From positions 62,001 through 126,000 of the forward strand of contig NW_021832120.1 of NCBI RefSeq assembly GCF_006345805.1: a stretch of 64,000 nucleotides of DNA, written 5' to 3'. The position numbers and the translations under genes were made by a program. Under the pieces are notes generated by a model that was not told where the DNA came from, searched no databases, and saw only the letters and a program-made list of their open reading frames with translations. Positions within the stretch are counted from its first letter, which is position 1. Each line of letters opens with the position of its first letter. Below are positions 1 to 64,000 of the stretch, one piece after another. Source of the DNA: Octopus sinensis. Taxonomy: Eukaryota.

Positions 1-371
1 GGCAGTCTAAATCCAGGAGATTTGTAATGTCACAGAGATCTACATTTAAGACAGCATCGAACTACTAGCCATTCCCTTGTGAACAACACAGGTATATATA
101 GCAAACCTTCCAAAGGCCCGTAATATGCACATTATTTAAGAAACTATCCTTGTTTGTAAACAGAAAAGGACAGTCCAAGAAGATAACTCGATTTTGCTAT
201 AAACAGTTCTGGCGAGCCAATCCGAATCCTCCGGCTTGTGACGAGAAGACTCCTCAATACAGGAAATGGTTTTTTGTATCATCAATAAATAAATTTTTGT
301 CGAATAAGTCAAATTAATGACGAAAGGAATGAAAAGTGTTAGTAAATCCAAAAACTATCAACCAAAGTTAG

Positions 372-1679
<1,308 letters not shown>

Positions 1680-1779
1680 TTAAATAATTTAATTCTGAAA
1701 ACTTTATCGTTTTGATAGGCGTACCAAATAAAAAATATTCGACAAATGTTATAATTAAAATAATTTTATTATTTTGACC

Positions 1780-3150
1780 AAGAATTCTTTATTTTACCTG
1801 ATTTTGGAGGACTATCATGAAGAGTGCTTAGGACTGGAATATTTATTTAATAAACAAAGACTGTTAAATATATTTTGCTTTAAAAGAAAATTCCAAATGT
1901 TAAAAATACAAATTATTTTTTGCGATAAAAAAACTGATGAGAAACAAAAAATTGTATTATTTGACGATGAAAAGAAAATATTGAAGAATGTCGTTTTGGC
2001 CAATCTGTACAAACATCATCCCATTTCTAGAATTTTTGAGAGTAAAAATAGATTAAATTTATCAAAAATAAAAAATTATATTTACAAAATCGATTAAATA
2101 TTGTATGAAACTCATTTTCACGTTTGGAAATAAAATGTATATATTCAGTAAAAATGTTCATTAATGATTTTCGAGAGATAGTAGATTTCAGTTCCATAAA
2201 TTCCCCAAATGAAATGAAATTTGGACGACAGCAAACGCCGCTATAATTTGATTTACTAAAAGGCATTCTCCAATGATTCTTCTCAAAAAATTTCCTTAGA
2301 CGCTTGGAAAATTAAATTTTTATAAAATTAACTAATTGCGGAGCTTTTATGGTAAAATATACGTCCCATGGGAAAACATGTAGGAATTCGTTTGTTACCA
2401 AATTGAATCTCGAGAGAGTTTATTAATTCAATAGATTTTTCCTGGATATTTGAGATTAAATCATGAACTTTTACGCAAAAAATTAAGGAAAAATCTAAAA
2501 TATTAATATTATTTCCAAAAACGTTGTTTTTTTCAAAATCAACAGTTATAACTCCCTTTTTAATTCGAAACAAATTGCGTAAAATAAAATAGCATTGGAG
2601 CCCAATATTTGATAACATTGATGAATATACGTTTATTTTCCCAAAGAAAATATTCATGATTTTATTGAATAAAAATTCGTGAATTTAAAGGACTTTTTGT
2701 AATGGTTTACAACTATAATAACATTACCAAGATTATTTGTAGGTTCAACAACCAGTCTTTATAAAGAGCATAACGATGCACCATACAGTGAAAATGTTTC
2801 AAATCTGCATTGACAGATTTTACCCTACCTCGGAAACCAAAGTTACATCGAAGCATTGCTGGTCCTCCATCTGTAATACATTTACACAGATTTTGCCACA
2901 ATAGACCTATAATACATAGGACTCAAAAAAGTATTTCTGTTCCAAAAACAATTAGCTGCATTGAACTTGTCTCCATTCTATGTTTAAGGAGTAATAAAAA
3001 TTTGTTTTTAATAGTGTCTAATAATTGCACATAAACGAGTAATTGAGAGCAATTTACTAAATCTGGTGATTTGTTTTATTAAATATAATATCAATTAATT
3101 TGTCAACGTCGACTCTGCACAAACTTAGAACAGTTTAGAATATGTACTTC
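1780..3150 (-). mobile_element. Degraded hAT (Buster/ZBED5-like) transposase remnant
   Basis: Fragments DLVNCSQLLVYV (~3060) and LCKCITDGGPAMLRCNFGFRGRVKSVNADLKHFHCMVHRYAL (2713-2901) match hAT motifs CTDGAPAM and HC.IHR. Many stops and frameshifts; no TIRs found; boundaries approximate. Confidence 0.8.
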
Positions 3151-4107
3151 GTGGTGTTTCTGTTGTAAAAATTTGATTGTATCCTGCTGTAAACTTTACA
3201 GCATTAAAATTTAACAATATAGTATATTTAAATAGAAAAGCTTAAAACCGCTTTCTTTTGAACAAAATTTGTTTGAATAGTTTTCACTTTTGTTTAAAAG
3301 TAGAAACCGGGAGTACATAAATATAGATTTTCCTAATAATTAGACAAAAAATTACTCAAAAAGTCAGTTTCCTTAATGTCAAAAAAGATGTTAGGAATTT
3401 ACAGTATTTTCCCTAAAATGGAATAAAAATCTTAATTATTAGATTACGTTATTTATGAGACTTGAACTTTTAAAATAAATTTGTGAATATTATTTATATG
3501 CTATTTTTGACAAGTAACTACATTTTTTAGAGAAATGAAATACGTCAAAAAATCAGATATACAGAAGATGAACTTTCTCAAAGTAGATGAGTGTATTATC
3601 CAAATACGTGTCTATTAATACTGCAGCAAAAATATCATAATATATCAACTGTAGAGGAAACATAAATATTTGCAGTTAATCAAAAACTAGCCATAAATAT
3701 CGAAATTTAAAGATTTTTTTACTCAAATAAAAAGTTTAGAGAATATATAAAGGATATATTTACATCGTAGTTGTATTTTCTGATGATAAAAATATAGCAT
3801 AGTTGATATATTTAAAAATGTATTCTGACAAACTAAGCATATGTGTAATGACATATTAATGGCCAAATAATGAACAAAATAAAGAAATTTTTTAAGGAAA
3901 CCACGAGTGAAGGTTTGTAGAATCTCCATTTCAAATTTCATCACGATTGGACTGTTTAATAAAAAGAAATTTGCTATTTCCTAAGATTAATAATAACTAA
4001 AGCATTGAGTAAATCATTTAGCGAAATATTACTGGACATTCATTGGGTGCTTATACCACAAAGAGCCGACTGTACAATATACACTACTTTGTGTGATTTT
4101 TATTAAT

Positions 4108-4799
4108 ATGGTTTCTGATGTCAAGAACACTGATTCTACTCAAATTGTAAAAAAGGTTTCAAAGAAATCGCATCCCACATATATCAATATGATACTTGCC
4201 GCCATGAAATCTTTTCCAGATGACAAACCGGCCACCCGTGCCAGTGTTCTTATATATATCAAAAACAATTATAACGTTGGGGATAATGACAAGAGGACTA
4301 ATGTTGCTATAAAGCGCGTTATTAATTCCTCCATTGAGAGTGGACAGTTTTTCAGAATATCTGTACGCTCTATTTTTTGAGTTTGTAAGGGTGTCGGTGC
4401 CACTGGATCATTTTGCTTCCCCGATTCTCTTCTCGCTAAAAAAGCAGAGCGGAAGGCAAAGAGACTCCAATCTCTTAATAATAAAGCTGAAAGGTTGTCA
4501 AGCTGTTTAATATCTTTAGCGAAGGAAAAGCAACTAAAACAAAAAAAGCAACGGCTTCTAAAAAAGCTGCCAGTCCGAAAGTTAAGGCTGTCAAATCCAA
4601 GAAAGTAGTCGCTAAAACAGAGCCAGCTGTCGATAAATCGCCAGTTAAAGTCTCCATAGCAAAAAAAGACGTGCCTGCGAAGAAACCAGCCGTAAAGAAG
4701 ACTAGTGAAAACAAGGCTGTCTCTAAAAAGGCGACTGCTGTAAAAAAACCGGCCACAAAGAAAACTGTAAAGGAACGTAAATCTAAAGCCACTAGTTGA
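4108..4799 (+). CDS. H1: Histone H1 (linker histone) with two mini-introns
   Basis: Globular domain SHPTYINMILAAM...ESGQFFRISGVGATGSF followed by a K/A/P-rich tail. Introns 4363-4389 (27 nt) and 4494-4519 (26 nt) restore the frame to the TGA at 4797-4799. Confidence 0.92.
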
Positions 4800-5772
4800 C
4801 TTAACTGCTATTTAATTGTTTTTTTGTTGAAACTTAATTATTTCCTTTTAAGAAATGATATTTTATATTCAATTGGTCATAAAATTCTGTAATTAGTCTA
4901 CGTGTCTGTTTTTCATTATTTTCTCTTTTTAAGTACCTATTTAATCTGTTTTGGAATTTGTTTAAAATACGTGTAAATTATGACCACACTAGTTTTGTTT
5001 TAATTATGGCTAATTCGTAGTTGTCAGCATCGTCAATATCCGTCTCGTAATTGTTTTGTCCGATTAATTATCTTGAAGTTCTTTTGTGTTTTCTTAAAAT
5101 AAACCGCATTTATCTTCTTAACACAATGACTTGATTTCTTTCCGCTGAAATATTACTTTCTATCATACTCTCAACATTTTGATTTTGTAAAAGATTCATA
5201 TAAACTTATGTTGTTTCAAATGAAATTTTCCGATGTAATTCAAGAATGCATATTTATGAGAATTAATGTGTTGATTAGAATAAAAAATGTTTCTCGCGCA
5301 CAATTAGTATTGATTAGCTTTCAGAATCCCGATGTGCCAATGACAGCTGATTATTGATGATGTTACCAGGGCTATGTAATTAAATTATTGTAATTTTACA
5401 TCCGTATTCCTGATTATCTAATTTTTTACTTAATAATCTTGATTGGTTAAATCGGATTGTAGCTGCAATTGACATTTATTTCTAGAATTCTTTCTTTTTT
5501 AAAATGGGCGAATACTATTTTCTAACTTTAAACACGACATGTGTAATTAAAGTTCCAAGTGGGCCAATTATGGTAATAATTACTGGGGCTGTGAGATGAA
5601 CCAAACGCATTGTTAAGGTGCTTGACTAAACCCATGCAGGATACCACGAAAAGTGTCAGTTCATATGAGAAAGTGACCATACAAATCGAATTCTCTAATA
5701 AGTGTGTAAATACGTATTTTCTCAATTTTAACGCGCAATCAAATCAAATCAAAATTTATTCCAAAGACCACG

Positions 5773-6789
5773 TTAACCAAAGAAAGAAAAACTAACTAGG
5801 TGATCCCGACGAATTTGATCATTGCTCTCAGCTTCGCTCTGTGCTGCTTCTTGAGCCCACACAAGATCGTTTGAGGGCGATCGTTCCTTTATACCATTGA
5901 TGCCCTTTTGTATTCTTCTCAATGAGAGTTTCGAAAGAGATTGGTGGTTTGATAGCTCGAAAATAAAACGAAAGTAATTTGGGGCCAAAACATCTGGAAA
6001 AACCCAATAATCGAATATAGTGCGCACCTAAAATTTCCCGTCGACAAAAATCAGAAATCGTACAGCTTGTTGATTGTCGTGAATTACTTTCTCTTGACCA
6101 GGGTATGGGGATTTTAAAGACTTTAAAGGGACAATCAATTATATGCGTTGAACTTGAAAAAATATTGGCGCTGGCCATTTGTCTCCATCGCCATTCTACT
6201 TTTTTGCTTATTAATGCAGGATTGTGATGTTTGTGAGCCTTGACGATCTTTAATATGCCTATATTTTGAATTAAAAGTTGGAAATTGCACAATGTCAGAC
6301 CGTCAAAGTGAGTTTGACAATTCTTTTTTGAATCGAAAATTTGTAATTTACTTGTCGAATTAACTGGCCTTAAAAATAGATGGCGCTGTAGCGTTTACTG
6401 GCTTTACTAGTGATAAAATATACGCTATGAGGGGTAGGAGAGACGTGTGCTAGCATTTAAGCCAAGCATATAAATGTTGGTACAGCTCTTCGCTAGTGCA
6501 CATTTTTGTGGTAGTAACAATTATTCAAATGAAAACTTTGCGAGCCTATATGAAGAAGAGTTTCATGTGAATGAATTGGACACTAGTTAATCGGTCCTAA
6601 GCACGTTCAAGTCATTTAAAATGGCTATTGTAATCCGTATGCAAAAGTGTGTCATTTGTAGAGTTTGACTGCGGAAATACATTTGCTAAACAATAACGCA
6701 AATATCCAAAAATGAGCTCAGATGGAACATAAATCTACCATAACAGAAAACGGTAAAAAGCTCACTTTATTCGAATCTTCATTACGCAT
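5773..6789 (-). CDS. Probable multi-exon hypothetical protein (unrecognised)
   Basis: Plausible GT-AG mini-introns join exons reading ...SLKSPYPGQEKVIHDNQQAVRTIFDYWVFPDVLAPNYFRFIFEL..., ending at the stop at 5773. Candidate ATG at 6789. No family recognised and the 5' exon structure is unresolved. Confidence 0.4.
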
Positions 6790-6924
6790 CCACAGCAAAC
6801 TGTCTTAAATACACCTTGAGGCTAACACATCAATCGGACTAGTGAACTACCCACTAAACTTGACTGACTCATCACTACAAAAGACACCCGTCAACACATT
6901 AATCAAAGACAAAAAAAAGAGTTA

Positions 6925-7610
6925 TTAGAAAGAACCACCAGAAACCTGATTCCGATAATTATCCAACTGGACGTCCAATTCCTCCAGACTTGCCCTCTTC
7001 CTTCCACCAAATCTACCTCTCTTCCCCCCAAAACTCCTTCCACGTCCCCTCACATACCCCCCTCTACTCAAATGACTGCAAACCAGCCAACCTGGAGAAT
7101 CCTCCAAACCCGTTGACGGAACTGGGACCCACAAATTCATCCCGAGCACCCACACTGAGCTGCATGTTGAGTCCTTGGAGGGTCAGGAGGACTGGGAACC
7201 ATCCAGAGGGACATTGTCGTATTTCCTCACTGCATAGTCCACAGACGAGGGGTCTGAGAAAAAGACGTTGGCCTCCCCGAGAGACCGTCCTGCTCGGTCA
7301 AAGTGAATTTCCACTCGAATGACCTCGCCTATTTCAGAGAATAAAGTCTGAAGTGGGAGAAATTGAGTTTTTGAGATACGTTCAAATCATCTTCACTGAC
7401 TCCGTAGTGCAAGTTTTTCACCACCAACTGCCCGGGGATGGTTTTGTTTGAATTGATTGGGGGCATTCTCCATGAAGCAGAGTTAAAGGTTTGTCGGCCT
7501 CGATAGTTCCCTCTCCGAAGGCCACCGAATCGTCCTCTTTTAGACTGAATCACTGATTCTAAATCCATATCCATTGGATTTGCTGTTGTCCGACGCAGCC
7601 CACTAGACAT
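6925..7610 (-). CDS. ALYREF: ALY/REF mRNA export adaptor (THO complex subunit 4)
   Basis: N-terminal MDMDLESVI box, RGG tracts, an RRM (LVVKNLHYGVSEDDLN|TLFSEIG...HFDRAGRSLGEANVFF...YDNVPLDG) and a C-terminal SLEELDVQLDNY box. Confidence 0.9.
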
Positions 7611-7611
7611 T

Positions 7612-7619
7612 CCGGAAGT
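7612..7619 (+). promoter_or_regulatory. ETS-type motif CCGGAAGT just upstream of the ALYREF ATG
   Basis: Exact ETS/GABPA consensus 1 nt from the start codon. Function untested. Confidence 0.25.
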
Positions 7620-7747
7620 ACTATTTATTACACGCTTTAATAATAATTATGTTTAAATAAAACTTATTCATTTCCAAATATATTAATTTCAACTAAGCTT
7701 ATTCCACAAAAAAGACTAGAAAATAAAGTGAATAAATGATTAAAATA

Positions 7748-9062
7748 TTAAAGCCAGGAAGGACAGCAGGGACGCCAATCAGTGGGGGGAAATGAGTCGG
7801 AGAGGGAGTTATAAAGGACGACCACAATGGCGAATGCAATAAGAATAGTGGCAGCCACCTTCTTAAGCAAAGCCTCCCAGGGAAGTTGATTCAAGTCAAG
7901 GAGAAGAATACCCATCAACACCCCTACAATAACACCCACCCCTACCAGAAATGAACCCCCCCAAGTGCCCCACATGTCCCTGCCCCGAATTAGGATCAGT
8001 ATAAAAGCGAGTGACAGACACGGAAATGTCGGAGATGACTAGGCTGGTGAGGACTACTCAACTTAGCACTCCCAGGACGACCACCCTGAAGTACCCACTC
8101 ATCAACAGTCTCAGCAGTCCATATTTATTATACGCATTCATTTCCCGCCAATTCTACATTAGGCGGGAACACTACCATAATAACATTGGCCAAATGTGCC
8201 CCCAGGAGAGAATACCCCCCTCCACTGGCCCCCACCAGAGGGTGACCATCCAGAATGGAGTGAGCACACGACCCGGCCAGCACTCCCACAAAGTATATCA
8301 CAATAATCCTCCACTGGTGGACCATTTCGAGAGGAATCCCATACAGCAGTTGATAGACCACATTGAAGACCACATGAGAATACCTGCTGAGGACATATAT
8401 ATACCCCGAGTGGAGGAGCATGTAGGAAATAAACCTCCAGGCCTCATACCTACGATCGGGCACCCAAATGAGTGGAGTGGTGGGGGCAACTCCCCCCTTA
8501 TTGCCACTCACAGCAAAGGGAGTGTCCTGCAGGGTGACCGCGTAGTACACGAATATGGCAATCTGTGTCACCCACACAAATACCTCGATCAGACTAATCA
8601 GGAACATGAAGAGGGGAGGGGGAGAGCAGTGGTAGTACTCCAAGTAGTTCTCCGCCTGGCCCGGCAGTCCCACTGAACTCACAGCCAGATATGTCAGCTT
8701 GTCCACTGTGCTGAGTGTCCTGTAGTCCACATTGTCCTCACATTTGGTCAGCTGCCCAATCGGGGTATATAAGTACAATTTCTCTCAGTTCTTGGTAGCT
8801 TATTTTCTGGTCTTTGTTTTTGTCTGTGGCCAGCAGAATTTGTGCTTTCTGTCGTCGGCTGAGTTGGTTTTTGAGGTTGGGGGCTTTCAGGGTGTTTCGG
8901 ATTGTGCCGATGGGAATGGCCCCCGAGTTCTGCACAAAGAGGGTCTCCACTTTCTAGAATAGAGGGGGGGCTTACTCTGAGGTAGTCGACTGTGTCTTCT
9001 CTTATAAGGAACTTGTCCTTTTCTTCCTTTCGTACTTCTCTCAGAGGAATTGAATTTGACAT
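7748..9062 (-). CDS. Rhomboid intramembrane serine protease (RHBDL1/2/3 type, N-terminal EF-hand)
   Basis: EF-hand-like DKNKDQKISYQE, CSPPPLFM, WRFISYMLLHSG, catalytic GASGG and HVGHLGG, and hydrophobic TM segments. Start MSNSIPL at 9062. Confidence 0.93.
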
Positions 9063-9321
9063 TCGAAACAATCACTGTAAATAAAATTACTTCTATCAAT
9101 CAATTATTGATTGTTATTCAACATTTGCTATATTTATTTTATAATTTTTTAAATACAATAAAAACATAAATATAAGTGAAAATATTTATTTTGTAAAAAC
9201 TTATTGAAAAATGTTTGTAAATATTCCACGGATGTGGTCAGAACCACGATAACAAATTTGTTGTCAATTGATCTAGCCTCAAATTGCTAAGTAATACACA
9301 AACTGAGAGTAAAAATAGACT

Positions 9322-12300
9322 TTAAAAATGTGAATATATGTCACTTTTTGTATACTCGACAACTGCCGTCCTCACTCTGTCAATTGTGCAGCCGCCTATG
9401 CCCATACACTCCCAGTCCCCGTCAGTCAGCAAGGCCAGCTAAGACTAGTCTCACCAATATTGCCTGCTCGACTGTCGTGATGTCATTGGCTGTGAATGTG
9501 TCACAGTAGGTCTCCAAATTGACAGTCCACAAAAACTCCCAAAACTCCATTTCCTTGGGGAGAAAAGTATTTGTTGGAGTGTCGACAAATCTAAGAGTGC
9601 ATATTGTAGGACTAAACTGGTTATAAACTTGGTCAATGCCTTCGTACTGTATTCCATCCAGGAGTGACAAAAGTGTTCGGAAAGAAGGTCTGTCAGTCGG
9701 ATTGGGACTCCAACAGTGCCCAATCATTTTGTAGACAATTTTGGGACAGTTCTGGCGATAAATAAGAGGAAAACAACCACAGGAGGGGGAAGTCTGTATC
9801 CATGACTGACAAGTCTCATCACACATATATTAGACCAGTCAAAGTACGGACTGTCCCCCACTGACAGTACTTCCCAGGACAGCACTCCAAATGACCACAC
9901 ATCGGACATGGAACTGAAGCAGTAGTTCTCAAAACACTCAGGAGCTGTCCACTTGACAGGAATTTTGTCGTTTTTAATGACGAGATGGTCAGAGGAGTCC
10001 TTCAATCGCCGTGCCAGTCCAAAGTCCGAAATCCGGCACCGTCGATTTGCATCCACAAGAACATTTCGAGCTGCCAAGTCCTGAGAATTATTTTGACTGT
10101 CCAACTCTGTGGATCACTCCCTTCTGAGTGAGGTACTCCATTCCGTTGGCCACGTCCCACAAAACCCCAATCATGCCGAGAATTGACAGTCGTGGACAGT
10201 TCTCACAAATAATCAGCCAATCCCACCATTAAATACTTATCCAAGGACTCGTTTGGCATGAACAGGAGGACTATCGACGTGTTGGAAAGTGTGCCGACGA
10301 ATGCTGTTATGTTCGGGTGTGTTAGTTCACTCAGAATTGATGTCTCGTTCACAAAACAAGTGGTTGATTTGATTTTCTTTACTGCCACGTCGTAACATGC
10401 CCCCCCTCGGTATTTTCCACGGAATATTTTGCTTCGATCTCCTATTCAGATAAGGGAGGATGAGACACCGTCAATGAGACACTGTTCGATGGCAATGTCA
10501 CGTGGATTGATGTTGTACTGACTGAGGGACTCGACTTGTTTTGCTATTTCTAAATCCGAACAGTTCCAAGACTGACTGTCCAGGGTTTCTATGTTCTCAA
10601 ATATATATCTACTACTGTAAGCAGCAAAGAGAATGTCTGGGTAGTTGTACCACTGACTATCCGAGGGAATAGTGGATGCACGTGAATATAACATTCTAAG
10701 CATTAACTAGGAGAGAAAGATACTTGCCAGTCCACAAAAGAGCCCCCAGGACGACTACTCCCGACACAACACACCCGGCCACCAACCCAGTCCGAGCCCA
10801 CTTGAGTGCCCGACCCTCTGCAATGCCGTAGACCTGGGCTGAGTATTGACCCAATTAACCTTGATTGTGTACTGTCCGTCATTCCAGAGAGTCAGCTGTA
10901 GCAGGGATTTGGTGGCAAATTTATAGTCCCGCTGACCACAGGCATAGTTAATGGGACAGACGTAGACTTTGATTATTTTGTATATATTATGTAAATTTGA
11001 CAATTCGATGAACACGTCTCCCTGGGTCGCCAAAGTGACATGTTTTATAGCCAGCAAGACCCCTGGAATTAAACACATAATTCTTTACATTCTCCGACTC
11101 GTAGATTTATGCTTAGTTGATTGGCAGTGATCACTTGTTTGGATTTGCTTTTCATTACCGTCAACAGAAATAACTCGGACGTCGCATTTTCAGCAATATT
11201 TGAGAGTGCAACCCTACCCGTCATAAAAGAAAGGAACTTGAATATCTGGGGATATTGGCAGGACGTGTTTCGACCAAGGCAAACTTGTCTCTTTCCATCA
11301 TTGTTTATGCAATGCACTTTGTAGTCCTTCAGGTGCCACATGTCGCGTTCTTCGTTCTCCAGAATAATGACGATGCTGCCGAGTTTATTGTGAAGGACAG
11401 TCAAGTTGAACGAGGGACTTTCATGGGTAGTATCTATCCAATAGTAGTTTGCAGTTCTCACTTATGCAGTACATAGCTCCTTCATCTCCTAGTTTTTGCT
11501 TGAATCCTTCGTCGCAAAGACACTTCGAGCGATTAGTTGGGTGGGATTGAGAATTCGGAGGACACTTAGAACAACCAAAATTTCCCTTATTCATTTTGTA
11601 GTGAGCATTTCCACATACTAAAACCATGACTCTGCCGCAGACAAATATGACAGCAATAAATAAAATTGGCAAATAGTACTCACTTTTGCATGTCTTTGAC
11701 ACTTCGTCCATCTCAAAACCTCTGTCGCAGACACAGGATCCCACAATATTTTCGGGCTCTCCTTCTTTACTGCAGGAATATGAAGGATTCAAATCAGAGG
11801 GAACCGACCCAGAAATACAACGACCGGAGATCTTGAAAATAATATATTTGACACAAACGTGAGTATTGGCTGACATGGCTGAGGGATAGTAAGCAAGTGA
11901 CATTTTAAACTGATTGCACTGCTTGTAATATATTTTGATTTTATGTATGCCAACACATCCCACTTTGTTGACGACGACCAGTCGGACAGTAGGAGAAAAT
12001 GAGTTGAACTCGTGCGTGACAACCACAGTCTTTCCCACAATTCTGCCTCTGTGAATGTTGTTGTACTACCACAATGGTATCAATGATAACCCTGCTTGTT
12101 CTTTTACCGGTTTTGTCGACGATGAAAAATAGCAGTTTCTTTACACACTGTTCCCAATGTTTGAAACATATTTTTGACACGATTGCAGTATCCACGAATA
12201 TTTTATAGCTCGGAGACATGATGGGGGGACTAACAAGCCACGTATTTGTGTCGTCTTCACTCCCCAAATCACAACTGGACATGATTTGTTTCCCCCCGAG

Positions 12301-12502
12301 TTCCATCAAATACCACTATCGTACATTCGTCCTTGACATTAAACCTTAAAGTCATTTGAAGGCCTTAAACTTCTGAAGGAATTAAGCGAGTCCAGCAATG
12401 TCACTAAAAGACAATTAAAGAAATTAAATAGAATAGAACTACAGGCCTGTTTCCTGATCTAACCGCACATCTGGAATCGACTGTCGCATGAATAATGTAC
12501 AT
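9322..12502 (-). CDS. Eph: Eph receptor tyrosine kinase (ligand-binding, Cys-rich, FN3, TM, kinase, SAM)
   Basis: VTLLDS...TNTWLVSP ligand-binding domain; CVCDRGFE and CSKCPPNS Cys-rich region; VAVK, HRDLAARN, DFGLAR, IPVKWTAPE, SDVWSFG; SAM-like C-terminus. The 5' end is approximate. Confidence 0.9.
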
Positions 12503-14167
12503 TTGACAATGGGCGACTGTCGAACACAGATTTATTTAATAACAATTACTACCACCTATATTTACAACCGACCGAATGCATAGTCGCACGTGCGCAAGAC
12601 TAACCGTTACTATTTTTGGAAGGAGGAAATAATATCGACAAGAAAATAAAGAGCAGGGTTGGCATTGACAGTAAACGCGGCGTATTGCAATTTATATTTT
12701 GCGTGGTCAGCGTCTACCAATTGGTTTATTTAAGGGATTAATCACCAATTTGTATCAATCAGTCTGTTTGCATCCAATTCCTTACAAGACCAAAAAAATT
12801 TGATGCTTTTTTAATTTTTGATAAAATAATTTGACTGAGAGCAGACTTGTTGAAAAATGACTTTTTTAAAAATAATTATTGTCCATTAATTACAGACAGA
12901 TGGTGCCAAGGATAGTATTCGGAGTCATATATTTTTGAATCAATGAAAAAAGTATACGATTATCTTTCAATTATTCAAGAATATGTCAATATTCATTGCA
13001 CATTGATTAATGCTGAATGCAAATTACTTTTTAAGAATTCATATTCCACAATCGATCCCCCACCGCGCATAAGGTCACTCGTCGTTTCTTTTCTTTAAAT
13101 AATTAATGGAAAAATTTATTCAGACTTTGATCATATTTTCATGCCGTGTTTACAAGGACTGATGAATATTAAATCGATTATTAATTTTAATTTGCCCTTC
13201 AGTAGAATTAATTTGAAATTTGCATGCTTTATTCGTTCTCAGTTCATCAATACTATTCGAATAATGCACATTAATTATCCCATTCTAAGTTAACTGGTTA
13301 GATAATTCTGGCCTATCGTGATACAATTTTAAACCAAACCTTTTCAAGGTTGCCCTGAATAAATAATCTCTAAATATCTAAAACTCGAGATATATAATTT
13401 TTCGACATCATATAAACACTTTGAAAATCGCCATGATTCAGAGTTCTCGACTTTTTATAAAATCAAGAGGAAGCCTATAATCATGACTCCAATTTTTTTT
13501 CTAATTAAATTTTATTGGAAAAAACAGTTAGAAAAGGAGAAAGATTGTTTAAGACTACGCAGTTTAGGATTACGAAACAGTTGCCGCGGATTACGGCAGT
13601 AGAGAGGCGTTGAAGAAGCCAAAAGGACTCTCTCGGGTCGTCCTTCCTTTTGGCGATTCTTCTCCCCAAACAGCGTAGGAAACGGCCAAAGACCCCAGAT
13701 GTCTCAACGCCGATGACTCAAAATTGAACACAGAATTCAACCGATATTGTGGTTCAGTTCTTAATTTGGTCTGAAAATCTACGTGTGAAAAAGATTACCT
13801 CCTCATCATCTCTGGAAAATGATATTCGGCACAGATATCTTGCAAGTTATTGATGCCTGGATCAGTAAATAATCAAAAATAAGCCGTCATCACGCGGCAT
13901 AAAACAGAGAAATGAAAACCCAGAGTAGTAAACAGAGGAATCCTCTCAAATTCGATATGCCGAAATATTTATATGCATTTTAAACAAAACGACTAATCAA
14001 AAAGAACTGATGTAATTAGTAATGCACATTGTATATTTTTTTTCGTTGATAAGAATTGTTTCAATTAGTATTCTGATAACAAACCTTCATAGATGACATT
14101 GACTTATATATAACCCTCGTCACTCACACGTCCTTCTGTTTTTAAATGTGGGGACGACAAAATAAGA

Positions 14168-14602
14168 ATGCAATCTAGTCAATTCTATGATTCACTTTAC
14201 TACGTCCACTTTTTAATACCCTCTATCGGTTGTTGATAGCTAACATTCACAGATGACACGATCGTCCATTTCTATCAGTTCATGAACTTACAAGTGCAAC
14301 AGAAAGCGTTCTTTGCCTGGGTACGGCAATACATATTCGATTACATACTTTCATCATTTGAGATTTCACATTCGAGGTGGGCACTCCCCACAAGTGACCC
14401 CTCAACAGCCAAACATTTGCACTTTTCTAAAAAGTATAAAAGATGTCATATTTGCGGAAAAACTTTAACAGTGAAAGCTTACAGTAGACATTTAATGAGT
14501 CACGGGAATTATTTTCGCCACCACTGCGATAAATGCAGAAAGGGATTCTACAGGAAAGACAAATGGAGAGAACATTCAGTCCATTGCCGGGCCAAACTAT
14601 AA
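14168..14602 (+). CDS. Small C2H2 zinc-finger protein (two fingers)
   Basis: CHICGKTLTVKAYSRHLMSH and CDKCRKGFYRKDKWREHSVHC in ORF 14282-14602. Candidate first exon from ATG 14168 via a mini-intron. Confidence 0.65.
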
Positions 14603-15491
14603 GTTTACTAATTCACTCAATTCTAATTATTTTATCTTTAACTAAAACAATCTGTTAATTTGTATTGGCATATATCAAGTAATTTTCTCACCAACAACGT
14701 GGGAAAAAGGTTTTTAGCGAGGTGGTGACATTCCGCTTTTGACGTTTAAAAATAAGACTAAATTAGAAACCAAATCAACAAAGATTGTTATTTTGGTTAA
14801 GAAATTTTTCTAAAATTCAAAAACTTTTTCAATTTAATTATTTTTGCTAAGTAATTTTTGAAGTTTACGTATAAAAAAGAGAAAATGTGTCGATTAAAAA
14901 TTCAAGTAAAGGCTAGTGAGGGGGAATATAACAAAAAATACACCCCAGGATCTATAAGTGTCCGATGAAATCAATATTGCAATGACAAGTACTTAAATGT
15001 CAAATACCTACGATAAAATCAATCAAAAATAATGATTGGGGATCTATTTATTTACCCTGACGACTTTATTTAAACCAGATCAAAGAAAAATTCCAGAACA
15101 AATTATTTATATAAAAATTGGGACGGAATTGTTTTACTTTATAAACAGAAAGTTGCGTTATCGTTTAAGCATGGCAAGACCATTTCATCATAAAGACAGA
15201 GAGCAGTCCGCCTACAAAACAAAGTAAATATATGCCTTGTTTGCTAATGAGGGAACCCTCAATAGCACGTTTCCAATTTCATTTATCATCGCTGACCGCA
15301 GTTTGCGCTCGTTACGTGTCTATTTAGAGTCGTCCGGTCCAGCAGTTTTTTACGTGGTGGCATGGACGATTGGAAATATGGACTGAGAGACGACAAAGTA
15401 GCAGGTCATTATTCCGTGGCTGCGTGGTTGCTGATTAAAGTGGGCCACGAATTAAATTTTATTTATTGAACTATTAAATCGACATTTCTAG

Positions 15492-18400
15492 AAAGGTCCC
15501 TCCCCAGTCAGGCCGACCTCAACCTATTTTATCGGAATCAGGGAGCCAAGATTCCTCCAAATTACAACCTCGTGCAGGTATATTAACTTTGAGCTATATA
15601 ACGGAATAACTGATCTGATAATTGTTTGTAGGAGTTTATTTGTATTGCCGAAGATGTCGACGCTACATCTGTCAGATTTCTTCGTACAGAATATCCCCAG
15701 GTTGGTCCCAAAAAGGACTCTCTTAGGACACATCATTGTATGTCTACATAAATGTCTCGATCGACTCCTTCGGGTTGATTTGTAAGAACACGCCTTTAAA
15801 AGGAAAAGATAGGCCGTTCATTAGTCAGAATTTCAGTCTCGTCAGTAATGTAGCAGGTAGTGAGTGTATCAGTGAGATGTGTAGATTTCATCACTATTTG
15901 GAGTGGAAGAGACGTCGTGAAGAGCAGTACTCCACTCAATACAGACAGGATATCAGACAGAGAAATGACAGATCTCAGGGCAATCATGAACATGAGTTGG
16001 GTGTCAGACATTCGAGTAGACTCGGAATATATTCCTGGGACGCTGTTCAAGTGAGCGCGTCAATGATTACGCAGAGTTGCTCTCAAATCTGGAATATTGC
16101 ACCAAATCGAGAAATGGCTGAATGAACTAGAACGAGAAGAAGGACGGGCAATTCTGTTCCTTCTCTCAGTCGAAGTAATGGAGATTTACACGGGGAGTAA
16201 AGAAAACACACGACTTGGCTTTTCTGTGTCCCTCAGTGACCGGTCAGTTTTGGATGTTCGGAAAAAGAGAAAAGTCATCAAAAACCTCCTTTCAAAGCCA
16301 TCCCCTCAAAGCAAGCACGTGATTCGCATGTCTACTACTGTCAGGTCGACTGAAACAGTTCATGAAGACTTTGTTGTAGTTTTTATTATGGGGGAACTTG
16401 AAGAGTTGGGAGGGATTAGGGCTACTTACTCGATGGAGAAGAGGCCCTTCGTTGGGGCCGGTTGTAAGGTCAAGGTCTTTGACTTTGACACGAAGAATGT
16501 CCCCACATTGTACCGCTATGTGTCCATAAAGGACGAGGCCGGATGCGACACGGGCTTTCCAGTTCTACTACACGCCAACTTTTCCGTGAATGATACATCC
16601 AAGACTTTACAACTGAACATTGCCACTCAGACTACATTGAAATATAAAATGAACTCGTCGTGTGCCCGAAACGCCTCTCTTTTGCACGACTGGATACCAC
16701 AAGCTTATATCGGCTTGATCACACATCTTATTGAGCACAAAGTGATCACTCCGTCACAAATATATGCCTTGTTCCCCGACGATCACAAATGGGGCACTAT
16801 TGCCACCATTATTCTCAAGAAGATGGTCAGTTCCAAATCAATTGTGTACATTGATCGTGAAGAAAGTGGTTATTGGACTCACGTCTTGCATGCCCACATA
16901 TTTGATGTGGAGAGTAGTCTGCTTATGAAAGCAATCGTCCTCAAAATTGCCAAAAATTGCCAAGTTCCAATTGCCATGGTTCCTGGGAAAATTTTTAAAA
17001 TAATAAAAATTATACTCGGACCTCAACTACACGCACTCAACCAGAAATCTCTTCGTCCGATTCTCGTTCCTCCTCCCTCGAGTATTTATCACGTGAGGAA
17101 AGGATCCATTTGCTGCGGTTTATCCTCTCGGATAAACTCTTCGGGTAATGGCCACTTTGAATTGTAGGGAACTCGAGGACATTCGACTTTTGCCACTAAA
17201 CGACGACTCTTTCTCGGCCTTTAGTCGGAATGAAAACACTGCCAAGGTCTACGTCAACACGCATTTGTTGGACTCGGAACTTGTCAGTCTGAAAAGTGAA
17301 TTGTTTGTTCATCGCTCTCTTCCCGTCGACATTCAACAAATCCTACACAATGTGGCAATTCTAGGCACTGTCTTGTTCTGATTTAAAAGGTGTCACTCAA
17401 CTGAGTATTTTCAATAATGCCGAACTGCTGCCTTTTACAAAACAACTGATCGATCAGCGATTTTTTGACATTCCAAATTTCTGCATGGATGTTGCTCAGT
17501 GCAGAGATACTCTCAAGTGTCTAGACGTTTTGTGGAGATATGTTCGATCCAATCTCTCCGCTGAACTCAGAAGTTATTCAAGATTTTTGTTTGTGCCTCT
17601 TGTCGACGAGGAACACCGAGTCCACTTTGTTTCGGTCAATTCGAATAAACCGTTTATATCTGCGTCTTATGGAAATCAGACAATTCCCGACCCCGTTTGT
17701 CTGTTCTTGGGCCGGCTCGGAGTAGTCGTAGTGCGAGATCGAACAATAATAGACACGTTGATGAGTCTGAACTCGGTCACCTCCCGACTCATTCATCAGC
17801 CCGATGGAATATTGGATATACTCAGAGAAATAGCTTCGAAGAATAATCCCCAATATATTAGAAGCCGAATACTCAAATTGCCTCAAGACCTCCAAAATGT
17901 GCTGTTGCAATCTCTCATTCGTGGATATCGCAAAATTCCTCAACAAATTTTTTCATTTCTCTCCATAATTGGATTTAAAGACGTCAGTGAGGGACAGTTT
18001 TTAGAGCCAGTCTATCCCCAACACCAAATTGTTGGCCGAGCTGTGTCCGATTTGGAGAGTACCAGTCCCCGTTTTTTAGATTATAAACGAAGAAATGTGT
18101 TGATTTCCAAATCAGGGTCATCTTTGAGTTTCCACGAGTGCATTGACCCGAATGACATGTTCATGAATCAGCTATTTTCTGGGTTGGACGTCTTCATTGA
18201 CGAACGACAGTACAAACCCAATTTCATTGAAAGTATCCGTAAAATTGGATTTAAAACTCGCGAGAAAATCACTGCCGTGGACGTAGTGAAAATAATTTCG
18301 TCTGCAATCTCCTCCCCAATTGAGTTGTACTGCCAGAAAATCGAGAACCTTTACTTGTTTTGAAATCGAATACCAAATTGCTTTTTGAGAAAGTGGACAA

Positions 18401-21400
18401 ACAAGAACTGCAGACTTATTTAGTTTCAGCCAAGTGGTTGAGACATGCAAACCACCGCCCTTCGAAGTATCCGTCGGCTCTGCTTTGGCACGGAGGGGAT
18501 GAAAATCGACTGTATGCTCCATGCAGTCTCCAACAGGAGAAATATTCGTATTTTGTTGGGAGTGTGTTGGGAGTGCACATTTTTGATTTCTCTCCAGAAT
18601 TGGCATTCTTATTGTCCATTGACACGTTTCCTCCATTTGAAAGAATATTCGAACACTACCAAAACATTATAAACCTTCAAGGCGTGGTTGAATCAGACAT
18701 TTTTGAAGATTACATCACAATTTACTATACAAAGTTGATTTCGCATATCCAAAACGGTTTGATTGACTGTTCGAAACACTTTCCGAAAAATTGGTTGTGG
18801 AATGGTTACCATTTTGTTGACTCGAAGACACACTGTTTGTATCTGACCACGTTTTTAAGTCCTTTCACAACCATTTTGCGGAAGAATGCGGTTATGTACA
18901 AAGAGACTGTACATGCATTTTCAGAATACATAAAAAATAAATATTCCAACAAGTCGTTTAACATTCTCCAAGTCCAGACTGATTTATCTCTTATATTTTC
19001 TTCACTGCAGGACTTGATCGACCATACTCCTCCAGAAAGTGTCGTGGAAAGGGAACAGCTTCTGGTCCCCGTGGAGTCAAATGTCTCGGGGAAAATCACT
19101 CTTGTGAGTGTTAAAGAGTTTATCGAAGGACGGACTAGTCCGAGTCCCTCATTTGCTCTACACTCACAATTTCCCGACAAACTTCTACAACAATTGGACT
19201 TGGAAAGATTTGTAAAAACTACTTCTCGCATTGACAAAGACAGTATTCGCCATATCTCCAGACAGATCTTCCGCCTGGCTGAATACTGCGGCTCGTCGAC
19301 GATTAAGATCGTGTACGACAGAAAGATTAGCAAGTCCTTGGGATTTATAAATCATCTTTTTCCAAAATGTGAGTCACTTTGGATATATTACAGTTCTGCG
19401 ATTCCATGCAGCAATTTTGAAATGATTCATTTTCTTAAAAAATTATCACAAACAATTTTCGTCGCAAGTGGAAACAAAATGTTTTTCCACGATTTCTGCT
19501 ATTCCGAAAAGAACCTGGAAATAACTCCCGAGATCACCGTCCTCGAAGATATATTTGTCTTTTTCAAGTCAGATTCAGAGCACAAAAATAGGAATGATAT
19601 ATCTAACTCTGGGACTTTGATATTTTGTCCACTGGAAAATAGAATTCATGAAAATTCTGGCCTCAAAAAAGTGATTTCATTACTCTTTCAAAACATTATA
19701 AAATTGTCTGTCAAAGCAATGTTGTACCTGGATGTGATATATTCAACGTCAATGTATTACAATTGTTCTGACAGCATTCACAAGTCGGAAATTGTCTTTA
19801 ATCTTACAAAATACATCTCCTCAGTCATGCAACCTACCTTGAGGACAAAAAATAAGGAAATACTTGTGCCTTTAAGTAAATTAAAATCTCCAGTCCGTCA
19901 AATCATATCGTTGTACCAGTCTAAAGGCAGTTTTGACGAAGAAGAAAATATTGTCGCTATTTCAATGTTTGACTTCAAAGGAGTAATCACCAAGTTGGGA
20001 AGCAAATTAGTTGGATTTTCCAATATTAAAAATATTGGCGAATGGTTGTGTGCGGTTTCGATTCGTACAGTGATGGTCGACTTCAAGAAAATGTTTTCTG
20101 TGGGTTGTGTGGGAGTTCCTTTCAGTGAAGTCACTGCCACCAATCAAAATAAATCCAAGAGTGAAGACACGATTTTCTCTTCTCTGAAAAGTGAGAAGAA
20201 TGGACTACCCGTTTGCTTGTATGCTGCATTGATGACTACAGAAAACAACGTGATTCATAGCATTCCAGAACACGCGGCCATGTCTAATGACATCTTCACT
20301 GATTCTCTGAGCAATGCATATTTTATTTTCCTGGAATATATCGGCTCTCTGTCCAAGAGTAACCATTATTTTTTTTTCTGGCCTACCAACAATAACTTGG
20401 ACAACAAACATCGCCTGATGACGAGTTGTGTCTATGAAAAACTGTTTTCTGACGTTTCCGCGAAAAATTTGGTATTTTGGGGAGTTGGTCCAACTTCGGC
20501 GGGGATTTCAATATTCGACGACTCAGTTTACGACTGTCCTTTTTACGAAAATATAATTTCTGCCTATGAGAACATCACTAATCGACACGTCGTCAGAAAT
20601 ATTCCAAAACTGATTGTTCAGAACGTAAAAGAAGCAGTCTTCAAGAATTCGAAATGGAATTATATTTTCAGCATTCAGCGCCTCTATCGCGACATCTTTA
20701 TTCCCTCCTTGCATGAAATAGACGCGGAGCTTCGAAATGAACTTGTGATTTATGCTTTGACCACACTTTCCGCCGACTTGGCGTCTCATTTGGAGACAAT
20801 TCCGTGCATTCCAGTCATGAGGGATAAAATAAGACTAGAAGCACCAAAAAACTTGAAGGACCCCATCCTCAGTCTAAAGTTAGCTCAAAAAGGAAAGTTA
20901 TCCTCAGTGGAAGAGACCGACGGGTTATGGGACACAGACAGATTGGAATTTATTTGTTCGATTCGACTGAAAATAAAAAAAGCAAACGAAGTTTCCAAAA
21001 TGCTCAATCAAATTATGCACAACATAACGTTAAATGTTGAATGCCCAAAAAGCATTCGACAAACTATTTGTTTGGCCCCAATAATACCAGTCAAGAATAT
21101 CGCTAATCTTCAGTGTCCCGATTTTGTTAGTTCGAATCAAGCATTCCTTCCTGTTTACGAGTATTGTATTTCGCGGGTAGTTCCAGTGGTTGATCTTGAA
21201 CTTGTCCCGGCGTTGAAAAACGTGGAACTGACCAACTTTCTTTATTTAAATTTGAATGTTCCGTCTCCAGAAATGGTAATTCAGAACTTATTGGAATTGA
21301 AAAAAATTGCTCAGTCAAATATTCCGAGCTCAGTGGATCCAGTAGAGCAGGAGGCTGACAGGATTTACGCATTCCTGGCCGCTTCCTACAACCCTTCGTT

Positions 21401-24400
21401 ATTCGACAAGCTAAAAGACACTCCATGGGTTTACTTCAAGGGAGAGTTCTTGTTGCCTCAATGTCTTTTGTTTACTGGAAGGGTGACTAGTTTCCCGCCC
21501 TTTATTTACAACGTTGTCGGAAGCTATTTGACTAAATATAAAGATTTTTTGCTCAATTTCAATATCAAAACAAACTTCGGGGACCAGGATTACTTGCAAG
21601 TTCTACGCCTTGTAGAAGCGAGTGGACAGAAATTGACAAAAAACAAACTTGAGCATGTTGTGAGGTTCATTTCCGAGTTGGTAAATGAACTAATTTTGCT
21701 TCGAATTGATCCAGTCGAGTATCAAATAGTGAATGGGCCAATTCCATTGCCCGACACGACTGGGCACCTTGTCCCAAGTTCTTGTATTTTATTTGACGAC
21801 TGTCCACGTATATATCACTCTTCAAACCCACTCCTTCATAAAATGATCCATTTATCGATTGCTAACTCCCTGGGCGTTAAAAAGAAGAGTGCCGATATTT
21901 TTCAATTGGAGATGTTCAGTTGTGCAGTTCCCCGCGGGTTAATCAATTTGAAATCCAAATCGGAAACTCAGCACTTCATTGTGTTCTTGAAAAGATTAAT
22001 GTCATATTTTGCACAAATGAAATGTTCCAACATTTTTGTCAGACTTGACTGTCGTAATCATTTCCCTGAAAACTTTTTGGATGACTGTGGGAAGCTTTTG
22101 GATCCATGTTTGTACTTTCGCGTGAATAGAGTGATTACAGATCCCCAAATAACCGATTTCCTAGAGAAATTGAAACTAACTCAAATCCATAATCAAGAAA
22201 AGACTGGGCTTTCTTGTTCTCTAGAATTGTTCCATTTTGTTTCGGTGTATTCGGTCGACGGAAATGATTGGTCTTTTTTTACTATAGAATATTTATTTAA
22301 AGATGGAGAAATCACCAGTAGAGTTATCAAAAAATACAAGAACACTGCACTGTTGAATAAATATTACCCGAAACTACTAGATATATTTGATATTGGCTTG
22401 CCTTGCACATTTCCCACAACATTTATCCGTTTTCGATTAAATTCAGACGAAAATATTCAAATGGTCAGGATTGCCTTAGACGAGTTCCGAGACATAGTTG
22501 TTGAGAAAATCATTTTAATGGAACCAATTCAGGTCGTTTCTGTTGACTGTATCGACATTGACGGCAATTTGAGTGATTTATATTCTGTCTCTGCTACTTT
22601 CAATACTCCCGATTCAAAATCTTACGAAAGGTACTGCAGTCGACTCAGCAAAGACCGAAATGAATACTACAGCGGAAACAGGTCTCTAATAAGCAAGGAC
22701 TATTGCACTTATGCAGTGTCTGTAACTCTCACCAACCAACGTATTTCCAATTACTCGTGGCTATGTTGTTCTATGCACGGAACTGATTCCAAAGTTTATT
22801 CCAAACACACCAATCAGCAAAACAGAAACGAATCATTTCCCCACATAAATGTGGCAGTGAATTATGAGACCAACTATTGTCAGATTAAGAATTCAAGTTT
22901 ATCTCCCGCAAGGATACTGATTGGTGGAATGACTGTCGATGAAGATTTCGAGGCAACTTATCTTGGCTCGGAAAAAATGACTGCTCTAAGTTTGACTGTG
23001 GACGCGTATCTGCTGATAATGGATGAGATCAGAACTCGTGTATGTCTCACAAGTGACTTGACTCGTGATTATTGGCGATATTTTCCCACTGTCGACAATT
23101 GTTATTTTGTGGATGACGACTGCACTGAAGAATTCCTATCTGATTTCTACAATTTTTTGGTTGATTCTGTTGCATATTTCCCATATTTGAACCAGGAGAG
23201 AAAACAAGTCGAGTTTATATCGTCTCGGGCTTTATTTTTTTACGATTTAAACCAAAATTTGGACAATTTTTCTATTCTTCAGAATTCTTTGGACAGTTGG
23301 GGAGTTCACTTGATAAATGTCACGAGTTGTATGAAAAATGACCTTCCAAAGAAAATTCTCCAAAATAGATGTTTTACATTCGAGAATATTCTGAAATATT
23401 TTGAAAAGTATCCTGAAATGCCGGTATTGGATCTTTCTTCAGAGAATAAAATTGTGACGGATTTGTCAAATATTCTAAATTATTTCATTTCTCAAAGTCA
23501 ATGTAAAGTTGACTTGTGCGGAACTCCTTTTATGTTTACCGCAGATTCCACAATGCAGATCGCAGACTACCAAATGCCCAAATATTTGTTTGAGTACAAC
23601 GAACTGTTTGGAGATTGCCAAAATATGTTTGTTCATTCAAAAATGCTCGAAATTTACACAAATCCAAAGTTTAGATTTTCTAAAATATTTCGTGAGTTTG
23701 ATCCCGAAGACCTAAGTTTATGTCTTTTGAAAAAACATGAAAGGTCAGGTACCAGTCCGTTCTCCACCGACGAACTTTGGACAATGTGGAATATAATTGA
23801 CTGTGTCTTCATTGATTATTCAAAGAAAGTCGATGTGAACGATAAGGACGCACTAATTAATTTATTCACTGCAGAATTTCGCAATATTGACCGTCTGCCT
23901 ATTGTGCCTGTTTTAATCAAAAACTTGGATAACAAAATGGAAAAACACTTTTTGAGCATTTCAGATCATTCGGAGATTTTTATAATTCCCGAAGAAACGA
24001 ACGAGTCAGTAAAAGAGTTTATTGAGAACTCTGGAATTAGCCAACTTGCCAAACCATGTTCTGACTTGTGGTCCTTTTCCCAGTTGGTCCACTCGGTTGA
24101 CGACCTGTCCTATTTTGAAAACTTCCTGAAACTAATTGAGAGGTCTACTCCCACTTACCAACAACTTGTCCCATTGCTCGGACATATTTCCTATCTTCTC
24201 AGCCTCGCCAAAAAAGAGGACTGTGACCAGGCTCGCACTCTTTTGTTAGGCCACGCAATATTCCCTCTTTTTGATGGCTCTATTTGCATGCTTGGGAAAC
24301 GATTGGCATACATTTACTCAGGAACTGACATTCCTGCAACAGAATCCTCGACTTGGTGTTGTAGTTCAGAAGTGGCTCTCCTTGGTTTTGAATTATTCCA

Positions 24401-27400
24401 CTTTCAACCTCTTCTGAAGATATTGAACTGCATTGATGTAAGTAAAGCGACTGTCTATGTCAAAATGATACTTCCAAATTTCCCCAAAATGTTCCCTTCT
24501 ACTCAAATGGAGCATTTAAGTTACATAACCAATTTCCTTCTGAATGGACAAGTCTCCGATGAAGAGAAAGCCTTAATCGATTCGACTCCGTTAATATACG
24601 ACCAACACAAACAACTTAGACGACCGAGTGAACTATTCGTCCCCGACAATGAACATTATAAACGTGTTTCTACTCTACTTCCATCGATGCATTTCCCAAA
24701 TGAAGAATATTGTAATTCGTCGGTTGTATTAGAAAAGTTTCCAATTCGAGGGAAACTGAGTTCAGAAAATGTTTTATTTTTGATTTCCACTGTGTCTTGT
24801 ATGTTGAATCAGACACATTTCGATCATGAAGAAATGATCGAACTTTCCAAAAGCGCGTTTTATTGCTGTCTGGATTTTTGTACTGAGCAAGACATCAACA
24901 AAATATCCACTTTTGAGTTCATTCTATCCGACATAAATAGTCCATTTGATTTGTTCAGCTCTAATACCCAACCAACCCCGATGTGTCTAAGAGGAAGTGT
25001 GTTATCTTCGCGTGGGTCTATTTGCTGGACTGAGTGTCCAATCCTCCCACATTGGATATTTCCCACTTCACAGACCCGTACTTTTCTGACCCTTGCTGGA
25101 GTTCAGTTCGATGTATTGCCCACCACAGTTGTCAAGAATCTGTCAAACATTGCTAATAACATTGCAAGTACCCAAAACGAGAATATATTCGCTAAGTTGA
25201 TTCCCATAATTCACGACAATTTTTCATATCTATCAAAGTCAGAGTTGGACTCTGATTGTGTGGAGACTCTTTGTGGGTTACAAATCATCCCGACCAATTC
25301 GGGGTCCTTCCTAAATCCGAAAATGGTTTTTTTCAATATCAATCAAACGTCTGAAATTCCGTTTCTCATGGAAACTTTGAACTATATTTTTTACGACCTA
25401 AAAACTATTTTGAATATCATCGGGGTTGCCAATCTACCGGACATTGACACATTTATTAAAATCAACAAACAATTCGCAGAAAAGCAGGACCAGTCACCTC
25501 TCAATGCCAACGAACTGCGTTTTATCATGCAATCCACTAAAGGACTCCTCATGGAACTCGTCCGCCGTCCAACCCAGTCAATAAGGAATATTACAGAAGA
25601 TTTGTTTCTCCCTTGCAGGACTGGGGTTCTCTTGGCCTCAAGTAAGGTCGTGTTCCCGGACAACTGTGATCTGCTCTCTCGGATATGCGGCGTGGACTCC
25701 TTTTTGCTGGTAAGTCACTCTGAGTGTCAAATGGACGACGATTCGTTTACAGATGCTATTGGCCGAATTCCGGAACAGTGGAGACCAAAGTTATTATCTC
25801 ATGTGGCTAAAGAGATCATTGATTCAAGTTGTCTGAATCTTAAACCTAAATCTGCTGACGAACTCTTTCCCGCCACAGTGCGGATTCGACTGAGGGACGA
25901 CTCATTTCATTCGGGGGTGAGTCGATTGATGATAGCTGCCGCATACGAGTCAAACTATACGATCAGCGCGGAACAGATTGAGTTATTCCTGGACCGCATT
26001 TGCTCGGTCGAAATAATCCCGCTTTTCTACATAACGACATATCTCCTCTTTGATAAAGAAATCATTCCAGAGAGTGAACATCAGTGCGACTGTTTTTACC
26101 AACCTCCGAACACTGCACGCCCGTCGGGAGTAATCTACGTCAAAAATCGTGTTTCGTCAGAAAATCGAGCACTAATGACAATTTCCACAATTCTCGACCG
26201 CATTTGCAATGGTTATTTGGCGTGTCAGAAAGACAGACTTGTGCATATCCTCTCCTGTCCTTCATATGAAATTACCCGGGAACTCGATTCTATGCTCGTC
26301 CCGACGGAAGAAGAAAGTCTGTGTCTCCCTTCTGTTCTTCCGTCTCCAGGGACTCCAATTCCATCTTCCCAACACGGGTACCTATACGCCAATCAGAGAC
26401 AATTCCACGTGGACGAATATGTGGGGTACATGAAGGGGCAAAAAAGTGTCGTATATGGAAAAATCATTCTCGATTGTAATCCGGTCACTCAAGACTTGTA
26501 CAAACTTAAAATTGGGCCTCTCTCAACGGATGTGGCACATGTTTCTGTGCAAAATCTTTTTAAAATATTTCGAAGTACACAACCCTCAGACTTCACTTTA
26601 CCCGAAGAAACACGTCAAGAACACGACTTCGATGAACAGACGACTAATGACGTGTTCCCGTCTGAGGAGTCGGTCCCAACTACTTATTTCAATAGCTTAC
26701 ATCAGGAAGTGAAAGGGGGTGGGGACTCAGATATAAAGAATATGAAATTTATCCAGGAATACGTGAAAGTTGAGTCTGAAATAAAAAATCAAATCTCTGA
26801 CTTAAAACAGAAAAGCTTGGAAGAAAGAAAAAAAAATATCAAAAAATTAATGTTGCGATGGCATCCCGACAAAAACCCAAACGATACAGAACTGTCAACA
26901 GCTGTGTTTAAACTTATCAATTCGGAAGTGGAGACATCTTGTCTTTTCGACGAATCCAAAAAAAATGTTTGGGAATTTATGGGGCATTCTGATTGGGATA
27001 GTTTTTATGACTCAATACGAAAAAAAGCCAAAGAAAAGGAATCCTCGACACCTTCAAAGGAGACCTCAGAACCGCCAAAAAAAACTTCAGCACAGTCAAA
27101 AGAGACTTGGAAACCATCAAGTCAGGCTTCGGAAACATCAAAGGAGACTTCAACGACCGACGAGCCGGTGGAAGAAGAAAAATCTCAAATGTGGATGAGA
27201 CAGGCTAAGGCTGATTTGGAGACCGCGGCATGTCTTGATTTTAGTAGAACAGGGTCATTTGAGTGGATGGCCTTTATTGCCTGTCAGGTTTGTCTTTCCT
27301 AACAAACCGCTCTAGTCTGCGGAAAAGGTGTTGAAGGCGGCATATGTCAAACTTTTTAACAACCGGACGGTGAACTACATGACGAGTCCCACCATCCTGG

Positions 27401-27612
27401 CATACGACCTTAAGGACCAGACGCTTATGGACTACGCCAAAAAATTGGAAAAGCTGAAATATCGGAACTTTAAAGGACTTTACCCAGAAAAAGAAATTCC
27501 CCACGAAACCGTAACAGTAGAGCAAGGACAAGAGGCAGTGCTCTTTGCCCAAACATTGTTTGACTATATCAGCTCAACATATTTTTGTGAATCTTCTGTG
27601 GATTCGACTTAA
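15492..27612 (+). CDS. SACS: Sacsin-like giant protein (three degenerate Hsp90-like repeats, J domain, HEPN)
   Basis: Sacsin-repeat remnants EFICIAEDVDATSVRFL (15632), PGTLFK and ELEDIRLLPLNDDSF. J domain KKLMLRWHPDKNP (HPD at 26862-26870). HEPN WMRQAKADLE...EWMAFIACQ|SAEKVLKAAY, with last intron 27288-27315. The true start may lie further upstream (ATG 15171). One or two apparent frameshifts. Confidence 0.92.
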
Positions 27613-27867
27613 AAACATAAACTAATATTTATTAATAATGTGCAATTTTGAGCACCACTTTAGACATTTTCAAAAATGTGATTGACCAGTTTCCCTAAGA
27701 GTTTTAGGTTTGACTTAAAACTTATTTTACGACATTATTAACAAAACACCCATTCCAATGACTAATTAAATTTGATTAAAAATGGTTCCTGTTTACAACA
27801 ATGCACATTTGAGACATTTCTGACCGACTGCTATTGAATCATTAAACAAAATATTTGTAAAAAATGA

Positions 27868-28922
27868 CTAGTCAGACCCGCCATACAACTTAATAGTGCT
27901 CACATTGCGATCAACGTCCTCACAAACACACAGAAGAGTATAAGACGAGGGACTCCAAGCAACCATCTGACAATGCCCGGAAGCAATGGAGAAAAGACGT
28001 GTGCCTACATTGAGTACACAAGCCACTACCATTACTAGACAAAGACACATCAATATTACTCTCCTCGTCAGAACTGGCAGCCAACAAATTGCCATCGTGA
28101 CTGAACGACACAGACCTCACCGGCCACTCAGACCTTCCTTAGTGCCATAAACTACCTCAGTTGGGAATATAAGCACATATTGGCCTGGGAGTCCCACACA
28201 CTGACAGTCGCATCAGAACTCCCCACAGCAAAGAACCTCCCCGTCCTATCAAACTCAATACACTGGCAGGAGGCCGCATGTGCGTTGAGAGTGTGGACCA
28301 CCTTCCCTTGTCCGTACAGGAATAGGGCTATTGAGCCTTCCCCGGTTATAATGTAGAGGAGACTCCCACTCCACCGAATCCCCTTCATGTCCAACCTCAC
28401 CGACACTTTCTTTATCGTCTTCAAGGTCTTTCCGTCCAAGAAGTGGATGGAGGAGTCTCTGCCGACCACAGCCACCACATTCCCATCTCTCGACCAATCA
28501 AAGTGAGTGCTCTCCACTGAGTAGTTAGAAGGACCTACTCTTGCACTTTGAGAGCACTGAGGCAGACTGAATGTCCCACAATCGGAGGGTCTTGTCGTAG
28601 GAGGAGGACAAAAGGAATTGGTCGGAAGAGGGGGAGAATTGTAGTTGAACTACTTCTTCTGTATGTCCAATCAGGGATTTGCTGTTTTGCTGTTTATAAA
28701 TTAGAGTTTGTTTACAATTTTGTTTTGGGAGACTTTAGCGATGATGATTGACTTGTCTGAGGAGTTGAAGGCAATCGAGTCCCCTTGGTTGTTCCACACG
28801 AGGCAGTATATGTGCCCTGCTTGCGTGTAGGGGTTTTTGTTGGCATTGCTAGTAAAAAGAGGCTTCACTCTATTCCGGTAGTATTCCAGAGAATTGTGCG
28901 AAATGTTGTCCACCAAACTCAT
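27868..28922 (-). CDS. THOC3: THO complex subunit 3 (WD40)
   Basis: LNAHAASCQCIEFDRTGRFFAVGSSDATVSVWD and VRSVSFSHDGNLLAASS match THOC3 WD repeats. Multi-exon. Confidence 0.9.
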
Positions 28923-29498
28923 TGTTTAGTTTAATATAATTAAATTATTTTTTTAATAATTTTTCATTTGTTATTAATATTTCATTAATAGTCGATTTTT
29001 AAGCAAGCAAAACAATCAAACGCTGACAAAAAATTCATACCAAGAAAATTCCTCAATGGCCAAAAAACCTTTTTTAATTTTCTTGGTGATAAGTTGCAAA
29101 TACCATCTAACGTAGATCTGGTCTAAACAATAAACACATTCACGAACAAGCAAACACTCTCATTAATTACTACGCGGAAATAAGCCAAATGAATATTAAC
29201 AAAAATAACGAGCTGATCAAAAATACCAAAAACTCGCACGCCTAATCGATGGGCTCTGTACATACCACTTGAAGAATTTAGGCTACGATTCTAACGGATT
29301 ACAGCGCAGATGAACTAAATATTTCACTTCAAAGAACAATCCTGGCATTAATAAACATCAGTAAGGCATTTAAAAACATCGGCAAATCAGCGAAGCCTAG
29401 TCAGGCTCCAAACACACCTGACTGTCTATCAATTTGCTAAGACTTATCCAAATGTTGCAATTTAAAATTATAACCAAGGATGTCTCATTTTTATTTAA

Positions 29499-30678
29499 TT
29501 AACCAAGAAGCGGATAATAAACGTTAATTTTACGTGACAACTGGCCATTTTTGTTTTTTACGATTCTAAGGTACCCATCTTTCCCCCAAGCACGACCCCA
29601 ACTATTTTTATATTTAATTTTAATGCCTGTTTTTTATGAGCCAGTATTCTTTTCCATTATCTACCCCATATCCAACGAGACACGCTCCATGTAAGCCTTT
29701 ACATTCAGTATCATCCAAGATTCCTATAATGCTACACATTTATACCTCCTGAATAAAAATACAAATATTTTGACAAACAAATTCTAGTCCCAATAGGACC
29801 AACGTTCAGTAAGGTTCTTAACGCCATTGATTCGGATAGGTGAGTATAGACATAATCTGTGACTGCTATTGGATTGTTTTTATATTTGCATTCTTTTTTC
29901 TATTATAAAGTACAGTTTCATAAACCATTCCAAGATAAGGGTACTGCTTAGTTGTGCTGATTCCCCCATTTTGAATAATATATTCATATACGTCATCCGG
30001 ATGTCCGCCTTTACATCCACAATACTTACAGCAATCAAGCACGTTTTGTTCACTAAAACTAACCAACTTGCCATGTTTAATCGCATATTGACTTTCGAGA
30101 CTGGCAATCTGCAGAGTAACTATTTATTTACAAACCGGGCCAAATATATAACATGATCCACAATTAAGCTGATTTTTAACACTTGTGACTACATTTTCAT
30201 TTCTCCAGTCAAAAGATAATGGAATGTCATAGTTTTCCGCAAAATCTCTTTCATTTTCTGAGAAAAAAGAAGTTCCGTAGTGACTTGTGCTAAAATAATT
30301 TAATTTGTGTAGCTTTAGAAATTCATCCTCTGTCTGGGAATATTTTAGCACAAAACGACCGTATCTGCGAACGAGTTTATTTCTAGTTGGAAGGACGTGG
30401 CATTTCTTTTAAATTCCAAATTGTGTCTATCAATCAGAGCTAAATTATTTTGAAAAATTCGCCGTCTTTTTAACAGCTCTGTCTGATTGTAGTTTTTGGC
30501 TAAAAATTGTATATTTTACGTGCCAACCAAATTTTTGAGTGAACTCTTCCCATCGTTGATTACTTTTTGTGTCGTATAAACTAGTTGAATTTTTTCTTTT
30601 TTTGCTGACTTTGATTTGAATTTTAAAAGTTGCACAAATATATGTCAGAAAAATGACCCAAAAAATAATTGACTTCAT
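29499..30678 (-). CDS. Cathepsin L-like cysteine protease (papain C1A) with signal peptide and I29 propeptide
   Basis: DIPLSFDWRNENVVTSVKNQLNCGSCYIF (catalytic Cys), FSEQNVLDCC, LHGACLVGYG (His) and YWLIKN|SWG (Asn, joined across GC-AG intron 29602-29626). Ends VYYPLLG*. Confidence 0.93.
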
Positions 30679-30879
30679 AATTAAATAATTATGTCAAGAA
30701 TTAATATTTTATTGTTTTTTCAAACTATATTATCATTAAATGCACATTTAAAAATATAAAATTTATATTAAGATCTTTAGCCTATAAAGGCACAGCAGTT
30801 TTGAAGAGGTGGTCCTTAAAGATCAATTCAGAAAAAACAGACTTAACTTCGATTCAGCAGCTTTCGACACGAAATGGTG

Positions 30880-31400
30880 AGAAGTGGAGATTCGGGTCAC
30901 TTTTTGGAGATGCTAAGCACATAGTGCACCGAAAAATGTTGCATCGTGTCCACTAAAAAGAAGTAGAGTATCTGGGCACACAGAAAATTTATCTCGTCAA
31001 ATTTTTGGATACGCTTATACAATGCGTTTGTACAACCATTATACAATTTGAAACATAGGGAACATTAAAAACGGATCTTGGCCATTTAGACGTTTTCATA
31101 GAAATCAATTGAGAAAAATTGCATTAAATTGCCACAAATTATTAAAAACGACTCTCTCTACACATAATGTAAATGCAAGCCAATAAGCAAGAAAGTTACT
31201 ACCTCATGCTAGAAACTTTTCGGACATGTTCTAAGAATGGACGAAATGATTCCTTGCGATCAGATTACCTCTCTAATCACGGAATTGGATTTGGTCACAA
31301 TCTTGAGGATATTTGTAAGGAACAAGGCTAAAAGGAAAAGATTGGCTGAGAGGATAGTTGAGAGTACGGCACAGATAAAACCCTAGACACTTATGTGCTT
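30880..31400 (+). mobile_element. Highly degraded retroelement fragments (LTR-RT-like and LINE 3' end-like)
   Basis: KEVEYLG (~30960) resembles the gypsy RT motif; GHVLRMDE (~31220) resembles the non-LTR RT C-terminus. No continuous ORF. Confidence 0.4.
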
Positions 31401-32169
31401 ATAGCACCGCGGAAGTGCTATTAACTAACTATTTAGAAAAATTTTTTATTTTCTTGATATCTTTTGTCTATTCGGCAATGACATTCTCACAGTGCTGAAA
31501 GCAGAGGATGGGGACGATCAAAAGGGAACAATTGACAATAAAGATGTCCTGAATAGTAAATAAAGTAATCCAACCCACTTTGTCTGTAATTTTTCAACGG
31601 AGTTGTTTTTAAATGTTGTTTTTGTCTAGTGGAGTTAGAATATTTCATCAAAATTCTTAACCAGTTTTACAAAAAGATTATTTAAAATTACTCCGAAAAT
31701 ATCAATGTTCTCACAAAATAAAAATGCGGATTTATTGACGACAGTTTTAATTCCCAGTAAAGTCAAGCATAGTACTGCTGGTCTATTGGAGTGTCATCCA
31801 CAATAATTAAAGCTCCTTTTGAAAGGACGAAAATCTCTTTAAATAGTGATTTCGAGTAGAATTGACCGACAAATTCCAAAGAATAAAAGTTATATTTTTG
31901 AGAATGTTTCTTAATTTTTTTGTAGTTTTTAAAACAATTTTTTGTTAATTATTATTCTTTATTTAATGAGCATCTGTCGTCACAATATCGAATTATTACG
32001 TAGGCAATTTTTGTACAGTTGTTTTGACTATTTATATATTTAAAAATATATCACAACATGTCATTTTTAGGATTTATGTTATTTATTAATTGAATTAACT
32101 TATAATGAATAAATAAATAAAATTTTAAATTATGTTAATTAACTTTGTGTGTCAGTCAAGTACTCTTTT

Positions 32170-34108
32170 ATGAATTCCCCACCTTCAGAAGACACATCCA
32201 ACGACAAACTAAGATCCGTGGCCTGGAAGGTTAGTTAAAGACATTGAGCACTATTTTAGGCATTCTTACTAAGCGATCTCTCAGAATTCATAGACTCCCG
32301 AGATTCAGGCGTGCGTCCAGACCTATCAGAATTGGGACACGACGTCCAACGCTTCCTCACCACAAAAAACAAATCCCCAACCAAAACCCAGCTATTACAG
32401 GGATTCATTTGTGCCACGATCGAGTTCTACTGCTCCGTCAGAATGGAAATTTACTCTCCTGAACGAAATCTCCCAGAAATAGCCTTCGTCCTCAGAGAAG
32501 AGGGGGGAATCCAAGACTTGGAGGACTTGGAGTGGTGTTTCCTCTCCTTCTGTAACCGATTCGTGCCCGAGTGAGGTCTGCCAGTCACATTTAGACGGGA
32601 CAGTCTGAGTGCTCTCGCCAATCTACTAAGACTGCTAATTTTGTACCACGACCCTCCACTTTTGTGTACTTTGGAGAGGAGGAAGGTGAATGTGGGGGAT
32701 GTGGGTGTTCTCTGGGTGTCCTTCCTCCTCTAATATAGTTGAGGTCCGCCTTTGCTGGGGTTTGTACGGATAAGGTCACTTCCGCCATTTGGTCCACAGT
32801 TTTTGAGCAGCCTGATTCATTTCTGCTGGTTTTTGTTGCCTTTGCTCTCCTAGCGAGTGTGGGGTAGGAGGTGTCCTTATTCGGTAGAGACCGATTGGAG
32901 GAGATTGGAGGCGAGGAGACTTCAGGTTGGTCCTTTTTGGTATCTCAGAGTTTATTGGGGGATACCCTCTCTCCATGCAGACGGAGGACGTGGAAGATTG
33001 TTTCATGTTTGCTAACTACTTCCTCAACCGTACCCCGACCACATTTCGTGATGTGTTTGCCCACGTGTTTCACGGAGGGACCACGAATCCTCACTTTGGA
33101 GATCTTTCGTCGACGTGTTTGTGTCTGCCGATATCAGTGAGGGATATTTTGGTGTATCACCACGACGAGGCAGTGAGGAAGCGGATTAAGTACATGTTTA
33201 TTGACTGTCGGACTGCCGAGGACTTTTCCTTGGGACACTACCGGGGGTCAGTCAATGTGGACGCAGAAATGTTGTTGGATGACCCTTCATTCGTGATGGG
33301 ACAGTTGGACAATCTGCTTGACACTTCTGAGGACTCGACACAGCACGTGTGTGTTGTGGGGTATGCCGAGCCCTCCAAACATGTCTCTACTTATGCACTG
33401 GCTTCCCAGTTGCTGAAGAGGAAGGTTGCTCGAGTGAGTTGTCTGATTGAGGGATACCGCGGTGATTATATATTTTGACGGTGTAGGAATCCACGACACC
33501 TTTTTTGAGCTTGCTGATGCCCTAGATATGCACAATCCTCGATTTTGTGCTTTTTGTAGCAGGAGGACGTCGATGACCTCCCAAATCGTGACAGACACAG
33601 TAGTGAAGGTGTATTGGAAAGTGACTAGTAGGAAGGGGGTCAGGATGTTGGGGGAGTTGAAATCGGCAGTGATGAGCAAGTCCCCCTTTTTCTCGTTCAT
33701 GAAATCGCAATATTCGTCAGTGGGGGACTTGGAGGCCGTATGTTCAGTGGAGAGCGTAACGTCGGGGGCTGAGTGTCGATTTCACTGCGAGTGTCGGGAA
33801 GTGTACTCTGAGGAGGAGCAAGTGGACATGTGAGTGTTGTGTGAGAGTGTAGTTGTCTCCTACTCACACGTCGACAGATTAGTTTTTATAATGTGGTGGG
33901 GGAGGGGCAGTGCCAGTTGTATAGGTCAAAGAATCTGGCGGAAATTGTCAAGATCTCCACCAAGTCGACTGATCCAGAACTTTTGACCTTTCGATTTGGG
34001 GCCTGCGAGGGGTCGGATGTGGTCGTCACTTCAATGTGCACAATTAAAATGACCAATCCGGATAGCCTAGTTCTCGCTATTAAACAGTTGATGCATTGTG
34101 ATGACTAA
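32170..34108 (+). CDS. TBC1D23: TBC1 domain family member 23 (TBC + rhodanese + C-terminal PH-like domain)
   Basis: LLILYHDPPL, EDVEDCFMFANYFLNRTPTTFR, CLPISVRDIL, FIDCRTAEDFSLGHY and VKISTKSTDPELLTFRFG align with TBC1D23. Mini-introns restore the frame. Confidence 0.92.
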
Positions 34109-34139
34109 TATTTTATTTGAACAATATTGATACTCATCT

Positions 34140-34860
34140 GGCTTGGAGTCCTACTTTTCCAGGACAGGTTTAAGAAGTAGGCGACCAATGTGAGACAGTC
34201 GAGGGAAACCAGCTGGGGATTTTCCTGAGAATGGACACTATACGGATTCATTTTAATATGATGACTCTTTATATTAAAAATACTAGGAATATATATTCAA
34301 AATAAAAAATTATGTTTATAATTGAAGGGCTTGATTCCTTCATTATAGCAACAGGCACTAATAAGACCGATACTGAAATCTGGAAGACCTTAAGATGACC
34401 CCCCCTTTCTCTCAGACCGGTGTCTCTTTTAGAATTTTTTACCAGAAAGGCCATTTCAACACGAGTTTTAAAATGAAAAATCCAGATTTTACAGATACTG
34501 ACGAATTTTATTTGTGCCGGATTTGCAAACAAACTAAGACATTTAATACTTAGTTTTGAGGAAGATTCTATCAATGAAAATTTTTCGAATAGTTTCCAGG
34601 CAACCCAAAAAAATTTTTGGTTGGACAGAGGAGTAGGATGTGTCTCGAAAAACAACAGTCTATATCACGTTTTCTACCTAAAGGAGTACCTCACAGTTCC
34701 CTCTTATCTTCTGCTCTATTTAATCTCTTCATGGAGAACTTTCCTTGTGGACAATAATGATGTTTTACTGTCTTATTCGGATGACATTGTATTGGCTTTA
34801 AGCGATCGGAACACCTGGAAAGTCACTGAAAGAATCCAATTTTATCTAGATTGACCCAAT
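34140..34860 (+). mobile_element. Degraded non-LTR retrotransposon RT fragment
   Basis: GVPHSSLLSSALFNLFM (GVPQGS-like) followed, after a frameshift, by SYSDDIVL (YADD-like). Confidence 0.6.
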
Positions 34861-35200
34861 GCGTAGCCCTTGGATAACCGGCTCGTTGTGAATGTCTCTT
34901 TCACATGTGATAAAAGATTGGGAAAAAAGACAGTCGCTTTGAAACTGAACAATTTTCTTATATTTTTCAACAAAGAATCTTAGGAGTGACTTTTGAATAT
35001 GCATTTCTGCTTTTCTACAAATAAGATACTTCTGAAATGCCAAAAGAAAACGAACGTGTTGTCTTGGCGAACATATATCAGCAATCGAGCCAGGTTTGTG
35101 CTTAATTAGAGTTAGGGTTAGGCCCAATATGGTCGCCTCGTGGGTAGATTAAGGAGCAAAGATGAGATCGCTTGTGAAGTACATCGGGATCATGTTATTA
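34850..35200 (-). mobile_element. Second degraded non-LTR RT fragment in opposite orientation
   Basis: Weak matches to the RT domain 1-2 region (IPMY..., RPYW/YRPISL-like) and VIQGLRIG (GVPQGSVLG-like). Heavily mutated. Confidence 0.4.
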
Positions 35201-35312
35201 ATTTGTTCGTTTTTACTGTGATCTTAATGTTTAAAAAAATGGCTTAAAAAAGAATTATAGTTTGGTTAACCAAATTATCAATAATTTAATAGATTTAAAT
35301 ACGTGTCTAGTC

Positions 35313-36657
35313 ATGGCGTTCTACTTTCATTTTCTTTATTTTTTGTATGGAATTTCCAGCAAAGTATATCTCCAGGACAAAATAACAAGTATTTTAAACA
35401 CTGATATATTTCTCTAGGCACATGGGAAGAACAGTGGCAATACCCCACAAACAAAACGGAGATCGGGACGTTCACCTTCTTCAACGGCACAGAAGAGTCC
35501 AACTACACAAACAGCGGTAAAATGCCTGCCATCATCAAAGGTCTCAAAACAAGCACTGACAACAAGTTCTACACCCTGTCCCGAAATTTTGAAAACAATT
35601 TCAAATTGGGGGAGAATTCGTTCGTCCTGCAATATTCCGTGGTGAACACTCAGAGTCTAAAGTGTGGTGGAACATACCTGAAGGTTTTCCCCGCAGGAAT
35701 GGACCTCCGATCTATAAATAGCGACTCTGAGTACGTCCTGATGCTCGGTATTCCGGTTTGGTTTATTGCAGGTCCTGACACATGTGGGTCGACCAATTTG
35801 ATCCACGTGATTTACAGATATAAAGGAGTCAACAGACAACTCAAGAATATAATAGATCACCACGTAGAATAGTCCTGTCATCCAGTAGGATCACACAGGA
35901 GGGCATGTTTACACGTTTGTGGTGGAAAGGGATCTTAAATACCGTGTTTTTGTCGACGGAGAGAATAAGACAAGTGGGAATCTCTGGGAGGACTTGGATT
36001 TGGGGAGTGATGCCAAGATGATTCCGGTTTGGCGTGTTTTGTGACTGGAGGACCCCACGGCAGAGAAGCCTGGTGATTGGGTGGACGAGGAGTACATTGA
36101 GGACCCCAAGGCAGAGAAGCCCGACGACTGGATGATTCCGAAAGTCAAGCCTGAGGACTGGGACGATGCATTGGATGGAGACTGGGAAGATGATATGGTC
36201 AAGAACCCTAAATATATTGTTCTGTTTATGGGGTGATGTGCAGGGTTCTTGGGAACCAGGCAGAATTCCCAATCCGAAGTATCATGGCGAGTGGAAGGCC
36301 CCTTTGATTCCTAATCCGGACTTTGTTGCTGATTCCGACTCGTTATTTGTCGATTTGGGGTCTCTGGCTGTCGAGATTTGGCAGGTTTGCACGTGTTCTG
36401 GTTTATCTATCAGGTGGATGCGGGGTCAGTGTTTTCCAACTTTTTGGTGACTGATTCTGAGACTGACGCCCTTTCCATTGCCCGAGAATTGGCAAATAGT
36501 TTTAAGGCTTATCTAATTTTTTTATTTTCTGTAGGAATTGAAATCAGTGGAAAAATCTAATGAATTCGAGGAGGCAGGGGATGACAATGTGTCGGACGAG
36601 GATGTTAGTTTGGATGACAGTTCGGTAGAGGATATTAACATTACCGAGGAATTGTAA
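35313..36657 (+). CDS. CALR: Calreticulin
   Basis: Signal peptide; [28 protein letters not shown]-like region; P-domain repeats [33 protein letters not shown]; EIWQV; acidic tail ending TEEL*. Needs a GAG-acceptor intron (36027-36050) and a GC-AG intron (36507-36534). Confidence 0.93.
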
Positions 36658-36852
36658 TTGGTCCGATTGTTCTTCCTGTTCTAATAAATTTGGTTTATTT
36701 AAGTGGCAGTCTGGAATAGCCAATTAAATAGTCTATTGTCGTGAAACATAATTGTTCTAATTCTCATTTTAAATTGACTGATTTTTAAAATTTATTAAAA
36801 AGGAATTATTAACTGAATTTTTAAAATGTTTGCCCAAATAAGGGCGCTTGGA

Positions 36853-37215
36853 TTAACGCCTGTTCCTTTTCTGCAGCAGAAACCCTGCTAGACCCAGAGT
36901 ACTTAAGAATCGGAATCTCTCTTTGACTAGGCTTGGACATTTGTCAGCCTCATCAATGTTGCTGCGGGGCTTATATAGACTGCAAAGGTCTACACCCGCT
37001 CTCTTGCCGTAAAAGCTAAACAACATTGTAAAACGTCTATTTGAGGCAACCTGGAGCCCTCTGGACTCAACAGGGAAGAGGGCAGACGGCGTTTCACTCT
37101 CCCCGTAAGAGTACGATAATGCGATCGTCTGGGACGCAAAATGCTCTGACACTTTTGCGTCATCATGCCTTCTTGTGTCCTCGATTGAAGCCGGCACTGC
37201 GGCAACAAAAGTGGA
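36853..37215 (-). mobile_element. Probable 3' fragment of a non-LTR retrotransposon
   Basis: ORF 36853-37197 (…[34 protein letters not shown]…DKCP…) loosely resembles the LINE C-terminal region preceding a CCHC knuckle. Weak. Confidence 0.35.
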
Positions 37216-37216
37216 G

Positions 37217-37336
37217 GGCTTAATGATTTCGCTTTGGTCTTTAACACTGTTCCCCGGTCAATTCTGGCTTAATGATTTCGCTTTGGTCTTTAACACTGTT
37301 CCCCGGTCAATTCTGGCTTAATGATTTCGCTTTGGT
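37217..37336. repeat. 49-bp tandem repeat, ~2.4 perfect copies
   Basis: Unit GGCTTAATGATTTCGCTTTGGTCTTTAACACTGTTCCCCGGTCAATTCT; TAATGATTTC recurs at 37221, 37270 and 37319. Confidence 0.95.
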
Positions 37337-38109
37337 TTCCACGACTCTCTTTTTTGCAAACTTCGGGTAGATTTCCTAAGCACCCTTCGTTAAAAAATAT
37401 TGTCAGGAGAGTCTTGAACTTTTTTGGAAATTATAATTTAGCTAACTCTGCCTGCCTTACCGAAACCGGGTGAGAGTGCGACGAGAAATTCCAAATCTCC
37501 GAACACTTGACCATTCGTGAAGGCCTGTATGACATCAGGGAAAATGGCTGATTGTTTTAGTGTGTTTCTTTACCAATTGTACGCAGGAATTGCATTGTAG
37601 TAAAACTATCTTGCAGGTTCTGGGGAATCTGGTCCTGTAGACATTTTCTGTCTTTTCTTCCCTTTTTGCGGCCTCCACAATCTAGTCAACTTCGTTTTTT
37701 TTCCCTTGGAGATGATCACACTTTTTAACTCATCTGACTGTCGTATTTTAAACAATTCATTTTGTTTATATTAAATCAAAATACAACAATTTCTTTTTTT
37801 GCTCACTTTCAAAATTTGGGTATCAACCTTTTTTTTGACAAGATGAAATCAAGCTTGGTTCTTTTACTGCAAAAAATAACAACTATTTTATTGCAGAGTC
37901 TACGAAGTAGAGTATACAAAATGGTTTTTATCGACATAATGAAAAACGTGGTATCACAGGTTTCTCAGCTCGCACATGTCATTTTTTAGGCGGTCAAATC
38001 ACAATTCGTTCAAATTCACGTCAATCAACTCAAACGACAACTTCAAAAAAATGACATCCTGAAAACAAAATTTTCTAGCATATCTAAACAAATCTTCAAA
38101 TAAACACAA

Positions 38110-40250
38110 ATGAGTTAGGCGTCAACTTGAGAATTGTTGATGTTGAGCTGGAATTGTGAATTCTTTCAGTAAACATTCGTGCAGGCCATCAATTTTAACA
38201 AGGTCCTGAAATATAGATTAGCCGTCTTATTCTTCAGTGAACAACCATTTTTGTTTAACACATTTAGAGCGGTGCAAATAAGAATTGTGCTCCTCTCATA
38301 TTTAGATGTTCTTTAATTGGCAAAAGGTTTGTTTCACAATGGAGGTGATCGATTGGAGTTGATTTTAGACACCCAGATATAGTGCGCATGACCTTATTTT
38401 TATTGATCGAAGTGCCATTGTTGAGCTTGTAGATATGCAGGACGCCCAGATTGGACTCGCTAAACTTACGGATCGTATGTATTGTCTGTAAACTTGTTTG
38501 AGTAGTGGCTTCTGGGTACCGGTAATGTGACCATCTATTGCTTTTAAGATGTTTGAACGCCTTTTTGTCTTGTCAGAAATGTTTGAGACATTTTTTGTTG
38601 AAAGACATAGTTGGATCGAAGGTAAGTCCAATAATAGTGGGGTTTTTGAATAACGGAAGGTCAAAACAAAAGAGAGATAGTTTCGGGTGTAGGTTTGATT
38701 GTCTTCTATCGGAGAATAATAAGGTAACTGATGATTTTGAGGGCGTAGCCTCGAGTCTGTTCTCAATGAGCCAAATCTCAACGCAGTATAGTTGTTGCTG
38801 GATGTTGATAAAAGCTGATATGTAGTCTGCGTGTTTAGAAGCAATAATAACGTCGTCTACGTAAGACAATGCCAAGTTGTTTGAGCCATTAACCGGAAAG
38901 TCATATAAGTTGAACAAAGACAGAGACAACACAGAACCCTGAGGTACCTCATTTGGATGATAGAATTGTTAAACCGTGGTCCATAAGGGAGACGTATCCT
39001 ATTCGATTTGATAAGAAGTTTGCAAGCCAAGGATTTAAAGTTTGAATTTATGTCTGTCTTTAGAATTATGCTGATGAGTCCACACAAAGAGACGCTGTCA
39101 AACGCTTTTGAGATATCGAATGTAGCTAGTACTGTTCGTTTTGGTGGTCTTTTCTCATTAAAGCTGTCCAGGACAAATTGCGAAAGTGTTGTTAAGTAAG
39201 TAGTTGTTGAGTTTAGTGACTTGAGAAGTTGGAAAATGTTTGAATATTCGGGCAAGGATTAGTTTTTCAAGGATTTTAGCTAGCGTAAACTGAAGAGAGA
39301 TTGGGCGGTAGGAACTTGGAATGCCAGTCGGTTTGTTTGGTTTGATCAATAGAATGATACATGATTTTTTTCAAAGGAGTGGTATTTCATTTTTTGCAAC
39401 AGAATTGTTAAAAATGGAGACTTCATTCCCAGTGAAAGTGGATGTAGAATCTTTGGAGGGAAGTCTTCTAAGAGATTTGGCGACTTTCCGGTCGTTTTTG
39501 TTAGATGTTTTGTGACTTAATGAAGTGTAATATTTCATTAGCGTGTTAGTCTGCTGAACCGCATTGAGTGGCGTATTTGAGCTGGACGAGAAATAATAGA
39601 CTCATGTGATTTTGGTTTTTTGAACATCTGTTCATTCATTCTCTTAAGGGTTGACCAAATTTTGAAGGAGTTGGATTTGTATGAAGCAATAAATTGACTC
39701 TACCTAGAGTAAGTGTGCCAATTTATTGCATCAGTGATTTGTTTGTTTAGATTTCTCAGTTCTGTAGAGAACTCAGCAGATTGAACATTTTTCCGTTTCA
39801 GTTTGTTACGATTCTTTATAAGGGCGTATACTTCATGGCAATTATATTAACTATTGTGGAGTTTATGGTTAATTTCTTTTTTTGTTTATGAATTTTCTGA
39901 CCAAGAAAAAACGTGGGTCATGAATTTCTGCAAATACACTCATTCGAACGAATTGATATTGCAAAAAATAAAATTGGATTTCTATCAACTTTACAAATCA
40001 GCTACTTCGGCCAGTCTCTACATTAAGTAAATATAATTATATTTTATCAATCTACAGGTTATATTTTATCCACAAAACTGACGAAATACGAGGATTTGTG
40101 CGATCGCTTTTGCTTTTGGGCAATTGCCGTTGAGACTTCCTGTATTTTCGGGGCCAAGACGTTTGATCATCTAAATCATGCTTAGACCTGCTTCCGGATG
40201 ATTGACATCTTTTTTCGGATACAATTTTTGATATTTGTGTAGTCAAGACT
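38110..40250 (-). mobile_element. Degraded non-LTR retrotransposon (APE-RT, Jockey/I-like)
   Basis: PSSYRPISL, FDISKAFDSV, PQGSVLSLSLFNLY, SYVDDVII, IIGLTFDPTMSF and RTISGCLKSTPIDHLH, in order but broken by frameshifts. Confidence 0.88.
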
Positions 40251-40290
40251 TTAATTAAAACCGAAAAATTTTCATCTGTGAGTAGAGTTA

Positions 40291-40454
40291 CAGTGCTGGT
40301 AGAAAAAAACCGGTTTTGCAGTTAATAATTTTTTTTGGCGTATAGCTATTAATTTTCTAAATGAATGTATAATCTTTTTTACTTTAAAAAATTTCAATAA
40401 TCGGCGGAAATTTTAAAAATTTAAATTTTTGCTTGTGAATAAAAAACCGGTTTT
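40291..40454. repeat. Tc1 left terminal inverted repeat with outer and inner direct repeats
   Basis: Palindromic core AAAACCGGTTTT at ~40303-40317 and ~40441-40454. Confidence 0.9.
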
Positions 40455-41531
40455 AACAAAGAGTTAACAAAATCAACAGTTAATATGTGTGTGGTATCCT
40501 CGATTAATAAATAGCTCGTATGACTTTTAGGCATACTATCAATTAACTTCTGAATACTTTCAGACGGCAATTCGTTCTAAATTTTGGTTATTTGACTTCC
40601 AGATCCAGTTTATTTTTTGCAGGATCTAAAGAATACTTCTGCTTCATCATGCTCCAAACATGTTCCATTGGGTTCATGTCTGGAGATTGCGGAGCCCAAT
40701 CAAGAATTGGAACTTTATTTTCTTTAGAAAACTTGGTTGTCAATGCAGATTGATGACAGGGAGCCAAATCTTGTTGGAAAGTGAACTGATTTAGTCCCAT
40801 TTTTCGCGCCGAAACGAACAAATTATTCGTTATAACATTTATATATTTAGCGGAATTGAGGGTTCCATTAACAAAAACTAAATTGCCCACTCCTTGATAG
40901 GAGATACAGCCCCAAACCATAACACTGCCTCCACCAAATTTTACTGTCGGCGTAATATGGCTCAATTCATAACGTGAACTTTTTTTTCGATAACTGTATT
41001 GCCTTTTTTTAGTATGAAAAATCTGAAAAGATGCTTCATCAGAGAAAATAATAGTTTTCCATGCGTCATTGTTCATCCGAATAAAAATTTTTGACAATTC
41101 ATATCTTTTTATTATGTTTTTCTTCGAAAGCAACGGTTTACGTTGACATACTCTTCCGAAGAGAAAATTGGAATTTAAATAAGTTCCAATTGTCTTTCTA
41201 CAGACACTCTTATTAGTTAAATGTTTATTTCATTCCTCAACGTGTTAGAAGATTTTTTTGGATCGCACTCAACAAGATGCAATAAAATTTCAACGTCTGT
41301 TTTTTGAAGCTTTTAGGACGTCCAGAACCAGGAATCCTATCAATAGTTCCATATTTTGTGAATTTTCGAAGAAAATCTCCGATTGTCGATTTTGGAGTAT
41401 TTAGATGATCTGCGATATCTTTTATCGTCCAATTTAACTCATAAAGAGCAAGAATGTTCCCTTTAATTATTTTATTTAACATTTGCTTATAAAACTAAAA
41501 ATTCAACTACTAAAATATCACTCAATAATGC

Positions 41532-41719
41532 AAACCGGTTTTTTATTCACACGGTAAAATTTAAATCTTCAGAATTTTAAACGATTAATGGAATTTTTTA
41601 TAAATAAAAAAAATTATAAATCTAATCAACTACAAAGAGTTCAATTCAGTTAAAAAAATAAATGCTATCCGCCAAAAAAAGTTAGTAACTGCAAAACCGG
41701 TTTTTTTCTACCAGCACTG
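41532..41719. repeat. Tc1 right terminal inverted repeat with inner and outer direct repeats
   Basis: AAACCGGTTTTTTATTCAC (41532-41550) is the reverse complement of the left inner repeat; outer repeat at 41693-41707. Confidence 0.9.
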
Positions 41720-42983
41720 TATATGAACAGTTTTCGTTAATTTCATAAATAAAAAAGTTGTTCACATACATATGTCAAACCAAACATAACAATTATTTTG
41801 GTAAAAAAAGTTATAAAGTTTTTAAACTTTTAAGGAAAATGCGTGAAGAAAGCAGATATTCCAACCTCCAAATATTTTGAGGTATTCTTAATTAATCAAA
41901 CTATCAAATCAAACTTTATAATAATTTATACTTAATTAATCAAACGAATTTCCGTTTAGCGGTTTAATTCTTGGTATTTCAAATCCACTAAATTATAGTT
42001 TACTGACTACAAATGTCTTAAATACAATGCTAGTATTCACAAAAATGCTTTCCAATCTTTTCTTTAACGCTATTGAATGAATATACGACTAAACAGTTCC
42101 TTTGATCTCATCAACGTGTATATAAATCAAGTAACATTGGCGTTCTGAAATATGTAATGTTGATTGTTGTGTTGTTCTTAAATGACTTGTTGATCAATCT
42201 TTATTTTCCCATTTTCGATGTATATATTCCTTAAATCAATTAAATTTTGTTAAAATTTCAACTCGGATTTAAACACAAAACAAATTTGTTTTATGACATA
42301 TAAAAAGTGTCAAAAAATATGATTAAGTGTTACTCTAATAAATTAAAATTCAGAAAAAAGAAACTCGGCTGCACCATTCTCTCAGAGGATGTAAAAAATC
42401 TTTATAAATCGTATTTTTTTTACATGTTTGTTATTTAATGCAGAATCCATAAATGTTCTGGTAGATTGAGAATGGTGATTATTGTAGAATTTGAAAACAA
42501 TTAGCACTGTGCAAAGGAAACTAGTCGTAAATCTAAAACAAAAACACTCATAATTGAAGTTCCAAACAAAGACATTCTCGCATTTATACACAACCCTAAC
42601 TCTTACTATTAGAATGACATTGTATTCAACAAAATTCAGTTTCTGGATAAGTTTTGACTAAAAAAACATGTGCGCTGATTGGGTCTACAAAAACAGGCAC
42701 AGAGATGAAGCCATAACAAATGAAAGGATACTTTTGCATGTGAGTGAGAGATATCTCAGTTAGTGTGGACTGTATTGACAAATTTAAGTATCACAAAGTA
42801 ACAAATCTATATCTTGTTTAAACTTGACGAAACATGCAATAACTTTGGACATATCAAACCACATTTTGATATCGAAAATAACAAGATCGATTAAATAAAG
42901 GCCGAGTACTCACTGATTGATAGAAAAAAACTAACAAGGAAACAGGCGAGTATTGCAGTTTAATAAAAATAGTCAAAAGTAAT

Positions 42984-44218
42984 TTATGTGTAGATAAATA
43001 ACCATCGCAAAGTCTCTGGGAGTGTCTGAGTCGAGAAGTGGATCAGAATGTAGGAGGACAGCTTGTCGACGAACGTGGACACTTGAGAGAGGAGGGAAAG
43101 AGCTTCACTGAACTTTTCTCGATGGACATGCCCCTCGTAAATGTAAGAAAAATATTTCTTTAAACACAACAAATATTCATTCTCAATGTCCGCCAACCCA
43201 TTGACGTTCCCCTAAAATAGCTGAGCAAAGTCAACCAGACTGTCCACAAGGATGATGAGCATGATAGTGCAAAAGAAGAGAATGAAAGTCGTGTTGTACC
43301 CATCCACAAGCGTGTACAGTCTCTTGGTGACAACACAGAGGTTGGGAAATAGCTGGGCACCATTTAGTTCGTCCTGAACTATAATTGGACTAAAAGACCT
43401 TCAGAGCTGCAAATTTCAAGAAATGGCAAGGGAAATTCCAGCCTTTGATTTCTGGAGTGAAAAGTTTGAATGCGCGGAGGAACGTTCTAGTGATGATAAA
43501 CTTGTTGATAGTGTCGATAGGAATGGCGGAAAGGTGTGCCTCGATGGGGAAAATACCGGAGACAAACTCGGGTATGGGCAGGGACTGTACTTTAGTAATC
43601 AATTTGTGGTCGAATTCGATCTTGAGACGTATTAGCCTGTCGACGTCAAAGCAGTTTATTTTGTTGGGGTCGGTGACGTCACCGTTCACTTTATGGAAGA
43701 GTTCGGTCAATTTTTTAATCATATTCAACTAGGAGTGAGGGACACGACTCTCACGTCAGTCTCAGTCAGCATTCGTCTGTTTGAACTGCTGTCAAAATGT
43801 TGCGGTATTTCCGACTGAGTGGTGGAATTTAAGCACCAACCTGATTTAGGTTAGCTTGGATACGAGAGAGAGTTCGCTGGTTTCTCCTGTTCTGCACTTT
43901 TTCGTTCCTCACTCGTTTTTCCTCGTCATCTGCCAGCTGGACACACAGCAGGCTAACTGAGAATCATATCCGACTTCATTCCGATGGCAATGCACTTTTT
44001 AAGTCGGCAATGCTGACAGAACCTCCTCGTCTGGACGGTCACCTGACACACATTCTCAAACTGACAGTTGTTTATCTACTTGTCACTCAGTCCCTCACTT
44101 GTTTCTTGGCATTTCTACGGAAAAACGCCTTGCAGGACTCGCAGGACACGACTCCGAAATTACACCCTATCGCCTCGTCCCCACATATCTGACAATCTCG
44201 CCTTTTCAAGCTCGCCAT
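42984..44218 (-). CDS. Hr96: Nuclear hormone receptor, NR1J (HR96/DAF-12/NHR-8-like), DBD plus divergent LBD
   Basis: MASLKRRDCQICGDEAIGCNFGVVSCESCKAFFRRNAKKQ|INNCQFENVCQVTVQTRRFCQHCRLKKCIAIGMKSDMIL|NDEEKR. P-box CESCKA. The C-terminal IENEYLLCLKKYFSYIYEG...LPETLRWLF resembles the HR96 LBD helices 10-12. The DBD is missed by the ORF track because introns split it. Confidence 0.9.
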
Positions 44219-44386
44219 GTACCCAAACCAGAGTTCAAGTAGACTAAAAAGCGATGAACCGAGTTTTATGACAATTTCGAAATTTGCGGTTAATCATACA
44301 CACGGAAATTTGTGGCTGAATATTGATTGCTCATTCTCGAAACAACTCCTTAAAACATGCATTGTATCCCCAATAGGGCAAAATAA

Positions 44387-46170
44387 TCAGTGTTGGTAAA
44401 GAAGGAGAGGACTAAGACAGACGGGACACGTCTTTTTGATGGCAGACCACTGACGGAGACAAGCCAGGTGGAAGACATGTGTGCAGTAGAGGTAGCACGA
44501 ATCAGCCGATTCCAAGTCATCGATACAAATCGAGCAAATATTACTCCTCCGATCCAACTGCTCCTGGGAAGCCCGTGGAAGACTGTTACAAAAAGTATTG
44601 ACCCAATTCCTGTCCCACAAATAATTAAATACTTGATTGCCCTACAACTCAGCCACTCAACACCACCTTCATATATATATTAACATATATATGCAGAAAT
44701 ATAGTCAGCAGTCGGAAAATGCCTCCTTTCCGGTAGAGAGTGAGCACAGCAGTACACAAAAGCAACACTCCCAACAAATACTTGACCCCCTCTCCCACTC
44801 CACTCACCACAAAGTCCACCGTCGACCCAAACTCCGTCAACGTCCCCCAATAACGCTTATAGTAGTAATAACTCAACACACACAGCATAGCCAGGGCAGA
44901 CACGTCGTTCTACACTCAAACCACTCAGTACCTCCAACACCAGAATCACCATGGTGAATAACCAGGCATCCCTCGCCCGGGTAAGCACAAGATATACCCC
45001 AGCCATTGTCGACAGTATCAAAATGACAATCGCGGAAATAAACGGACGGACATCGGAGAGAGGGATGTATGTATAACCTCCACTCTCCTGCAAATATGTC
45101 TTCATTATCTCGTGGAGTAGAAACAGTGTGTTGAGAAGAAGCAACCACGTATTGTTCTGCAGTAAAGGCAGTCTTTCCCTAAAGAATAGAACTATCAGTA
45201 CTCACGTGAGAGGAATGGAAGGGACTTGATTGACCAGGGACATCCACACCACGAATATTCCATAAAGAAGTTCCAAAACCCCGGTTATGTCCGAGTCCAC
45301 TCCACACAGTCCCAACAACTTGGTAAAAAACAATCCACAATACGAACAGAAGGTGGAAAATGAGAATATTTTGATATAACTCGACGTGAACTCGCCCAGG
45401 ACGACACTCAGGCCAGTCAGAGTGAACAAATCAGTCCAATTGGCCATTTTAGTCCAGGGGATGACCACACAGGCCAGGAATCCGTACAATCTGAGGGCAC
45501 TCACATTGTTGGACATTGACAAATTGACCAAATCTATTTGGAAGGACAAATCAAACTGCAGGGAAATTGGGAAATAATCAAATGACACAATTCGACCCAC
45601 AAAATCACCCAAAGACCGAAAATCGAGTTCAAAAAACCAGAAAATGAGCAATCCGTTACAAGCAAGGGAGAAAATGGAGAATAAATTAGCACAAGCCAGC
45701 CAAAATGGACTCCAATTGGGAGGGAGGAGGACAGCCAGGCCAAACAATACAAATAAAGTGAGTCCCAGTTTGTGGAGAGACTCAATTGAGGGGGAATGAG
45801 TGTTGAGAGGGTGGGACAGTACGACGAGCATAAGGAGGAGACAGAGGACTGAGATGACAGCACAGAATGAGGGGATGGTCGAGCACAGGGGGGATATGTC
45901 CCTGCAAATGTGATTGATTGTAGTTAGTAGGAAAATGGACATCATTTGTGTGTAGAATGGGTAGATGGAGGACATTGGTTTACAGAAATAAAGAATGGTG
46001 AGGATAATGAGGTACATCTTGAGGAAGAAGGGGAATAGGGTGTCCAGTAGAGGAGGCAGGGTTTGGGGTAGCATGTAGTGGACTACCACGTTGTCATCCA
46101 GGTTGCTCATGTGCTCCAGAAAATAGATTAGTGGGAGTTTTACGATGGATTCACATAGGTTATTTAGCAT
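44387..46170 (-). CDS. RNF139 (TRC8)/RNF145-type polytopic ER E3 ubiquitin ligase with RING-H2
   Basis: N-terminal LCESIVKLPLIYFLE (TRC8_N-like), many TM helices, FLHIYVNIY, NSLPRASQEQL, and RING-H2 CSICIDDLESADSCYLYCTHVFHLACLRQWSAIKKTCPVC. Confidence 0.85.
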
Positions 46171-46229
46171 GTGTGAGTGGCTCACCACAGCAATGTAGAA
46201 AATACTATTTTACGAAATTTAAATTATTT

Positions 46230-46540
46230 TGATATCAATTTGTCTTGACAGTAAAATTTAAACAAATAAAAAAAAACTTCCAAAAAAGAAATATCTGAAG
46301 TTGAAGGATCCTGCTCAAATATACAGGCGTCAACAGCAGAAAACAAAACGTTATCTAAACTAACACACCTTGAAATTTTTAAGGCTATAAACAAACTAAA
46401 AAACACGCCAATAATCACAAATCTTATGACCAAGATATTCAATATTGGGGCAGATTTTCTTACCAACATTTGTCTGATAATATTTCTGAAAATCTTCTTG
46501 CTCGTACTATTTATTTATTGAACCAGAAAACCACCGTCAT
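46230..46540 (-). mobile_element. Possible gypsy-type RT remnant
   Basis: IEYLGHKI motif in a short disrupted frame. Confidence 0.3.
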
Positions 46541-46554
46541 AGCCAAGAAAGAAG

Positions 46555-47745
46555 AATTCAGGTGATCCCAGCCTCCCTCAGCAGTTCGCGCAGCCTCTCC
46601 GATGTTCCGCCGTTGTCCCGACGCATTTCGGTACGGACGGGGATTTTCAGGACGAACCTCTCTGTTGTTCCAGGCTTTTGGGATAATCTCTTTAGGAGAA
46701 AGTATTCAGCAGGTTCGCCGCTTCACCCGATTTTGTCGATTTTTGATTGATTGTTTGCACTTAAGTTTGTTCCCCAAATTCCGCACGCATAGCCGATCGT
46801 AGGTTCCAAGTATTGATTATATATGTTGTTTAGGCCATATAGGCCTTTGCATTCTCCTGCGTTCTTAGGAAGGCATTCAGGGAGTTAATCTTTCTTGCAC
46901 CCGCCAAACTACATTTTCGACGGGGTTGAAAAGGTTGAAAGGTGTCGAATGTAACTCCAAGGAATCTTCTGGGTTTTGCTCTGCGGATAATTTCCCCGTC
47001 TAACTTCGCTTCAATTGAGACTTTCCAAGCCTTCTGTTTTTCGTAAACAGAGTCAAAATAGATTTTCCGGACTTGCCTCCAGTTCGTTTTTATATAGCCA
47101 TGAAATCAGATTGTTGAGGTTATCCTGTTTCTATCCGTTGCTTTTATTATGCTCACATCCCTTGATGCGACGATAATATCGTCTGCATTAGTAATAACAG
47201 ATCGTTGTCCCCTTCTGGCTGTGGTATGTCGTTCATCATGAGATTGAATAAAAGTGGAATAGTGGAGAACCTGAGGGACCCCATTTGGTAATAATCTCGA
47301 TATGGAAGATCTGTTTCCACAGCAAGCCCTTCCCCGACGCCCGCTCACAGAAATTCCCAGCCATAGTTTTAGATTCGTATCAATATTTGAGGAATAGATC
47401 TTTTGTGTGAGTATTTTCCTTGGCACCGAATCGAAAGCCTTCTTTTGTCGATCGAGCAGATAATGAATTTTCCTGTTTAGGTTTTTTGTTTAGACCGTCT
47501 GATATAAACTTCATTAAAGCATTTAGGTGTGTGACAGTTGATCGCCCCTCTTTGAATCCATGTTGGAAACTGACTTCTGGGAGGAGGGAGCGAATCAAAG
47601 TCATCACCATTCTCTCTAGAATTCGTGCCTGGACGCATAAAAGGGACAGTGGCCTGTATGATCCAGGTTGCTCCTTCGGTTTTCCAGGCTTCAGGATTGG
47701 TGAATGCACGACAGTTTCCATTTGTTGGAATGAAATTGAATTTGC
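46555..47745 (-). mobile_element. 5'-truncated, degraded non-LTR retrotransposon (RT to C-terminus)
   Basis: PILKPGKPKEQPGSYRPLSLL, FQHGFKEGRST, KAFDSVPR, NGVPQ, NADDIIV and FLGVTFD, ending LLREAGIT*. Confidence 0.88.
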
Positions 47746-47847
47746 ACGAGCAATTGTAGGTCTCTATAGTACAAATAATAAAGCATTAAAAATATATAGG
47801 AATATAATTGATATTATTTGTCTAATTTATTAATAATAAATAAAATA

Positions 47848-47857
47848 GTGACATTGC
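47848..47857 (+). promoter_or_regulatory. Candidate antioxidant-response element (RTGACnnnGC) upstream of PSMD6
   Basis: GTGACATTGC 34-43 nt before the PSMD6 ATG. CNC factors (NFE2L1/CncC) are established activators of proteasome genes through AREs. Untested here. Confidence 0.35.
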
Positions 47858-47890
47858 TGTGGGCATGCTTACGTCGTATAACAACTAGAA

Positions 47891-49114
47891 ATGGCTGCCA
47901 GCGAGGAAATATGCGAGAAAATACCAAACCTGGACGTGGCGAAGTGGATTTTCGAGCTAAGCAACACCCCCAACTACGAGACAGCCCAAAAACTGCACTC
48001 CACCCTCGTGGAAAAAGGCAGAAACCCCAACTAACCTCCCAGACATGTCTCTATTCTACCAAACAGCCTGCCGTACACTGAACTGGACAGAAGACGAGGC
48101 AGTCTTGTCAAAAATGAAAAAGAACAACGCCAAGACAATTTCCGACCTGGAAAACGAACTCAAATTCGCCACAGAAAACCTGGGAGAAGTGGAAATCAAA
48201 AAAGTAAAATACAAAAAAGCGAAATACCACGCCTCAATCGGAGACAGAGTAATTCCTCTCCTCATGCTTAGGACAGTGCCCTGGAAGTGCTCGAGTTGTT
48301 GTTGGAGGGGACCAACACGGTGGGACAGAACTTGCAGTACCACTTCCTGATGATGCGAATATACTTCTTCTACCTGGAGAGTGAGAATATGCGGGCAACC
48401 ATCGAACGGGCACAAAAGTGAGTTTAATTCCTCATTTGTAGGTTTGTGGAGGACGCTGGGGACTGGGAACAGAGAAACCGTCTCAAGATTTACCGTGGAC
48501 TTTATTTACTCACAATCCGCGACTTCCGTGGAGCTGCTGACTCATTCCGTGACGGAGTGTCCACATATACGAGCACGGAGTTGATGGACTATGGGGAGTT
48601 TGCGACATACACGATATTCTCGTACGTGTTTGCCTACGACCGGCGGGAAATGAAGAAGGACGTGATCAAGTCCTCGGATATCCAGGAAGCCCTGTTCGAC
48701 CTGCCTTTGCCACGGGAGTTGTTCAATTCCTTCTACCAGTGCCACTACAAACAGTTTTTTGTGTTGTTGGGGGAGACGGAGGAGTTTATGAAGAAGGACA
48801 GATATTTGCGGCCTCACTACTCCCACTATGTGAGCCACGTCAAATTGAGGGCGTACAAACAGTTGTTGGAGGCATACTCCAGTCTGTCCATCAAGTACAT
48901 GGCCGACCTGTTTGGGGTGACCGAGGAGTACATTGACAGAGAACTGTCCATGTATGTGGGGTGTGGCAAACTTCAATGCAGTATCAATAAAGTGGAAGGA
49001 ATAGTGGAGACCACCCGGAAGGACGACCGGAGTGTCCAATATCACAATATTATTCGACTTGGCGATAAATTGCTGAATCGAATACAAAAACTCAGTCGGG
49101 TTATTAATCTCTGA
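47891..49114 (+). CDS. PSMD6: 26S proteasome non-ATPase regulatory subunit 6 (Rpn7)
   Basis: DMSLFYQTACRTLNW, NLGEVEI, DAGDWEQRNRLKIYRGLY and the PCI-domain end CSINKVEGIVETTR...LLNRIQKLSRVINL. The first intron is GC-AG (48018-48042). Confidence 0.95.
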
Positions 49115-49154
49115 TTGTTCTCTCTAATTCTTTTCCCAACAAAAGGAGTGTTTA

Positions 49155-50431
49155 TTAGTCACATGGAATAGACAGACAGGTCTCGTCAAAGCTCACTCTC
49201 GGGGGAGGACGACGGAATTTTTCCAGTTTGAACTCGGAACATAAAATAATCCGCTTTTCTCCACCAACACACTTAATTAGTTTCATTTCCTGTAACGTCG
49301 AGATCAAATCCTTGGGACTGATCCCAGTCTTGTAAGCCATATCCAAATATCACTCCACAATACCATTTATACACAACCGACGAGACTCCCCTCGTCCATC
49401 CAACCACTCAACCACCTTCCACCTCCAATATGCCCTGTAGGCGTGCAGTCCGTGGTCGGAAATGGGCTTCTCAGGTGTGCCCGTAGTCCCCTCCAGGCGG
49501 GTGAGAGCATAGCCTGAATGAGGAAGGACAATACTCAGTTCAATGAGGAGTCTGCCCAAACCAGTCCTCTGTTGGTGGGGCATCACCAGAATGCAGGACA
49601 GGTTGTACTCAGAACACTTCTCCTTTGAGAAATACCCCAGAAAGTGACACCCCCCTCTCACCAACACATAGAAAAGGAAGGGTTTCACGTCATAAATCAA
49701 CGTTTTGTGTCCAATCAACAATTTGGCCACCAAACAAAGTCGCTGACAGTACACCTGGGACTTGTTTCCGTCCACCTCAAACACGGAAAGGTCATCTTTG
49801 CGGTATATCTCATCCCCCGGCGGATTCCCTACACATTTGGTCTGCCTGGTCACTCTCACACACTCACGTGATGTCGCTGGTAGGCACACAAATCGTCCAT
49901 CAGTTTGAAACAGAACTGGCAGACGTAGAGGAGGGAGGACTGGCTGACGTTGGGAGGGAGGGGAGCCGAGTACTGCACATCCATCAGCCAGTCCCCCACC
50001 TGGATTTGTCTCAATGTCCCCTTCTGGCACTCCACGTAGGCCTGAGTGGAGAATTGGCAGTACTTTATTGTTGCTGGCCAGGATTTGTGCCTTGCGGAAG
50101 AAGAGGAGTGTGTTTGGGGAGGAAAGGTTCTCCAGGAGGGGTTCCCTGTCCTGGCTGTCCTCACTTCGAAGGTTTTGGAGGTCTGCCTGCCCCAACTGCC
50201 AGTCGAGGATATCGTCGTAGTACTCACGTGAGCGATTGAGTCTTGTGACCACATCTCCTCGGATGTTTAGAATTCTCTTTCTTTATATATAAATACTACT
50301 TTGCACTGTGATGTGGAGAGATTGTGGAAGAGGGGACATTCTGGTGGGTGTCTGTGCTTCATACTTCTCCCGTTCATGTGTCCTTTCGAGTCACACCCTA
50401 CTACTGTGCACGTGTCATCCACTGTCGTCAT
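49155..50431 (-). CDS. KAT7: MYST histone acetyltransferase KAT7/HBO1-like
   Basis: N-terminal C2HHC finger CTVVGCDSKGHMNG...CPLFHNLSTSQCK. MYST domain PPGDEIYRKDDLSVFEVDG, HKTLIYDV, NLSCIL and GTPEKP (catalytic Glu). Confidence 0.9.
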
Positions 50432-50565
50432 TGCCACACAAGAACAACTAATAATCAATTATTATAAATAAATTTTATATAATTTAACCAGTTTAAAATA
50501 TTTAAAATAAATCAATTAAATATATTAAAAACAGTTGTTGAGTTAGAAATAGGAATTAGAGAATA

Positions 50566-51820
50566 TCACTGTTGTATCACACATATTTTGCCACTCCTCT
50601 TCCTCATTTGTTTCTTCCTCTCCTTCTCCTGCCACTTCTTATTGGCCACTCCATCATCCTGAAGAGACTGCAACTCCCTCTGTCTCCTCTCATCCCTCCT
50701 CTTCTGGTCCTTCTCCTGTCGCTGTGAATAGTTCTGTCTGGACACAGCCTCCCTCAACTTGTCCCTCTTCTTCTCAGCCTTCATGGCCAACTCCTTGCCC
50801 AGTCTAGTCCGACTGACCTTCTCACACAAACACATAACCAAGTCACACATCCCCCACAAGTCCCCCTCCGTGTCCACACATGTCACCACCACCACCCTCT
50901 CCCCCTCCTCACTCAACACTCCCACCAATTCACTCACAGTCTTAGTCCCCCCACTCAACTCCATGCTGTGTCCCACGTATGTGTCCGATATGTGGATACT
51001 CTCCACCCAGGGGGATACTCTTCGGAAGGCACTGGCCACTCTCTGGTCGAATATGAGGGGCACCAGTTCACTGTTCTCGCTCACACATCCAAACTCGGAA
51101 GGCAAGATGTCCAGCTTCTTTGGACTGCAGAAAAATGCCTTTTTATTATTTGTATTTATTACAATGTCTGGATATTTATTTGATAATTCTTTTATTTTAT
51201 TTTGTCTTGATATTGCGAAAACCATTTTGTCCATTTCTTTTAGAGTGGCGACCATAGTCTGCAAATAAACTGGCGGGAATATCTACAATTGTGTCATGTC
51301 TTTTAGTGCCCACTTTCTGTCTAACCACCGACACCAAGTCGTGCCTTTTGACCAATTCAAGGCTGAGGACAAACTTCTGAATAACACAATTGCCACTACA
51401 CCACAACAAATAAACGTGGTCACTCTGCTTGACCCACTCCTCTCCCTCATCCCCTACCAAAATCCACTTCTGGCCATACCCACGTGGGAGAAGCGTTCTT
51501 TGAAGTAGGGAATGACGTCACTGAGGACAGAATTGGCTATTGCTGTGTTGGCATCACTCCCGTTGAGATAGGAGAGCAAATAAAGGAGTATTATGAGTAG
51601 TGAAATGTACTCCACGTAGTACTCAATCCAGGCATGCACTGCTGGGTGATTTGTGACCAACACAGTCTCGTCATATGGCTGGGTTGTGGGGGAGGACTCA
51701 CTTATCTGGTCCTCTATTTGATACAGCACAAAGGAACTAACCAAAATCGTCAAAATCGACATCTTCGAACATGTCTTGTGCTCCTATTCCCACTGAGAGT
51801 ACAACCAGGTAAAAGAACAT
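50566..51820 (-). CDS. CCDC47: PAT complex subunit CCDC47
   Basis: Signal peptide, acidic stretch, TM (YYVEYISLLIILLYLLSYLNG), HVYLLWCSG, LELVKRHDLVSVV and a C-terminal charged coiled coil ending WQEKERKKQMRKRSGKI. Confidence 0.88.
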
Positions 51821-51962
51821 GTGGTCACACAAGAGGATAATTAATTTAAAATCTTATTATTACTTGTCATTAATTTATTATTAATAAATTGGTTATTAAT
51901 TACTACTAAACTAAAAAACAATATTAATTGAATATTGATTAAGAGAAGATTAAAAAATAGTT

Positions 51963-52521
51963 TCACTGAGTCTTCATCATTTCCACAAATTCTGTTGAAC
52001 GTGAGAAAATACCGTCAATGTCGATGTATCCGTTTCCGTCGGCGTCAATCTCCTCGATCATTTCCCGTACATTCCCATCGGTCAAGTTTTCCCCCAACTT
52101 GGCGATGACTTCCTTCAATTCGTTCGTCGATATTTTCCCATCCCCGTCCCTATCAAAAAAACGGAAAGCTTCCCGAATGTCTTCCTCAAAGTCTTGCGCC
52201 TCCAACTTCTCCGCCACAAAATCCAGGAAGCCCGAAAGCGTGATTAAATCAAGTCCTTCGGGGATAATACACATTCCGACCATCACGGACAAGTCGGTTA
52301 GTCAATTCGGACATTTCCTCGCAAGTAAAACTCAAGTCGATAGACCCCAGTAAGTCTCCCAATTCTTCCAGGGACACTGTTCCATTACACTCTTTGTCGA
52401 ACGTGGAAAAGGCTTCTTTTAGTTCTATGAAGGTTTTCTTAGAGATTACAACCGGAAATGCGTTCTTTCGACATTTGCTTAATATTAAAAAATACTGTTT
52501 TGTTGTACATTTTGTTTTCAT
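51963..52521 (-). CDS. Calmodulin-like EF-hand protein
   Basis: [46 protein letters not shown] and [17 protein letters not shown]|EFVEMM. The EF2 loop is degenerate. Confidence 0.9.
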
Positions 52522-52849
52522 TTTTAATGAAAATTTGGATTTATATATCGTTTTATTGATTTTAATACTTTATTTATTTATGGAATAAATAATCCATTGA
52601 GTTCTGTGTTTATTCTTTTATAATAAAGCTCTCCTAGAAATACTGAATAATATTTATTGTCTTCATAAATAATCCTGATTTTATCCACTAATTGAATAAC
52701 CATGATATTCTTATATATAATTATTATTCCCTCGATTCGAAAAATTTTAACATCAACGAACAAACCAATCATAACTAACACAAACAGAATTGTGTTATTT
52801 TTGATTGAATATTAAATTGGTTTTATTTTGAATCATTTCAGCCCACTTA

Positions 52850-55800
52850 GTCTTAACTTAACAATTTCTTTCGACTGAAAAGTCAGACTCATTAATCTGA
52901 ATTATATGTTTTAACAGGTTTTGTAAGAAGAATTCTTCTATTAGTTGGTAGATTCATCCAACTGTTATGAACGGGCTGAACAAGTAATGAAGAGGATTTG
53001 TATAGTTCGGTCAAAAATGTGATTATGTGACTATCTCACGTCTGAAATTCACGCATATTTCGACATTAAAGGAAATTTTAGAAATAAATCAAAATTAAAT
53101 GTCCTTGAAAATAGGTTAATATGTTTATCGAATTCCCGCTTTATTAGTTTTGGCAATGCTATTTCGATTGCTATCTTTTAAAGAAACTTGGATTCTTTTC
53201 TCAATTATTTTTTGATCTGGAAATTGATAGTCTTTAGTCTAAAAAATCAAGTCTTCGCAAATAAACCTCAATCTTGAACTCGTTTCTGGTCATGTTGAGC
53301 AACTTGTGGAAGCTCTCAATCATGTGCATGTGAAGAGGGATCATCGATGGTACAACATGCTTCCCATGGACAAGCAGCGACGAGGCAAGAATGTCCAACT
53401 GTCCATAAATTTAACCATTTGACCAAAACCTGCTCTTTTATGCTATTTTTGAATAAATGCAACAACACTTTTTCTTGTTTTTCGAGACCGTTTTGATACG
53501 ATTCCGTAAAAAAGGGCTGCCAATGATTAAAAAATTTGAAACCTTATAATTCAAATAACCACCATTGACCCCAGCGTCGACAACCCCGTTAATTTTCATG
53601 CTCAGTTCACTTATATTTGGGTCATCTTTTTCAGAAATGGCAGTTAAAATCATTTTAAAGGACTCGTTGACGGTTGTTAGACTCTCAGTCGCCACACTAA
53701 TTGGATGTACTGCCGTCTAATTATGAAAACATAAAACTAGAAATCACCTCAGACTGGGAGACAATTAACGACCAATCCGTGATTCCCGGTAATTCGTTCT
53801 CGCAAACATACTCTGTTCTTACCACAGAAATATTCTGTAGTTATAATATAAGCCAAACAGCGAATGACCCGTCGTTGCTTTTCGTAGTTTTAGTTTGTTG
53901 AAATTTGACTAATTCATTGTTCAAATAGTATCTAGTGGAATGAATTCTATTCAGTACGATTTAATGCAATACGAAGCCTCGTTCAAATCAAATGTCCTGT
54001 CTAAAAGTACTGGTTGTACAGTAAAAATGTGAAAATCTAAATCAAGCAATCATTACATTACAATATCCTTGTTTGTTCTTGTACTCCTCGTGGTTCATAT
54101 TTCCGAAAAGTATCTACAACTATTCACATAATAATGAACTATTGGATCAAGTAGTGAGCCGGTTATACGATCAACAAATTCCTTGATTTTCTCATAATTT
54201 CTCCCACGACAAATAAATTCTTTGTTCTATCGAAATATAATTGAATGAAGCAACTCGAAATGTCGGGGAAAATTTCGTTCCATAAAAACCGACAAAATAA
54301 TACTCAAATTCCATTTCATCTTCGTCTGACATCAGTTTATAATACTTTGCTTGGCGAGACTAAAATAACATTTTTACATCTCTTTTACCATTAATTCTGA
54401 CATTAAATCTAATTTCATGTTTTTCTCGTACAGACTTGCTATCTTTTTGCAAATTTCTATAGATTTGACCCATTGCTAAAATCAGAGTTATGAAAATACT
54501 TTTCCCATCTCATAATTTTCTAGTATTTCGTAATATATATGTAAAATAAGGTCTTTTTGTGTTTTTTGAGAAATCCAAATAGGAGATGTCAATTCAATAG
54601 GGACTTCGTCGTTTGAGAACTAAAATATTTCAAATTTAAGACTTTAAGCAAATTTATGTAATTCATGGCAATGAACGAGGCACTCAAATAGTTTTTGGCA
54701 GCAATGAATTTTTTGTACAATTTTTCGATGTACTGGATATACAGATCAAATCGTTTAATACTCAAATAAAAGTTCTAAAGTCAGTAGGATAAGATCAACC
54801 ATAATGCGAATCAATATATAGTCACAATGACCGTCAATGGAATAAGATTTGTCCATTTTTCCGTACTCGGCAATCAGTTCCAATATACTTTTAATTCTCA
54901 TCACAAATGTCTCGATAAAATTACTTTTGAACTTCTCGGCGCTTTTTTGGGTTATTCTAAATAATAATCAAATTCACATAAACATTTTGGTAAACAACTC
55001 TGCATAGTCGTAATCTATCATGTCCATGTCAATATATTGGTTAAATGTCGAGATTAAAATGTTTTCGATCTAATGGTCGACATTTGGTTGCAAACCATTG
55101 AAATCTTGGAGAAAATCGTGTTTAGGTCGTGCTTCCAAAAATTGTAGATTGCCAAAATCATGTCATAAAATATTAAAATAATCCTCGATCGGATTGCTCA
55201 GAGGTTGTACAAATATGTCAACCTTCTAATTTAATGAATGAGGCTTTTGTGAATAGCGGAATTATCGTGGAAATAAAATGGATTTTCTGGTCGTCTAGAC
55301 ACATTATAGGACACTATCAACCCAGGCTGTACCACATGTTGCATATTCCGATGACAATGTCAACTCTCAAGTCGCCATACCTATACATAGGTAGGTAAAT
55401 AAACATTGAAATCATTCTTTTCTGCTTGGATTGGCTGAAATCCTCTATTTGAAGACACGGCTGGGATAAAAGTATTAAACAACATTGGAAATATTGTTCA
55501 ATAAGCTATAAATTGAATTATTTGTTTTAAACTTCTCTATTCCAGTTGGATTTATACTTTTCGTACAAAACTTCTGCTATGCAACATAAAATCAACTGAG
55601 ATGATCTAAAATAAGAATATTCCTGTTACCGGCTGAATTGAAAATACATTTGACACCACGTCGAAGGGAACAGATTCGTGGATGAAAGGTCTTTGAGAGA
55701 CATGAGCATTTCCATCAAAAAGTCGGTAAGGTCGAAGATATTGTCATAACTGTCGATGACCATGCTAAATATGCTTCCAGAAATTTTTGTCAAGAACGTT

Positions 55801-58800
55801 GCTAAGATGGCGACGTACGATTTCTAAAATTTTTAAAAAAACGTTTTAGAACGAAGTTTGGCGAATTTTTGTCAGACCGAATAATGAGCTGAATAATACT
55901 CCGAAGAACCTCCATTGAAATATTTTTTATGTGGTTTTTCTTCCAATACTCAATGACAGTCTACCATTAAAAATTGATGGCTATTGCTCAGGGACTTGAA
56001 GATTTCGATACAAGAATCCAATTCCAAATCTTCATCGAGGTATATTCTCGTCGTGGACATGAAAACTGGCAGCAGGACGCTAAGAGATGCTAACAAGTTA
56101 GCAATTTCTAATCACTTTCGTGCAAAAAAAATCCCGATTCCATTATTTTCAGAATAAACTTGATTTTCTGAAATTGAAATTTTTTGATGGATATGTACTG
56201 TACATAGTCAGCCAGAACGTATCTAATTTGGGGTAAATTATATATTAGCATTAGTTTTAATATCTAAATCGGTTACATGAATTGTTTGATGTCGTAGAGT
56301 TCGATTATTGAATCAAAACAGTCTGGAAAATATTTTATAATTGCTGCATGGATCAAGATTAGCTCGTCGCTCTCTGCCTGGAGAACAAATCCAACTTTAT
56401 AAAGAAAATTATCAAAATATTCTTTAAATTTTGTCAATTCGGTTTCATCTTCCATAATCCTTAAATGTTTACTTAAAACTGGATACGTCATATAAATTGT
56501 TCTTGAATAACAAATCGCCTTTGTCAAATATTCCCAAGACTTTATACTTCGAAGGGATACTTGATTATACATCTAAACAGTTTCCAACAATCAACAACGT
56601 TATTCATTGACATGTCGAGATATGATGTCATCATTAAAATCAAAATATTGAACACTGCAGGAGCACTAAACGATTCTGCGAAGTACAGTGATAGCACTTG
56701 TCGGAATGAAAATAAATTTCGGTCCGCCGAAATTAAAGACAGAATATAGACTAGACACGTGACAGCGTCGGCACGTCTTTGCTCCTCTTCTGGGGTCATC
56801 AAAATGTCAAAGATTGCGTCCAAGACGTCTTGTAAAAATTTGACAATCTATATTGTCATTTTTTAACTACTTGTCCGCCTTCTACTTTAAGAATTCCTTT
56901 GAGAATTGTCGACAAGTTGGCTTTGTTTTTCTTCCAATTTAATAAATTCATCAAGTTCTCGTCTTGAGTTAGTTTAGTTGAGCAGACAGTGACTTGAATT
57001 TTTAGATTGTCTTTTTCTTTGATCAAATTTGATATTGCAGAGACTTGTTTTTTGGTTTTTAAATCGCTGTTGTACCGCTGTTCTTCTTTTTTATTAGAAG
57101 GCCACTGAACGTAGCCATCTTGCTTTTTCTCATACTTGAATTTAATTTAGAAAACATCCAACCTTGTACACAAGAAGGTCGTAGATTCCATCACTGATTG
57201 TTGTCGAGTTCTCGTTCATAAATCTGAGAAACGAAAAGCCAATAGGCTTCGATTTGTCTTTTGCTAAAACACAATAATTAACTATTACAACTTTCGTTCG
57301 AGGACCGGTGCCGAAACAAAAACAGGAGGTGGCAGTTCTGGAATTCAGGAATTGACAAAGAGATCTTCAAATGAGGAGACCAAGCATACTTTGATCAGTT
57401 CGTTCCACCTTGGCTGATCGTCGTGGTAATACACGACGCTGGAAAATGCTTCGACTGGGTTACTCCCAGCGGCTTGGAAAATACATTCCTTAAGAATGAA
57501 ATGATTTTCCTACGTCCAAAGAAGTCATTTTTGAATCAAGAACGGTTGCTGAGATTTCTATATTTTTTTCAGAAATTTTTCCGCCTTTTTGAAATTCTCC
57601 GTGTAAAATTTTTACGTAAATGTCGTTTCTGACGTCGGCTATTATCATAAAAAACTGATCTATACACGACGGAATTATATCGGGGAAGCCAATTTTTCGC
57701 AAAATGGAAACGTTTTCTAATTCCAGAAAAGGATTTTCTTGCATAATCTACCATTAAATAAAAACTGTACATCGATGAAGTCTCCGAAATATACTTGTAG
57801 CGAGAACCAGATCCCTGTTCTTTTAGTTTTTGTTTCTTTGCCCATATTTCTGATAGCTTTCAAAATTTGGTTGTCAATCGAATCTCTGTCAGAACCACTG
57901 TTCAATATTAACAAGACACTGACTAATTGAACGCAATAAAAAAGCTCTTAGTGTCGACTAAGCTCAAATCGTCATTAAAGAATTCTGAAAACTTTATCAC
58001 TAAAATACTAAAACAACAAGTTAACCGCCAACTCCCAGGGCTTTACGAATCTTTCTGTTAACCTTCTTATAATCAAGAATAGTCCCTAAAAATAAAATAC
58101 TCCCGTTAACCGATTTTAACGAGGTAAGCAACAAGATATATATTTTCGTCTAAGGTAAGTCTAGCACTTAAATCCTATTTTTGAAAAAAATAAAGAATAC
58201 GGCCAGTAGAAAGTTGAATGATTCCAAGTTATTATACATTTGAGTATTCCATTCAAACATAAAGTTTTCACTTTTCATAATTTTTTTTATGTTACCTAAT
58301 TTGAGTAGTGTCGACAGAGTTGTACAAGCAGAAAATTATTTGGATGGTTTCTGGAATATCGCACACAATGCTTTGGAGCTGAACGAACAGCCCGATTTGC
58401 TGATGGATATTATTATTCTGCCAATCCGTCTTCTAATTATGAAAAAAATTATTAAAACAGATTTATTTTCGTTATAATTTTCGTGAAGATTTTGATGCTG
58501 ATACGTTTTAAAACAAGCCATACCAGTCTGAGCAATTTTATGCAGTCAATGTCATTTGGTCGGATAATTTCCTGTTTCTCATCACGAATAACCAAATCTC
58601 CCTTAATCAATCTATAAACACGTGAAAATTTAATTTCTTACATTTCGCATTTGTCTATGCATTCCTCTGCATTTTTTTGAAACATTTTTATTTCATCCTA
58701 CAAGAAATCATCAATCAAATCAACATAAGAAAGCTTCGTGGATTGAAGTGATTTGAACGTCTGATGTAGAGTATTAAAGTACGGCATAATTTTTTTAAGT

Positions 58801-59229
58801 TGTGATTTGTCGTCGTTCTAAACAGAATATAACAAAGACATTGCCTTGAACAATTCCACGATATATCGATGCCAATCTCTCAGAACCATCTTAATTTCCG
58901 TAAAGACTAGTTGATTCGTTGGCTCGATAAACACATATGGGCTGGGGAATGTATTTTTATTTACTTTCGTGTTGGTTTATATTTTTTTTCTTGAAGAAAA
59001 CTTTTTGGAACAATTCCCATCTCGTTGGTTGATTCAAGGATTTTTTCTCCATAAAACCAGTCTGAATGTGAATATATTTCACCACCTTCATTTTCCATTG
59101 TCGGTTCAAATATGTCTCCAACCAAAAGAGCCAATCTTGTTTCATTCAACGGAATGTAATTCGCAATGCCTTTAATGTGGAATTATATGTGTGATAGTAA
59201 TTTAGAATAATAGTAGTTTTTATATTCAT
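52850..59229 (-). CDS. DOCK-A/B family Rac GEF (DOCK1/CED-5/Mbc-like): SH3, DHR-1, DHR-2
   Basis: SH3 GIANYIPLNETRLALLVGD...WFYG...GIVPKSF; DHR-1 DVRNDIYVKILHGEFQKGGK; DHR-2 YYFVGFYG...NKEFICRG and LSMKINGVVDAGVNGG. Many mini-introns; both ends approximate. Confidence 0.9.
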
Positions 59230-59235
59230 TGGGTA

Positions 59236-59253
59236 TCGGGAGATATCTCCCGA
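59236..59253. repeat. Perfect 18-bp palindrome TCGGGAGATATCTCCCGA
   Basis: Exact self-reverse-complement, just upstream of the DOCK gene 5' region. Confidence 0.85.
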
Positions 59254-59821
59254 AAGATATTATGAAATAAATACAGATATAGATTTGCTGCGTCGTGACT
59301 TTTGCAAAACTTGTCATGATAATAAGCTTAGTTAGCGGAATTCAAATATCTATTAACATTTAAAAGGATTAATTCTCAGAATTAACGCACCCGAATTAAT
59401 AAGATCCTACATATTATGGTTCAATTTATTTATGATGAAAATTACTTTGTTCACGTTTTTGCCAAAAATAACACCATAAAAATAGCTTTTTGACATTGCT
59501 GACATTTACTAGCACGTTTTATGAGTTTAAATAACTAGAAAATTCTTAATTTTATTTGTAGGATATTTATTTCATAACTTTTTAATTAAATTCGTGTAGG
59601 ACCCATATAGTCTTTATTGCGGCCAACTACGATGTTTAGATGGGAATGCACAACAAATAAGATTTTATTCACAGACTGAAGACTCCTTGCTAGTCAGATC
59701 CATCAAAAACCCTACAGAATTTTATCTTAATGATAAAAAGGAAGTTTTATATGTTTCGTTATTATTTAAATTAAAGTTATTAAATTTTTTTTTTTAATAT
59801 TTATTTCTTTTAAGTAGAATT

Positions 59822-60846
59822 CATTTCCAGAAAGTACAACATTGAGAATGCAAAGGATTTGACAATGTCGACATTGATGGAAATACAGCATGAATATCTG
59901 CTTAAAGAAATTGAAAAGAAGCAGATGCACTCTATCTTATTTCAATGTCTGAAAGACACGGAAGTAAATGTTTGTGAATCTTCTGGATGGTTGGTTAATG
60001 GAAATCATTCCCCCATGACTGAAGGGAGACTGTGTCTACTTCAGGACCGCAACATGTTTTTTGATAATGGAGAAAATAAGTGCACGCATTGTAACTCGGC
60101 AAGAAAAACAGTTGATCACCTTGCAACTAGGTGCGGGAGAATGCTGAATAGCTCATATCTCAGACGGCATAACGAAGTAGTCAGATGTATTCACTTACAT
60201 CTCTGTCGTCAATATGGAATAAGGAAAACTAAGAGACTAAAGACACACTCAGTTCAATCTGTTGTTAGCAATGAATTTGTGGAGATTCGTGTGGATACTA
60301 CGATTAGTACGGATACAGCTGTGGCGAATAACAAACCTGATATATTTGTCCATGACAAAGTGAGGAATACAATCACCCTTATCGAAGTTGGGGTTACTTC
60401 GCAAAATTGCCTAAAGCAGGTCGAAGTTGAGAAGTTCCACAAATATGACTTATTGGCAAATGAACTTGAAGCAATTCATCACGCAAAAGTGAAAGTAATC
60501 CCTGTTGTAATGACCTGGGATGGAATTGTCTCAAGATTTTTCAAGGGTCATCTTGATGTCCTCAAGCTGGAAGAAAGAGTGAGAGCATATATCCAGACAG
60601 TGGTTCTGAGGAAGACATTGGAGAGCATGCAGGCTGAAGAGAGGCATGGTATATCGATACCTAGTGAGGAGAAAGCTGAAACGGAATGTCAACCAAGGAC
60701 AGCCTCAGAATATGGAGTGTGCTTCGACGAGAACACACCCATACGGTCACTGGATTATGGGCCCAAAAAGAGAAGATTAAGCTAATTAATTAATTACTTT
60801 AACATAGATTTTTTAGTTAAAATTAATTTGTTTTATTAAAATATCT
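59822..60846 (+). mobile_element. 5'-truncated RLE-clade non-LTR retrotransposon (R4/Dong/NeSL-like); uninterrupted ORF 59859-60785
   Basis: CCHC knuckle CTHCNSARKTVDHLATRC, RHNEVV, and restriction-like endonuclease KPDIFVHDK...LIEVGVT...EKFHKYDLLANEL. No RT core. Candidate 8-bp TSD GTAGAATT at 59814 and 60847. Confidence 0.88.
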
Positions 60847-61249
60847 GTAGAATTTCAAAATCATTTCACACCATGTAGAAACGATATTTACTTCCCCGCT
60901 GTAAATCAGCCACTGTCAGGAAACTGAAATTTAATATTTGTGAAAATTTTTTCTGACTGAATCATCACTGAATATAATGTATTTTTGGATGCAAATATAT
61001 TTTGAAAAATGTTCCCATTTATCGGAATAGTTTATCAAAGTTCGTCAGAGCATCGATTTAATCTAATTAGGAATTTTCCGGCACAATGATGACTGGGACG
61101 ATTTTTTAACCCAAAATATAGAAAATTAACTTTATTAACCTAAAAACTAAAAAAATTAACCTAAAAATTTAACTTATTAGCTAAAAAATAAAAACAATAA
61201 AACTTTTTGTTACAAATATGAATTAAATAATTTTCTAAATTTTTTGGTA

Positions 61250-61900
61250 GAAAATTTCAGTTAGATCTTAGAAAACTCTATCTCAAAGAAACATCTTTCA
61301 ACCGAGCACGAAATTTTGATAAATTTGTTGTCATTTCTAAATTCCAACGATTCTAAACCATCATATGCTTGTTCAATTGCTTTCAAATTTCCTAATAATA
61401 TCTGCAATGGGGCATTATTTGGAAACCTGGAATGTTGGAATAGCTTTGGATAACGTCACATAAACTGCTAACTAACACATTGTTTTTGAGACTTTCTTTA
61501 GCTGTTTTTGAGATTCGAAAATATTTTGAACCCCGATCAGATTTTCTGAATAGTATCTAGCGGCCTTAACCCCCATCTTGTCAAATTCACAGAAGGTGGA
61601 ATGACGCTGTCTTTGAATATTAGTTTTCTAATTGCAGCTTATACAGTAGCTATCATTAAATCAATTTCAGGATTCAGGATTTGGAAGATTTTTTAGCATT
61701 TGCCAGCTAAAACATTTTACCGAATTTTATATAATTTGCAGCATCCGAAATTAACAAAGGGAATTTTCCCTTTGAACCAAATTAGTTCGAAATGCATCGT
61801 CGACTAGTATGATGTTCTTTTAGGAGCAGATTCTATCGCCTTAAACGATATCAGACATGTTGAAAATTTGACGATCCAAACATCACAGCCACGTTAATTT
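61250..61900 (-). mobile_element. Degraded hAT-like transposase remnant
   Basis: Fragments ISDAANYI, NPEIDLMIATV, PPSVNLTRWG and KAARYYSENL match the SDAAxYM...TRWG...AA.YY pattern. Multiple stops. Confidence 0.55.
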
Positions 61901-62286
61901 AAAAAATTAATAAATTAAATCAAAAATTATAATGCTAAAATATTTTTAACTTTATAATTTTAATTCTCCTTATTGTTATTACATCGCCATTTGTAGAGCT
62001 GACTAAAATGACAAGCAAGAGAAGTTCTACTGTTCTTTTCAGCACAAATACAGTAGACTATCAATTTAACGAAAAAAAATTTAACGAAAATATTCATTTT
62101 ACGAAAGTCAAAATATTTTTTTACGTTTTTCCTTAGATAAATTCAAAAATAAAATTTTTTTTTCTTTGTATTAGTGAATATTTGAATATATTTAACAAAT
62201 ATTTAAACAACGAAAATTAAAATTTTTGATAAAATTTTAAAATAATTTTTCCTCGCTATTTCTTTGTAGTAAACCATGTGTGCAAC

Positions 62287-62426
62287 GGTGAACAATATGA
62301 AGGGAGGAGCACCGGGCAAAGTTGAGGACCCTCCTCAGAGAAGCCGGAATCACCTGATTAATTAGTTTTATGTTTTTGACGGTGATCTTGGTTCTAATAA
62401 TAATAATAAGGGTGAACAATATGAAG
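62287..62426 (+). mobile_element. 108-bp 5'-truncated LINE insertion with (TAA)n tail and perfect 16-bp target-site duplication
   Basis: GGTGAACAATATGAAG at 62287-62302 and 62411-62426. The insert encodes KLRTLLREAGIT* (compare RLRELLREAGIT* at ~46560) and ends TAATAATAATAA. Confidence 0.87.
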
Positions 62427-62905
62427 AAAAAAAGAAAAACTTATCAGTTTTCTTCTCTTATACCAACGTAAATATCAGACAAGTCTTATGAAATGGAAAC
62501 TCCAATTCAAAGAGTGATATCGTAGATTGTGCCATTTGCCTCATGTCCACAAGTAATCTCCAATGCATTATTCCATCATTCACTCATAAGTACAACCTAG
62601 ATAGTCTTCCACTTGTTTTATTTCACTCCTAACTTTTTACTCCATTTAATATTAAGAGAGTTTTTTTCAATTGAGACTTTATTAATAAAGAGAGCCTAAC
62701 TAATTGCTAACTAAGTCCTGAGCCTTCGAAATGAGCAGGGAGTGTCACTCCACGCACCTCCTTCCTCCTCTTTTCTGGTTTTGTAGACCTACAAGAAGGC
62801 GCAGTCCGGCACCTCTCCCTGTTTAAATGTCAGGAAAGGATTGAATCTGTGAGCATCAAACAAGATTCACTCTAGAGTCCTCTTAAGAACATTTGACTGT
62901 ATATA

Positions 62906-63003
62906 CAGTGGGGAAAATAATTCATGCAGTATAAATAACTCAAGTTAGTATAGTTTTTTGAACAAAATTTATTTAAAATATGCATTACTTTTTTGCCCCA
63001 CTG
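62906..63003. mobile_element. 98-bp Tc1-like MITE
   Basis: TA|CAGTGGGGAAAATAATTCATGCA ... TGCATTACTTTTTTGCCCCACTG|TA: imperfect TIRs with CAGT ends and flanking TA. Confidence 0.8.
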
Positions 63004-63774
63004 TAACCCCGTAAAGACTTATCTACGCTCAACTGTCTTAAGTATTCTTTGTATTTCTTATAAATTTATCTTATATACTTGTGGTAAAATGAATATTTTT
63101 TATACTTAGAAAGAAATCATCATACTTAAATTTTAAAAAGGCAGCTTTTGTAGCTCTCGGAATGACCTGCATTTCTTCATAACATTAGTTTATTTGTCTT
63201 ATGCATACTAATTTAGAAAACATTTGAGAATTTTTGATTCGGCTCATATTAAAAAATCAGAATATAAAATGATAATTTATTATAGAATCCATAAGATTTT
63301 TGACATAGCAGATAGAGCTCATTCCCCGAAAAAATTAAAAATAAGAACAAAAATATTTGTTTGAAATTTTGTTGGGAAATTAAATTATGATTTACCTGAA
63401 TATTCAAACAAGGTCCAAAAATGTAGGAAATCTCGTCCAAAATTAATTTAGGTGTAAATCGTGTTATTCTTTTGTAACTGTTGATGAATTCAGTATATTT
63501 ATAGGTTGCCAGTTTTGAAACCCAACACACATTAAAAATTAAAAAACTGGCCGCTTTTAGTGAATAAAATCCTATCGACTGCACATTTCCATATCAAAAT
63601 GGAAGCTGCAGTGGCGGATCATTTATAAACATAAAATATTTTGTTGTTTTTGCACTCACAATCCTCGGTTGATTCCGCGAAGTTTCAGGAATTCGACCAG
63701 TCAATTTTTAATTGGACCCCACTTTATTTACTTTATTTTCTAACCCAACGGCAATACTTTTTCATAGTCTACGG

Positions 63775-63860
63775 CAGGCATTCTCAACCTTTTTTTGTTC
63801 ATCGCCCACTTAGATATTTTATCGCCCCCCTTTGAAATTTTATCGCCCCCTTGTCCACAT
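63775..63860 (+). mobile_element. Probable left end of a hAT (Buster/Charlie-like) element
   Basis: CAGGCATTCTCAACCTTTT terminus preceded by the 8-mer GTCTACGG (central TA); subterminal ATCGCCC repeats at 63801, 63821 and 63842. The right end is not in the window. Confidence 0.5.
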
Positions 63861-64000
63861 ACAATTTAAAAATTTTTGGGCATTGTCCCTTAATTGGTTG
63901 TTTTTTGTATATAACTCAAAAATCAAAATATAAAATAATAAATCAAATGTAAAAATTGAATTTTTATTACAAATTATTAGTGAGACCCTTGATATTGATG

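Follow-up and report, generated by a model that had tools for sequence, protein, structure and literature searches.

C/A-rich gene starts and G/T-rich gene bodies in a subset of genes on a probable dicyemid contig

Why does the coding strand of certain genes start out rich in C and A and end rich in G and T? We examined this question in a window of 64,000 nucleotides (positions 62,001 to 126,000 of contig NW_021832120.1), which is probably dicyemid DNA inside the Octopus sinensis assembly. The host genome of the contig is a parasite-like animal genome. In the GC-richer genes the coding strand starts with ∼0.4 kb of C/A-rich sequence and is G/T-rich beyond it, silent sites and introns included. 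A preliminary description had noted a gene-scale gradient and suggested that, within a gene-sized unit, each strand spends time single-stranded in its 3' part, in replicons or amplicons, at resected ends or through convergent sense and antisense transcription.

Results

Gene models were built by us with introns of 22–32 nt, and the identities of the genes were checked by Pfam. Distances to the skew switch are measured from the ATG of these models, not from the transcription start site (TSS). Fourteen modelled genes were tested for a gradient at third codon positions using the Spearman rho of G/T use along the gene (pos3 rho); keto-minus-amino values (K-M) are (G+T)-(A+C). The nine skewed genes are:

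6925–7610, minus strand: ALYREF-like gene with RRM and FoP C-terminal domain (Pfam RRM_1, 5e-13)
7748–9062, minus strand: rhomboid gene with five introns of 22–25 nt (Pfam Rhomboid, 1e-15)
27868–28922, minus strand: THOC3 gene (Pfam THOC3 beta-propeller, 1e-28)
32170–34108, plus strand: TBC1D23-like gene, the longest skewed gene at 1939 nt (Pfam Rhodanese and TBC1D23_C)
35313–36657, plus strand: calreticulin gene (CALR), start exon curated by hand (Pfam Calreticulin, 3e-56)
44387–46170, minus strand: RNF139-like RING-finger multipass membrane gene, 1784 nt (Pfam zf-RING_2, 3e-10)
47891–49114, plus strand: PSMD6/RPN7 gene (Pfam RPN7, PCI)
49155–50431, minus strand: KAT7 (MYST) gene (Pfam MOZ_SAS, 7e-56)
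50566–51762, minus strand: CCDC47 gene, start codon uncertain by ∼80 nt (Pfam CCDC47, 3e-27)

Three genes served as controls, the first two non-skewed and the third without monotonic skew:

9422–12306, minus strand: receptor tyrosine kinase (RTK) gene (Pfam PK_Tyr_Ser-Thr, 7e-71)
15965–27612, plus strand: sacsin-like giant gene of ∼3815 aa, including an open frame of 2992 codons (weak DnaJ match)
42984–44218, minus strand: HR96-like nuclear receptor (NR) gene (Pfam zf-C4, 2e-21)

All ten 60-nt lines in which G and C had earlier been counted by hand were reproduced, exactly or within the stated approximation. The run from C/A to G/T along the top strand, described for eight genes whatever their orientation, was recovered as a positive right-minus-left-third difference in (G+T)-(A+C) in 8/8; the difference is positive in the ALYREF-like gene too, with a range of +0.15 to +0.46 over the nine genes (all sites). 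In 443 background windows of 1300 nt outside the skewed genes its mean is 0.005 (SD 0.088), and seven of the nine genes lie above at least 99.8% of these windows. G/T use at codon position 3 climbs from 5' to 3' in nine of the 14 modelled genes (rho +0.16 to +0.30, p from 2e-2 to 4e-8). Along the gene, pooled third-position GC skew moves from -0.41 to +0.36 and TA skew from -0.32 to +0.42: G and T move together, as expected under the deamination-type asymmetry (C>T, A>G) invoked in the preliminary description. Other contigs of the same assembly hold genes that behave alike (L002 18216–19161, L002 20358–20855 and L006 6718–8097; rho +0.30 to +0.31), and skew strength correlates with GC3 over 34 ORF models (Spearman 0.49, p = 0.003).

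Introns had been said to follow the trend, which was taken to point to mutation rather than amino-acid selection. When skew was computed at third positions and in introns, as had been proposed, the gradient was present in both and amino-acid composition was insufficient as its cause. GC skew of intron cores rises from -0.60 to +0.53 along the gene, fourfold sites show the gradient as well, and 21/21 synonymous families shift (CMH chi2 260, p = 2e-58, OR 4.2). Because all synonymous families shift, and codon positions 1–2 shift much less than position 3, amino-acid composition is not the cause. The further step to mutation went too far, because it passes over selection on nucleic-acid composition.

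The gradient along the gene held up, but not as a ramp scaled to the gene: the profile switches at ∼0.4 kb, a position anchored to the 5' end, and then levels off into a plateau. The sign changes 405±108 nt from the ATG at any gene length (498–1939 nt; slope 0.02, p = 0.79). By leave-one-gene-out NLL on 12 genes, an ATG-anchored sigmoid (x0 455, width 101) reaches 3462.6, against 3469.9 for a length-scaled, 3535.0 for a stop-anchored and 3606.9 for a null model; its advantage is 72 log-likelihood units over stop anchoring and only ∼7 over length scaling with these 12 genes. As a fraction of gene length the switch lies on average at 0.37 (t-test against 0.5, p = 0.018) and at 0.22–0.23 in the two longest genes, and genes of 1.8–1.9 kb keep a plateau of ∼+0.3 from ∼800 nt to the gene end. 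The C/A skew peaks 100–350 nt inside the CDS and is weakest beside the spacer, the first 100 nt being the least skewed (K-M -0.10).

The individual genes illustrate this shape. Rhomboid has a C/A-rich 5' domain at ∼8762–9062 and is G/T-rich on the coding strand over the remainder (pos3 rho +0.24, p = 1e-6), with K-M of -0.43 in the first and +0.30 in the last 300 nt; its first intron holds one G and nine C, its last nine G and no C. In the TBC1D23-like gene the switch near 32589 is followed by a G/T-rich plateau of ∼1.5 kb (rho +0.21, p = 2e-7), with negative 150-nt bins as far as 450 nt and values of +0.12 to +0.44 in the later ones. A plateau also follows the switch near 45760 in the RNF139-like gene (rho +0.23, p = 4e-8; fourfold sites +0.31, p = 2e-7). 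The switch lies near 28521 in THOC3, 401 nt from the ATG (rho +0.30, p = 6e-8), near 35605 in calreticulin (rho +0.20, p = 6e-5) and near 49935 in KAT7 (rho +0.21, p = 2e-5), a gene that tblastn with KAT7 homologues carries out to ∼49173. PSMD6, which is convergent with KAT7 and separated from it by 40 nt between stop codons, switches near 48264 (rho +0.18, p = 4e-4; intron rho +0.45) and has a very C-rich first intron of GC-AG type. For the ALYREF-like gene (rho +0.16; intron GC-skew rho +0.74) the cumulative K-M minimum falls ∼444 nt from the ATG, near 7166, and the coding strand is G/T-rich (K-M +0.35) in the 3' UTR, up to an AATAAA at ∼6770. CCDC47 switches near 51468 (rho +0.18, p = 6e-4; GC-skew rho +0.33); the DNA 5' of its ATG is not AT-rich in base composition.

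The reset at AT-rich spacers was borne out as well: the 150 nt 5' of the ATGs have 15–29% GC and are nearly skew-free, the upstream spacers leaning slightly towards G/T when read in coding orientation (GC skew +0.03 to +0.32). The controls show no such gradient. Pos3 rho is +0.01 in the RTK gene (last 300 nt K-M +0.02), 0.00 in the sacsin-like gene (K-M -0.01 in the first and -0.05 in the last 300 nt) and -0.03 in the HR96-like gene, whose poor fit had been noticed before. No gradient was found in the calmodulin-like gene and the TE ORFs; this gene and the NR are GC3-rich yet lack the pattern. The non-skewed neighbours are flat up to the spacers they share with skewed genes: the RTK gene at its 3' end, beside the rhomboid promoter and 359 nt from the rhomboid start codon, the sacsin-like gene at its 3' end, facing the 3' end of THOC3, and the NR at its 5' end, facing the 3' end of the RNF139-like gene. 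The ATG-anchored switch and these flat neighbours suggest that transcription orients the pattern and that only certain genes carry it.

Third-position compositions of the 5' domain (A.26, C.40, G.20, T.13) and of the distal part (A.13, C.22, G.36, T.29) are nearly complementary. Compared with non-skewed genes, the 5' domain has swapped T for C (T -0.17, C +0.16) and the distal part A for G (A -0.12, G +0.15). The added GC is therefore strand-specific, and a single A:T-to-G:C pressure appears to switch strands.

Discussion

We hold, with about even confidence, that the skew is a transcription-phase-linked, strand-asymmetric bias of mutation or repair, coupled to RNA polymerase II (Pol II) in a subset of host genes. 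We infer transcription as the cause, a mutational rather than selected origin, and germline expression of the genes concerned, which are GC3-rich, of housekeeping type and presumably transcribed in the germ line. On this reading the coding strand would gain C and lose T ∼100–400 nt past the start codon, and would gain G and lose A from ∼0.5 kb to the gene end; an A:T-to-G:C type pressure would first affect the template strand and, further along the gene, the non-template strand, shifting amino-acid usage too. The strand preference of the Pol II-coupled bias would then differ between an early-elongation and a productive-elongation zone; the distal part agrees with what is classically seen in animals, an excess of G+T with A>G on the non-template strand. 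Yeast Pol II is reported to exchange factors and pass through CTD transitions at a set distance of a few hundred nt from the TSS, whatever the gene length. We know of no mechanism for preferential template-strand A>G near promoters, and the near-exact mirror composition is easier to obtain from one process with reversed polarity (antisense transcription, resection) than from two polymerase phases.

Selection on the nucleic-acid composition of transcription units, an extension of the adaptive hypothesis of McLean & Tirosh, is unlikely, though it deserves serious attention. A C/A-rich start might slow the polymerase or work against R-loops or RNA structure, and distal G/T might favour R-loop-assisted pausing or termination where genes lie 40–360 nt apart. 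The restriction of the pattern to transcribed, GC3-rich genes, its end at spacers and the very tight gene spacing, as between PSMD6 and KAT7, agree with this, as do runs of at least four C and of at least four G, each enriched threefold, the former in the 5' domain and the latter distally; an adaptive CTP-limitation model has already been proposed for fungi. However, preference or avoidance of C alone does not account for the pairing of A with C and T with G, or for the mirror frequencies. The first 100 nt, expected to be the most structure-sensitive for initiation, are the least skewed, the G/T plateau spans the entire body and not just the terminator region, and specific RNA complementarity between 5' and 3' parts does not exceed the composition-based expectation (z -2.0 to +1.2).

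One mutational process (non-template A>G, C>T) could also reverse its polarity, if antisense transcription from ∼0.4–0.5 kb inside the gene dominated the 5' domain and sense transcription the rest. This would explain both the near-perfect complementarity of silent-site composition and the fixed distance of the switch from the 5' end, and it is the sole cause on the earlier list compatible with the data, in this 5'-proximal form only. Sense transcription crosses the 5' domain too, however, and antisense flux would have to outdo it in every skewed gene; we consider this distinctly improbable.

Meiotic double-strand breaks (DSBs) in promoter spacers make a still weaker case, and we think them very unlikely. 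Here 5'-to-3' resection would bare the template strand over the first few hundred nt of the gene, with loss of C and A there, and transcription bias would add the distal G/T. Around human hotspots, the side that becomes single-stranded does lose C and A, in peaks that lie off centre (PMC7615360). GC might be raised by recombination as well, and both the weak skew by the spacer with its peak at 100–350 nt and the mildly G/T-rich upstream spacers are in line with resection. Yet the mirror domain expected upstream of the promoter is absent: at the one or two informative junctions, K-M is +0.02 at the RTK 3' end versus -0.43 inside rhomboid, and the NR 5' end beside the RNF139-like gene has the wrong sign.

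The leading idea of the preliminary description, gene-sized replicons, amplicons, or linear or circular molecules that end in AT-rich spacers and whose replication or end resection exposes the 3' part of each strand, is scarcely credible. It fits the C/A-to-G/T run on the top strand of every skewed gene, in any orientation, and the reset at spacers, and dicyemids have been reported to make extrachromosomal circular DNA in development. A gene-sized unit should give a profile antisymmetric about its midpoint and leave its mark on either side of each spacer, but the switch is tied to the gene 5' end, a plateau replaces the linear ramp, the 11.6-kb and 2.9-kb neighbours are skew-free, and somatic molecules would leave the germline sequence unshaped. 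Amino-acid composition, with hydrophilic N-termini and hydrophobic C-termini, or translational selection on codons in the form of a ramp is a last alternative. The protein does set some local extremes, such as those at the C-terminal RGG box of ALYREF and at the 3' end of rhomboid, with its Gly/Val-rich transmembrane helices, but this alternative fails: as a sufficient cause it is refuted by the intron cores, the greater strength at position 3 than at positions 1–2 and the synonymous families, and it retains next to no probability.

Comparison with known systems

Gradients set by single-strand time are known from vertebrate mtDNA. Around meiotic DSB hotspots, the resected flanks also mutate in a strand-asymmetric way (Hinch et al. 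2023, PMC7615360). As in our genes, C and A are lost on the single-stranded strand, in a graded or off-centre manner over hundreds of nt. However, DSB flanks are symmetric about the break and mtDNA is linear in exposure time, whereas the skew here is anchored at the gene 5' end, unmirrored upstream, and reaches a plateau.

C-biased skew at TSSs of plants, fungi and invertebrates (Tatarinova 2003; Fujimori 2005, PMC555766; Aerts 2004) likewise places C above G on the coding strand near the gene 5' end. Whereas such peaks have their centre at the TSS or 5' UTR, our genes are near-unskewed in the flank and over the first 100 nt; the domain reaches ∼+400, and A accompanies C.

In the distal 60–80% of the skewed genes, G exceeds C and T exceeds A in introns and silent sites, mainly through change from A to G. 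Animal genes are said (Green 2003, Touchon 2004, Polak & Arndt 2008) to carry more G+T on the non-template strand, where A>G outweighs T>C. The skew amplitudes known for mammals are far below the 0.3–0.6 found here. The transcription-associated asymmetry of animal genes (see also PMC3315797 and PMC2927911) is likewise limited to a subset of genes; the first ∼0.4 kb here have the opposite sign.

The closest known case is the opposite 5' and 3' GC skew of unicellular fungi (McLean & Tirosh 2011), where C at the 5' end and G at the 3' end of genes, at fourfold sites, have been ascribed to Pol II phase-specific mutation regimes (PMC3315797). In both systems the coding strand is C-biased 5' and G-biased toward 3', fourfold sites included, amino-acid usage is biased, many genes but not all are affected, the skew is linked to transcription, and mutational and adaptive models both stand as candidate causes. 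The fungal skew belongs to unicellular fungi and ours to an animal. TA skew flips along with GC skew here, whereas AT skew is flat along fungal genes; silent sites clearly exceed positions 1–2, whereas magnitudes are similar in fungi. The promoter and 5' flank are unskewed here, with the minimum 100–350 nt into the CDS, in contrast to the strongest C bias at the fungal promoter or 5' UTR, and the plateau sets in after a switch at a constant ∼0.4 kb. Rather than a trace of gene-sized DNA molecules, the skew appears to be a strong animal version of the transcription-linked skew already known in fungi.

Results

The window has a GC content of 38%, with AT-rich spacers separating GC-richer genes, and an exact protein match places it on the 378,693-bp contig VCDQ01000515.1 of GCA_006345805.1, at about positions 62001-126000. 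Its gene models contain introns of 22-32 nt. Among animals, introns this short are known only in Dicyema japonicum and the myxobolid myxozoans (PMC13644364). D. japonicum, collected from the renal sac of O. sinensis, has a LINE-rich genome with 36.7% GC (PMC6736024). Genes of clearly metazoan character are present in the window; examples are a nuclear receptor, a receptor tyrosine kinase (RTK) and calreticulin. These genes are very divergent: the best database matches of the KAT7 fragment are only 40-62% identical, so that no annotation can be borrowed for the window. Paralogues of a transposable element (TE) ORF from the same assembly carry the name 'Octopus sinensis'. From the tiny introns, the GC content, the LINE fragments, the divergent metazoan genes and the host link, we infer that the contig is most probably DNA of a dicyemid renal parasite, rather than of the octopus, co-assembled with its host. 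Several RefSeq entries labelled 'uncharacterized protein LOC1152… [Octopus sinensis]', on contigs of 26-509 kb, are paralogous TE ORFs from such contigs; they are probably parasite sequences under a wrong label.

Genes were modelled by a GC-trained dynamic-programming gene finder that combines codon log-odds with GT/GC..AG introns under a length prior. The 14 resulting models were curated by hand and with tblastn, and their identities are backed by Pfam. AT-rich frames that look coding by eye were kept outside all statistics.

Gene models and AT-rich frames in the window
6925-7610, minus strand, ALYREF-like
7748-9062, minus strand, rhomboid
9422-12306, minus strand, RTK
15965-27612, plus strand, sacsin-like
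27868-28922, minus strand, THOC3
32170-34108, plus strand, TBC1D23
35313-36657, plus strand, calreticulin (CALR)
42984-44218, minus strand, nuclear receptor
44387-46170, minus strand, RNF139-like
47891-49114, plus strand, PSMD6
49155-50431, minus strand, KAT7
50566-51762, minus strand, CCDC47
51963-52474, minus strand, calmodulin-like
59865-60785, plus strand, TE ORF
650-1430, minus strand, AT-rich frame, pepsin-like
4491-4796, plus strand, AT-rich frame, lysine-rich, H1-like
29869-30410, minus strand, AT-rich frame, papain-like
53300-58000, minus strand, AT-rich frame, long low-GC gene

Several models have features of their own. The sacsin-like gene comprises ~3815 codons, with one open frame of 2992 codons (18324-27299) and, near the C-terminus, a weak match to DnaJ; its base composition is AT-richer (GC3 0.43), and the skew pattern is completely absent. 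The stop codons of PSMD6 (plus strand) and KAT7 (minus strand) lie 40 nt apart (49114-49155), and no AATAAA occurs within 400 nt downstream of either stop; the two genes must either share part of their 3' UTR sequence or have extremely short 3' UTRs. PSMD6 intron 1 (~47990-48015) and the last CALR intron (~36490-36520) are modelled with GC instead of GT at their start: GCAGAAACCCCAACTAACCTCCCAG and GCTTATCTAATTTTTTTATTTTCTGTAG. The start of CCDC47 is uncertain (51762-51850): the modelled ATG is not preceded by AT-rich sequence, and an alternative ATG ~80 nt upstream gives a signal-peptide-like N-terminus (MFFYLVVLSVGIGAQ…). Retroelement-derived ORFs occur at 59865-60785 (plus strand), 38267-41500 and 46490-47830. 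The first encodes 306 aa and has paralogues of 59-82% identity on many contigs of the same assembly, as well as microsporidian matches (Hamiltosporidium, Vairimorpha, Nosema) of 42-58% identity annotated as reverse transcriptase. This odd distribution may point to an element family that is widely shared or moves horizontally.

Genes of the window show a strong inversion of strand composition. The preliminary description had reported, from hand counts, that the top strand of eight genes (rhomboid, THOC3, TBC1D23, CALR, RNF139-like, PSMD6, KAT7 and CCDC47) starts C/A-rich at left and turns G/T-rich to the right in either gene orientation. All of its counts were reproduced, and the ALYREF-like gene behaves in the same way. 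The right-minus-left difference in keto minus amino content, (G+T)-(A+C) or K-M, ranges from +0.15 to +0.46 on the top strand of these nine genes; across 443 background windows the same difference has an SD of 0.088, and seven of the nine genes lie above at least 99.8% of the background. In coding orientation, the G/T content at third codon positions rises from 5' to 3' in all nine (Spearman +0.16 to +0.30; p from 2e-2 to 4e-8). Per-gene Spearman tests detect no such rise in the RTK, sacsin-like, nuclear receptor and calmodulin-like genes or in the TE ORF; the nuclear receptor, an HR96-like gene, had already been singled out as a poor fit. Pooled over the nine genes, the third-position GC skew climbs from -0.41 in the second decile to +0.36 in the eighth, the TA skew moves in parallel (-0.32 to +0.42), and the GC skew of intron cores passes from -0.60 to +0.53.

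Silent sites carry the gradient. At fourfold-degenerate sites, the keto-versus-amino correlation is positive in 9/9 skewed genes (rho +0.14 to +0.31), with p<=0.05 in 7/9. A comparison of the C/A-rich 5' domain (100-350 nt) with the G/T-rich distal part (>=700 nt), stratified by codon family, shows that 21/21 synonymous families move towards codons ending in G or T (Cochran-Mantel-Haenszel chi2 260, p 2e-58, common odds ratio 4.2). Codon positions 1 and 2 shift in the same direction as position 3, with far smaller movement. Since all synonymous families shift, amino-acid composition is ruled out as the cause, as the preliminary description had rightly argued, and instead follows the skew: the distal part is enriched in W, V, G and M (log2 +0.6), the 5' domain in N, Q and T (log2 -0.4 to -1.0). 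Spacers have essentially zero skew. The 150 nt upstream of the ATG contain 15-29% GC, with a GC skew of +0.03 to +0.32. The K-M of 3' UTRs, whose poly(A) sites were guessed from AATAAA with few clear signals, is +0.35 in ALYREF and +0.07 to +0.21 in the others.

The inversion is directional and fixed to the 5' end of the gene. We located the switch at the lowest point of the curve of cumulative keto-minus-amino content, computed at neutral sites. In 12 genes, 498-1939 nt long, it falls 405±108 nt from the ATG, a distance that does not vary with gene length (slope 0.02, r 0.09, p 0.79). Expressed relative to gene length, its position averages 0.37 and drops to 0.22-0.23 in the two longest genes (against an expectation of 0.5, p 0.018). 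In the ATG-aligned metagene, K-M is -0.10 at 0-100 nt, most negative inside the CDS at 100-300 nt (-0.38), zero near 420 nt, between +0.2 and +0.4 beyond ~450 nt, and forms a plateau of ~+0.3 from ~800 nt to the gene end. Four-parameter sigmoids were compared by leave-one-gene-out negative log-likelihood (NLL). The best is anchored at the ATG, with its midpoint at 455 nt and a width of 101 nt; anchoring at the stop is 72 NLL units worse.

Comparison of models of the skew profile
ATG-anchored sigmoid, NLL 3462.6
Length-scaled sigmoid, NLL 3469.9
Stop-anchored sigmoid, NLL 3535.0
Null, NLL 3606.9

Both a strand-symmetric unit and a ramp that stretches with gene length are thus rejected, and the ramp inverting in mid-unit that was originally proposed gives way to an ATG-anchored, length-independent switch followed by a plateau. 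The apparent symmetry on the top strand arises because most skewed genes are only ~1.0-1.3 kb long.

The 5' domain and the distal part have similar GC3 (~0.55-0.60), and their third-position compositions are almost exact complements.

Base composition at third codon positions
5' domain: A.26, C.40, G.20, T.13
Distal part: A.13, C.22, G.36, T.29
Non-skewed host genes: A.24, C.24, G.21, T.30

Relative to the non-skewed genes, the 5' domain has exchanged T for C (T -0.17, C +0.16) and the distal part A for G (A -0.12, G +0.15). The extra GC of the 'GC-richer' genes is therefore strand-specific, and equals an A:T-to-G:C pressure whose A belongs at first to the template strand and, farther along the gene, to the coding strand. 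Runs of at least four identical bases follow suit: C-runs outnumber G-runs in the 5' domain (6.3 vs 2.3 per kb), and G-runs outnumber C-runs distally (7.0 vs 2.0 per kb).

We applied the same gene finder to eight further loci of ~21 kb, reached through TE paralogues on other contigs of the same assembly. These loci are mostly TE-rich, with only ~5 usable host genes. The gradient recurs in three genes of host type with tiny introns.

Genes with the gradient outside the window
Locus L002, 18216-19161, rho +0.30, p 1e-8
Locus L002, 20358-20855, rho +0.31, p 3e-5
Locus L006, 6718-8097, rho +0.31, p 2e-12

A helicase gene in locus L009, whose model is 5'-truncated, is G/T-rich throughout, as expected of the distal part. 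The gene at 15427-16861 of L002 is an apparent exception, seeming to lack the 5' domain; its model is also 5'-truncated, and C/A-rich coding-like sequence lies upstream, at ~14650-15100. In the TE ORFs of these loci rho is near 0. In a set of 34 ORF models, the strength of the gradient increases with GC3 (Spearman 0.49, p 0.003), and models with GC3 <0.49 show no gradient.

Discussion

The flipping of T/A together with G/C, the mirror-image compositions and the 5'-anchored boundary limit the range of mechanisms to an A:T-to-G:C process that is strand-specific and reverses polarity early in the transcription unit. Judging from base composition alone, as in all our mechanistic statements, we infer with about even confidence a transcription-oriented, gene-specific, strand-asymmetric bias of mutation or repair, whose strand preference would flip ~0.4-0.5 kb into the unit. 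A rather unlikely reading is that one strand-specific germline A>G (and C>T) process changes its target at a fixed ~0.4-0.5 kb from the promoters of expressed genes, from the template strand first to the non-template strand afterwards. Early targeting of the template might then proceed via promoter-proximal antisense polymerase or promoter-centred break resection, and the result would be two mirror-image domains, pronounced enough to alter an animal's codon and amino-acid usage. If such a process exists, the DNA sequence by itself could reveal the promoter and the boundary between early and productive elongation, and a system of much higher contrast would be at hand for finding the cause of the fungal 5'/3' skews.

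Among the alternatives to a transcription-oriented bias, selection on nucleic-acid composition ranks first and antisense transcription near the 5' end second. Promoter-centred break resection comes third, as a minor candidate for the 5' domain only: in the flanks of human double-strand break (DSB) hotspots, C and A are lost on the single-stranded side, with off-centre peaks (PMC7615360), but the mirror image expected upstream of the promoter is missing in the window. Within each mRNA, pairing of the C/A-rich 5' part with the G/U-rich 3' part shows no excess over shuffled sequences, leaving specific base-pairing unsupported as a cause. The strand-specificity of the GC-richness itself, with C in the 5' domain and G distally, speaks against strand-blind causes such as plain GC-biased gene conversion.

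If the cause lay in the spacers, whether as replication origins and termini or as DSBs with resection, the genes flanking a spacer should be affected on either side. The few informative junctions are one-sided and argue against such causes. Neutral-site K-M is -0.43 in the first 300 nt of rhomboid versus +0.02 at the 3' end of the RTK gene, 359 nt from the rhomboid start; the 3' end of the sacsin-like gene is flat beside the strongly skewed 3' end of THOC3; and at the 5' end of the nuclear receptor, beside the RNF139 3' end, K-M has the wrong sign. Replication-associated skew (origin jumps, N-domains) is rejected because the 11.6-kb and 2.9-kb genes and the TE ORFs are unskewed, which excludes a general effect of fork direction, and because the skew resets at each gene boundary. 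Gene-sized, strand-symmetric single-stranded units (replicons or amplicons), suggested in the preliminary description, are contradicted on three counts: the profile is anchored at the 5' end, it forms a plateau, and neighbouring genes lack skew.

The skew signature could aid the annotation of gene starts and orientation in dicyemid genomes, where introns of 22-30 nt defeat standard gene finders. In such genomes, position along the gene also confounds analyses of codon usage and protein composition. The papers searched on dicyemid genomes and short introns make no mention of skew.

The classical signature of the non-template strand in animals is an excess of G+T, with A>G changes. This transcription-associated asymmetry fits only the distal part of the window genes, beyond ~450 nt; at 100-400 nt the sign is reversed (K-M -0.38). 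A closer parallel is known from fungi. Coding strands in most unicellular fungi carry a C bias at their 5' end and a G bias at their 3' end, fourfold sites included, and amino-acid usage is affected (McLean & Tirosh 2011, PMC3315797). The authors offered a mutational hypothesis, invoking phase-specific cofactors of Pol II or excision repair, and an adaptive one, invoking CTP limitation (PMC3315797). The skewed genes of the window share this change from C to G bias along the coding strand, at silent sites too, with biased amino-acid usage, and on this comparison their skew can be assigned to the fungal 5'C/3'G kind, with defined differences. T/A flips with G/C in the window, whereas AT skew is flat along fungal genes; silent sites are affected far more than positions 1 and 2, whereas the magnitudes are similar in fungi; and skew is lacking at the promoter and 5' flank, where fungi show it most strongly. 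The window genes add a fixed switch at ~0.4 kb, followed by a plateau. Opposite 5' and 3' skews within genes, as described in fungi, are now found in an animal at very high contrast (silent-site odds ratio 4.2, intron GC skew from -0.6 to +0.5), and the flip of T/A with G/C, the mirror-image domains and a boundary anchored ~0.4 kb from the 5' end are new over the fungal case.
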